A DNA stretch of 64,000 nucleotides from Azolla caroliniana (Eukaryota; Plantae; Polypodiophyta), in assembly GCA_043228905.1 (NCBI GenBank), contig JBHGNT010000119.1, positions 1 through 64,000 of the forward strand, given 5' to 3'. Positions within the stretch are counted from its first letter, which is position 1. Every line of letters starts with the position of its first letter. Below the pieces are notes generated by a model. It did no database searches, was not told where the DNA came from, and saw nothing but the letters and a program-made list of their open reading frames with translations. This document shows positions 1 to 64,000 of the stretch, piece by piece. Position numbers and translations under genes: made by a program.

Positions 1-2149
1 ATAGTTGTGGGATTACTCCTGTTGAGACTGCGGCTAGTACAATGTAGCATCCAAGTGCCACTTTCACAGGGATTTTATCCTTCATAAATATGGCATTTCT
101 TCTTTCCTCATCGTATGTAATAACCGTGTTCACCACTGAATCTAGCCACCATGACATGGGGTAAGAAGAAACTAAAGGCTAATTTTATAGCATGATTAGC
201 ACGAGAATATGCGTTCAAAGAAATATTTACCATTATCATTTGTTATTGGAAGGCGTTTTTTCTGGTTTTGATACAAAGACCAGCATGTGAAACCTGTTAT
301 CTTGAGAAAGTTATATAGACCATCCCCTAAAATAAGAGAAATGGCCACAAATACCTATATAGAAGGCAATGTGGATCAATGTGCATAAATAAAAAATACA
401 ATCTTACTGATATATATATGCATATACCTTATAACCATAAAGACCTCGCAGATTTGATGGTCCTAAACCAACAGGATACCAATCCCCAGCTCTATTTCCT
501 ATAAGTGGCCACATAAACCCCCATGAAAGGATGCCACCAAGAAGCAAGGAGACGTTGATTAGATGTGGGCAAATCATCCCTGCTCCAATGTATGTCATGC
601 TAAAGTCGAAGTAGAATCTGATCATTACAATTCAGTAAAACAATATGTTTAGCCGTCTGAAATCAAAGATTTTGTATAATGAGAAATAATAAGTAAGTAA
701 AACTGACTTATTTGCATAGGCTTTGAAACCCAAGGATGGGAAGTTATCAAATCCGCAAGAATCTTGAAGTCCGCTGAAAAACCACTTAAAGAAACTGAAA
801 AAGAAGCTGAATGTAAAGTACCTCCCCAGACAGTAAATTTGTTTCCTGCAAAGAACATAAATGCAAGCAATGATCAGCTCAATAGACATGAATAAAAAAT
901 AAGTCACCAAACACTGGATTGGCACTGGCATAAAATAAACTCTATGGATCCAGGAATGCATTTGCTTTAGCAAACGAGAATGTGCATTTTGGTCTCAAAA
1001 TGAAAATCTTACAGAGCTTCTTCAAGTCCACGAGGAGTGTGAAAACTGTTAATAAGAACAGCAGTTGCAGTACCACTTGGATAAGTCAACTTGTAATCAA
1101 TAACCATCATCTGTGGACAGAATCAAGGCTCAGTATAAATTACTTTCATGTACATATGTCACGAAACGCAATGTGTATAGAGAATTCCACCTTCCTTAAG
1201 GGAACAACAGCAAAAAGTCCAAGAAAGCCAACTACAAAAATGTATGGGATAATCCAACTAAGCATTGGGTCTTTGATGTTAAATGTACTGTCACTGGTAC
1301 TCTTGGTTTGCTGATAAGTTTTCGAATCCATGGCTGTGAGGTAACTACCAAAGCCACCTACACAAAATAATCAAATAAGCTACATTGATCAAGGCCACAT
1401 ACATACATCTAGCCACTACATCATGTGCTTTCAAGACCTATCTGAAAAACGTCTTACAAGATTGGATTTTTCAAGAACAAAATGCAGCTTTTTCCTATTT
1501 GCTTTCTGTATACTATCCATTAAGGTCCCCTTCTCTATGTAAATAATGAGTAAAAACCAGCAGATGTAATGCCGTGCAGTTGAGGACACCTACTATGGTT
1601 ACATATTTATCAAGGACCCCAACTTCCGAAAGGAAGAACTTTGAGTATAGCATGTCAGAATTAAACCTCGATAACAATACAATAAAACAACATAGAAACT
1701 AAAGAACACAAGACTAGAGATTTACCACTGAAAGCAAGGCCATAGCAAGCAACAACACACGTCTGAATGACAGTATTCTCTTGCCGAGTAAAAGGTTTAT
1801 ACGAAATGCCAAGCTTCGAGAGGACAATGGTATAAAGCTTCATAAAGAAGAAACCGAGGAGGCCAGCCGAGATATTGAGTGATGGAATAACACCAGTAGT
1901 TAAGCTAAGCTTCAGTGTGATGACCGAGAAGAGGAAACCGAGAAAAATGCTCACAATTAATCCACGAAGAGTTATCTGTGCCCACCATGATGGCAGTGCT
2001 GACGATGCAAAGACCTCCTCTACAGAGAAATCCTTCTCGTGAAGCTTTCCATCTGTTGTATCAACTTCTGTATAGTGTTCTGCTGATTTAGGCAATTGTG
2101 GGAAAGCATGTACACCCGATATATCAGAGCCATCCACTTCCAACCCCAT
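1..2149 (-). CDS. YSL: Yellow Stripe-Like (OPT family) metal-nicotianamine transporter, 5' part. Coding exons 2149-1726, 1357-1191, 1110-1013, 845-708, 617-428, 354-231, 141-<1; continues past the window start
   Basis: GT-AG introns join the exons in frame. Typical YSL motifs: [132 protein letters not shown]. Confidence 0.95.
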
Positions 2150-2167
2150 GGTTCTTCACCACTAATT

Positions 2168-4842
2168 CTGAAATATATGTCCACAGAATTCACAGATGAT
2201 CAACCATGGATAATATAACAATTGGAATTTGAATACTTCACATCTGAAGCCATGATCATCAGGTTTAGGACATAGAGATTTATATACCTTGATGGTTAAC
2301 ATGCGAGTCATGAATGCAACATTTGAATACATGTGAAACACATACACAACATTTAGGATGCCATTAGAGATGTAATAGATAGAAGAATGTAAAATGATTA
2401 CATTTGGATCTCAATCAGTCATATGTGACACATGGATGTAACATTTGGGATCTCATGAGAGGTGGCAGCATTTACGACCTCAATAATTCACAAATAAGTC
2501 ATTGGATCAATATTCACAATCTCATGAGAGATGGTATTTAGGATAGAATTATGGGACAGTAGCTAGTTCTTCCAACATGGATTATGCATATAGACACGCA
2601 CAAAATAGCAGACTCATAGCATAAAAGTTTTAACAGCACGCATTTCATAGAAAAGAGATTAAAGAGAAGATTCTAAGCATGTATACATGCACATGTAAAG
2701 AGCAGACACCTAGCATAGAAAGGTATTACGAAACGTGTACAGCAAAAACATGCACAAAAGAGCAAACTCTTCATGTAAAGCTTTGAACAACGAACAATCT
2801 ATAGAGAGAAGAAACAAAAGAGCAGACGCCAAGCATGTATACAGGCACATATAAAGAGCTGACTCCTAACATAAAGCTTTGAGCAAAAAATAATCTACTC
2901 AAGAACTTAAACTCCGTGACCTCAATCTTTAATCATATATATAAACAAAGCTTTTAAGAGAGAACCATAACCTAAACTTCTGAAAGGATCTAGAACAGAA
3001 GTAAAAAAGAAAAACATTTCTATGGACGGTATAGCATGCTATGTGTGCATATATATACATAGTGAACATACGGGAAACTTTCCCTAGGTTGTGCTGAAGA
3101 AAGTAATGGAAACAAGACTTCCAGAAGAGTGAATTTACATATTGCTAAACAAGATCATCTAGACGAGAAGAAAGACAGCACAAATAGGTACTCTGCACAA
3201 AGTCTTCATGTTATAGATAACAAAGCAACAGAAGGAAGGTGTAAACATATAGGCCATATTCCTAGTGTTTTTAGAAAAACGGACCGAAACTAAGCATAAA
3301 CTTATATATGAGACAATTATACTGTAAAACAGCATTACAGGGAACTCACTTGGTTTTGCCGAAGAAACAAGAGATAAACACCATAGAAGGAAGGATACTG
3401 AAGCAAGCAAGACAAACAATAACGAATACATACTCCAGAAATCTGTGAGGTTATTGGAGACGGGAAGCCATAGAAAAGAGAAACATGTTTAACGAATTTA
3501 ATTAAGGTTTTTGGAGAACAAAAGCAATAGGAACAAGATAGATTCTTAAAAATCTGTGGACATTGCAGAAACATATACATGTAGAAATTCTTATTAAGTT
3601 TTGCTGAAGAAGGCAAGACATACACAACGAATATATAAGGTTTTGGAAGAGAAAAAGAGATGGAAACAAGACCTATATATTAAAATGAATATATACTCTT
3701 CGAAATTCTATATGGCTTTTGGAGAGACCAGCAAGAGAAACAAGAGACATATAAGACCAATATACACTGAAAACCTTTCCTGTAAAGGTTTTCCAGAAAA
3801 ATTAAAGAACTATATACTACGCATATATGGTGCACAAACGTCTAATAGGTTTCCGGTGAAGAAATAGGACCGAAACAAGAAATATACTTCAGGAATAGAG
3901 CTGGTCTTCAAAAGGTCGAAATTTATATCTCCAGTTGAACTACTCCTAAAAGAACATTGTATTCTCGCGGTATAACATATCAGAAATCCGAAGAAGAAGA
4001 AGAAGAAGAAAGACAGCACTTGATCGAGATTTTCTGTGCTCGATTTCCACAGCACTAATAACATTTAATTCGATCCCTTGGTTCTGCAGCCGTTGTTTAA
4101 TCTTGAAAACGGAGGGAGGCTAAATGACCTGATCAGCTAATTATGGAAATTTGAAGTATTTTAGGCGTGAAGAAGATTGAAACAAAAATAAGCTATTACT
4201 CTCTGCATAGAACGAACTCAAGATTACAATAAGTATGACGAAAAAAAACTCTGATTCTGCAGAAACATAAAGCATCATTATGAAATGCATAAACAAGTAA
4301 GCTAAAAAAGAGCCTTAGTCTGCGAGAGGTAAGGATGAATAAAGCATGAGGAACATGAAAGGTGAACTGAACCCCCGCCGGATGATTCATTTGAATTTTG
4401 AGGATGAATAAATCAAAAGATAAACCCCAGACGATTATAGTGCAATACTGTGGTTTGGGCATGATTAAATCATGAAGAGCTAGAAAAGAGAAAAAGTAGC
4501 TCCGATTCTGGAGCACTTCAAGCATGACAGCAGCGGCAAAATAAATTTGATTTTCGAGCAGGAAAGCCAAAAGAAAATCTGATTCTGCAGGATTTAAGGG
4601 CATGGAAGATGATGATAAAATACGCTCTCATCCCATCCGGCCGGCAGCATTTGAAGCGTGACATGGAACGTGAACGTTGTTGTAATTCAAAGAGAGCGGC
4701 AGACTGACTAGTTAGTTCTAGGCAGCGACGAGAAAAGGAAAGGAAAGACGGAGAGAGAGAGAGAGATAGAAAGAAAGAAACACAGAGAATTTAAGAAAGA
4801 AAGAAAGCGAAAGGGAAGAGAAGGTGGATTGCTGTTTGTTAC
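2168..4842 (-). other. Probable 5'-UTR intron of the YSL gene
   Basis: Donor GAG|GTAACA at 4842 followed by a CT-rich tract; acceptor TTTCAG| at 2168, 18 nt upstream of the ATG. Inferred without transcript data. Confidence 0.55.
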
Positions 4843-5327
4843 CTCGCAAATTCCTGTGCGTCTTTCTTTGTGGGATATATTCTTATTCTTATTAGTGTTA
4901 GTATTAGTATTGGTATTAGTATTGAGAGAGAGGCAATCTTGACATCGCCATCGCCATCGCCATCGCCATCGCCATCTGGAGTGAGTGAGTGAGTGAGTGA
5001 GTGAGTGAATGGGATGGAGAGAGCGGCGGTGGCCTGGCCTGGCCTGGCCTTCATGAAATGAGTGTAAACTAAAGTAAAAGGGGTGGGGGGGGGGCTATTT
5101 TTAGACATTTTCTGTCTGTATTTGGGGGGAGGAACGGATGAGGAGGAGCTGCAGCTGCTTCTTCTTTTGGAAGAACGGCCACCCACCCACCCCAACATAC
5201 ATAATATGTACATACATACATACATACATACATACATACATACACTCACTCACTCACTCACTCACTCACTCCCTCCCTCCCTCACTCACTCACCCACCAC
5301 CACTACCCAAGACAGAGAGAGAGAGAG

Positions 5328-5362
<35 letters not shown>

Positions 5363-5780
5363 GAGGAAAAAGCTTGTGCTCAAATAACTTCGCTTCTTTT
5401 TCTTTTTCACGCACCGCACCCACCGTGTGCTTTTATAAAAGAAAATGGAGAAGGAGAAAAAGAAAGGAGAAAAAAGCTTTGTGCTCAAAATAAATAAACC
5501 TTCCCTTCTTTTTCATTGAAAGCATGCTACATACATAACACCTCCATCCATCCATCCGTCTTTCTTTTGGTACGCTTGGTCCTCGGAGTCAGTCGGAAGT
5601 CCATCATATGTATGTATGTATGTATGTATATGATGGGAGCCAACCAACATATTGGTGCGATGTGAGGCATTGCAACAACAATTGAGCTTTGTGTTGTACA
5701 CAAATTGTACAAGACAAAAGACAAAATACATATGCAAGAGCTAGCGTTGATAGAGAGAGAGAGAGAGTGTGTGTGTGTAC
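4750..5780. repeat. Compound microsatellite cluster: (GA)n, (GAAA)n, (CATCGC)n, (GTGA)n, (TACA)n, (CTCA)n, (CATC)n, (TATG)n, (GT)n
   Basis: Directly visible simple repeats. Confidence 0.95.
5300..5440 (-). promoter_or_regulatory. Candidate YSL core promoter: TATA-like TATAAAA (5431-5440) followed by a (CT)n-rich leader
   Basis: ttttataaaa at 5431-5440 with a pyrimidine-rich tract downstream on the minus strand, as in plant Y-patch leaders. Confidence 0.4.
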
Positions 5781-6571
5781 TTCCTTTGACGAATAGACAC
5801 CACAAACAATGGCAAAGCTTCAACACTATCTTCACCATTGTTACAATGGTATATAGTACTACTACCCTCCACATCCTAGTTTATCTCCCCTTCTATAGTT
5901 TAGGGCACGAAGGAGGGAGGGTTCACATAGTCCAACGTATTGAACTTTCCACCTACTTGCCTCTCCGCACAATATGTAACAATTACAACGATCTCCCACG
6001 AAATGCCAAACATATGGCTAACAATATTGCCTATTTTCAAAGTGGATCCATTTTCTAGCAGTACTCAAGGATGTTATCATGTAGATCTTGTCTACCTATG
6101 CCCATACGATGCCATGAAGATCCCATTCCCCACCTAATGGGCATGTGAGAATATTGGATCCCTTATTCGCAACTGTGGGAGAAGGGAGCCATAAATATTA
6201 GAGTATTTATAGTGTTTTGCTCCATGTATTTTAAACTGAGATATACTTTTCGCAATAGTGGAGAATTTGTTAGGGATAACGAGTGTAGAATAGAAAGGTG
6301 ACAAGGAATGTGAGACATGAGACAAGATATTAAGAGAGAAAGAACGAATTATACTTATGACTCCATAATTGGTGTTGTTCACCTTGATTGGGATCAAGAT
6401 GAACAACTATATTCATACATGTTCCTAAGAACTACATATAGGCAAAGTTTTGCATGTGGGCAAAGAATATTTTGAAAATATGCATGCATGATATCACAAA
6501 TGCCAATATCAAGATTCGAACCTATAACATTCCTACAGCAAATATAGATTTCAGATTATTATGATCTAGAG

Positions 6572-7692
6572 TGATGTAGCCTGTACACAATCAATGATCA
6601 TCAAATGGCATTCATGCATGTACACCAAGTGGCACACAACATGATAGGGAAAGTGGCGATCACATTGTCATGTTGTAAATACTTGTGCTCAACAAAGTGG
6701 TTAAAAGATAGTAAAATATGGACACAAGCTAGTTATGACACTTTAGGCATGATGGTGAATGCTTTAGTCGAAGGTAGATTTGAAAAATCAAGATGAATTG
6801 ATGTGACATAGTCAAAGAGTGCCTTTACAATAAGCAGTCAATGTTTTCGTCGTAATATTTCAAGGGAATATTGTATTTAAATAAATAAACATTCTTTGGA
6901 AAGCTTGCTCGATGTGCTACAAATGTCTAGAAGGGGTCGTGGATAGAATCAAGCGTCTTCATACCCAAAATACAAAATCTATCGGTTGCATGCAAAGGAA
7001 AGTGGTTGAAGTGTTACATGTGCGACACGTGGCAAGATACATGCAAGAACTAACAATTAAGTCCCTATAGTATATAAGTGTGGAAGCCTTGAGAATAAGA
7101 TAGCCTAAGAAGATCTCTCTTGATGTAGTGTGTGTTTTTTATATCCGTCTTGTTAATAGATACTCTATTTTCATTCTCCTTTCCTCTTTTCATAGATTAT
7201 GATACATATCTTTGTCAATTCCAATCTCTTATTTGTTTTACATGAATGATTATCATAAAATATTGTTAACCCTCTTTGGTGTAGTGAGAATTTATATATA
7301 TATATAATATTATCAACTCTTGATATAGATCATCCCCTCTCATATTTCTTCATTGATTGTCTTTGTCATACCCATTCATCTCCTTTTGTGTTTGTAGTCT
7401 TTCTTAAACTCAAAGATGTTGTTATGGTGCCCCATGATGATGTGCCTTGTGTGTTTCTAGATGTATTGTGCTAGAGTTTTGAGAGGCAAATTCTTGTGCA
7501 GCACGTTTTGGTGCCCCCACTGAGGACCAATCTTGACAACTATCAATGACTTTTGGTTCTGTCATAATCAAGGCCAAGTATTTTAATATTGGAATTGGTG
7601 GTATTATTATATTTGTTGCATATATTTGGCACTTGGGTGTTTCAAAATAATGGCGAATCTCTTTAGTGAGCCTTTCACCGGGACAAACAGTG
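6572..7692 (+). mobile_element. Old degenerate LTR (~6572-7503) with a PBS-like TGGTGCCCCCAC at ~7510, interrupted by a copia LTR at 7693
   Basis: tgatg...cagca termini, TATA-like tatataa at ~7071, TGG-starting motif a few nt after the CA end; no partner LTR found. Confidence 0.4.
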
Positions 7693-8150
7693 TGTAAAAG
7701 AATACGTGTGCGGAAGCGTATGCGAAAGACACAGATAGAGTACATGGTTCGGAAGTACGACATTTCGGTAAAACACAAAAATCACAAAGAAGGAGGGAGA
7801 GATAGAGAAAGAGCAGAAAACGTAACTATATTAAAAAATAATTCTCTGTATGTTCTCTGTACATACTTTGCACTCAGTGAGCACCTTTTATACAAGCCCT
7901 GACAATTGGGCTGACACAAGTACTGACAATACTGGACTGCTCATAAATGAGCCTTCTACACTAACTCCCAAAACTATTCCTTACGAGGAATAACGTTCTA
8001 ACAGCCTCCCGGTTTACGTACTGCTACGGCCATGTTGTGCGTACAGTTTTATGCACCCAGTCTACGTGTTGGGTTACGCACCCGTTTACGCACCCAATGT
8101 TGAGCTTCTCTCTCAACACTCCCCCTCAAGCTCAACTTGAGGTTTCGCGT
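7693..8150 (-). mobile_element. Copia family A, copy 1: 3' LTR (7693-8118) and PPT; the rest is interrupted or lost
   Basis: TG..CA ends; PPT ttgagggggag adjoins the LTR (8119-8129). The LTR end matches the LTR end before the PBS at 16496-16534 and the LTR at 37952-38389. Confidence 0.85.
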
Positions 8151-9864
8151 TGTTAAAGTTAGCGTGCGGAAGCTTATGCCAAACCGGCTATGCCGGATAG
8201 TAACAGTAAGGAGAAGAAGGTTTAATGGAAGCTTAACATAGAGAGAATAATCATACACAGGAGAGAGAGAGAGAGAGAGAGCAAAACATAAAATTCTATT
8301 CAAAATAATACTCCCAATATTATGTACATAGAATGTGCTCAGAGAGCACTTTTATACAAGTCCATAAAGGACTGACAAGTACTTCAATGCTCACATGAGC
8401 GACTATCACTGACTCTCAAAAATATGCCTACGTACTAGGCTAGATCCGTAGGCCTCTAACGGCCTACCGGTTTCAATCCGATCCAGCTCCTGGTTTCGAA
8501 TATCATCCGGACACCGATCCGGCTCTGGCTTATTCAGCCGATCTGGATCCGGTTGAGCTTGCTCGCTCAACACTCCCCCTCAAGCTCAACTTGAGGTTGG
8601 ATCGTGGTGTCAATGTCTGCAGTAGCCGGTTCTTTCCTTCGGCTCCTTCTGACGTCCTCCTGCCTTGCTCGCGCTCCTCATTCGGTTCGGTTCCGCTTCC
8701 CGCGACCCGTCCGGTACTGCACACCTCGACCTCCTTGGTCGGCTTGTCTGCTCAACAGGCCCATTTCAACTCCTTCACTCTTATGACTCCGGCACTTATC
8801 GATCCATCGGTTCCTCCGTGTTAGTGTCGACTTCCGCTGTCTTCTCGTTTGCTTGGCCTTTAGTTGATTCGGCTTCTCCAAATCTTGAACCAAATCGGCT
8901 TCCTCCGATTCATTCCAGCTCTTGTCCGAGTTGGTAGTCTCCAACTCGTCTTTCATTTTTAGGCCCTTCACCATATCGGACCACGTCCGGGTCTTGGCCC
9001 TCTTCCGGTCGGCTTTGTCCTTCTTGACTCTGCCGCCGCTACCGCTTGCTCCGACTTGTTCAGATTTGCCGACTCCTTCGGTCAACTCGGCTTCCTTTTT
9101 CTGCTTATCTCCCCCCTTGGTTCTTTCTTCCTCTCTGACTCCTTGTTCGGTGCCATCCGTTCCTGTTCTTGTTCTCCCCCTCAAGTGCGGCACATCGAGA
9201 TGCTGAATGCCGAGCATCTCCGAAAAATGCTGCAACTTGTTCGATTCGAGCGGCTTGGTGAAGATGTCGGCAACCTACCGATCCGTGTGAACATACTGAA
9301 GTTCAACCACTTAGGACCCGCTCACGAACAAAGTGATAATGCACTTTTATGTGTTTTTTCCGAGTATGGAATACAGGGTTCTTGGCGAGCTAAATGCTAC
9401 TCAAGTTGTCACAGTAGATCAGGATCGGGGTCGGTACCTCGATCCGGAGGTCCCGCAACAGTCGCTGACTTCACAAGTGGCATTGGTAGCGCCCCGATAC
9501 TTAGCCTCAATGCTCGATAGAGCCACTGTTGGTTGCTTTTTGTTGCTCCACGCAACAACCGTGCTACCTAGAGAAAACATGTAATCGGAGGTGGATCGAC
9601 GATCTGATGCATCACCAGCGCAGTCAACATCGGTATATCCGACTAGCTTCCCAGCTATACCGTGTCGGTATAACAGTCCCCGGTCCTTCGTGCCACTCAC
9701 ATACCGGAGTATCCGGTGTGCGTACTGAAGGTGCTTGATGGTTGGCTTCTGCATGAACTGGGTGATCACTCCGACCGGTTAACTGATGTCGGGTCGAGTG
9801 ATTGTCAAGTATATGAGGCTTCCGACAATTTTTCGGAACTGATTCTCATCGCAGGTTGGTCCGG
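8151..9864 (-). mobile_element. Copia family A, copy 2: 3' LTR 8151-8572, PPT, C-terminal extension, RNase H and RT end; inserted ~30 bp inside copy 1
   Basis: Degenerate RT/RH peptides (IVGSLIYLTITRPDI, GYTDVDCAGDASDRRSTS, WSNKKQPTVALSSIEAKY); PPT at 8573-8583. Confidence 0.9.
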
Positions 9865-12800
9865 TGTCACGGATGAACAATTGGAAGATAAAGAGATATG
9901 GAAGTTGATGACAATGAGTAAGAATATCTATTCCATGACTAGTGTTGATTTCCTTGATGTTAACAAGGGAGATCAACCCTTTTTATACATGTAGTGAAGC
10001 ATGATAAGCATGCTCATGCCACGTCTTACATACTATAATATCAAGCAGACTAATTCTTGCATGACAAGTCTTACATACTCAATCTTACATACTCAGTCTT
10101 ATATAACACTCTTTATACAAAGGTTTAAAATCTAAAGTTTGTCTAGGAGAAATATATATATACAAGAACCTAAGGCTAAAAATTCAAGTTGATGTTCATG
10201 ACATTATCCTCCCCTTAAGCGCCGACTTCAAGAAGGTGCGGGTTTGTCAGGATATCGGAGATGAAAATCATGAACCACTTCCGGGGCATTGAGTAAATTT
10301 CTAGCGGGCTCCCATGTGGCCTCAGAGATGGGATATCCTTTCCACAAGACCAAATATTGGAGCTTCAGTCAGCTCTTGCGTGAGTCTAGAATGGTGTCAA
10401 CTTCATACTCATCCCCAATCGTCAAAGCCACATGAGGGGGTGGCTCGATGCTTCTTCCTAAAATTGAGGATGGATGATAGAGCTCAAGAAGTGATGCATG
10501 GAAGAGATTGTGAATTCGGTAGTGTGATGGAAGCACAAGATGGAAAGCCACAGGGTTGACTTTGTCAATGATGTGGAACAGACCCAACTTTTTGTAATCG
10601 AGTTTATTGCATGGGCGAATTGTCGGAATAGCCAGACCATGTCACCAACTTTAAAACCAGGTGCAACCCGCCGATGTCGATCAACCTTCTCTTTGTCTCG
10701 TTCTTGAGCAATGGAGAGTTCTAGGGATAGGTCATGATGCACTTCTTTCATCCGACGAGCTTGTTCTTCAGTAGATGGATTCACAGAACCAGCAGGGATA
10801 GCTATGCTAAATTGTGGGTGGAACCCATAATTTGCGAAGAAGGGTGTTACGCTAGTTGATGTGTGGAGAGTATTGTTGTGGGCGAACTCAACCATTGGAA
10901 GAAATTTGATCCAATCATCTTGTTGATAACTTATCATACATTGGAGATATTGCTCGAGGATTTGATTTACTCGTTCCGTTTGGCCGTCTGTCTCAGGATA
11001 GAAGGCCATCGAAAATTTTGTGGAAGTTCCAAGAGTCCGGAAGAGGTGTTTCCAGAAATGAGACATAAATTGGGAACCACAATCAGAAATAATGTCATCT
11101 GGTAAACCGTGAAGGCGCACAATATTCGTTAACAATAGATATGTTGTTTCCATCCCTAAAATTGCTTTAGAACATGGAATAAAATGTGCCATCTTTGTGA
11201 ACCTATCAACCACCACCAATACTGAATCGAATCCCTCAATGTCAAGAAGGTCAGTGATAAAATCCGTCAAGATCGAGGCCCATGGACTATTTGGAATTGG
11301 CAGAGGTTGAAGTAGACCGTAGGGACGATGATGTACTACTTTGGCACGGGCACATGTATCACATGTTTTCACGAAAATTTTAACAAGTTTCCAAGGTTGT
11401 GGCCACCAATAACTTCTAGAGATTAACTCCAAAGTTTTTGCAACACCAAAATGTCCAGCTAGGACATCATCATGGCACTCCTTCACGATATGGATACGAC
11501 AAGGACCATCTCGGACATACATTAAGTTGTTTCGGAAAAGAAAACCATCCCGGAACATAAATTGTTCATGGATATTTCGTACCTCCCTTATGGTTGAGTT
11601 GTTGACTCGATTCTCCTTAATCTCTTTTGCAAATTTGTCGTTGGTAGTATCTATTGCTATTGCATTGAGTAATGATTCATCTGCGCCCATATAAGCTGCA
11701 AAGAGTTGCATCTAATGTGGTTGTAGGAGACAACGTGATTGTTGATTGTAGATCGCATCTCCTGGCCGGATTTTGAATTCTGAACGCCGAGATAGGGCAT
11801 CAGCTTTACCATGTTGGGCACCAGGATGAAAAACAATTTCAAACTCGTAATCAGCCAGGAAGGTCGATCATCGTGCTTGCCTCCGGTTAAAAATGCGAGT
11901 AGTGGTGAAGTAGACAAGGTTTTTGTGATCGGTCACCACCTGGACATGGTGTTGGGCGCCCGCCAAGTAAGGACGCCATTCTTCAAAGGCGGCAATAATG
12001 GCGGAGAGTTCTTTGTCGTAAACTGGGTAGTTGATCTCAGGGGGTGTGAACTTCCGAGAATAAAAGGCAACTGGATGAAGGATCCCTTTGTTATTTGATT
12101 GAGAGAGAATGGCACCGATGGCGAAGTCAGAGGCATCAGTTTCGATCGTAAATGGTTTGGTCAGATCTGGGTGTAGAAGTACTGGGGCTGAGGTAAAAGC
12201 TTTCTTTAGTGTCTCGAATGCTAGTTGGGTTGTAGGAGTCTAGCAAAAAGGAGAATCCTTCCGAGTGAGTGCTATAAGGGGTTGCGCCAATGTAGAGAAT
12301 CCTTGAATGAATCGATGATAGAAGTTGGCAAAACCCAAAAATGATTGCACATCCTTGACCCCGGTGGGGACTTCCCACTCTTGAACCGTTGTGACTTTCT
12401 TCTTGTTCATAGTGATACCATCAAATGAAATAACATACCCCAGGAATTCGATTGAGGTTCGATCAAACTCACACTTCTCAGGTTTTGCATAAAGTCCATG
12501 TTCCCGAAGTTTGGACAGGATATGTCGGACATGCTTGGTGTGCTCTATGTAGTCCTGTGAGAAGATAAGTATGTTGTCGAGATAGATGACCACAAATTGG
12601 TCCAGATATTCTCGGAAGATATCATTCATCATATGTTGAAAAACTACAAGAGCATTTGTGAGACCAAATGGCATTACCGTGTATTCAAAATGCCCGTACC
12701 TGGTTCGAAATGTCGTTTTCCACTCATCTCCAGGCTTGATATGCACCAAGTTGTAGGCATCTTTGAGATTGATTTTGGAGAATATACACCCAACTAGAAG

Positions 12801-13160
12801 TCGGTCGAGGAGTTTGGGGATTAGAGGTAGTGGATAGTGGTTTCGAATAGTGACTCGATTGAGCCCGCGATAGTCGATACATAAGCGTAACGTTCCATCT
12901 TTCTTTTTGACAAATAGGATAGGAGAGCCAATTGGATATTTTGAGTGGCGAATGAATCCCTTTGTGAGATTCTCTTCAATGTATATTTTGAGGGCCTTGA
13001 GTTCAGGTTCAGATAACCCATAGATAGGGCCAAAAGGAGGACAAGCACCATCTTTCAAGTCAATTGGACAATCGTATGGGCGATATTCAGGCAGGCGATC
13101 AACATTTTTCTTCTCAAATACTTTAGAGAAGTTATTGTATTTTGATGGAAAAGAGCTTAG
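9865..13160 (-). mobile_element. Ty3/gypsy chromovirus (Tcn1-like), 3' half: 3' LTR 9865-10203, PPT, chromodomain, integrase, RNase H, RT; degenerate and 5'-truncated
   Basis: tgtca..tgaca LTR; PPT aaggggaggataa; RT (FVKKKDGTLRLCIDYRGLN, YLDNILI); IN (AGHFG..CDTC, DFITDL, TDGQTERVNQ); chromodomain EYEVDTILDS...YLVLWKGY...TWEP. Confidence 0.92.
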
Positions 13161-16100
13161 TACATAGGGCAATGTCTGTTGAAGATAATAAACAACCACA
13201 CTTGAGGATGAACCTTAAGCGAGCACCCATGTATTCCAAGATGGTTGAGGATATGTTACAAATGACAAAGATTCAACATGGTGCCACACTAGAATGCAAA
13301 TGGGAAGCTTTCAAGAAAGTCATTCTCTCCTATACAAACAAATGTTTTTCGACCAACCACACATCTTGGAAATGCACCAGGAAACTTAGGAAAAAATGGT
13401 TTGATAAAGAATGTCGTGAAGCTCGAAAGTGCCTTATGGTTTTGGATGTAGTTAAGGATAAAGAGAATTACCAAAAGCATTTGCATGAGTATAAAAGGCT
13501 TATTCAAAGAAAGAGAAGAATATGGGAAGTTACTCAACAATTTATCCAAACGCAAGAGAAAGCACATGCATGTGCTAAATTTTGGGGAAATCTAAAGGGG
13601 AAATGTGTTGAGAGTTATGGCGACTTAACTCTTCACGACTTGTCTATGCATTGTAAGAATTTATATGAGTTATCTCTTACCGGAAAGATGATGTGTTATG
13701 GTTCTCTTTCACATATGCCTCCCTTCTTTACAATTGAAGATATATGCATAGGACTTAAGAAATTGGCCTCTCGAAAGGCAAGCGATCTTCAATGTATAAA
13801 GGCTGAAATGCTCAAATGGACGGGAAAGGAAGCACATATATGGATAAACGATATGTTTAATGATGCATTGCAACATGGTATGCCGTACGATTGGACTACA
13901 AATTGGATCAAACCTTTACATAAAGGTGGAGATATAAATAATGTAAACAACTATCTAACCATCATGGTTGGTTCATTAATGGCAAAACTATTTGGATGTA
14001 TAATGGAATCAAACATAAGTGTATGGGTTGAAAAAAATGGTAAGAGAGCTTATGGACAAGCTGGCTTTCGGAAACACCATAGCACCATTGATCACCTTAT
14101 CACCCTTCGAGTATTAATGGAGGAAAGTTGCCTTAGAGGTAAAGGTTTATATTGTTGCTTTGTAGAATTCAAGAAAGCTTTTGATATGGTACCTCGTGAA
14201 CATCTTTGGAGGCGAATGGAAGAACGTAAGGTGCCAAGTGAATATATGCTTGCAATTTCTCGAATTTATGAGAAGTTTATATGTTATGTGCGCATGAGAG
14301 ATAAACTTTCAGATTTTTTCAAAAACACTATTGGTGTTGAGCAAGGACGCCCACTCTCACCAACACTATTTGGTCTATGCATTGATGAATTGGAAGAAAT
14401 GGTTACCAAGTTTGCAAAGGAAGAATGTGTTGAAGAAGTTGCCATTGGGAATGTTGTGATTATGCTTTTGCTATATGCAGATGATGTAGTGCTTTTTGCA
14501 AATACTTTAGGAGATGCACAAAAGCTTATGAAGGCATTGGAAGAATTTTGCATGCATACTAAATTAAGTGTCAATAGCTCTAAAACAAAGATTATGCTTG
14601 TGAAGAGCCAAAAAAGAGATAAACCATGCATTATGTACAACAATGAGCCACTTGAATTTGTGGAAAGCTTCAAATATCTTGGCCTTGAAGTTCCTTCAAA
14701 TCATAGATGGAATGAATGTGCTACATGCCGCTCAGAGGCAGGTAAGCGAGCATACTATGCATTTGAGAACACATGCAATCTTGGAGATATTAAGTGTTGG
14801 GTCCTCAAGAAATATCTTTTCGACACTTTGGTGACACCGGTTCTTCTCTATGGGGTGGAATTATGGGGAGGTAGCATCCCTAAATCTATGTGGAAAGAGT
14901 TTGAAAATGTCCAAAAACATTTTCTTACAAAGTTTCTATAAGTTAAGAAACAAATGCCCTACACCCTCCTCATTGAGACGGGATCGCTTCCCATTGAGAT
15001 CATGGCCATGGAAAGGGTTGTTGAATACATGCTTAAGGTTCAAAAAAGTCCCTCACACCGACTTCCTAGAATTGCATGGGAAGCAAGTAAAAAGATCCAA
15101 AAGACGCATAAAAGCAAAATTTTGTGTTCCGGTTGGATGCAAGATATAGAAAAATGGTTTGGTAGATGGGATGCGAGACACTTGCTTCATGATGCATCAT
15201 TAGATTCCTCTGTAAATGAGGCCTTCTTGCAATGCCAATGTATCATGACATGGGACAAATGTGGAGGCTCACGTTTCACACATTATACTACACATGTTGC
15301 ACCTAACTACCAAACCATATTCTTTGCGGAACGGGGAAATCGTACACATCGATACATGTTAGAGCCCATACCGTTATCTGCCATTCGAACCATTGCTTCC
15401 ATGCGACTTAGCTCACATGCATTGCGATGTGAAACAAGACATTGGGGCACAAGTGATGAGAGTGGTCAGCTATGCACACTTTGCCCTAAACAAGTTTGCG
15501 AGTCTGAGTATCACACTTTGATACAATGCTCTACCTTTGATCATATTCGACCATGCTTTCCACATCTCTTCGACCGAGCCCAATCTTTGCATGAATTCCT
15601 CTCACAACCACAATGTGCACTCTCGATTTCAAAACTAATTGGTAAAGTTCTTAAACATCGAGAGTCACTACTCACTTTCACATGTATCACGTGAAATGTA
15701 ATATTTTTGGTCTCATAGGTCAATCTTTGCATGAATTCCTCTCACAACCACAATGTGCACTCTCGATTGCAAAACTAATTGGTAAAGTTCTTAAACATCG
15801 AGAATCACTACTCACTTTCACATGTATCACGTGAAATGTAATATTTTTGGTCTCATAGGTCAATCTTTGCATGAATTCCTCTCACAACCACAATGTGCAC
15901 TCTCGATTGCAAAACTAATTGGTAAAGTTCTTAAACATCGAGAGTCACTACTCACTTTCACATGTATCACGTGAAATGTAATATTTTTGGTCTCATAGGT
16001 CAATCTTTGCATGAATTCCTCTCACAACCACAATGTGCACTCTCGATTGCAAAACTAATTGGTAAAGTTCTTAAACATCGAGAGTCACTACTCACTTTCA

Positions 16101-16451
16101 CATGTATCACGTGAAATGTAATATTTTTGGTCTCATAGGTCAATCTTTGCATGAATTCCTCTCACAACCACAATGTGCACTCTCGATTGCAAAACTAATT
16201 GGTAAAGTTCTTAAACATCGAGAGTCACTACTCACTTTCACATGTATCACGTGAAATGTAATATTTTTGGTCTCATAGGTCAATCTTTGCATGAATTCCT
16301 CTCACAACCACAATGTGCACTCTCGATTGCAAAACTAATTGGTAAAGTTCTTAAACATCGAGAGTCACTACTCACTTTCACATGTATCACGTGAAATGTA
16401 ATATTTTTTGGTCTCATAAGTCATATTTGACCTCCGAAGACGATAATATAA

Positions 16452-16476
<25 letters not shown>
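13160..16476 (+). mobile_element. 5'-truncated non-LTR retrotransposon (RTE/RTEX-like LINE): RT ORF ~13160-15694 with an in-frame stop at 14939-14941, C-terminal Cys/His finger, (TC)n tail
   Basis: WFDKEC, QAGFRKHHSTIDHL, KAFDMV, QGRPLSPTLF, LYADDVVL, FKYLG; RLSSHALRCET...CTLC..ESEYH...C; no endonuclease domain visible; ends in a microsatellite at 16452-16476. Confidence 0.9.
15581..16421 (+). repeat. Tandem array of 6 near-identical 140-bp units derived from the LINE 3' end
   Basis: caatctttgcatgaattcc starts at 15581, 15721, 15861, 16001, 16141 and 16281. Confidence 0.97.
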
Positions 16477-16493
<17 letters not shown>

Positions 16494-18158
16494 TGTGTCT
16501 TTCGCATACGCTTCCGCACACATATTCTTTTACATGGTATTAGACCGCGACGGTTGAGACTCCTCTGCAACCGATAGAAAAGCTTGCGATAAAGACAGAG
16601 TTAAGTTATTGTTTTCAGAAAGGATAAGACAACAATATGGACAGAGGAATGGGAAGCTTGCTACCGACTGAGAAGCCCGACAAGAGAAACTACGCATGTT
16701 GGTTGTACAAGATGCACCAATAGCTGCTTGGTCATGGTTACTAGAGTTATGTTAAAGGAGCTAATGATATAGCGCACGAATCGACACATAGAGATTTTTC
16801 GGCTTGGGAACAAGTGGCAAGTAAAGTTCTTTACTACTTCGTGTCATGTGTGAGCAACCAACTCTTGAGCTACATTCGGGATGCTACGAAGCCAAAGGAC
16901 ACGTGGGTGAATCTCAAGAGGATTTTCGCTGCTAGCACAACGGCTAGGAAGCTGCAGCTCAGATAGGAGCTCAGCAATGTCGGACAGAAAGATCTGTTTG
17001 TGGCCGATTACATGGCCTGAATCAAGGAGAACTGCGACTCTCTCGCCTCAATCAACGTGAACGTCGAGGAGGACGAAATGGTGCAGTTTTGTCTTGGACG
17101 GTTAGCGTCAAAGTTCGGAGCATTCCGAACGGCAGTCTGGAGAAGTGAGAATACGCCTTTGTTCTTCGAGCTTCAACTGATGTTACTCATGGAGAAAAAT
17201 CACGCGGGTGCGTCGACGAGTACACATGCCGATGGCAGGATGTTGTACACGGAGGAAGATAGGGTCCATTGTCATGTCGGACGAGGCGGATCAGCGTGCA
17301 ATGGAGGCAGCCGAAAGGAGCAGAACCTGTGGCATAATCGAAAGGCTGAAAGCAATTCTAAACCCTCCAGAATTAGGGGAAGTCATAGCGGCGCCGGATG
17401 CCGGCAAGAGAAGGCTGCGACGGATTGCTGGTACTATGGCAAGAAAGACCACACACAGAGCGAGTGCTAGAAAAGAAGAGTTGATTCGGAGAAAGACGGA
17501 TCGAATGGAAGAGACACGGGAAGGCGTCAGAAATCGCACTACGCTGAGGGCCCCGAGCAATCCGAAAATGGATCGGGCCCAACCTTCGTAATGAAGTACA
17601 AGGCCAATTTGATGGCCGTGAACACCTTGAAATCGAGGGAGATGTGGTATGTTAATTCCGGAGCATCAAATCATATGGCGAGTCATGAGGAATGGTTCTT
17701 GTACTTGGAGAAACCAGAAAAACAAGGAGTGATCGAAGTGCGAGACGACACTCCGCATACCATCGAAATATGTCAACAAAGTTCCCCTCAGCCACGTCGG
17801 GCAGAAAGGGAAACTGATGAACGTGTTGAACGTGTTGGTCGGACAGATCATCGACCATGGGATGCAAGTTCGATTCATGCACCTCGGGTGCTACATCGAA
17901 GAGGAAGGCCAAGTCATCACGAAGGGTGCTGTGAAGGGAGGATGTTCATCCTCAACACCAACCAAGCCGGAACCATGCTGTTCGCGAAAGGACAGAAGGT
18001 TGAATCGGATATTGACCTATGGCACAAGCGGTTCAACCATGTTAACTTCCCACGGCTTCGTGAAATGCAGACAAAGAACATTGTTTTTGGTTTGCCGAAA
18101 TTTCGTGACCGGGATGGCCAAGTCTACGAAACTTGCCAACTCAGGAAGCAACACCGAC

Positions 18159-21100
18159 TGTCATGATATGGCAAGACTCGAACCCATAACCTTATGGTAT
18201 ATGGGTCGAGCTCTTAACCATCACACCATCTATTGTAATTCATAAGATATTATTTTCATTTATGTTTTATTATAAGAAAGTAATGTATATTCCAAATTTC
18301 TTTGGAACATTCTAGAAGTTTCAGGATTACTCCTGACAACACTATAAAAGAAGTCACTAGGCATTATGTTGAACCAAATTGGTTCAACACCAGTCTTAAG
18401 CCTCTTAGCCGATTTGTACTTATCTTTCATATAATATAAGAGCTGCTGTCATCATCCTTCTCTCTTTCTCATTCTCGCTATCTCGCTATCTCTCTTTCTC
18501 TCTCTCTCGGGAGTCTTACGCAATCCCGTCCTCTTAGTACTAATAGTACTGCTCTTCTTTAGTACTAATTCCATCTCTGCTTTAGTACTATTCCTGACAG
18601 TTTGAACCAATTTTGGCGGTCCTACAACCTACTTGTCGTTCTCCCTCATCCTCCTACCCTTTTCCCTATACTATGGCTACTGTTAGCGCCCAAGAATATC
18701 AATCCGTTTTCTCCGAGCTATAGTGCTTAAAAGAAAATTTTGTTGCCTTGGAACAAGAAAACCAACGGCTGATAGGGGATCTGCAACAAATCGCTCTAGA
18801 AAAACAACAAACGCAGCAACAGCATGGGGAGTTAGCATTACGGGTGCAACAACTCGAAGCGGCATTGCAACAACAAGGATCAAGTCCCCAAGGATTTCAT
18901 CAAGAGCCGAAGATTGGACTTCCTGTGAAATTTGATGGAATGCGATCGCAATTCAGGGGATTCCTTAATCAGGTACGATTAGTCCTCCAAATGCATCCTT
19001 CCCGATATCCCACTGATGCATCCCGAGTCGGCTTAATAGGCATGTTGCTTAGCGGCTCAGCCTTAGCATGGTTCGCTCCGCTTCTAGAAAAACAATCGCC
19101 CTTGCTTAATAACTTTGAAGATTTTATTAGTGAGTTTAAAGCCTGCTTTGGAGACACCGACAGTATCAGGACGACGATCAACAAGATCCGGCGATTGCGT
19201 CAAGGCGATCGTCCAGCCTCTGCCTACGTTGCGGATTTCTGCCTACTCGCTTCAGATATACCCTGGGATGATCAAGCACTAATGGAGCAGTTTCGCTATG
19301 GCCTGCGAAACGATGTCAAAGATCTACTTCTAACTTTCCCCGAAGAACCAAAGTCTCTTACGGAGGCAATCAGTCATGCAGTCCGATGTGACAACCACCT
19401 TTTCGAACGATGTTCGGAACGTCAATTATAGATACCACGCTCTAGGCCAGAGCCCACTTACACCGCAGTCGCAGCTAAATCGTTTGCACGAGACATACCT
19501 CAAGCAAATACTTCGACACCGATGGAGATCAATACCATGCGTCGACGCGGCTCGTTATCGGAAGAAGAAAAGCAACGACGACGTGCCAATCGATTATGTC
19601 TTTATTGCGGTGGACCAGGGCATATTGCCATCAATTGTCCCCATAGGCCAAGAAGACAGGTAAATCAAATTGTTGCCTGTACTAAACCCGAGTCAATTCT
19701 TCCCTTCGGAGTGTCTGATAGTATTAATAGTACTAATAGAGTGTCAGATAGTATTCATAGTACTAATAGCCCAAGTATCTCAAACAAATTTGAAATCCTT
19801 AGTCAATTAGATGAAGAGTTAAACGATTGAGTCCAGCCAAAATAGGAGCCGTTTGGTTGGACAACAACCCTAGATCTGTACAGCCCATTAGTGGTTCCAT
19901 TCCTTCCAAGCAAGTTAGCAATGTATTCCTAGCCCAAGTCATTGTTAGTACTAAAAGTACTCTCCCAGTACCCGTCCTAACACTTTTAGATTCCGGAGCT
20001 AATTCCTGTTTCATGGATCGAAATTTTGCCCAAGCTTCTCAGATATCCCTAAGAAAACTTCCTTGTCCCGCATTTGTAGTAGTCATTGATGGTCGTCCCA
20101 TTGCTTCCGGGAATATTGTAGAAGAATCAGAACCCATTCAAGTTGTCCTAGGTAGTTTTGTGTGTGTAATATCATTTAATATAATTAGTAGTCTAGAGCA
20201 TCCCATTGTCCTAGGATTACCTTGGTTTGAATTACATAATCCAGCCATAGATTGGAGAACAAGAGAAGTCCGATATCGACCATCCCAAGAATCTACTCAC
20301 CGAATTTCGACCATTTCACTCCATCAATTACGCGAAGAAGGACACAAGGAGGCAATGTTCCTATTTGCAATATCAGTACATCCTTCCAGCACTATTAAGG
20401 ACTCCTTAGTACAACTTCCGACAAAATATCATCCTTATGTCGATGTATTTGACAAGGTAAAAGCCGGTACCCTTCCTCATCACCGTCCCTATGACTGTCC
20501 CATCGATTTACAACCAGGAACCGAGCCACTATGGGGACCAATTTACAACTTGTCACCCACTGAGTTAGAAGTCCTTCGAGCCTACATAGAGGAGAACTTG
20601 GCAAGCGGGTTCATCTATCATTCGAAATCTCCGGCCGGTGCACCCATCTTCTTTGTCAAGAAGAAAGATGGCTCACTTCGTCTCGTCGTTGACTACGGCG
20701 GATTGAATAAGGTCACCATCCGGAATAGGTATGCACTTCCTCTTATATCAAGTCTTTTAGAGCGAGTTAATGGTGCCAAGTTTTTTACCAAAATCGATCT
20801 ATGAGGAGCGTATAACCTCGTGCGGATCCGACCGGGAGATGAATGGAAGACCGCCTTTCGCACGCGGTATGGGCATTTCGAGTATACTGTTATGCCGTTC
20901 GGCTTAACCAATGCACCCGCAGTCTTCCAACACATGGCAAATGATATATTCAGAGACCTCTTGGATATCTGTTTGATCATCTATCTGGATGATCTATTGA
21001 TTTATTCGAAGACCCAGCAAGAGCACGATTCTTATGTACTATTAGTACTAAAGCGACTCCGCGAGAATGGTCTTTATGCCAAGCTAGAAAAATGTAGCTT

Positions 21101-23860
21101 TGACTGCAAGCAAGTGGAATTTCTAGGCTACGTCATCTCCTCAAAGGGCATCGCCATGGATCCAGCTAAAGTCCAAACTGTACTAGAGTGGCACATTCCA
21201 CGGTCGGTATGAGATGTACAATGTTTTCTAGGTTTTGCTAACTTCTACCGTAAGTTTATACAGGATTATTCAAAGATTAATTTACCCTTAACACAACTTA
21301 CGAAGAAGGGCCAGGGCCAAGCATTTCTTTGGTCCATCGAAGCAGATATGGCTTTTCGGCATCTTAAGAAAGCCTTTACATCAGCACCGATTCTAGCTCA
21401 TGTGGATACCAGCAAACCATTCATCATGGAGGCCGATGCTTCAGATTTCGCCCTCGGTAGCATCCTTTCTCAACAAGGAGATAAAGAAGAGTTGCATCCG
21501 GTGGCTTTCCATTCACGCAAATTCTATGTCGCGGAAATCAACTACGAAATACATGACAAGGAGTTATTAGCCATCGTGGATTCATTTGTGCAATGGCGGC
21601 ATTTCTTAGAGGGCTCTCCACATCAGGTCATTGTCTTTAGAGATCATAAAATTCTTGCTTATTTCCAGAACGCTCGCGTACTAAATCGACGGCAAGCTCG
21701 GTGGGCGCAATTCCTCACGCATTTCGACTTCAAAATCACATATCGACCGGGGAAGCAGCAAGGAAAAGCAGATGCACTATCACAACGTTCATATCTTGCA
21801 CCTCGTCCTGGTGATCCAACATTTGATAATTAAAAGCAAGTAATCTTGGGACCAACACGATTGCACACGACGCGGATTTTTCACACCCCGATGGATTCAC
21901 GGATTACCGATGACATACGTGCAAACTTGAAGACGGATAGTTTTGCTCAAGACATCTTGGCACACATTGATACTTCTCGGGCATCCTGTTCTCAGTCTCA
22001 ACAACCAAGTATTGACTACCGACAATTCGAATATCATGATAGTTTGTTATTCTTTAAAAAGCGCGTATATGTCCCCGATTGCTCCTGTTGCCTTCAAATC
22101 GTCCAACATTGTCACGACACCCATACGGCGGGACATTTCGGTAGTACTAAGACGTTGGAGCTAGTGCAGTGATCTTTTTGGTGGCCCCACATGCGCCGTT
22201 TTGTCGATGACTACGTTCGGACCTGTGATGCTTGCTGCCGAGCAAAGATGCCACAACACCATCCATATGGCTTGTTGGAACCCTTACCGATTCCAAGTAA
22301 GCCGTGGCAGTCTATTTGTCTTGATTTTATCACAGATCTGCCGGTCTCGCAGGGGTTCGATGCTATCTTAATCGTCGTCGATCGATATACGAAGATGGCA
22401 CATTTTGTTCCGTGTACTAAGGCCATCACTAGCAAGGAAACCGCCGCCCTAGTCATGCGTGAGGTATTTCGGCATCATGGCCTCCCAGACAGTATCATCA
22501 GTGACCGAGGACCGCAATTTGTCTCCAAATTTTGGCAGCATCTCTTCAAGATGCTCAAGGTCTCTTGCAACCTCTCCTCCGGCTACCATCCTCAGATCGA
22601 TGGGCAGGCGGAACGAACAAACCAAACGCTGGAGCAATATCTCAGGTGTTTCCTGAGTTATCAACAGGACGATTGGGCCGAGATTCTCCACTTTGCGGAG
22701 TTTGCATATAATAATGTTGTTCACTCCTCGACTCGAGTCTCCCCATTCTACGCTTATACCGGTTCTCATCCTCGCTGGTCGGTGATTGACACCCCGGAGT
22801 TACCTACCAATCTTGGTGCCGGGGATCATTTGGAGAGACTACGCAAGATCCAGACAGATCTCTCGACTCATCTTCGTCATGCTCAACAGACACAGAAGAC
22901 TTACGTGGATCTTCATCGGCTTCCCTCCTCTTTTGCCATCGGAGATCGAGTATGGCTCTTATGTCGTCACATCAAGACTACTCGACCGTGCGACAAGTTG
23001 GATTATCGACGACTCGGTCCTTTCTGTATTACGGGTAAGGTTAATGATGTCACATTTCGCCTCGATCTCCCTCTGCAGCTTCAGATACATCCGGTTTTCC
23101 ATTGTTCTCTTCTTGTACCTTATAAAGCAAACACCATTCCCGATCATGTTACACCACCGCTGCCCCCGCTAGAGTTGGACGCCGGCCCGGAGTATGAAGT
23201 TGCTGCCATCCTCGATTCCAAACTTATTCACAACAAACTTTATTATTTGGTCGATTGGCTTGGTTATAGTTCGCGCGAACGCACTTGGGAACCCATCGAG
23301 CATGTTGCCAATGCTCAGGATCTGCTTGCTGATTTCCACCGAAAGTATCCGGACAAACCCGGTCCGCAATCAGCGCCGACTCGTTCCACTCGTCGTCTTT
23401 AAGGGGGAGATAGTGTCATGATATGGCAAGACTCGAACCCATAACCTTATGGTATATGGGTCGAGCTTTTAACCATCACACCATCTATTGTAATTCATAG
23501 GATATTATTTTCATTTATGATTTATTATAAGAAAGTAATGTATATTCCAGATTTCTTTGGAACATTCTAGAAGTTTCAGGATTACTCCTGACAACACTAT
23601 AAAAGAAGGCACTAGGCATTATGTTGAACCAAATTGGTTCAACACCAGTCTTAAGCCTCTTAGCCGATTTGTACTTATCTTTCATATAATATAAGAGCTG
23701 CTGTCATCATCCTTCTCTCTTTCTCATTCTTGCTATCTCTCTTTTCGCTTCTCTCTTTCTCTCTCTCTCGGGAGTCTTACGCAATCCCGTCCTCTTAGTA
23801 CTAATAGTACTGCTCTTCTTTAGTACTAATTCCATCTCTGCTTTAGTACTATTCCTGACA
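18159..23860 (+). mobile_element. Full-length Ty3/gypsy chromovirus (Tcn1-like). LTRs 18159-18599 and 23414-23860, TSD CCGAC, gag 18673-19830, pol (PR-RT-RH-IN-chromodomain) ~19818-23402 with several premature stops
   Basis: ccgac at 18154-18158 and 23861-23865; PPT aagggggagatag 23401-23413; [14 protein letters not shown]; LLDSGANS; YLDDLLI; EYEVAAILDS..YLVDWLGY..TWEP; LTRs differ by about 6 substitutions plus a microsatellite indel. Confidence 0.97.
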
Positions 23861-25328
23861 CCGACTTCCATTCCCCAATGAGCGTAATTGTAGTTGAAAT
23901 CCGTTGGATTTGATCCATTTGGATGTGTGGGGATCAACACTGAACGTCAGTCTTGGTGGACGCTGTTACTTCGTAACCTTCATTGCTGACTTCACTCGGC
24001 ATACCTGGGCGTGCTTGATTGTGAAAAAGAGCGAAGTCTTCGCGTGGTTCCTGAAGGTGAAGAGCCTTGCAGAAAGGGCAACTAGGCATAAGATCAAGTG
24101 CCTACGGTCCGATGGCTGGAAGGAGTACTTCTCCGACCAGTTCATGAGTTATCTACAGAAGGAGGGAATTCGACGCGATTTCTTGTGAAGATATACGTCA
24201 GAGCATAACGGCGTAGCCGAGCAGAAGAATCCGACAATCGAAGAAGCCGCCAGGGCAATGCTTGAAGAGAAGCATATGCCGAAGTTTCACTGGGCTGAAG
24301 CCGTAAGGACGACTGTTTACTTCCAGAATCGGACTTTTGCTAATGGAGGAGTGTCACCACATGAGTTATATTACAGGAAGAAGCTAACCTTGGCACACCT
24401 GAGGATTTTTGGTAGCATTGTGTATGTGCATGTGCCGAAAGAAAAGAGGAGGAACTTAGACGCCAAAGCCGAGAAGTGTATCTTGGTCGGCTATTCAGAC
24501 AAGCAGAAGGGGTATAAGTGCTATAACCCCCGAACAAAGGATGTTCGCGTAAGCCAACATGTCGTGTTTGACGAGTTCGGTTCGTGGTACTTGCCTTCAC
24601 CTCCAATACCTCATGACTCCATTCTGAATTCTGAAGAAGAGGTTAGCGAGGTCGAGCTGCCTCTGCGTGATGAGGAAATCGGAGCTCTAATAGAGAGTCC
24701 GATCTAATTTCGGCCAAGTGGGCCAAATGAGGGGTTGGGTTGAGATGGCTAACCAAATGAAGAGTCGGCGAGTAGTGGAGACTCGGTTGTGTTGTCCCCA
24801 CGTAAAGAACGAAGGAGACAGTTTACCTGTAAAGAAAAAGGAAGAAGAAAATGTCGGAATACGATTTTGGTAGTGCAGAGTCAGATCTGAGCGAATCTAA
24901 CTTCAGGCCAATCGAGAAGGAATCTCCGCGGAAGTGGTCGAAATCAGCCGGAAAGGTCGTGAAATCGGGTAATCACGAATTACGTCGATCTACCCACCTA
25001 AAGAACCCCGTAAAAAGATATGGATACAATGAATACATGGCTCACCATTACGCGTACAAGACATAAGTGGCGGAAGTGCATGAGCCGGAGAGCTACGCAG
25101 AAGCGGTGAAAGACGCGAATTGGCGTGCCCCGATGAAGGAAGAGATGTGCACTTTATCGAACAACGAGACTTGGGACCTGGTTGACGCACCTAAAAGTGT
25201 AAAGCCGATCGGATGTAGATGGGTGCTTAAGGTGAAATACAACACCGACAACTCGGTCAACCAATATAAGGCCCGCTTGGTTGCAAAAGGCTACGTGCAG
25301 AAACACGATGTAGATTACGACGAGACGT

Positions 25329-28300
25329 TGTCGTGGAGAAAACCGTCCCTAGGCGGAAACCGGGTATAACGTGCGTAAACCGACCCTTACACGTGGGCAC
25401 AAGTTTTATTGTATAGTACGTAGGTAGGTACAAGTCGCTTGAGGCGAAATCCTAGGTAGTATGCGTTCGGTAGGGAGGAAATCGAGGCGTATCCCTATCC
25501 GAAAGGATAGGGAATAAACATGATGTAACGAGTGGTAACGGCCTCCCTCCTTGGGTTATAAAAGAGAGGGAGAAGTGAGGGAAATACATCGCGTTTTTGG
25601 GAGCGAGGAGGAAGTTCTATCGGACCGGGACTGAGCTCTCACCTCCATCGTTCGACTTTCTCTGCAGGATTTCGGACTGTGTTGCCTCTGCTTCGTGGAC
25701 AGCCCGTGCGCTTTCGGCAGAGGCTCAACTATACAGTCGGGTTGTGTGTGCGTGCGTGAGCATCGTGTGTATGTGTGTGTGTCCGCCTGGGTTGAGTCCG
25801 TCGTCGGCTTGCCGGTTGTAATCGTTGTCGATTGTAATTAAGACTTTGTTCTCTCTCTCTCTTTCCTCCTCTGTGTTTCTGCAAGCTGCTCTCTCTTTCT
25901 CCCCTCTTTCTCACGCCCCTTGGTTCATGTCCCCCGCAGTCCCGCCTCTTTCCGAACGCGAAGAGTGTAACAACTCGACATATTTGGTGAACGCGAATAG
26001 GTGGCAAAGGAGTGAAGGATGAGGGGATCCGAGCTTGCTGAAGCTATGGCCGTAGCCGTCGACCGGCTAGTGAGCGCTCGCGAGGGAATGGGTGCCCTCG
26101 ATAGGGCCATTGAGTCGATCGTCGGCACCATAGGTCGATTCGGGGGGAAGAATACCACAAGCTACTTGGAGGCCTACCAGCCTGAAATGATCATGAGGGA
26201 TATCTTGGGGGACAGGCAGCTGTCCAGATTCCCTCGGGTAGTGACGCTGAGCATCCACGCAGAGGTGCTCGGGGTGTTGGCCGGATGCCGGACCTGGGAG
26301 GAGTTTGAGTTGCGGCTCCTTGAGATGTATGGGTTCGATGACTTGCTTCAGCTATCGAAGCGAGACTTCATGGCATGGGTTGAGAGCCCTGGGAAGGGGA
26401 GGAACACGTCGGCGCTCCTCCAAGAGTTCGAGAAACGGTTCGCACGGTTGTCAACGCTGGACCGGACCGTGCTTGACACAAGCCGGGTACTGCTATTCGT
26501 CAAGTCGGTGGACGCCATGGACCGGGAGAAGGTGGGTTTCCTGTTGGAAATGGATGAAGGGCTCATGACAGACTGGGCCATGGTAAGGAGGGTGTGCGGT
26601 CGTTTCGACAAGCGGCACAAGTGGAACAACGAGGGCTCGTCGGTGGCAAGACCGGTCCCGGCGAGGGAGCTCGAGGAGCCGGTGTCAGTACTGGATAGGA
26701 AGGAAGAAACTCGGAGTTGGCTTGAGGTGGGCTCAGCTCCGAGCGGAGTGGTCAAAGGTCCCTCCAGAGGCGCGGCTCTAGAAGAGCTGTCGCAGATGGT
26801 GCAAGATCTCCAAATTGCACAGGCCCGGAGGGACAACGGCGAACAGTCTCGTGACTGAAGGCCGCCGGTGGGGCAACGGTGCATGTGGTGCGATGTGGTC
26901 GGCCACATACAGAAAGAATGCGTGGATTTCGTAGAGGCACTCATGACCAACGTAGTTTACCTCTAGAACGGGCGGGTGCACGCGAGCGAGACCCGGAAAG
27001 CTCTAGAGTTGAATTCGGGACACGACGGAATGAAGCGGTTGATGGAAGAGGCCGCGGCACGACATGCAGAGGCCGTTAACTACTCGGCATTGGCGGGAAT
27101 CCAGGTCGGGGGTGATGAGGCCTGGAAAACGAAGGACTCCAGATTCTGGCTGCTGGTGCTAGAGAGTCTCCCCGGAGTACTGTTGAAGAAGGAAGAGGTA
27201 GACCGCGCGGAACAGTGGATCCGGGAGGTCACTAGATGGGACGACCCGGTGGAAGAGAAGACTGGCTTCGTGGCAGCCGCATGCCAGAACTACGAGGTTC
27301 TGGTAGAAGACAAGCGCGTGGGAAAGGCCGGAGGGGCAGGCCCCTTGCAGCGGTACGAGATCCAGTTCGGACGGAAGCCGAATGAGGCTGCCAACCCCAG
27401 CGCACCGGAGAAGAAGAAGTAGGCCGGTTTCCGGTTGAGCACCGAAATAGAACGAACAACGGACCTGCGGAAGGTCCTGGAAGAGAGAATTCTCGACAAC
27501 AAGGTCGAGCTGTCGTTACGGGAGGTGCTGGGAATCGCCAAGAAGGAGTTCCACGACTCCATCGTGGACTTGGTGAAGCGGAAGAGGCTCTTGACGGAAC
27601 CGGAACCGGAGAGGCTGGTGGAAGTGCGGATGACGCACTTAGAAGACACAGCCCTAGAGGATAAGTTGGCGGAAAACCACTACACGAAGCCGCATTGGGC
27701 TAGGGCCACTACGGAAACCCCTGTTCGGATCGGCAACGTCCAAGAGAGAATTCTCGACAGCAAGGTCGAGCTATCGTTACGGGAGGTGTTGGGAATCGCC
27801 AAGAAGGAGTTCCACAACTCCATCGTGGACTTGGTGAAGCGGAAGAGGCTCTTGACGGAACCGGAACTGGAGAGGCCGGTGGAAGTGCGGACGACACACT
27901 TAGAAGACACAACCCTAGAGGATAAGTTGGCAGAAAGCCACTACACGAAGCCGCATTGGGCTAGGGCCACTACGGAAACCCCTGTTCGGATCGGCAACGT
28001 CCAGGAGCCGGTGGTGGCATTGGTAGACCACGGTTCGGAGATCAACCTGATCTCCATGGACTTCTATAAAAGGGGGAAATGGCCGATCAACACCAAGCAC
28101 GGGTGGAAGATACTCGCGGCGATGTGCGCTACAGAGGAGCTGCATGGTGCGTGCCGGAACGTACGCGTGAAGATCGGCGACGTCGAGATAGATCAACATT
28201 TCTTCGTGCAGGAGACTTCCTCGCACCTGGTAAATCTCGGCAAACCGTACATTATGGCAGCGCGCATGGGGACGAAAGTACTGGACAACGGTTCGGTGTA

Positions 28301-31300
28301 TGTGCGCGTCAAGAGCCAAGACGGTCGGCATTCCGTCCAATTCATGACAGTGCGACCCAACCACGAGCGAAACCGCGGGACCCTCGACGGCGATAGCCGA
28401 GGGTATTTTTAGAGAGGGCTATCAAGGCTGGGGCCGCGATAGTCCGGACACCCTGGAAAAACCCCCACAGATGTACTATAGGCAAAAACACTTGTACCAT
28501 AGGTAGAAAATTATGGTTCTCCAATAGCGATGGTTGTACGATAGCCGGCGTAGTTGGCCGGGAAAAGAAGTGGGCGGAGGAGCGGCTTTGGGCGTGCGGA
28601 GTCCTCGGCCCTGAAGAGGAAATCAACGGAGCCGTGGAGGGGTCTCTTTCGACGACACGTTGGGCAAGTTACAGGAGGTGTTTGGAGAAGTCCTTAATGA
28701 GGACCGGACGATTCCGGTATGTTCGGAAAAGATGTACGAAGTCATCGCCGACTTCGGTAGTGGACTCGAGTCGGATCGGACGACTCCAGTGGATACGAAG
28801 TACAAGACTGTGGACTGGAAGGTGAGGCCAGTCGCGGCACCCTTGCCGGAGGGCAGCAAGTTACGGATAAAGGGGGTCATGTCGGACCCAAGTTTACGAG
28901 ATCCAACTAGCATAGGACACACGTTCACCGACATAATGCTACGGGAGCTCAAGATCGGTGGGGGTGGTTTTCTACTACCAGCGGAAGAGGATTGGTTTCG
29001 GAGAATGCTCAGGAGGCACGGTAAGGCTTTCGCATTCTCTCCAGAGGAGATCGGGTGCGTAGACCCGAAGGTTGTGGAACCAATGGTGATCTTCATGGTA
29101 CCGCATGTGCCGTGGAGTCTCAAACCGATTCCGGTACCTAGAGCTCCCATCCCGAAGCTGATGGAGCTGCTGAAACAGAAGGTTGAGATGGGCATCCTTG
29201 AACCGTCGAGTGCCCCATATTCGAATCGGTGGTTTACCGTGCCAAAGAAGAACAGCGCATTGCGCGTCATATAGGACCTACAACCGGTGAACAAGGTGAC
29301 CATTCGAAACGCAGGTATCGGACCGACCATCGATGAGTTCACGGAGGCTTTCGCAAGGAGGTCGATCTACTTGGTCGGGGACTTGTACTCAGGCTACGAT
29401 CAGTTCCAGCTAGCCGTAGAGAGCAGGGATGTCACGACGATGCGGAATCCTCTCGGTCTAGTTCGGATGTGTACCTTGCCACAAGGAGGAACGAACTCGG
29501 TGGCACACATGGTGAATGCGATGAACAAGGTGTTGAGGGACTGCATCCAAGACATCATCATTCCGTTTCTGGACGACATCCCGATCAAAGAATGTCCGGT
29601 GGAGGACAAGGATGAGTCTATCGGGCCCGACGGTTGCCGGAGGTTCGTGACGGATCACATCCGCGACTGCGAGAAGGTGCTACAAAGACTCGAGAGCGCA
29701 CGACTCACCTTCTCCGCAGAAAAATCAGCATTCAGACAGCCGGAGATCCTGGTAGTCGGACACTTGTGCGGGCCCTATGGCCGGAAACCGTCCCCGGCAA
29801 AGGTAGAAGCCATCTCCGTGATGAATGACGATTGCGGGTCGATTACGGAGGTCTGTAGATTCTTGGGTGCGTGCGCGTTTTACCACATCTGGATTCCGCA
29901 CTACGCACATGTCGCGGAACCGCTCTACGGGCTATTGAAGAAAGGGCGTAGGTTCGAGTGGAGGATGGAGCACACGGAGTCGGTCCGGAGGCTGAAGGAG
30001 GCGCTTGCTGCGGCACTAGCTCTCCGGAAAGTGGTTTATGGCAAGGAAGTCCCCATCTACGTGACGGTGGACACAAGCCCGACCAGGATCGGGTGGGTGA
30101 TCAGTGAGGAGGACAAGGACAGCGTATGGTTCCCGATCCAGTTCAGGGCGAAGGTATTGAGCAAGTGGCAGCGAGGATACGCCCAAGTTAAGCGCGAGCT
30201 GTGGGGTATCGTTTCAACAGTCAAGGCCGACAAGGACTATCTGATCAGGACGGAAGTGATCATCGAGACAGACTTCCCAGTGATTTTAGGTATGGTCTCC
30301 GGATGCGCGACTCCGGACTTGGCAGTGCTCAAGAGGATTACGTACATCAAGTCCTTGAACCCGGAGATACGGCACATCTCTGGGAAGATAATGCCATGGA
30401 CGATATGCTTTCAAGGGCTCGGTTCAACGACAAGGAGGGCATGATTTCGGATAACGAGGAAGTCGGCGAGTATTTCTTTGGGTCAGCCAATGTAACAACA
30501 AGAAAGGGGAGCCCTCCGGCACTTAATGAATTCGACAAGAGCAAGTACGATGGGGAGTGGCTCCAAATCGGAGGGTTCCTGAAGACAATGACACCGGACG
30601 CGGCATGGACGAAGGAAGAGACCAACCGGATTCGGAAGAAAGCATACCGTTTCTTTCTACAGGACGGGAGCATATGGAAGTACCCAAAGAAGAGAGACGA
30701 CATCCCGCTCCGAGTGGTGGCGAAGAAAGAGGAACATTTAGAATTGCTGACGGCGTATCACGAGAGTCCCTGGGCCGGACACGCGGGACATGGGCCACAT
30801 TCGAGAAGCTAAAGGGGAAGTATTGGTGGCCGGGACTATACCAGGACGTGCATCGGTTCATGACGACTTGCGAAAGCTGTCAGGTGCACTCCATAGTCTA
30901 ACATCGGGACGAGCTCCACCCGACCTACCCTCCGACTGTCCACTTCAAGTTGATGGTGGATCTGGTGACGATGCCGATGGGGGTAGGGCAGATGCGGTAT
31001 CTGGTGCTGGCTCGGGAGGACCTTACGAACTAGGTGGAAGGTCGAGCGTTGCAGAGCAAAATGATCGCGGTCGTGTGCCGATTTTTGATCGAAGAAGTGG
31101 TATGCCGGTACGGGTGCGTAGGTAAGATCGTGGCCGACCGCGGGGAATTGGACGCGCAATAGGTGGAGGAGCAGTTTGATTGGCTAGGAATTAAACTCTC
31201 GCTCACCACGGCGTACAATCCGGAGGCTAACGGGAAGGTGGAGCGCAGAAACGGGCCGATCGTCAAAGCGTTGGTACGGGCGTGTGGAGGCCATGTTGGG

Positions 31301-31995
31301 AACTGGCCGCAGCTCTTACCCTATGCGTTGTGGGCGGACCGAACTATGCACAGTTCGGTAACCGGGTTCATGCTGGCAGAGCTAATGTACGGACAAAAGC
31401 CGATCATGCCAACGGAGCAGACAATCTCCTCGTGGGCCACCGTGGACTGGAAAGACGAGATGATTCGAGAGGAGCTGTTAGCGGCACGGATTTGGCAGTT
31501 GGAGCGAAGACCGGAGGACGTGGACCGAGCCGCGGAGAAGTTATGGGTGGTGAGGGTAAAGAACAAAAGACGGTTCGACCGGACTCACCAACTGAGACCG
31601 AAGAAGATCGAGAAAGGCGACTGGGTTCTAGTGTATGACAGCAACCTCAACAACCAGCACCGGGCAACGCGAAAGTTTGCAAGAAGGTGGTTCGGGTCTT
31701 ATGTGGTGACGAGCGCCAACGACAATGGGACCTACCATCTCGCAGAGCTCGACGGGACAAGGATGGCGGTACCGGTGGCGGGGAAAAGGATCAAAGCCTT
31801 CAAAAAGTGGCACGAGGCTGAACCGGACCCGGGCGACCTGGATAGCGACAACGACCGGCTCGGAACGGATGCCGATCCGGAAGACGAAGGATAAGCGTGG
31901 GCCGGTCTTCTCCGGCAGGAGTCTAATTTTGGCACATACCGGTGGATGCGCGGTTAGGTGGCGGCGGATGTCGTGGAGAAAACCATCCCTAGACA
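25329..31995 (+). mobile_element. tRNA-Trp-primed 'ACGT-family' Ty3/gypsy, copy 2. 5' LTR 25329-25980, gag-PR 26019-28412, pol ~28409-31894 (degenerate), 3' LTR stump from 31969
   Basis: tgtcg..cgaca LTR preceded by acgt; degenerate PBS tggtgaac; CMWCDVVGHIQKEC; VDHGSEINL; DLYSGYDQF, LPQGGTNS, FLDDIPIK; YNPEANGKVER. Confidence 0.93.
27481..28002 (+). repeat. 261-bp (87-aa) in-frame tandem duplication in gag upstream of the protease
   Basis: aagagagaattctcgac at 27481 and 27742; ERILD..PVRIGNVQ occurs twice; single copy in the 57.5-59.4 kb element. Confidence 0.95.
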
Positions 31996-33506
31996 GACGT
32001 CTAGATCAGACTCTTATTTGTTCGTTCGGCAAGGTCGACATGGACCAGTTTGTTTTTTATTTTATGTTGATAATTTAGTCATCGCTGGTGCGGATCTGGA
32101 AGAAATTAGTCACGTATGCGGCATCGTTCGAAATGAAGGATCTTGGCGACCTTCATTACATCCTCGGGATTGAAGTGATCTGCACCCCCCGAAGGCATAT
32201 CGATCAGCTAGCATCACTACGCATTGTATATGCTCTTTATGTTTAGGAGGGGAAATTGTAAGCCGATCTCGACCCCTCTGGATAGAAACGTAAAGCGTCA
32301 CCGAGATTTGGGAAAGGCATGCGACCTGACACGCTTCCGATAGATTGTCGAAAGCCTAATCTACTTGACGATTACTCAACCTAATCTCAATTACCCGGTC
32401 GGCTTGATTAGTCAATTTATGTTGCAGGCCACGGCTGAACACTTTCAGTGTGTGCAAAGAATAATGTGATATGTCAGCGGCACTAAGGACATGGCGTAGC
32501 CGAACAGTTAGTTGGCTACACGAATGTCGATTGGGCCGGAAATGCCAACAATCGTAGATCCACATCCGTATACGCATTCTAAATGGGAAGTGTGGCGATC
32601 ATGTGGAGCAGTAAGAAGCAACAAATAGTGGCACTGTTGAGCACAAAGGCCGAATATCGAGGGGTGACTATCGCTATGTGCGAAGTCATTTGGTTGAGAC
32701 GGCTATTACGAGATCTGCATGTGGAGGTGTCCGATCCGACGATGATCTATTGCAACAACCTCAGCAGTATTCACCTAGCAAAAAATCCTGTATTCCACAC
32801 CCAGACGAAGCACATTGAGGTGCACTACCATTTTGTACGCGAGCATGTCCTTTATGGTGAAGTCAAAGTAGTGTATGTTCCCACGGGTCGGCAGATTGCC
32901 GACATCTTCACCAAGCCCCTTGGTCTCGACAAGTTGCGGCATTTCTCTGGTTGAGCTGGGTTTGCGTCACCTCGACATGCTGAACTTGAGGGGGAGATAG
33001 GAATAGGAGCGTGAACGTGAAAGGAGATGTAGTGACCGCAATTCTGAATTGGATGAAGATTTCGATTTCGGGTCTGCTGAAGAAGCCAAAGGAGGAAACA
33101 TGGGCCGTAATTGAAAGAAAGAGCCAAAGATAGCCGGACAAGGGGGAGATATAGCCAAGAAGGGCGTAAAGGCCAAGACCAAGACGTGTTCTGATGTTGT
33201 CAAGGGCCTGAAGACCGAAGACGAATTGGAGACAACCAATTCGGACGTTAGCGGAAATGAGTCGGTAGTGACCGATTCAATCGAAATGTTCGATTCGGAG
33301 CAGGGCTTGTATAAAAGGTGCTCACTGAGCACGAAGTACAAAGAGAACATATAGAGATTTATTTTTTGAATATAGTTTCGTTTCTGCTCTCTCTCTCTCC
33401 GTCTCCTTCTCTGTGATTTCTGCGTTTTTACCGAACTGTCATACTTATGAACTGTGTACTCTGTGTCTTACGGATATGCTTTTATTCTTTTACATATTCT
33501 TTTACA

Positions 33507-34062
33507 AACAAGTATTGGTGGATTTGCACATCATGCCAGAGGGACCAAGGGCTTATCCACTAATACTAGGAAGACCATGGTTGATGGGTATGAAACTGAG
33601 ACAAGATTGGCATCGTGGGGAATTAGAATTGTTCATCGATAAGCCTCATGGTCAGAGAGTGAAGTGTGATATGAAGACATGACAATTACTTTATTTCCCA
33701 GATGGTAGACTAGAAGAAGATGGGTAACATGAAGTTGAAGAATTTTCATATGAAGAATCCTTTTCTTCAAGTGAAGAGGATGAGGTTGACGATGAGTATG
33801 AGGAATTACACATAGGAGTGGACCTATGTGGTATTGGGTTAGAACCCACCAAAAGTCAGCCGAATGTGCCCAAGGAGGAACTCGTGGTATTGTTATCCCC
33901 TAATTTGATTGAAGAAGAGAGAAACCAATATTCCATGTTGTTTGATAAGTATCCTAAGTTGTTTGCTATGGAGTATACTCAGATGAGGGGAACACATTCT
34001 GTGTTACATGAGATAAAGTTGCATAACAATGCAATGCCAATTCCTCAAAAACTCAGAAGGTT
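33507..34062 (+). pseudogene. Fragment of another (Athila-like) gypsy protease/linker region
   Basis: YPLILGRPWL, LFDKYPKLFA, HEIKL..AMPIPQKLRRL; similar to the corresponding region of the 51390-57155 ORF. Confidence 0.7.
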
Positions 34063-37000
34063 AATGGTAATCTTTACGGTGCCGCACGTGTCGTGGAGTT
34101 TCAAGCCAATTCAGGTACCATGAGCTCACATTCTGATGTTGATGGAGGTTCTTAAGCAGAAAGTGGAGTTAGGCATCCTCGAACCATCGAGTGCCCCTTA
34201 CTCCAACCGATGGTTTACAGTACCAAAGGAGAATGGCACGTTACGCTTCATTCAGGACTTGCAGCCGGTCAATAAGGTGACCATTCACAATATAGGAGTT
34301 GAACCATCAATCGACAAGTTCACGAAAGCCTTCGCCGATAGGTCCATATACTTGGTCAGAGATATATACTTGGGGTATGATCAATTCTAGCTAGCCGTCA
34401 AAAGCAGGGACATCACGACGATGTGAAACCCTCTCGGCTTAGTTCGGATGTGTACCCTACCGCAAGGAGGGACCAACTCGGTGGCACACCTGGTGAATGC
34501 AATGAACAAAATACTGAGGGACTGCATCCCAGACATCACCATGCCATTCCTGGATGATATTCCTATAAAGGGGTGTCCGGAGGACATGAAGAACAAGTCA
34601 ACATGAGCAAACAGATGCCGAAGGTTTGTCATGGACCACATCTCCGACTGTGAGGTCGGCTTTCGGACAACTAGAGATCTTAGTGGTCGGCCACTTATGC
34701 GGGGCCATATGGTCGAAGGCCGTCCCCGGCAAAGGTAGAGGCCATCTCGGTAATGAAAGAGGAGTGCAGATCCATCACGGAGGTCCGGTGTTTCTTGGGA
34801 GCATGCGCCTTCTACCACATCTGGATACCGCACTACGTGCATGTCCCCGAGCCACTCTATGGCTTGTTGAAGAAAGGCAGGAATTTTGAATGGGCCGAAG
34901 AGCACATGGAGGCGGTCCAAAGACTAAAACAAATGCTTACAATTGCACCGGCTTTACAGAAAGTTGTATACAAACCAGACACTCCAGTTTACATCACAGT
35001 TGGCACCAACCCGACCGAAATCGGATGGGTCGTAAATCAGGAAGATGAAAACTGCATGTGTTTCCCCATCCGGTTCGGCGCGAAGGTATTGAGCGAGCGA
35101 CAACGAGGATACGCCCAGGTCAAGTGCTAACTATGGGGTATCATTTCAGTGGTTAAGGTCGACAAGGAATACTTAATCGAGACAGAAGTGATTGTAGAAA
35201 TGGACTGCCTACCGATTCTCGATATGGTTTCCGGATGCGCAACTCCTGATGTGGCCATGCTCAGGTGGATTGCGTACATCAAGTCCCTGAACCCAGAAAA
35301 ATGGCACATTTTTGGAAAAGACAACGCCATGGCCAATATGCCTTCCAGAGAGAGGTTCGAGAACGAGGACGACATGGTGTCGGAAGACGAAGAAGACGGC
35401 GAGAACTTCTTCAAATCAGCACGAATGAAGGTAAATAGGCAAAGCACTCCGCCCTTGAACGAGTTCGACGAGGACGATTACGATAGGGAGTGGCTTCTAA
35501 TCGGAAGGTTCCTAAGAACGATGACAGCGGACACATCATGGACAAGGGAGGAAGCGAATAAACTCCAGAAAAGGGTGTACAGGTTCTTCCTACGAAATGG
35601 GAAAATCTGGAGGCATCCGAAGAAGCGGAATGACACGCCACTCCGGGTGCTAGCGCGAACCAAGGATCAAGTGAAGCTGATATCAGAGTTCCACGAAAGC
35701 CCTTGGTCCGGGCATCGGGGTACATGGACCACGTTCGAGAAGCTAAAGGATAAGTACTGGTGGCCTGGAATGTATAAAGGTGTGTGCCATTGTGTGTCGA
35801 CGTGTGAGAGCTGCCATATGCACTCAGTGGTTCGACACTGCGACGAGCTGCACCCGACTTACCCGCTGGCCATACACTTCAAGTGGATGCTCGACTTGGT
35901 GACAATGCCGATGGGAGTAGACAGATGCGATACCTAGTGCTAGCAAGGGAAGATCTGACAAACCAAGTGGAGGGCCGAGCGTTGACAAACAAGACCACCG
36001 TGGCCGTGTGCAAGTTTCTGATTGAAGATGACGTCTGCCATTACGGGTGCGTAGGAAAGATTGTGGCTGATTGTGGAGAGCTGGATGCGGAGGAGGCCAA
36101 GAAACTGTTTGACCGACTAGAGGTGAAGTTCACCCTCACAACGGCGTACAACCCAGAAGCAAACGGGAAGGTCGAGCAGGGTCATGGACCGATCGTAAAA
36201 GCCATAGTGTGTTGTACGCATGCGAAGGACGAGTCGGAAACTAGCCAAGACTACTCCCTTACGCGCTATGGGCGAACAGGGCTACTCACAGTTCGGTGAC
36301 CAGGTACATGCCTACGGAGCTCATGTTTGGGCAGAAACCCATCATGCCGATGGAACGAACAATTACCTCATCAATAGCGGTCAATTGAGCCGATGAAATG
36401 AGCCAAGAAGAGTTGTTGGCGGCACGCATCCCACAACTCACGTGAAGGCCAGAAGATGTGGAATGGGCAACAACGAGGGTAAAAGAGGCACGGAGCAGAA
36501 ACAAGGCCAGGTTCGACCAGACGCATCGACTCCGACCAAAGAAGTTCGAGGAAGGAGACCGGGTGCTGGTCTACGACAACAGTCTTCACAACTAGCATCA
36601 GTCTATGCCTAAGTTCCCAAAATGGTGGTTTGGGCCGTACATGGTGCCTTGTGCGAACAACAACGCGCCATACCATCTTGTGGAGCTCAACGGGACCCGA
36701 ATGATGACATTGGTAGCAGGGAAGCGGATAAAGGCCTTCAAAAGGAGGAACAAAGCGGAACCGAACCCAACGATGGGAATCAAAAGTGATGACTCGGACC
36801 GAGAGGACTAGTAATGGCTCGCCCTAGAATCCTCCACTAAACTCGCTACCTAGCACATACCAGAGGATGTGCGGTTTGGTGGGGGTGGATGTCGTGAAGA
36901 TTCCATGCCATAGGGGGAAATGTCGCCAAATGCGTGGGAACGCGGGTGTGCACAAGTGCGCCCCCTTTTTGTACTAATTTATGTAAATCCTAGGTGTCGG

Positions 37001-37679
37001 TAAGTTTTGCGGATTACTAGGAAGTTAGGCATTGATAGAAGATTTAATATCGCGTAGGTGGGGGAGAACAAAGGTGAGATAGCGAGAGTACATCAAGAAG
37101 AGAATCTAGGAGATGATATCGAGAGGTCATTAAACCTGATGTAATGGCTGCTCCTTGTGCTATAAAAGGGGCGGCCTCAGATTGTTTGAGGGATCGATGT
37201 TTTTGAGGAGGGGAAGACACTGCCAAACAGGAAGAGGTAGGCCGCTCTCTCTATCTTTCTCTCTCAGTCTCTTCCAAACCTCTACGACCAAACCCTAGAA
37301 GGAACCCTCGACTCATGTCAGATGCCCGTGCACTCTCGGCCAAAGGTCCCCTTTTTCGTGTGTTTGCTCTAGAGCTCGAATCTCTATTCCCGGCTCTGAC
37401 CGGTTGTATTCCCTGAGCTTCGCGCGAGCCTCCTAACTACTATTTATAATCTATTCCGTTGCTTTACATTGTTTTTCTACTGTGTCGTTCTCGTGTTGCT
37501 ATTCTTTCGTACTACATTGAGTTCGAAACCTACGACCACCTCCTTCCTACTCCTCTTTTTCTGTTTACGGTATTTGTGTGTATGTGATGCGCGGGCCTCT
37601 TCCTCCTTTCTCGATTCCTTGGTTCAAGACCCCTGTGGTCCTGCCCCATTTCTACGCATCCGCGCGGAATACCGCAACA
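34063..37679 (+). mobile_element. ACGT-family gypsy, copy 3: degenerate RT-RH-IN and 3' LTR 36890-37679; 5' part missing
   Basis: Colinear with the pol of copies 1 and 2; LTR tgtcgtgaaga..caaca followed by acgt (37680-37683). Confidence 0.9.
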
Positions 37680-40600
37680 ACGTTCTCTTGTAAATTTCAC
37701 GTGTCGATTATTAGGGGCATTTTTTGAAAGCCCTAAATTTTTGGACATGGTATAAATCAATATATTTTGATTCAATTTCCAAAACCCTTTATCCATGCGA
37801 TGGTCCTTTTTGTCAAATGACCTACTTTGTGCCTTTTTTCGACGGACTGTTCTTAAATTGTGACATATTACCTATTTCAAATGACCCGATGTTAAGATAT
37901 TCTCTTTAAACTTAAACATCTCTCTCTCTGTGCAACTGTCTATTTCATCTTTGAAAAGAATGGCATGCGGAAGCAATATATGAAAACCGAACAACAGAAA
38001 ACGCAGGTTTAATGGAAAGCTTAGGTCTTCACAGTACGCACGGGAGAGACAGAGAGAGAGTAACACAAGAACTTAAATTCAAAAAATAATACTCAATCTG
38101 TACATAGGATGTGCTCAGTGAGAACTTTTATACTAGCCTTGATAGTGCGCTGACACAAGTATTGACAGTACTTGACTGCTCATAAATGAGCCTCACACTT
38201 ACTCCCAAAACTATTCCTTACAAGGAATATCTTTCTAACGGCCTTTCGGTCTACGCACCGATACGGCCTTTCGGTCTACGCACTGATACGGCCTTTCTAC
38301 GCACCGGTCTGCCTACCGGTTTTATGCACCTAGTCTACGCACTGGTCCCACATCGTATTACGCACAAATGTTGAGCTTGTCTCTCAACACTCCCCCTCAA
38401 GCTCAACTTGAGGTTCCGCCTGCTCTGCCGGACCTACGCTCCGGCTTCTCCTAGCTCCACGCCTCGCTCGTGCTCCTCGGCCTGTTCGACTCAGCGCGCT
38501 TCGACCCTTCTGATCGGCTTGTCTACTCCCACGGCCCTTCACAGGTCCCTTGTTGTCGCGGTGTTGGCGCTTCTCCTGTGTGGCCCTTAGTTGATTCAGT
38601 GTATCTGAATCAAACATCCGAACCGACTCCGCTCTCGTCCGAGCTCTCATCCGAGTTGGCTGTCTCCAACTCGTCTCCGGTCTTCTCGCCCTTGACGGCG
38701 TCATCTCCCCCATGCCTGGTTGGCTTTGGCTCTTTCTTTCGGCTACTCCCCTTGTGTCCACTTTCGGACTCTACCGCGGATCCACTCTCGGCTTCTTCAA
38801 GCGATTCAAGGTCTTTTCCGCTCCTTTCCTGCTCCCTTTCGTGGTCATCTGGGACATTTCTCCCCCTCAAGTTCGGCACGTCGAAGTGACGCAACCCAAG
38901 CGCACTCGAAAATTGCCGCAACTTGTCGAGACCAAGAGGCTTGGTGAAGATGTCGGCGGTCTGCCGATCTGTCGGAACATATTGAAGTTCGACTTCACCA
39001 GAAAGAACACGCTCACGGACAAAATGGTAGTGCACCTCAATGTGCTTGGTCTGCGCGTGGAAGACAGGGTTCTTCGCGAGTTGGATGCTGTTGAGGTTGT
39101 CGCAGTAGATCGTCGTTGGATCGGACACCTCCTCCTGCAGATCCTTAAGTAGCCACTTTAACCAAATGGCTTCGCATGTTGCGACAACCGCTCCTCTATA
39201 CTCGGCTTCGGTGCTCGATCGTGCAACTGTCGGTTGCTTCTTGCTACTCCACGCTATCGCGGCACTCCCAAGAGAGAACGCATGTCCGGACGTGGATCAG
39301 CGATTGGCGACATTGCCGGCCCAGTCGGCATCAGTGTAGCCGACCAACTGCGGGGCTGTATGGGTCCGATATAGCAGTCCGCGGTCCTTAGTGCTGATTA
39401 CGTACCGCAATACGCGTTGCGCACACTGAAGGTGCTCCTCGGTAGGTCGCGCCATGAACTGACTGATCACCCCGACCGGATAACTGAGATCAGGTCGGGT
39501 GATGGTCAAGTAGATAAGGCTTCTGACAACTTGTCGGAACCTTGTCGGATCGCAAACCTTGTCGGAATTGGGGTGAAGCTTGACAGTTCTGTCCAGAGGA
39601 GTCAAGACGGACTTATAGTCTGCCATCCCGAATTTGAAGAGCATATTCAGCGCGTAATGACGTTGGCTAATTAGTATGCCTTCGGGGGTGCAGATCACTT
39701 CGATCCCGAGGAAGTAATGAAGGTCCCCCAGATCCTTCATGTCGAATGATGCCGCAAGCTGGAGCTTCACGCGGTTGATCTCACCTAGGTCGACGCCGGT
39801 GATGACCAAGTCATCAACATAGAGTAAAATACTGACCGACCCGAGTCGACCTTTCTGAATGAACAACGAGGAGTCCAATTTTGACGTCGCAAAGCCCTTC
39901 CGACGCAGCCAATGCGTGATTTTTGCATTCCACGCACGCGGGGCTTGCTTCAGTCCGTAAAGAGACTTCTTCAATCGGCATATTGCCGACGTGTTCGGTC
40001 CGGAGTGAAATCCGGGGGGTTGTACCATGTACACTTGGTCCTCAAGCTCACCTTGCAGGAATGCATTCTTTACATCCATCTGATATCGGTGCCACCCCTT
40101 GGCCACGGCTACTGCGAGCAAAACATGGACGGTCGTCATCTTTGCGACCGACGCGAACGTCTCATCGTAGTCGATGCCGTGTTTCTGCGCGTAGCCTTTT
40201 GCCACTAACCGGGCCTTGTATCGGTTGTCCGAGCCGTCGGTGTTGTACTTGACCTTGTACACCCACCTACATCTGATCAGCTTCACACCCTTCAGTGCGT
40301 CAACCAGATCCCAGGTCTCGTTTTTCGCCAATGCGTGCATCTCTTCCTCCATCGCTGCGCGCCAATTCGCGTCCTTCGCCGCTTCTGCGTAGCTCCCCGG
40401 CTCACGCACTTCTGCTACACGGGTCATGTACACATAGTGATGTGCCATGTACTCGTTGTATCCAAACCGCACAACTGGGTTCTTTTGGCGGGAAGATCGG
40501 CGTAATCGGTCATTTGCCGATGTCGAGGTCTTCTCGGCCGACGCGGACTTTGTTCCTGAAGGCCCGTCGCCGCTTCCCTTGAAGTTGGACTCGCATCAGT

Positions 40601-41574
40601 CTGACCCGTTCCTATCCGTGCCGGAATCCAACACCTTCTTCTTCCCTTTCTCTTCACGCGTAAGCCGTCTCCAGGGCTTCCTACGCGGGGAATGCATGGC
40701 CGAGTCTCCACTAATCGCCGACTCAATCGTCCATTCGGACTGGTCGTACCGACTCAATCGTCCATTCGGTCCACTTAACCGAACCGAAATCGGACTCTCT
40801 TCAGGGGTCCCGATTTCAAGCTCAGCCGGAGGCACCTCGGCCTCGCTGTCCTCATCCTCAGAAGTCGGATTGGAGGTGAGGTCCGGAGTCGGAGGCAAGT
40901 ACCAGGACGCGAACTCATCAAACACAACGTCGCGGCTCATGCGCGGTTGTTTGGTACGCGGGTTATAGCACTTATAACCCTTTTGCTCGTCCGAATAACC
41001 GACCAAGATACACTTCTCGGCTTTTGCGTCCAACTTCCTCCTTTTCTCCTTCGGCACATGTACATACTCAATGCTACCGAAAACTCGTAAGTGTCGCAAG
41101 TTCGGGTTTCTTCCAAAGTATAGCTCGTGCGCCGACACTTTTTCTCCGATCCGGTTCTGGATGTATACAGCGGTTCTTACCGCCTCGGCCCAATAGAACT
41201 TGGGCAAGCTCTTCTCGTCTAGCATTGCGTGTGCAGCTTCCACAACTGACTGATTTTTTCTCTCGGCCACGCCGTTTTGCTCCGGCGTGTATCTACAACT
41301 GAATTCGCGCCGAATTCCCATCTGTTGTAGATAACCGTTGAATTGACCGGAAAAGTATTCTTTTCCGCCATCCGCCCGCAAGCACTTGATCTTTCTTCCT
41401 ATTTCCGTTTCCACGAACCCTTTGAGGTCCCGAAAACAGTCGAAGACTTCGGTTTTCCTCTCAACGAGGTAAATCCACGTGTGACGCGTGTAGTCGTCGA
41501 TGAAGGAGACAAAATTGTTGGGAAACAGGTCCCTCCCGATGGGAAGGAAGAAGAACAGTGCCGATGAACGAACT

Positions 41575-41782
41575 CGGGTACGGAGAGCCGGATGGTGCAG
41601 GCCCGGTATGAACCGGATGAGGAGTGCCCGGCTACGGAGAGCCGGATGGTGCAGGCCCGGTATGAACCGGATGAGGAGTACTCAACTACGGAGAGCCGGA
41701 TGGTGCAGGCCCGGTATGAACCGGATGAGGAGTACTCGGCTACGGAGAGCCGAATGGTGCAGGCCCGGTATGAACCGGATGA
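41575..41782 (+). repeat. 54-bp tandem repeat (~3.8 units) in U3 of the 5' LTR
   Basis: Unit cggagagccggatggtgcaggcccggtatgaaccggatgaggagtgcccggcta, period 54. Confidence 0.95.
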
Positions 41783-42285
41783 AGAGACATGTTCGTAAAT
41801 ATGTTTTCTGAGAGCCCATCGAGGCTACATTTGTAAATAGCCGAAAAGTCATATTAGTATAAATATGACTTAGGGCAAACCTTTAGTAACTGTTGTTGTA
41901 GTTGTTGTCATTCTTCCTTGTTGGTGCAAGAAGAAACGAGAGCGCGCAACTGTACAGAGAGAGAGACAGAGAGAGGCGAGGTCTTTGCCTCTGTTGTAAT
42001 CGCCGCCTGTGGCAAAGATCGTGAGCACGAGGTCGTTACCTTCGTGAACTCACAATTTTGTACATTCTTACATAGTGACAGTTTGCAGCCCGTGGGCTGC
42101 CGTGGTTTTTCCCCTAGTTTGGGGTTTTTTCCATGTAAACCGCCTGTGTATTTGTCTTCCTCTTTGTGTCGTGTTCTATTTCCTATTTTCTGTGTATGAA
42201 AATAATCTCGGTTGTGGCCGAGCGTTGCGCATAAGGAACGTTGGGTTGCCGTCAAGTGGTATCAGAGCGAATTCGACACAGAAAA

Positions 42286-44343
42286 ATGGACGAATCATTT
42301 GCCGGCATGTTCAAGCTCACCGGCTCCAACTATTCAGTATGGAAGTCGAAGATGAGGGACATGCTCGTTGTTAAAGACCTCTGGCTGCCGGTTCAGTTCG
42401 GGTACAAGAGACCGGACAAAGTCGACGCCGCGATATGGGAGGTGATGCACATGAAGACAACGGCGTACATACGGTGCTTCATCGACATGAGCCTGTACAA
42501 CAACTTCAAGGCTCATGAGCTCTGGGAGAAGATCGGCATAATGTTCCAGAACAAAAATGCTGTCAATCAGGTGTCGGTATTCCGGAAGCTAGTAAGACTC
42601 CGGTACCAAGATGGCTCCAGCATGGCGGAGCACATGAATGCCTTCCAGGGGCTGATCCACCAGGCTACTTCATTGGAAGTACCTCTCACCGATGAGGTAC
42701 TAGCGCTACTCCTGCTCGGTTCCCTCCCAGATAGCTGGGAGACGTTGGTTGTCACTTTGGGCAACGCCGGGCCGGAAGGAAAACAGTTATCCCTAGCAAG
42801 AGTAAAGTCGAGCTTGTTAGATGAGGAGGCGCGTCGGAAAGACAAAGATACGAGCTCCGACTCCAAAGCGCTTCTTACCGAATCGGAACGCGGAAGACAG
42901 AGAAACCGTAGTCCCCAAAACCGGGAGAAGTCGGGGACACGGTCAAAGTCAAGGGGAAGACCTACTTGCTTCTATTGCGGCAAGCCGGGACACTTCCAAA
43001 AGAACTGTCGGCATTTCCGTAAAGACAAGGAAATCGACGGTACCGATTCGAAGCAAACCGCGGACCGGAATGGTAAAGACCGGAGGGGACCGGACCAGAA
43101 GGGAACGACGGCAATCGCGGCAAGTGAAGAAGAGTTGATGCTCATCACCGAGGAGTGTGAGATAAACCTTGCCGGCGACGAGATGACCTGGGTGGTAGAC
43201 TCCGAAGCGTCGTTCCACCTTACCCCGGACCGGAAATGCTTCTCATCATATTCAACCGGTGATCACGGCTGTGTCCGGATGGGGAATGAAGGAACATGCC
43301 GAATTGTCGGCATAGGAGACGTGTGGCTGACAACACCAACTGGATGCAAGTTGCTGCTGAAGGATGTACGACACGTTCCGGAAGTTCGTCTGAACCTGAT
43401 ATCAGCCGGTCGGCTAGATGATGAAGGCTACACGGGTAGCATCCGGAACGGTGCTATGAAGTTCAGCAAAGGGAGCCTGATTGTGGCTCGGGCCCGGAAG
43501 GTAAACACATTGTACCTGATGAATGCTCGGTTATGTCCGGAAGAAGTGAACGTGTCATATGAGCGAGAAGGGGATGAAGAGGCTTGCAGACGACAACCTC
43601 ATTCCAGTGAGATCTACATGCAGCAACCGGAAGGTTTCATGGAGAAAGGGAAGGAGCACCTGGTATGCCGGTTGAAGAAGAGCCTGTACGGACTGAAGCA
43701 GGCTCCCCGGCAATGGTACCGGAAGTTCGACTCCTTCATGACCGATCAAGGGTACCACAAGACACAGGCCGATCACTGTGTGTTTGTGAAGAAGTTTGAA
43801 GGAGGCGACTTCTTGATACTCCTCCTATACGTGGATGACATGTTGATCGTCGGACGTGACCAAGTCAAAATACGGATGCTGAAGAAGGCTCTCAACCGGA
43901 CCTTCTCAATGAAAGACTTGGGTCCGGCAAGACAGATGTTGGGGATGCACATCATTCGGGACCGGTCAGTGAAGCAATTATGGCTGTCACAGGAGAAGTA
44001 TTTGACAAAGGTGCTTCACCGGTTCAACATGTCAGAAGCAAAACCGGTCGAATCGACACTTTCGGCAAACTGCAAGCTGTCCGGCAAGCAAAGCCCGAAG
44101 ACGAAAGCAGAGAAGGCGGATATGATGAAGATTCCATATGCCTCTGCCGTCGGGAGCTTGATGTACGCAATGGTTTGTACTCGACCGGACATTGGATACG
44201 CAGTCGGAGTGGTGAGCCGGTTCATGAGTAATCCCGGCAAGGAGCATTGGAACGCGGTCAAATGGATACTCCGGTATTTGAAGGGCACTTCAAATATGTC
44301 TCCGATTCAGCTCCAGAAAAGCTCAACTGGACGGTTTCACTGA
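42286..44343 (+). CDS. Gag-PR-partial RT fusion ORF of the deleted copia
   Basis: Open frame from MDESFAG through gag and PR, jumping directly to EIYMQQPEG of RT. Confidence 0.7.
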   Translation: MDESFAGMFKLTGSNYSVWKSKMRDMLVVKDLWLPVQFGYKRPDKVDAAIWEVMHMKTTAYIRCFIDMSLYNNFKAHELWEKIGIMFQNKNAVNQVSVFRKLVRLRYQDGSSMAEHMNAFQGLIHQATSLEVPLTDEVLALLLLGSLPDSWETLVVTLGNAGPEGKQLSLARVKSSLLDEEARRKDKDTSSDSKALLTESERGRQRNRSPQNREKSGTRSKSRGRPTCFYCGKPGHFQKNCRHFRKDKEIDGTDSKQTADRNGKDRRGPDQKGTTAIAASEEELMLITEECEINLAGDEMTWVVDSEASFHLTPDRKCFSSYSTGDHGCVRMGNEGTCRIVGIGDVWLTTPTGCKLLLKDVRHVPEVRLNLISAGRLDDEGYTGSIRNGAMKFSKGSLIVARARKVNTLYLMNARLCPEEVNVSYEREGDEEACRRQPHSSEIYMQQPEGFMEKGKEHLVCRLKKSLYGLKQAPRQWYRKFDSFMTDQGYHKTQADHCVFVKKFEGGDFLILLLYVDDMLIVGRDQVKIRMLKKALNRTFSMKDLGPARQMLGMHIIRDRSVKQLWLSQEKYLTKVLHRFNMSEAKPVESTLSANCKLSGKQSPKTKAEKADMMKIPYASAVGSLMYAMVCTRPDIGYAVGVVSRFMSNPGKEHWNAVKWILRYLKGTSNMSPIQLQKSSTGRFH

Positions 44344-44865
44344 TTCTGACATGTCGGCTGATGTGGATACCAGCTGGTCTACATCCGGGTATGTGATGAC
44401 ATATGCAGGGGGAGCTGTTTCGTGGCAGTCAAGGCTGCAGAAGACAGTTGCATTGTCAACCACAGAGGCAGAGTACATGGCGGCTGTGGAAGCCGGCAAG
44501 GAAATATTATGGATGAAGGACTTCATCGGAGAGCTCGGTATACGGCAAGAGGAATACCAACTCTATTGAGACAGTCAAAGTGCCATCCACCTTGCTAAAA
44601 ATGCGGCCTACCATTCCCGGACGAAGCATATCCAGCGGAGGTATCACTGGATCCGAGAAAGAGTAGATGACCAGGAGTTCGCACTGACGAAGATCCACAC
44701 GGCCGAGAACGGGTCAAATATGCTGACCAAAGTGTTGACACCCAACAAGTTGAACACATGCCGGAAGAAGATCGGGCTGGAAAGACACCCCATGCCGGAG
44801 TGAAGGGGGAGTTTGTTGGGAAACAGGTTCCTCCGGATGGGAAGGAAGAAGAACAGTGCCGATGA

Positions 44866-45095
44866 ACGAACCGGATGAGGAGTACCCGGCTACGGAGAGC
44901 CGGATGGTGCAGGCCCGGTATGAACCGGATGAGGAGTGCCCGGCTACGGAGAGCCGGATGGTGCAGGCCCGGTATGAACCTTATGAGGAGTACCCGACTA
45001 CGGAGAGCCGGATGGTGCAGGCCCGGTATGAACCGGATGAGGAGTACCCGGCTACGGAGAGCCGGATGGTGCAAGCTCGGTATGAACCGGATGAA
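44866..45095 (+). repeat. 54-bp tandem repeat (~4 units) in U3 of the 3' LTR
   Basis: Same unit as in the 5' LTR. Confidence 0.95.
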
Positions 45096-47245
45096 GAGAC
45101 ATGTTCGTAAATATGTTTTCTGAGAGCCCATCGAGGCTACATTTGTAAATAGCCGAAAAGTCATATTAGTATAAATATGACTTAGGGCAAACCTTTAGTA
45201 ACTGTTGTTGTAGTTGTTGTCATTCTTCCTTGTTGGTGCAAGAAGAAACGAGAGCGCGCAACTGTACAGAGAGAGACAAAGAGAGAGGCGAGGTCTTTGC
45301 CTCTGTTGTAATCGCCGCCTGTGGCGAAGATCGTGAGCACGAGGTCGTTACCTCCGTGAACTCACAGTTTTGTACATTCTTACATAGTGACAGTTTGCAG
45401 CCCGTAGGCTGTCGTGGTTTTTCCCCTAGTTTGGGGTTTTTTCACGTAAACCTCCTGTGTATTTGTCTTCCTTTTGTGTCGTGTTCTATTTCCTATTTTC
45501 TGTGTATGAAAATAATCTCGGTTGCCGAGCGTTGCGCATAAGGAACGTTGGGTTCCCGTCAAAAATATCGGCTCCCGCCAAGACTAACGTTTTGTGCCGG
45601 CCCCCACACATCAGAGTGTATCAAGTCTAGCTTATTCCGGCTCCGATTACGCTCGTTTGGGAAAGGAAGTCGGTGTTGCTTCCCAAGCTGGCAGGCTTCA
45701 CAAATTTGTGCCTTCCGTCCACTAAATTTGGGCAATTCAAATACCACTTGTTTCGATTGCAAGTCTTGAAGCCGCTGGTAGTTGACGTGGCCTATCCGTT
45801 TGTGCCATAAGTCGATGTCCAACTCGACTTTTTGTCCCTTCGCGAACATTGCGGTGCCACCGTCATTAGAGTCGAGGATAAACATCCCCCCATCTCTGCG
45901 CCCTTGCGCAATAATACGGCCTTCTTCCTCAATGAAGCACCCAAGATGCATAAACCGAACCTGCATCCCCAGGTCGACGATGTGCCCGACCGACACCAGA
46001 TTCTTCGTGATGGTTGTGATGTGTAACACGTTGTCGTGAAGAAAACCGTCCCCAGGCGCAAACCGTATATAGCTTGTGTGAACCGGCCCTTACACGTGGG
46101 CACGCCCCTGGTTGTATAGTAGATAGGTAGGCACACAGGTCGAATCCTAGGTAGCAATATTCTATAGAGAGAATCGAGGAGTATCTTTGTCCGAAAGGAC
46201 AGAGAATTAATGTGATGTAAACGGGTGAAACGGCCTCCCTCCTTGAGCTATAAAAGAGAGGGAGACGGGGAGAGAAGGTATCCCGCGCTAGAGGGGACGA
46301 AGTGCTGTCAGACTGGGACCGAGCTCTTCTTCTCTGTCGTAATCCATAGCTTTCTTTTGCGCAGGTTCTTAGGAGGTTGATTCTGCTCCATGGAACGCCC
46401 GTGTGCTTCCGACAAAATCTCCATCTTGCTCCCCTGTGTGCGTGGGTGGTCAGGCGTCGGCATCCATCTCGCTGACCTGATCGGCTGTAACCGTTCGAGT
46501 CGTCTGCATACATACATTTTTTTTTTTGTTACATACGCTAGTGTTCTCAACTCGTGTCTCCTGTGTTGTTGAGCCGCGTTCCCGTGCGCTTCTTTGTCTA
46601 TACGTTGTCGTGAAGAAAACCGACCACGAGCGGAATCGGTGCACCGGAGCGTAGAAACCGACTCTTCATGCACGTGCGACTTAAGTTGAACATAGGAGAT
46701 CCTAGGTAGATTCGGTAGGTAGGGAGTAAAGGGGAAACGGCTCCTTCCTTGCTTATAAAAGGAGGGAGACGAGGAGGGTAGAAGGATCGCGGAGAGTCGA
46801 GGACGAAGTGCTGTCGGTTTGCGTGCAAAGGCTTCTCTCTCTCTCTCTCTCTCTTTCTGGTTGCAAACGCCATAGCTTCCTTTTGTGCAAGTTTCGAGGA
46901 GGCCGCGCTGCTCTGAGGAATGCCCGAGTGCTTCCGGCAGCACCTCCAACCTACTCATTCCCCTCTGTGCGTTTACGAGCAGGCATCGACATCTGTTCGC
47001 CGGCCTGTTCGGTTGTAACCAACTTCGTGTTTTGTTGACTTCGTGTTCTTGTTGTTTGTCTTGTCAATACATACATACTTTCGTGTCTTTCTGTGTCGCT
47101 GTCCCACTCGCGTCTTTGCGTCGAAGGGCCGTGTCCCTGTGAATCTACGCTCGCACGTAGTGGGTCTACCTCTCTTACTCTTCGGTACAGGACCCCCGAG
47201 GTCCCGCCTCACTCCACGCATCCGCGAGGAATACCTTGACATATT

Positions 47246-47262
47246 TGGTGAACCCGACGTGA
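47246..47262 (+). promoter_or_regulatory. Primer-binding site complementary to the 3' end of tRNA-Trp
   Basis: TGGTGAACCCGACGTGA is the reverse complement of the plant tRNA-Trp(CCA) 3' end TCACGTCGGGTTCACCA (sequence recalled, not searched). Confidence 0.8.
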
Positions 47263-47897
47263 AAGAGGCGGCAGAAGAGCAAAAGATGAGGGGATCGGAT
47301 CTTGCAGAGGCCATGGCTTCGGCCATGGATCGGATATTGAGCACACGCGAGGGCACCGGTGCCCTCGACAAAGCCATTGAGGCGGTCGTCGGTACGATCG
47401 GCCGTTTCAGCGGAAAGGATGCTACGAAGTATTTGGCGTCCTATAGGGCGGAAATGCTGATGCGGGACATTCCGGATGTTGTATGTATGGCTGGACTAGC
47501 CTCAACACAGGTGTCTATCCGACACTTCTCCAAAGGGGTGGTAGGGATAGAATGTTAATACACGCGTATGATAATTACACTTAAGCACAGACGAAGACAA
47601 GATTAATCAGCATAAGCAAAACTATATTAATTCTTCGCCCCTTCATTACAAAACATCGGATCCTTTTATAGGCATCCGGCCAGATTACAATCGGTGCTCG
47701 GTAGGCAACCGTTAACCGAAACCGAATCGGTTCGGATCCGGATCGGTTACAACTACCGGATCCGTCCCTCCTAATAATTCTATTCCTATTTCTATATTTA
47801 TCCGATCCGACCTTGCTTTCCCATTTGCCTTCTCTGACCGGCCAACACATGGCACGCCCGTGGGAAAGTGCATTGCACTTCGAACCCACAGCCGGCT

Positions 47898-50800
47898 TCA
47901 GTCTTCCTCCAAATTATCAGGCAAACTCCGCTCCGAGGTTTCAAGTGTTGTTTTGCCTGTGCCGTCTCCGACGTCCGATTGGATTGGCTGCCTTTTCGCA
48001 TCTTGCTGCTCCGACTCTGCTTGTACCGGTGGTACCGGTGTTTCTTCTGTATCCTGTCCGGGTCTGTCCTGCTCCACCTCCGTTCCGTTCCCGGTATCGC
48101 TCTCTCCGGTTTCCACTGGTTGTGTCCTTTCCTCCCCGGATTCGGTACTTCTCTGTCTCCACTCTGCATCATCCCCGGCATCAACCTGCTCTTGCTCCGG
48201 AAGTTCTTCCTCGGGTAATTCTTGTCGGGGTACATTGTTGGTTGGGTCCTCTTCAGCCGGTCGCTCGCCCTCACTAATGGAGATCGGCGTTGTGTGTCCC
48301 TCGGCTTCCTGTCGCAGTCGGTCCTTCTCAAACCCTTCCAATTCTAGTTGGGTTTCGAGCTGTCCGTCATCCAACCTCTCTACTAACCCTCGCATTTCCT
48401 TGAGATGCTCTTCTGCTAGAGCATAGAAATCCTCCGACAGTTCTTCCCGGATGTTGACGATACTTTCTTCGTCCATTTTATAGAACCCATCTCCGTTTTT
48501 CTTCCGATTTTCTGCATCAGCTCGGAGTATCTGCAGTTCAGCTGCCTGTTGTGCCCATTCCCTCCAGAGCTTCTCCGTGCTTTCATTTATGCTGGCCTGA
48601 GCTCGGGTACTCCAACTTGACATGATGAACTTAATTCGGCCAACCCCTGCTTTAGCCTGTTCCGAAGCTGCTTGTTTTTCCTTCCTTATCCGTTTGATGA
48701 TGTCGGCCATTAACTGAGCTTGAGCTTCAGAGTCGACTTTTTGCTTGTCACAGGTACTCCGCCATTTGTTGATTTCGAAAGTCAACTTCACTTTCTCCTC
48801 ATTCCTGCTCTTTGTCAGCTCCCCTACTTTCTGCCGAAGTACTTCCATCTCCTTTCTTTGTTCCGATGTCAAGGTCTTCTCCGCCGATACTTCCTCCCTT
48901 GCTTTGGACAATTCCAAGCGGTTTTCCTTGAGCTGCTCTTTCAGCTTCTCTATCTGTCGGTCGTACGTTGCTGCCTGATTCTTGATGTCCGACGTGGCCT
49001 GTTTATAATCCTTACATAGTCTGTCGAATTCCTCCGTCTTCTGTTTTAGGCGTCGGTTCGCCTGAGCTCGCAACTGATCATCCCGGTCCTTTTGTTGTCG
49101 GAGTTCCTCTCGCAACCGCTCAATTTCCTGCTCCATTCGTCGGCGCAGCCTATCTTTTTCCTTTTGCAGTGTCCCGTTTTCTTCTTGTAGTCGGTCATTG
49201 GTGGCTTTGCTTCGGCGAAGGCCTTCCTCCATTCGCCGTCTGTCGTCTTCTACCAACTTCCGCTGTTCTCTTTCGTTATCTCTCAATGCCTCCTGAGCCT
49301 GTAATTCTTCTTTCAAAGTTGCTATTAACTTCTCGGTCTCAGGGCCGGTTTGCAAGGCCCTCTCCGTTTCTGGTTCGGCTTGCTTTTCTGATGTCCCGAC
49401 CGGCTCGGTGCCATCTTGTGCTTGTCGGCTGCCTTCTTTTGCCTGTGCTAGCTCTTCTTGCAGCTCATGTAATTGTGCCCGGAGCATGACCATATCCTTA
49501 GTCATCGTCCTAGTCACTTCTTCTCTTTGCTCCTCCTCTTCCTCCATCTGGTCTGCTACTCCCGACAACTGCCCTGACAACCACCTTAGCCATTGTGCCT
49601 TTGTTCTGCCTTCGTTGGTGTCAGCAGGCGTGCCTAGCTCTGGCTGTTTTTCCGGCTGTTTCTCCGGCCTCTTCTCTTGTTCCGGCGCTTGTTCCTTTCT
49701 TTGTTCTTCGAACTCCGCCGCCGTCGGTTCCGGTACTGCCGTCTCTGGTGCAGACGGACCTTCATCCTGTGTCGCTTCTGTACCGGTTACTGGAGGCGGT
49801 TCTTTTGCCCGTTGCTGAGTTCCGTCCGCTGTTGGGGTTAGTCTTGTCGCTCGTTTCTCCTTTCCTTGCCTGGGTGGTAGTATTAACATCGGTTCGGATG
49901 AGTCTTCCTCTGTTTCAGCGTCCTCCGTCGGTGCCACTATTGGTTCCTTTACTGGTACCGGTTCCGATTCGAGCGTTACTGGTTCGGTGTCGGTTTGCCT
50001 CTTGCTGGTCTTCTTTGCCAGCTTCTCCTTGCCTTTTTCCGCCTTTTTCTTCTTCGTTGTCGGTTGCTGTTGCTGTTTCTGTGGCTGCCATGATGGGCCT
50101 TCCTCCCTTTGCTGTCGGGATGAGTCTTCTTCCCGCGGTTGTCGAGATGAGCCTTCTTTCCGCGGCTGTCGGGATGATCCTTCTTCCCGCGGCGCTTCTT
50201 CTTCCTGTGTCCATCCTGGAGTGTGTTTCTCTAGGATTCGTCGGCGCTTCATGGTTTGCTTCGGGGTAGTCTCCTGCCGACTTCTTTGCTTGTGCTTGAT
50301 GGGGGACACCGGTGGGACCAACACTGTTAACCATTGGGATATTCCGGCCCATGGCTTCTTCCCTTCCACTAAGTGCTTGATCGCCTCTTTCAGTCCTTCG
50401 GTGATGAAATGGAGCCAGTCCACCTGCAGGCCTTCGAATGTCGCGATGACGATCGTTGCTCGGTATTTGGCTATGGCTGCCGGACGAGGGTTCACGAACC
50501 CGTACTCCATCAGGGCACGGGCCACCTCTCCGAACAGCAGGTTCTCTCCGCCCTGTGTGCGATACGCCTTGCTGCTAAGGGAGTATTCGCCGAAATACTC
50601 GAAGAATATTTGGCTCGAGGGTAGCTCTATCGTCTGAAGTCCTCCCTCCGAAATCCCTGTGAGCGCTTGTACCGCTCCTTCAGTGACCTCTGCTAAGTCC
50701 ACCGTTGTTGCCACCTGCTCTGGTTCCTTGTGTGGTGGAGCGTCAGCGACCCGCAGCAGCCCTCCTAATCCGTTCTTCGTCAGCCATTGTCGCGCTCCGT

Positions 50801-51071
50801 CCGACAGTGCCATCGCTTCTTCTTCGTCTGCTGCTGCCTGTGGTCTGAGGTCGGGGTGTAGGTGTTCTGCGCGTCGGATCTTGCTGTCTTGAGCCTGCGT
50901 TTGCTTGTGGGAAAATTCGTAAAAAGTGAACCCTTCCCCGGTTCTTCCTTTATATAGTGGCATTTCCCTCGGGCCGCCTTTTCCTGTTTTTCGCGCGTGC
51001 GTATCTTCTGCCATAATTAGCATCTCACTTTTTAATTTCGGCGTCTGCACGTCCTCTGCCTCGAATAGCAT
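47898..51071 (-). CDS. Extra ORF of the Athila-like element in env position: globular N-terminal domain, low-complexity linker, long coiled coil, acidic tail; likely start MALSDG at 50813
   Basis: 1057-codon open frame between pol and the 3' LTR, same strand as pol; heptad-like E/K/R/Q/L-rich segment; no obvious transmembrane helix. Confidence 0.85.
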   Translation of the reverse strand: MLFEAEDVQTPKLKSEMLIMAEDTHARKTGKGGPREMPLYKGRTGEGFTFYEFSHKQTQAQDSKIRRAEHLHPDLRPQAAADEEEAMALSDGARQWLTKNGLGGLLRVADAPPHKEPEQVATTVDLAEVTEGAVQALTGISEGGLQTIELPSSQIFFEYFGEYSLSSKAYRTQGGENLLFGEVARALMEYGFVNPRPAAIAKYRATIVIATFEGLQVDWLHFITEGLKEAIKHLVEGKKPWAGISQWLTVLVPPVSPIKHKQRSRQETTPKQTMKRRRILEKHTPGWTQEEEAPREEGSSRQPRKEGSSRQPREEDSSRQQREEGPSWQPQKQQQQPTTKKKKAEKGKEKLAKKTSKRQTDTEPVTLESEPVPVKEPIVAPTEDAETEEDSSEPMLILPPRQGKEKRATRLTPTADGTQQRAKEPPPVTGTEATQDEGPSAPETAVPEPTAAEFEEQRKEQAPEQEKRPEKQPEKQPELGTPADTNEGRTKAQWLRWLSGQLSGVADQMEEEEEQREEVTRTMTKDMVMLRAQLHELQEELAQAKEGSRQAQDGTEPVGTSEKQAEPETERALQTGPETEKLIATLKEELQAQEALRDNEREQRKLVEDDRRRMEEGLRRSKATNDRLQEENGTLQKEKDRLRRRMEQEIERLREELRQQKDRDDQLRAQANRRLKQKTEEFDRLCKDYKQATSDIKNQAATYDRQIEKLKEQLKENRLELSKAREEVSAEKTLTSEQRKEMEVLRQKVGELTKSRNEEKVKLTFEINKWRSTCDKQKVDSEAQAQLMADIIKRIRKEKQAASEQAKAGVGRIKFIMSSWSTRAQASINESTEKLWREWAQQAAELQILRADAENRKKNGDGFYKMDEESIVNIREELSEDFYALAEEHLKEMRGLVERLDDGQLETQLELEGFEKDRLRQEAEGHTTPISISEGERPAEEDPTNNVPRQELPEEELPEQEQVDAGDDAEWRQRSTESGEERTQPVETGESDTGNGTEVEQDRPGQDTEETPVPPVQAESEQQDAKRQPIQSDVGDGTGKTTLETSERSLPDNLEED

Positions 51072-51389
51072 GTCCTATTTTTGGCGCCTGCGCATGCCCT
51101 GTCATGAATAGCATGTCTGTCCTTTGCTGCCGCGTGTCCTGCTTGCGCTTCTTTGCCGCGTGTGTCGAATCTCCTACGTGTCTGTCATTATGACTCCTTG
51201 ATTGCCGCACGTATTAAGTCCTGTACCTCGGCGCCCCCACGTTCTGTGCTTTAAATAGCTCGTGCACCCGTGTGACGGTTGTAACTACTCCCTTCATCAT
51301 TCCCATGATTTTCTTGATCTTCTTGTCTTGACTTTTCTTCCCGTAGCTCCACGTCATTCTTTTTTTTTTTTTTAAAAGCATATGCCGCA

Positions 51390-54300
51390 TCATTGTTCGG
51401 TTCCCCCCGATGTGTTCGGGTCGGTGCGCACTGTTGTCGGTTCCTCGCCATTCGGGTTTTCCGGGTCTTGCTTGAAGGGGTTAGCTGGCATGTGCCCCTT
51501 ATACGGTTTTAGGCGAAACCCATTTGCCCATTTGCCCACAACTTCTCCTGACAACGTCCCGAGCTGGTAAGACCCATTGTACTCCTTTGTGATCCAGAAT
51601 GGTCCGGTCCATCGAAATCGCAATTTCCCCGGCATGTTCCCCATCCGTGTCTGGAACAGCAATACTGGTTTCCCGACTTCGAATTCCTTTTCGTTACCGC
51701 GCCGATGTCGGTCTACAAAGGCTTTCCTCCTCCTTTGCTCTAGTTCTAGCTGTAGCAGGCTGGCTATTCGATTCTCTTCCAGTTCCGACAGCATCGCCAG
51801 CCGGATTCGTTCGGATTCCTTCTCGCTTAACCGCTCCTTAACCTGTATTCTTAAGCTAGGAATTTGGAATTCTACTGGCATGACTGCTTCCAAGCCGAAT
51901 GCCAGTCGGAACGGGGTCGTCCGGATGCTAGTCTTGTACGCCGTTCGGTACGCCCACAGCACGCTCTGCAACTTCGTGTCCCAGTCGGTCCGGTTCTCAT
52001 TGACGATTTTTCTAAGGATGTTCTGTAGCGTTTTATTCGTTGATTCCGCTAATCCGTTGGCTTGAGGGTAGTAGGGAGTGCTTCGTTTGTGTACTACCGC
52101 ATAGAATGAGGTCAAACTTTCCACCACCTGCCCGAGGAAATGTCCTCCCTGGTCACTGATCAGCTCAATCGGGCATCCGTACCGACACCATATGCATTCA
52201 TATAAAAATTTGGCCGTGGACGCCGCCGTGTTGTCCCGTAGTGCCTTTGCTTCTACCCATTTGGTGCAGTAGTCGATAGCCACTATTATATACCGATTTC
52301 CGGTTCGCATTGCCGGTGGCTTGAAGGGGCCGACAAAGTCTAAGCCCCACTTTTGGAATGGTTCTAATGGCAAGACCGGGTGATGTGGCATCCGGGCCTG
52401 CTCCGTGGGTTGGCCCAGTCGTTCACACAGGTCGCATTCCCTGCTATACTTAACGGCATCTCTCATGGTAGTCGGCCACCATAGTCCGCTCTGCCATATC
52501 TTCCGGGCTGTTGTTTCGCCGGCGTAATGCCCGCCTGCAATTCCACAGTGGGCTTCCCTCAGGATCAGATCCTTTTCATCGCTCCGCACTGCTCGCCTCC
52601 ATACGCCATCTGCCCCCTTGTGATAGAGGGTGTCTCCTACCAAGCAGAAATGTCTGCTCCGTACTGCCATCCTCTTTCGTTCGTCTCGGTCCAGGTTTTC
52701 CGGGGGAACTCCGGTGCTCAGGAACTGATGCATTTCGGTTAACCATTTGTCTTCGTCCGCTACTGTGGTCTCCGTTGCCGGTGCCGTCGTGACCTTAAAC
52801 AGCTCGGCGTCGGGAAATTCGTCCTCTACGCCGTCCCCTGATTCTCCGGATTCTAGCCTGCTCAGGTAGTCTGCTACCGCATGCTGCACCCCGGCTCGGT
52901 GGAAAATGTCGAATTCGAATTCCTGTAATAGCAGCGTCCATCGTGCGAGTTTTCCTGTCAGGGCTGCCTTTGAGACCAGGTAGAGTAGTGCCGAGTGGTC
53001 AACGTGGAAGGAGAACTTTCGTCCGAGCAGATAGTGCCTGTACTTTGTGACGCTGTACACCATTCCTAATGCCTCTCGTTCCGTTGTAGAGTAGTTCCGT
53101 TCGGCTTTCGAGAGTTTCCTGCTTGCGTAGTACACCGGCCGATACCATTTCGGTTCCGTGAGTTGCATCAAAACGCTGCCGATTGCTACGTCCGACGCGT
53201 CGACGAAGACGTGAAAGCTTTTACTCCAGTCCGGCGGCTGCACCACCGGAGCTTGTGACAGCATGACCTTCAACGCTTGGTAGGCTGCCTCCTCCGTTTC
53301 TGTCCATTGGAAAGGTACTCTATGTACAGCAGCGTGCAATGGTGTCGCAAAGTCGGCAAGGTGCCGTATCATCCGACTATGCCACCTTATTTGACCAAGG
53401 AATCGGCTTAAAGCTTTTGCGCTATTCGGTGCCGGTGCGTCGAGAATTGCTTTTACCTTATCCGGATCTACCGCGATTCCTTCTCGACTCACCACGTGGC
53501 CTAACAAATTGCCGCTTGCGACTCCAAAGACGCACTTAGCCGGGTTCAGACTTAATCGGTACTCGCGGCACTTTTCTAAGCATAGTCGTAGGTGATCGAG
53601 ATGCTCTCTGTGTCGGCTGTAGACGGCGAAATCGTCTAGGAAGACCTGCATAAAACCGGGAATAAAATCACCGAAGATTTCCATAATTATCCTTTGAAAT
53701 GTTGCAGGGGCTGTCTTTAATCCGAACATCATCACGACCGCGACGAACACTCCCCATTCCGTCACGAACGCTGTTTTCTCTTGGTCGGCCGGGTTCATTC
53801 GGATTTGGTTGTAGCCGCTGAATCCGTCCAGGAAGCTGTAAACTTCGTGGCCGGCCACCGCATCTAGCACTCCGTCCGTGAATGGTAGTGGAAAAGCGTC
53901 GGTCACTGTCGCGGCATTTAGTTTCCTGTAGTCCACACATACCCGGATTTTGCCGTTCTTTTTCGGGACCACCACTATCGGGCTTAGCCAGGTTGCCTGC
54001 TTGACTGGTCGGATAAATCCGACCCGGAGGAGCTTGTCAATTTCCTCCTTCACCTTTGCCGCATAGTTTGGATTCATCCGGTACCGACGTTGAGCGATGG
54101 GTTTCGCGTCAGTACTTAGATGAATTTGGTGCTGGTAGAGCTGGGGGTCCAACCCTCGCATGTCTTCGTATGACCATGCGAACACGTCCTTGAAATCCGT
54201 TAACAGTGCTACCATTGCCTGTTTTTCCTCCTTCGGCAATTCCTTCGCGACTTTTACCGGTCGGGGTTGTTCTGTTGTGCCGAGGTCCACCTCTTCCAGC

Positions 54301-57155
54301 TGGGATGCTTTCACCCTTTGGGATATCGTCATTTCTCTTTCTAGGGCTTCCTGTGCTTGGCGTAGTTCCCGGATCGCCACCTTGTCCGGTTCGTCCGGCA
54401 TTGTGATGTACGGCTCTACTGCTGCCGTGATATCCACCTCAAAAAGTGGGACGATCTGTGGGTGTTCCTCGAGGTACCGATCAACTTCCTCGTCCGGTAA
54501 GCCCTCCAACATGTTGATGCTTTCGGCATATAAAGGGGTTGCCTCCTTGCTAGTGAGCACCCGTGGTTGCGTGGCTACCCGTACCTTTGTTTTCCCTCGT
54601 CGGAACATGATCATATTCTTTTGCCAGTTTTGCTTGATATGCGCCGTTCGCAGCCATGGTCTTCCTAACAGTAGGGGATATGCGCCTTGTACCTTCAGCT
54701 CTAGTACCACGGCCGATATTCGGAATACGTGGCCTCCTATTGTTACTTCCAAGTCCCGGATAAGACCGGTTGGTCGGACTGAGCTTGTATCCGCCATGCG
54801 TAACCAGAAGGGGCATGGTTCCCACTCCTGGATGCCTAGGTCGTCGCATGTCTGTCGACTAATGACGTTCACCCCGGAGCCTCCGTCAATAATTGTTCCT
54901 GGAATCTCCTTTCCTTTGACGATTGTCGTGATTGCTGGGCTACTGGTATCAACCACCGCTGGGCCTTCCTCCGGGTTGGAGAAAAATGCCGGTGCTGGCG
55001 TCGGCGTCGGTTTACGCACGGCAGCTTGTAAGTCTGCTGTAAACCTCGGCACCAACTGCAGTAACCGTGCCAACGGCAGCACGATCTGACAATCTTGTAG
55101 TGCTTGCCATGTCGGGTTTTCTCCTGGCTGTACGATTTCCTCCTCCCTTGGCATATTTTGGTTTCTTACTTCCGCCGCACCTTGTTCGTTGGCTTCTTTG
55201 ATCCATTGTGCCGCTTGTTTTCTGATTGCTTCCTGGGCTTCCCATTCGGCGGCCTTCCCCTTCGACCGTGTGGTAACCTGCTGTACTTCGGCTGTCACCA
55301 TGTTGACTGCTGGCTGCTTGTCGGCTGTTTTGCTTGGGCATTGATTACTGTAATGCCCTTCTTTTCGGCAGTAATAACAGTGCACCCTGTGCGTGTTGCT
55401 AGATTCTCCTTTTTCCCATGTTTGGGGGAGGGGCATTCCCCGGCGGTTGTCCTCGGTTTTTCGGTTCTCCGGTGCCGCTACTGGTTTGTCGTTCCTTGTT
55501 GCCTCCCGACGCTCCTCTCTACGGAAGAATCCACGCCTTTGGTTCCGTCGGAAATTCCGGTTCCCTGGCCGCCTTTCTTCTCTGCGTCGCTCGTATTCCG
55601 GGGATTCGTCTCGGTCGTACCGGTCCCGGGGGTAGCTATCCCTTCGGTTCTCCTCTCGGTCATAGCTGTCGCGTCTTCTATCGGGGTATCTGTCGCCGCG
55701 TTCTCGTCGGTAGCGGTCGTCCCTCCGGAATCGATCCTCTTCCGGGTCCCGATTGCGCGGTTCTATGTGTCGGACCGGTGCTGCTTGTCGAGTTAACAGG
55801 TTATACTCGCATCGGTTCGTTGTGTGGGCGCGAGAATTGCATATCATGCACTGTGCACGCAGGGTGCAGTCGACGGTCGAGTGCCCCGCATTTAGGCATG
55901 TTGTGCATTGTAGTGCTTGTCGGAACCGGAGGTCCTCCTCCTTCGGCAGCGCCTGGTGTAACGCCCCCATCGGCAGGAAGGGGCTCGTGTTGTCCATTTC
56001 CAGGACCCGATCAATGACTTGGTCCATTGTGCTGGTGCTGAAATCGAGGATTCCACACATCGCTCGAAGTGGGTCTTTTAACGCAGCCAAAAAGACTGCC
56101 TTGGCCTCCTCTTCGGGTGGTGCTCTTGCTAATTGACTGTGCAAGGTCTGGAAACGAATGATAAATTGTGGGACCGTCTCGTTTTCTCCCTGCCGAGTGG
56201 TGTAGAATTGTCCGACCAATTCCCTTTGTTCCACTCGTCTATGAAACAAGCGTAAAAACTGGGTTTTCAATGCCTCGAACGTGGCGAAGCTGCCTGGTAA
56301 GTGCTTTGCGTGCCACCGGGCCGCCGGTCCTTCTAATGTCATGCCGAATTCGGCGATTTTGGATCGGTCGGCCTCGGGCTCCGTCAATCTCTGGGACACG
56401 TGGTTGGCTTCCCATGTTCGCAGGAATGCATACACATGTGCCTCTCCGTCGGGCTCATCCCGATACTTTGGGTACGGATACGGCATCGTGTCGTCCCACT
56501 GATTCTCCTGCGCTGGTTCCTCCGATGTCGGTCTCCGCTCCTGCGGTTCCTCCGCAGGTGGTGTTGGTATCCGCTCCTGCGGTTCCTCCGCGGGTGGTGT
56601 TGATAACCGCTCCTGCGGCTCCTCCGCGGGTGGTGTTGGTATCCGCTCCTCCCTCCTCGGCGATTGCCGGTCACCGAACTCCAGAGTTATTTCCTCCTCT
56701 GGCTCCGATGTTGCTGAGTGATCCGACTCAAAGGGGTTGTTCTCGTGGCTGCTTTTATAGCGGGATCCCACGCTTTCCCCGCTATCTGAATCCGCCTCTA
56801 ATGTTGCAAATGCCGCTGCGTCCCCGTCGCCGCCGGCGAGAGTCTGTAGTAGTGTCTCCGCTTCTTGGAGGCTGGTTATGCTACTGCCTTCGTCGGAAGC
56901 TTGTAGAACCTGGAACTGCAGTGCTTCTTCTGCGATTTGCCGAAGCGTTTTTGAGAATGACCGATCGCGCCGGATCTCGTCGACGGCTTGCTGCAGGGCT
57001 TCCCGTCGTCGCTGCCGTTCGGCGTGGCGTCTCCCTCTTTCGGTGATGTGGTCGTTATTTTGTCTAGACATCCATCCCCCGGTTGTCCTCTGCACTCTGC
57101 AGGAATCGTGGTCGCCAAAATAGTGTTGTATGTATGGCTGGACTAGCCTCAACAC
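51390..57155 (-). CDS. Gag-Pol polyprotein (gag, 3 CCHC knuckles, PR, RT, RNase H, IN); true start probably an internal ATG such as MSRQ at ~57071
   Basis: 1921-codon open frame; IDGGSGVN; CVDYRKLN, FLDGFSGYNQI, FLDDF; TEREALGMV; GLDFVGP, SDQGGHF, YYPQANGLAE. Confidence 0.95.
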   Translation of the reverse strand: MLRLVQPYIQHYFGDHDSCRVQRTTGGWMSRQNNDHITERGRRHAERQRRREALQQAVDEIRRDRSFSKTLRQIAEEALQFQVLQASDEGSSITSLQEAETLLQTLAGGDGDAAAFATLEADSDSGESVGSRYKSSHENNPFESDHSATSEPEEEITLEFGDRQSPRREERIPTPPAEEPQERLSTPPAEEPQERIPTPPAEEPQERRPTSEEPAQENQWDDTMPYPYPKYRDEPDGEAHVYAFLRTWEANHVSQRLTEPEADRSKIAEFGMTLEGPAARWHAKHLPGSFATFEALKTQFLRLFHRRVEQRELVGQFYTTRQGENETVPQFIIRFQTLHSQLARAPPEEEAKAVFLAALKDPLRAMCGILDFSTSTMDQVIDRVLEMDNTSPFLPMGALHQALPKEEDLRFRQALQCTTCLNAGHSTVDCTLRAQCMICNSRAHTTNRCEYNLLTRQAAPVRHIEPRNRDPEEDRFRRDDRYRRERGDRYPDRRRDSYDREENRRDSYPRDRYDRDESPEYERRREERRPGNRNFRRNQRRGFFRREERREATRNDKPVAAPENRKTEDNRRGMPLPQTWEKGESSNTHRVHCYYCRKEGHYSNQCPSKTADKQPAVNMVTAEVQQVTTRSKGKAAEWEAQEAIRKQAAQWIKEANEQGAAEVRNQNMPREEEIVQPGENPTWQALQDCQIVLPLARLLQLVPRFTADLQAAVRKPTPTPAPAFFSNPEEGPAVVDTSSPAITTIVKGKEIPGTIIDGGSGVNVISRQTCDDLGIQEWEPCPFWLRMADTSSVRPTGLIRDLEVTIGGHVFRISAVVLELKVQGAYPLLLGRPWLRTAHIKQNWQKNMIMFRRGKTKVRVATQPRVLTSKEATPLYAESINMLEGLPDEEVDRYLEEHPQIVPLFEVDITAAVEPYITMPDEPDKVAIRELRQAQEALEREMTISQRVKASQLEEVDLGTTEQPRPVKVAKELPKEEKQAMVALLTDFKDVFAWSYEDMRGLDPQLYQHQIHLSTDAKPIAQRRYRMNPNYAAKVKEEIDKLLRVGFIRPVKQATWLSPIVVVPKKNGKIRVCVDYRKLNAATVTDAFPLPFTDGVLDAVAGHEVYSFLDGFSGYNQIRMNPADQEKTAFVTEWGVFVAVVMMFGLKTAPATFQRIIMEIFGDFIPGFMQVFLDDFAVYSRHREHLDHLRLCLEKCREYRLSLNPAKCVFGVASGNLLGHVVSREGIAVDPDKVKAILDAPAPNSAKALSRFLGQIRWHSRMIRHLADFATPLHAAVHRVPFQWTETEEAAYQALKVMLSQAPVVQPPDWSKSFHVFVDASDVAIGSVLMQLTEPKWYRPVYYASRKLSKAERNYSTTEREALGMVYSVTKYRHYLLGRKFSFHVDHSALLYLVSKAALTGKLARWTLLLQEFEFDIFHRAGVQHAVADYLSRLESGESGDGVEDEFPDAELFKVTTAPATETTVADEDKWLTEMHQFLSTGVPPENLDRDERKRMAVRSRHFCLVGDTLYHKGADGVWRRAVRSDEKDLILREAHCGIAGGHYAGETTARKIWQSGLWWPTTMRDAVKYSRECDLCERLGQPTEQARMPHHPVLPLEPFQKWGLDFVGPFKPPAMRTGNRYIIVAIDYCTKWVEAKALRDNTAASTAKFLYECIWCRYGCPIELISDQGGHFLGQVVESLTSFYAVVHKRSTPYYPQANGLAESTNKTLQNILRKIVNENRTDWDTKLQSVLWAYRTAYKTSIRTTPFRLAFGLEAVMPVEFQIPSLRIQVKERLSEKESERIRLAMLSELEENRIASLLQLELEQRRRKAFVDRHRRGNEKEFEVGKPVLLFQTRMGNMPGKLRFRWTGPFWITKEYNGSYQLGTLSGEVVGKWANGFRLKPYKGHMPANPFKQDPENPNGEEPTTVRTDPNTSGGTEQ
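56510..56652 (-). repeat. 36-bp coding tandem repeat (ERIPTPPAEEPQ, ~3.5 units) in the gag N-terminal region
   Basis: Visible in both the DNA and the translation. Confidence 0.9.
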
Positions 57156-57499
57156 AGGTGTCTATCCGACACTTCTCCAAAGGGGTGGTAGGGATAGAAT
57201 GTTAATACACGCGTATGATAATTACACTTAAGCACAGACGAAGACAAGATTAATCAGCATAAGCAAAACTATATTAATTCTTCGCCCCTTCATTACAAAA
57301 CATCGGATCCTTTTATAGGCATCCGGCCAGATTACAATCGGTGCTCGGTAGGCAACCGTTAACCGAAACCGAATCGGTTCGGATCCGGATCGGTTACAAC
57401 TACCGGATCCGTCCCTCCTAATAATTCTATTCCTATTTCTATATTTATCCGATCCGACCTTGCTTTCCCATTTGCCTTCTCTGACCGGCCAACACCGGA

Positions 57500-59435
57500 A
57501 GAGAGGCGTCTTGCCGGGTTCCCTCGAGTGGCGATGCCGAGCATCCATGCGGAGGTGCTCGAGGTACGGGCGGAGAGTCGTACCTGGGAGGAGTTCGAAG
57601 GCCGACTCCTAGAGAAATATGGGCCGGACGACGCGCTCTGGCTTTCGAAACGGGACTTCATGGAATGGGTGGAGTCCCCCGGCAAAGGAAGAAACGCGTC
57701 GGCACTCCTCCGGGAGTTCGAAGAACACTTTGCGCGCCTTTCGGCGCTTGACCGAACTATCCTGGATACGAGCCGGGTCCTACTGTTCGTCAAGTCGGTG
57801 GACGAGCGGGACCGGGATCAAGTCGGCTCCTTGCTGGAAACCGAAGACGGGTTGACAACCGACTGGGCTGCGGTTAAGAGAGTCTGTGGCCGTTTCGACA
57901 AACGGCGAGAATGGGCTGACAACGGGGCGGCCGGTGCGGGCTCTGTTACAGCAAGGAGGCTTGAACCGGCGCCGCAAGTACGAAGGGAAGAAACCCGGGA
58001 ATGGCTTGAAACCGCTCTGGCTTCGACCGTCATGGTCAATGGCTCGTCCAGAGGAGCAGCGCTGGAGGAGTTGACGCGGGTGATAAAGGATCTCCAGATC
58101 GCCCAGACTCGAAGGGAAGGCGGCGAACCGGCTCGTGACCGACGGCCGGCAGCGGGGAACAGGTGCATGTGGTGCGACGAGGTCGGCCACATTCGGAAGG
58201 ACTGCGGCGATTTCGCAGAGGCGTTGAGAAACCGGGTGGTGTACCTATGGGAAGGCCAGGTGCACGCTGGCGACACCAGGAGGGCCCTGAGCCGAAACGA
58301 CGGGCGAGGAGGTATGAAGAGACTGATGGAAGAGGCAGCGGCCCGACACGTGGAGGCCATCCACTACTCGGCGTCGGCCGGTATTCGGGTCGGGGGCAGC
58401 GAGACCCGAAAGGAGAGCAAAGACGGTTTCTGGTCGGCAATGCTGGAAGGCCTCGCCGGCGCGCGACTGAGGAAAGATGAAACGGACCACGCTGAGAGAC
58501 GGGTCCGGGAAATAACCGGGTGGAGCGATCCGGTCGAGGAGAAGACGGGCTTCATAGAAGCCGCTTGCCAGAAGTACGAGGCTCTGGTAGAAGAGAAACG
58601 AGTGGGGAAAGCCGGAGCGACCGGGCCCTCACAACGGTACGAGACCCGATTCGGACAACGACGGAACGATGCCGGTGGGCCCTGCCCGCAAGATAACCCC
58701 AGGAAGGGCGGGTACCGACTGGGGACAGAAATAGAAAGGACTACGGACCTACGGAAGGTCCTAGAGGAACGGATCCTCGACAACAAAGTGGAGATGTCAT
58801 TGCGAGAGGTGCTAGGGATCGCCAAGAAGGAATTCCACGACTCCATTGTGGACCTGGTGAAACGGAAGAGGCTGTCAATGGAGACGGATCCGGAAAGACC
58901 GGTAGAGGTGCGGACAACGCACATCGACGACTCGGCGCTGGCAGATGAGTGGGCGGAGAGCCACTATTCGAGGCCACACTGGGCCCAAGCGACCACGGAG
59001 ACCCCGGTAAAGATCGGAGATGTTCGGGAACCGGTGGTGGCATTGGTGGACCACGGTTCGGAAATAAACCTAATGTCCATGGACTTCTATAAGAAGGGGA
59101 AGTGGCCGATCAACACCAAGCACGGGTGGAAGATACGGGCGGCGACGCGCGCCACCGAGGAACTGCATGGGGCCTGCCCGAACGTGCGAGTCAAGATCGG
59201 CGACGTCGAGATTGACCAGCACTTCTTCGTACAGGAAACGTCTTCGCACCCGGTCATATTAGGTGAACCATACATCACGGCGGCGCGAATGGAGACCAAG
59301 GTGCTAGACAACGGTTCGGCCTACGCAAGGGTCAAAAGCCAGGACGGGCGCCATTCGGTCCAATTTCTGACCGTGAGACCGAACCACGAGCGGAACCGCG
59401 AATCCCTTGGTGGCGAGAACCGGGAGGATTTTTAG
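57500..59435 (+). CDS. Gag-protease ORF of ACGT-family copy 1; N-terminus at 47286-47476, separated by the Athila-like insertion
   Basis: CMWCDEVGHIRKDC; VALVDHGSEINLMS; VILGEPYI; ends REDF*. Confidence 0.88.
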
Positions 59436-59534
59436 AGAGGGCTGCCAAGGCGTGGGGCCGAGGCAGTCCGGACACTCGGGAAAGACCCCACAGCTGTACG
59501 AAGGAACAGAAACCGAAGAAACCTTGTACGATAG

Positions 59535-62500
59535 GTAGAAATTTTCTGCTTCTCCGGCAACGGAGGGTGCATGATAGTCCGCATCGTTGGGCGAGAAAAG
59601 ACAAGGGCGGAAGTGCGACTTCGAGCGTGCGGAGTTCTCGGCCCGGACGAGGAAGTCAGCGGAGCCGTGGAGGCGGTCTCCTTCGACGACACCTTGGGGA
59701 TGCCGAGGAAGGTTGCCGGAGAAGACCTTAACGAAGACCGGACGATACCGGTATGTTCCGAAGAGATGTACGAAGTCATCGCGAACTTCAGTCGGGGGCT
59801 CGGGTCGGATCGGACGGCCCTAGTTAGCACAAAGTACAAGGCTGTGGACCGGAAGATAAGGCCAGTCGCGGCACCCTTGCCGGAGGGCAGCGAGTCCCGA
59901 ATCAGAGGGGTGGCGTCGGACCCCAGTTTACGAGACCCGGCCTGGATAGGACACACCTTCACCGACGGGACGCTCCAGGATCTCAAGATCGGTGGGGGCG
60001 GGTTCCTACTGTCTGCGGAGGAAGACCGGTTTCGGAAAATGCTCGGAAGGCACGGGAAAGCCTTCGCATTCTCGCCGGAAGAAATCGGGTGCGTAGACCC
60101 GACGATCGTGGAGCCGATGGTGATATTCACGGTACCACATGTATCGTGGAATCTCAAGCCAATTCCAGTACCGAGAGCTCACATCCCGAAGTTGATGGAG
60201 CTATTGAGGCAGAAAGTCGATATGGGTATTCTCGAACCGTCGCGCGCGCCATACTCGAACCGATGGTTTACCGTACCAAAGAAAAACGGAACATTGCGCT
60301 TCATTCAGGACCTGCAGTCGGTCAACAGAGTGACCATCCGGAACGCAGGAATCGGACCGACCATAGACGAGTTCGCGGAGGCCTTCGCCGGAAGGTCGAT
60401 TTACTCGGTCGGTGATCTGTACTCGGGGTACGACCAGTTCCAGCTAGCCGTGGAGAGCAGAGACATTACGACAATGCGAACTCCCCTCGGCCTAGTGCGA
60501 ATGTGTACCCTGCCACAAGGAGGGACCAACTCGGTGGCCCACATGGTGAATGCAATGAACAAAGTACTGAGGGATTGCATCCCGGACATCACCATGCCGT
60601 TTCTAGACGACATCCCCATCAAAGGGTGCCCGGTGGAAGAGAAGGACGAGGCACTCGGGCCGGACGGATGCCGGCGATTCGTAGCAACACACATCAACGA
60701 CTGCGAGAAGGTGCTACAAAGGCTAGAGGATGCGAGGCTCACCTTCTCCGGGGAGAAATCGGCCTTCGGGCAATCAGAAATCCTGGTGGTGGGGCATCTA
60801 TGTGGACCATATGGCCGGAAGCCGTCTCCGGCAAAGGTAGAAGCCATCTCCGCGATGAAGACCGACTGTAGCTCGGTTACGGAAGTTCGGAGGTTCCTGG
60901 GGGCATGCGCGTTCTACCACATATGGATCCCGCATTACGCCCACGTTGCGAAGCCACTATACGGTTTCCTGAAGAAGGGGCAAAGATTCGAGTGGCGAGA
61001 CGAGCACACGGGGTCGGTCCGGAAGCTGAAGGAAGCTCTTGCGGCAGCACCGGCGCTCCGGAAGGCTGTCTACGAGAAGGGTACCCCGGTATACATAACG
61101 GTGGATACGAGCCCGACCGGGATCGGATGGGTCGTCAACTAAGAAGACGAGGACGGCACCCGGTTCCCGATCCGATTCGGCGCTAAGGTCCTCAGTGACC
61201 GACAACGAGGGTACGCCCAGGTTAAACGCGAGCTCTAGGGTATCGTTTCGGCGGTAAAGGCGGACAAGGACTACCTGATCGGGACAGAAGTGATTATCGA
61301 GACGGATTGCCTGCCGATTCTCGGCATGGTTTCCGGATGCGCGACACCGGACCTGGCGATGCTCAGGTGGATAGCGTACATCAAGTCCCTGGACCCGGAG
61401 ATACGACACATTTCCGGAAAGGACAACACCATGGCCGACATGCTTTCGAGGGCGAGGTTTGATGACGAGGGCGACCGGACTTCTTCGAGGCGGCGTACGT
61501 GACGACCGATGGGACGAGCACTCCGGCACTTAACGACTTCGACGAGAGCAAGTACGACGGCGAGTGGCTCCAGATCGGTGGATTCTTGAGGACAATGACG
61601 CCGGATGCGTCATGGACGAAGGACGAGGCCAACCGGATCCGGAAGAAAGCTTACCGACTCTTTCTCCGGGACGGATACTTATGGAAGCCCCCAAAGAAGA
61701 GGGACAGCACTCCGCTCCGAGTGGTGGCAATGCAGAAAGAACAGGAGGAGCTGCTGACGGCCTACCACGACAGCCCTTGGGCCGGACACCGTGGAACCTG
61801 GGCCACGTTCGAGAAGATAAAGGGGAAGTACTGGTGGCTGGGACTGTACCGGGACGTGCATCGATTCGTGACAACTTGCGAGAGCTGTCAGATGCACTCC
61901 ATAGTCCGACACCGGGACGAACTTCACCCTACGTACCCTCCGACCATCCACTTCAAATGGATGGTAGACCTGGTAACGATGCCGATAGGAGCAGGACAGA
62001 TGCGGTATCTGGTCCTGGCTCGGGAAGATCTAACGAACCAGGTGGAAGGCCGGGCCCTTCAGAACAAAACGACTGCGGCCGTATGTCGGTTCCTGCTCGA
62101 GGACGTAATATGCCGGTACGGATGTGTCGGGAAGATCGTGGCTGATCGCGGGGAGTTGGACGCCGAGGAGGCCAAGGAGCTGTTCGACCGGTTAGGGGTC
62201 AAGCTCTCGCTTACCACTGTGTACAATCCAGAGGCAAATGGGAAGGTGGAGCGCGGACACGGACCGATCGTCAAGGCGTTAGTTCGGGCATGCGGAGGTC
62301 AAGTCGGGAACTGGCCGCGGCTATTGCCTTACGCGTTGTGGGCTGACCGGACTACGCACAGTTCGGTAACCGGGTTCATGCCGGCAGAGCTCATGTTTGG
62401 GCAGAAGCCGATCATGCCGATCGAATGTACGGTCTCCTCATGGGCAACCGTGGACTGGAGAGACGAGATGAGCCGGGAGGAACTGTTGACGGCGCGCATA

Positions 62501-62902
62501 CGACAGCTCGAGCGGAGACCGGAGGACGTGGAGTAGGCTGCGGAAAAGCTTCGGGTGGCCAGGACGAGGAACAAAGCCCGGTTCGATCGGACGCACCGGC
62601 TCCGACCGAAGAAGATCGAGGAAGGCAACTGGGTGCTAGTCTACGACAGCAGCCTCGACAACCAGCACCGAGCGACGCGGAAGTTCCCAAGAAGGTGGTT
62701 CAGGCCTTACGTGGTACAAAGCGCCAACGACAACGGGACGTACCATCTGGCGGAACTCGACGGCACGAGAGTGGCGATACCGGTAGCTGGGAAACGGATC
62801 AAAGTGTTCAAGAAGCGTCACGACGACAAGCCGGATCCGGTTGACCTAGACAGGGACGACGAACGATCCGAAACCGAGGAAGAACCGACGGGCGGGGAAT
62901 GA
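59535..62902 (+). pseudogene. RT-RH-IN pol of ACGT-family copy 1, with stops (61140, ~61236, 62534) and a deletion near 61470
   Basis: ORFs 59571-61142, 61290-61502, 61499-62536 and 62555-62902 are colinear pol segments. Confidence 0.88.
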
Positions 62903-64000
62903 AGGCTAGACCGGTTTTCTCCGTCCCAACACAATTGGCGCATGCCGGTGGATGCGCGGTTAGGTGGGGGCGGATGTCGTGAAGAAAACCGACCACGAGC
63001 GGAATCGGTGCACCGGAGCGTAGAAACCGACTCTTCATGCACGTGCGACTTAAGTTGAACATAGGAGATCCTAGGTAGATTCGGTAGGTAGGGAGTAAAG
63101 GGGAAACGGCTCCTTCCTTGCCTATAAAAGGAGGGAGACGAGGAGGGTAGAAGGATCGCGGAGAGTCGAGGACGAAGTGCTGTCGGTTTGCGTGCGAAGG
63201 CTTCTCTCTCTCTCTCTCTCTTTCTGGTTGCAAACGCCATAGCTTCCTTTTGTGCAGGTTTCGAGGAGGCCGCGCTGCTCTGAGGAATGCCCGAGTGCTT
63301 CCGGCAGCACCTCCAACCTACTCATTCCCCTCTGTGCGTTTACGAGCAGGCATCGGCATCTGTTCGCCGGCCTGTTCGGTTGTAACCAACTTCGTGTTTT
63401 GTTGACTTCGTGTTCTTGTTGTTTGTCTTGTCAATACATACATACTTTCGTGTCTTTCTGTGTCGCTGTCCCACTCGCGTCTTTGCGTCGAAGGGCCGTG
63501 TCCCTGTGAATCTACGCTCGCACGTAGTGGGTCTACCTCTCTTACTCTTCGGTACAGGACCCCCGAGGTCCCGCCTCACTCCACGCATCCGCGAGGAATA
63601 CCTCGACAACGTGTGTGAGCATCTCTCTCTTTCCTCCCCTTTTCTCACCTATTCCTCGGTCCAAGACCCTAGTGGTCCCGCCTTGTTCTCCACACACGCG
63701 CGTAGCAACGCGACAACGTTCATAAGTTTTCCTTTCTGCCCGACATGGCTCATGGGAACTTCACCGACATTCGCGATCAGATGCGGAGTGTCGTCTCCAA
63801 TTGCGACTACTCCTGGTTGCGTCGGTTTCTCAAGGTATGAGAACCACTCCTTGTGGCACGTCATGTGGTTTGACGGGCCGGAGTTGACATACAACACCTC
63901 GTCTGATTTTGGGGCGGACTGTTTCATTGAGTTTGCTTCGTGTCTCGTCACGAAGACTGACCCTTTTCCGGCTTTTCTGGATCCTTCGGCATAGTGCGAT

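What the first reader, a model, noticed from the sequence alone, without database searches (positions are those of the whole stretch)
25325..63719. Gypsy family that integrates at ACGT with a 4-bp target duplication
All six readable outer junctions of four independent insertions are ACGT: 25325-25328 (copy 2 left), 37680-37683 (copy 3 right), 46028-46031 and 63716-63719 (solo LTR), 46602-46605 and 63609-63612 (copy 1). The duplication is 4 bp and the fifth base differs, while the three other complete elements here have unrelated 5-bp TSDs (CCGAC, AAAAT, CCGGA), the usual plant pattern. Host sequences are unrelated (copia RT, copia PR, own LTR, unique DNA), so the preference appears sequence-specific. 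Sequence-specific 4-bp TSDs are known in insect errantiviruses; I do not recall this for a plant family. ACGT is a CpG palindrome and the bZIP/G-box core, so targeting could depend on methylation and affect promoters (inference).
Basis: seen in the sequence. Interest (0 to 1): 0.85.

Follow-up and report, generated by a model that had tools for sequence, protein, structure and literature searches.

The report
CG-targeting Phygy-like plant retrotransposon
The four ACGT junctions are real, but related copies show that this plant jumping-gene family inserts at almost any four-letter site with CG in the middle (ACGT is only the commonest), a habit already published for the moss Phygy lineage, to which it likely belongs.

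Summary
Observation confirmed: all six junctions read ACGT. Two are complete 4-bp duplications, two are one-sided, and paralogous host sequences carry a single ACGT. The interpretation needs two corrections. First, the target is not strictly ACGT. Of 77 independent left flanks of related copies in metagenome contigs, 72 are NCGN and 29 are ACGT; 16 of 18 right flanks are NCGN. The profile is (A>C>G)CG(T>G>C), with no signal outside the four bases. Second, it is known in plants. Neumann et al. 2019 (PMC6317226) report Phygy gypsy elements with 100% 4-bp TSDs, an NCGN preference, a tRNA-Trp PBS and no extra domain. This family fits TSD length, motif and domain content, and its gag-protease hits Physcomitrium proteins (42%). 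A tree with REXdb Phygy references could not be built. Likely mechanism: the integrase kinks target DNA at a central CG step, as the foamy virus intasome does at VYRB, with added CG readout. Dependence on methylation is untested. New member of a known kind; low interest.

The parts
25325..25328 (+). ACGT target site left of copy 2 (host copia RT codons E-T)
   Evidence: a paralog at 40100-40200 (minus) has a single ACGT
25329..25980 (+). copy 2 5' LTR, 652 bp
25985..26001 (+). copy 2 primer-binding site, degenerate
26016..31894 (+). copy 2 gag-protease and pol, broken by stops and frameshifts; 261-bp internal duplication at 27481-28007
31969..31995 (+). remnant of copy 2 3' LTR; the rest and about 270 bp of host are deleted, so there is no right TSD
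34063..36889 (+). copy 3 internal pol fragment (RT/RH/IN, broken); 5' end missing
36890..37679 (+). copy 3 3' LTR, 790 bp
37680..37683 (+). ACGT right of copy 3 (partner not present)
46028..46031 (+). ACGT, left TSD of solo LTR (host copia protease region, minus strand)
46032..46605 (+). solo LTR, first part; ends in ACGT 46602-46605, the left TSD of copy 1
46606..47241 (+). copy 1 5' LTR, 636 bp; 629 of 634 aligned bases identical to its 3' LTR
47246..47263 (+). copy 1 primer-binding site: exact complement of an 18-nt plant small RNA ending in CCA (annotated miR894); tRNA-Trp identity is recalled, not shown by a tool
   Evidence: one search found no tRNA gene
47286..47476 (+). start of copy 1 gag, interrupted by a nested gypsy
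47477..57494 (-). unrelated nested gypsy element with a 5-bp CCGGA TSD (not part of the family)
57498..59435 (+). copy 1 gag-protease (weak DUF4100 hit; 42% identity over 273 columns to Physcomitrium patens A9U4T6)
59535..61142 (+). copy 1 reverse transcriptase and start of RNase H
61466..62902 (+). copy 1 integrase (HHCC, D-D-E), one in-frame stop at 62534-62536, no chromodomain
62962..62974 (+). polypurine tract abutting the 3' LTR
62975..63608 (+). copy 1 3' LTR, 634 bp
63609..63612 (+). ACGT, right TSD of copy 1
63613..63715 (+). solo LTR, second part (solo LTR 677 bp in all)
63716..63719 (+). ACGT, right TSD of solo LTR

Best explanation
These are four insertions of a non-chromovirus Ty3/gypsy retrotransposon family, likely of the Phygy lineage, whose copies sit at four-base host sites with CG in the middle, most often ACGT, likely because the integrase itself cuts with a 4-base stagger around a CG step. 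Shown: the 4-bp duplication, the host origin of the site, the (A>C>G)CG(T>G>C) profile, and no preference outside the four bases. Inferred by analogy with the foamy virus intasome (4-bp TSD, consensus VYRB): the target is sharply kinked at the central pyrimidine-purine step, and T is disfavoured at the joining base. Bendability alone does not explain the data, because CG is only 14% of the pyrimidine-purine steps in the host flanks yet 72 of 77 sites are CG. The integrase is therefore inferred also to read the CG bases directly. The solo LTR likely arose by recombination between the two LTRs of one element, which keeps the TSD.
For: Left flanks: 72 of 77 NCGN against 3.25% background (P about 1e-100). 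Position 1 is A48 C19 G9 T1 and position 4 is T47 G16 C10 A4. Right flanks mirror this: 16 of 18 NCGN, 9 ACGT. With three borderline loci added, 74 of 80 are NCGN, and 4 of the 6 exceptions have CA or TG centres, as expected from CpG decay. Flank positions -14 to -6 do not depart from host composition; -5 gives p=0.03 uncorrected. In four public runs that hold the window's element, contig depth on the solo-LTR junction rises at 46028-46029, i.e. on ACGT/CGT (X1: 975 at 46026-27, 12773 at 46028-29, 29945 at 46032-33), with unrelated loose ends before it (semi-quantitative). Phygy description: 186 elements, 4 bp 100%, NCGN, tRNA-Trp 81%, no extra domain. Gag-protease hits two P. patens proteins. 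RT groups with liverwort and fern sequences and is only 25-26% identical to two other window gypsy RTs. PFV consensus VYRB and the kink model come from PMC4422553. PFV and Ty3 integrases are the nearest solved relatives.
Against: No tree with REXdb Phygy references: that FASTA file was too large to read, and no named P. patens RT or integrase appeared in the listed rows (best 120 of 184 and of 246). Copy 1 is about 7.0 kb and copy 2 about 7.3 kb, a little below the Phygy range of 7.66-9.97 kb. The tRNA-Trp identity of the primer is recalled (one search found no tRNA gene). The flank set comes from related copies, not this genome: LTR identity median 74%, maximum 88%, for the 81 of 121 loci that aligned. 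All but two of the 121 loci carry names of one assembly series, and the set is conditioned on an exact 20-nt LTR start. Of 8 LTRs with host DNA on both sides in those contigs, only 3 have matching 4-mers. The other 5 are probably assembly chimeras across a high-copy LTR, but that was not shown. There is no biochemical evidence for how CG is read.
Confidence: 0.7

Rival explanations
1. The same family and motif, but the preference is for methylated CG: the integrase, or a host methyl-CG reader bound to it, picks 5mCG steps and so steers copies into already silenced repeat DNA without a chromodomain.
For: The centre is CG rather than any flexible step (72 of 77 against a 14% share of YR steps). 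Three of the four window insertions are in older retrotransposons. 4 of 6 non-CG centres look like deaminated CG. Phygy was reported enriched in centromeres of a liverwort (PMC12885004). The element has no chromodomain.
Against: No methylation data were available. CpG decay can follow insertion, because new copies get methylated. Nesting in repeats is expected in a window made almost wholly of repeats. Drosophila ZAM-group elements prefer CGCG in a genome nearly free of CG methylation (recalled), so CG readout needs no methyl mark.
Confidence: 0.2
2. A host bZIP or bHLH factor bound to ACGT-core (G-box) sites tethers the integration complex, so insertions fall in promoters.
For: ACGT is the commonest site: 29 of 72 NCGN sites against 7% expected, P about 2e-15.
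Against: Positions 1 and 4 vary independently (Fisher p=0.63), as expected from per-base preferences and not from a bound motif. C before ACGT is 11 of 29 against 27% background (p=0.12). 48 of 77 sites are not ACGT. A protein sitting on the site would more likely shield it (inference). The window sites are in coding parts of old elements or in an LTR.
Confidence: 0.04
3. Strict ACGT specificity, perhaps limited to this genome's subfamilies.
For: 4 of 4 window insertions are at ACGT; P about 0.02 under the pooled rate.
Against: Copies starting with the same 20 bases use at least 13 different NCGN 4-mers. In runs that hold the window's element, loose ends also begin at 46029 and 46030, not only at 46028.
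Confidence: 0.04
4. ACGT is part of the element's own ends or an annotation artefact, not a host duplication.
For: An identical 4-mer at every outer end would look the same in one window.
Against: Inner LTR ends lack it (39 PPT-preceded LTR starts; PBS-followed ends). Host paralogs carry one ACGT in frame. Outer 4-mers vary among copies.
Confidence: 0.01

Closest known systems
Phygy lineage of plant non-chromovirus Ty3/gypsy elements (Neumann et al. 2019, PMC6317226; Physcomitrium patens)
   Same: 4-bp TSD; NCGN preference; short element nearly filled by gag-pol; no chromodomain, aRH or extra ORF; PBS matching the tRNA-Trp 3' end (identity recalled); gag-protease homologous to P. patens proteins.
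   Different: Slightly shorter (about 7.0-7.3 kb against 7.66-9.97 kb). The host is unknown and probably not P. patens; the nearest named RT relatives are from Riccia and Adiantum. The motif is resolved here as (A>C>G)CG(T>G>C); whether P. patens Phygy has the same edge bias is in a supplementary table that could not be read.
Prototype foamy virus integrase (PMC4422553)
   Same: 4-bp TSD; palindromic VYRB consensus, of which VCGB is a subset; T avoided at the joining base; among the nearest solved integrases.
   Different: PFV's preference is weak and accepts any YR centre and extends into the flanks. Here the centre is CG in about 94% and the flanks are flat. The loop after the second catalytic Asp is one residue shorter, at the place of PFV Ala188.
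Drosophila errantiviruses and derivatives: gypsy, ZAM/Tirant, Idefix groups (PMC5408687)
   Same: Sequence-specific palindromic 4-base targets (TATA, CGCG, ATAT).
   Different: Insect hosts and an env gene in errantiviruses; different motifs; no env-like ORF in this family; no sign of close kinship.
Selgy and TatI lineages (PMC6317226)
   Same: Non-seed-plant non-chromoviruses with 4-bp TSDs; TatI also uses tRNA-Trp.
   Different: Selgy uses tRNA-Ala and is about 5 kb; TatI has an extra aRH domain, not detected here; neither is reported to prefer a sequence.

Membership tests
Ty3/gypsy LTR retrotransposon | LTRs TG...CA, PBS, PPT, domain order PR-RT-RH-INT | tested here: met
Phygy | Clusters with P. 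patens Phygy elements in RT-RH-INT trees (the primary definition) | tested here: inconclusive
   Reference FASTA unreadable; the tree has no Phygy reference; indirect link through gag-protease hits to P. patens A9U4T6 and A9U6H8
Phygy | 4-bp TSD | tested here: met
   2 of 2 complete pairs in the window; mirrored left and right flank profiles
Phygy | NCGN insertion preference | tested here: met
   72 of 77 left and 16 of 18 right flanks
Phygy | PBS complementary to tRNA-Trp | tested here: inconclusive
   The PBS is the exact complement of an 18-nt plant small RNA ending in CCA; Trp identity recalled; no tRNA gene found in 31 viral loci
Phygy | No chromodomain, aRH or extra ORF; polyprotein fills the internal region | tested here: met
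   Pfam on window ORFs, and on 5 long pol relatives plus two integrase C-terminal segments; frames
Phygy | Length 7.66-9.97 kb (descriptive range, not a defining trait) | tested here: not met
   6980 bp for copy 1 without the nested element; about 7290 bp estimated for copy 2
TatI | Extra archaeal-type RNase H domain | tested here: not met
   No second RNase H hit
Selgy | PBS for tRNA-Ala | tested here: inconclusive
   The PBS is recalled as the tRNA-Trp end, not Ala, but no tool named the tRNA; about 7 kb exceeds Selgy's 4.4-6.7 kb
Chromoviruses (Tcn1, Galadriel, Tekay and others) | Chromodomain at the integrase C-terminus | tested here: not met
   the window's other gypsy at 22173-23402 does score Chromo, as a positive control
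Errantivirus | env ORF between pol and the 3' LTR; insect host | tested here: not met
   pol ends at 62902 and the LTR starts at 62975
Fungal Ylt1-like clade | Clusters with Ylt1 in RT-integrase trees | not tested
   Leads only: gag-protease look-alikes mostly Basidiomycota, Smittium integrases, Olpidium RT; no Ylt1 reference fetched (PMC2864245 passages)

The most novel reading that the evidence does not exclude
Phygy-type integrases read methylated CG directly: a chromodomain-free retrotransposon that finds silenced DNA through the catalytic core itself, with about 94% central-dinucleotide specificity, helped by a target-binding loop one residue shorter at the foamy-virus Ala188 position and a conserved L-[DE]-[NH]-Q-H loop in the C-terminal domain.
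Probability: 0.2. Interest if true: 0.6.

Novelty: new member of a known kind. Interest (0 to 1): 0.2.

Why it matters
At face value it matters little: the plant lineage, its 4-bp TSD and its NCGN preference were published in 2019. The additions are small. The trait holds in a high-copy family outside the moss where it was described (host inferred), and the motif is resolved to (A>C>G)CG(T>G>C) with no flank signal. It would matter more if the mechanism were worked out. Almost fixed CG specificity is unusually sharp for this enzyme class, so the clade is a good system for asking how integrases gain base-specific readout and whether methyl-CG can direct integration. In practice, annotation tools that require 5-bp TSDs will miss this family.

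Tried and rejected
No whole genome is held, so the genome-wide logo was replaced by metagenome contigs (121 loci fetched of about 230 estimated). Rows dropped before the count of 77, from 124 matches: 39 PPT-preceded 3' LTR starts; 5 below the family-similarity cut (L017 and L065 look like chance matches; L028, L040 and L060 are probably family and are added back in the 74-of-80 figure); and 3 duplicates (L016, L062, L100). For right flanks, PBS-followed ends, one truncated end (L014) and one false PBS hit (L094) were left out. One search (contigs laid on the whole 3' LTR) listed no flank rows, because its tables were cut; 31 viral loci matched the PBS complement, none was a tRNA gene, so the primer tRNA was not named by a tool; the paper search did not help. 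Searches found no relatives in viral contigs. PMC7466625 gives no TSD data for moss RLG2/RLG3. The idea that the one-residue shorter integrase loop is a plant-family innovation causing CG readout was weakened. It is in 88 of 89 scorable close homologs (of 120), but also in 106 of 135 scorable distant ones (of 143), including Smittium fungi, while Chara relatives keep the longer spacing. It is an old clade trait whose link to targeting is unknown. The RT tree joins long branches at its base and was not used to argue for gene transfer. The ESM Atlas look-up of the integrase gave only generic integrase clusters. Earlier scan notes: nothing on this family.
Full report
Observation. The six 4-mers are ACGT at the stated coordinates, each next to an LTR end. 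The family has four insertions here. Copy 2 has a 5' LTR at 25329-25980; its 3' LTR is cut after about 24-27 bp, together with about 270 bp of host. Copy 3 has only its 3' part (LTR 36890-37679). A solo LTR spans 46032-46605 plus 63613-63715. Copy 1 (46606-63608) sits inside that solo LTR; its LTRs match at 629 of 634 aligned bases, and it is itself interrupted by an unrelated gypsy. Only the solo LTR and copy 1 show both sides; their 5-mers differ, so the duplication is 4 bp. The site is host DNA: uninterrupted copia paralogs in the window carry one in-frame ACGT at the matching place for copy 2 and for the solo LTR, and inner LTR borders lack it. The other three elements have 5-bp TSDs CCGAC, AAAAT and CCGGA. 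The four copies' LTRs are 63-73% identical, and four random sites would share a 4-mer with probability about 1e-7.

What the target really is. No genome is held. A scan of metagenome contigs for the 20-base LTR start gave 121 loci (about 230 estimated) with 124 matches. 39 follow the polypurine tract, 5 were dropped by a family-similarity cut and 3 were duplicates, leaving 77 independent host junctions. 72 of 77 are NCGN (background 3.25%) and 29 of 77 are ACGT; next come CCGT 10, ACGG 9, ACGC 6 and GCGT 5. Position 1 is A48 C19 G9 T1, and position 4 is T47 G16 C10 A4. Right flanks mirror this: 16 of 18 NCGN, 9 ACGT. Adding back three borderline loci gives 74 of 80, and 4 of the 6 exceptions have CA or TG centres, the products of CpG decay. 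69 of those 74 NCGN sites fit VCGB, and positions 1 and 4 are independent (p=0.63). Positions -14 to -6 match host composition; -5 gives p=0.03 uncorrected; C before ACGT is not enriched (11 of 29, p=0.12). At a rate of 0.38, four ACGT in four has P about 0.02. Caveats: these are related copies (81 of 121 loci align to window LTRs, median 74%, maximum 88%), almost all from one assembly series. Only 3 of 8 two-sided LTRs in those short-read contigs have matching 4-mers, which I attribute, unproven, to chimeric assembly. In four public runs that hold the window's own element, contig depth on the solo-LTR junction jumps at 46028-46029, and loose ends begin at 46027-46030 and at the LTR start. This fits a frequent but not exclusive ACGT (semi-quantitative).

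What the element is. The domain order is PR-RT-RH-INT, with no chromodomain, second RNase H or env-like ORF; length is about 7.0-7.3 kb. The PBS (47246-47263) is the exact complement of an 18-nt plant small RNA ending in CCA, listed as miR894 in PMC5846777 (passages seen). I recall this as the 3' end of plant tRNA-Trp, but no tool confirmed it. Named RT and integrase relatives are from Riccia, Adiantum, Calypogeia and, more distantly, Chara and fungi. Gag-protease hits Physcomitrium patens A9U4T6 (42% over 273 columns) and A9U6H8. In a 44-row RT tree the window copies fall among unnamed, liverwort and fern rows, far from two other window gypsy RTs at 25-26% identity. The host is therefore likely a non-seed land plant (inference).

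Mechanism. PMC4422553 (passages and section 14 seen) gives the foamy virus site as KWK\VYRBMWM with a 4-bp TSD, a sharply kinked central YR step and avoidance of T at the joining base. The profile here, VCGB, is a subset of this, so the same geometry likely applies (inference); PFV and Ty3 integrases are the nearest solved relatives. Flexibility alone is not enough: CG is 14% of the YR steps in host flanks but 72 of 77 centres, so direct CG readout is inferred. Two structural leads, both untested. The stretch after the second catalytic Asp is one residue shorter than in PFV, Ty3 and three other window gypsy integrases, at the PFV Ala188 position (PFV numbering partly recalled). An L-[DE]-[NH]-Q-[HY] loop is conserved in the C-terminal domain (70 stored proteins matched). 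The shorter loop is also in 106 of 135 scorable distant relatives, including fungi, so it is old and may be unrelated to targeting. Methyl-CG dependence is possible but has no direct support; bZIP tethering and strict ACGT specificity are disfavoured.

Comparison with what is known. Neumann et al. 2019 (PMC6317226; passages, part 3 of 8 of the text, and supplementary files 3 and 4 seen) state that Phygy elements prefer NCGN. Their table gives 186 elements, TSD 4 bp in 100%, tRNA-Trp in 81%, 7.66-9.97 kb and no extra domain. Additional files 1 and 3 were too large to read; they bear on exact TSD frequencies and on membership. PMC6911290 (passages) describes pooled plant 4-bp TSDs as GC-rich in the centre with AT-rich edges. 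PMC12885004 (passages) reports Phygy in a liverwort, enriched at centromeres. So the family works like Phygy on every trait that could be tested, apart from a slightly shorter length; formal membership by tree is inconclusive. I found no paper giving the VCGB refinement or a mechanism for Phygy. This rests on searches for Phygy (18 papers, mostly listing only), NCGN with retrotransposon (3 papers), in a library that lacks most subscription journals.

Verdict. The claim of a new ACGT-specific plant family reduces to a new member of a known kind with a known NCGN preference, here sharpened to (A>C>G)CG(T>G>C). Interest 0.2. The boldest reading left open, direct reading of methylated CG by the integrase, has probability about 0.2 and would deserve about 0.6.

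Noticed in passing
window 41516-45561 (+): Complete copia-type element with an AAAAT TSD; its single 702-aa ORF (42235-44343) joins gag-protease directly to a partial RT with no integrase domain, and its LTRs hold 54-bp tandem repeats. Likely a deleted, non-autonomous copy.
   Followed up: no
window 47246-47263: The family's PBS is the exact complement of the 18-mer annotated miR894 in plant small-RNA studies, likely a tRNA 3' fragment that could silence these elements.
   Followed up: partly
window 47477-57494 (-): Very young nested gypsy (372 bp of LTR 100% identical) with an intact-looking 1923-aa polyprotein and an extra 1058-aa ORF (47898-51074) with no Pfam hit.
   Followed up: no
window 15441-16440: Tandem array of a 140-bp unit, about six to seven copies, up to 99% identical, just after a LINE-like RT ORF at 13127-14941.
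   Followed up: no
window 61466-62533 and homologs: Integrases of this wider clade are one residue shorter after the second catalytic Asp (88 of 89 close, 106 of 135 distant homologs); Chara relatives keep the usual spacing.
   Followed up: partly
L038 and L096: Family copies appear inserted into the family's own 3' untranslated region or LTR, as copy 1 is in the window.
   Followed up: no
window 27481-28007: 261-bp tandem duplication, in frame, inside the gag-protease region of copy 2.
   Followed up: no
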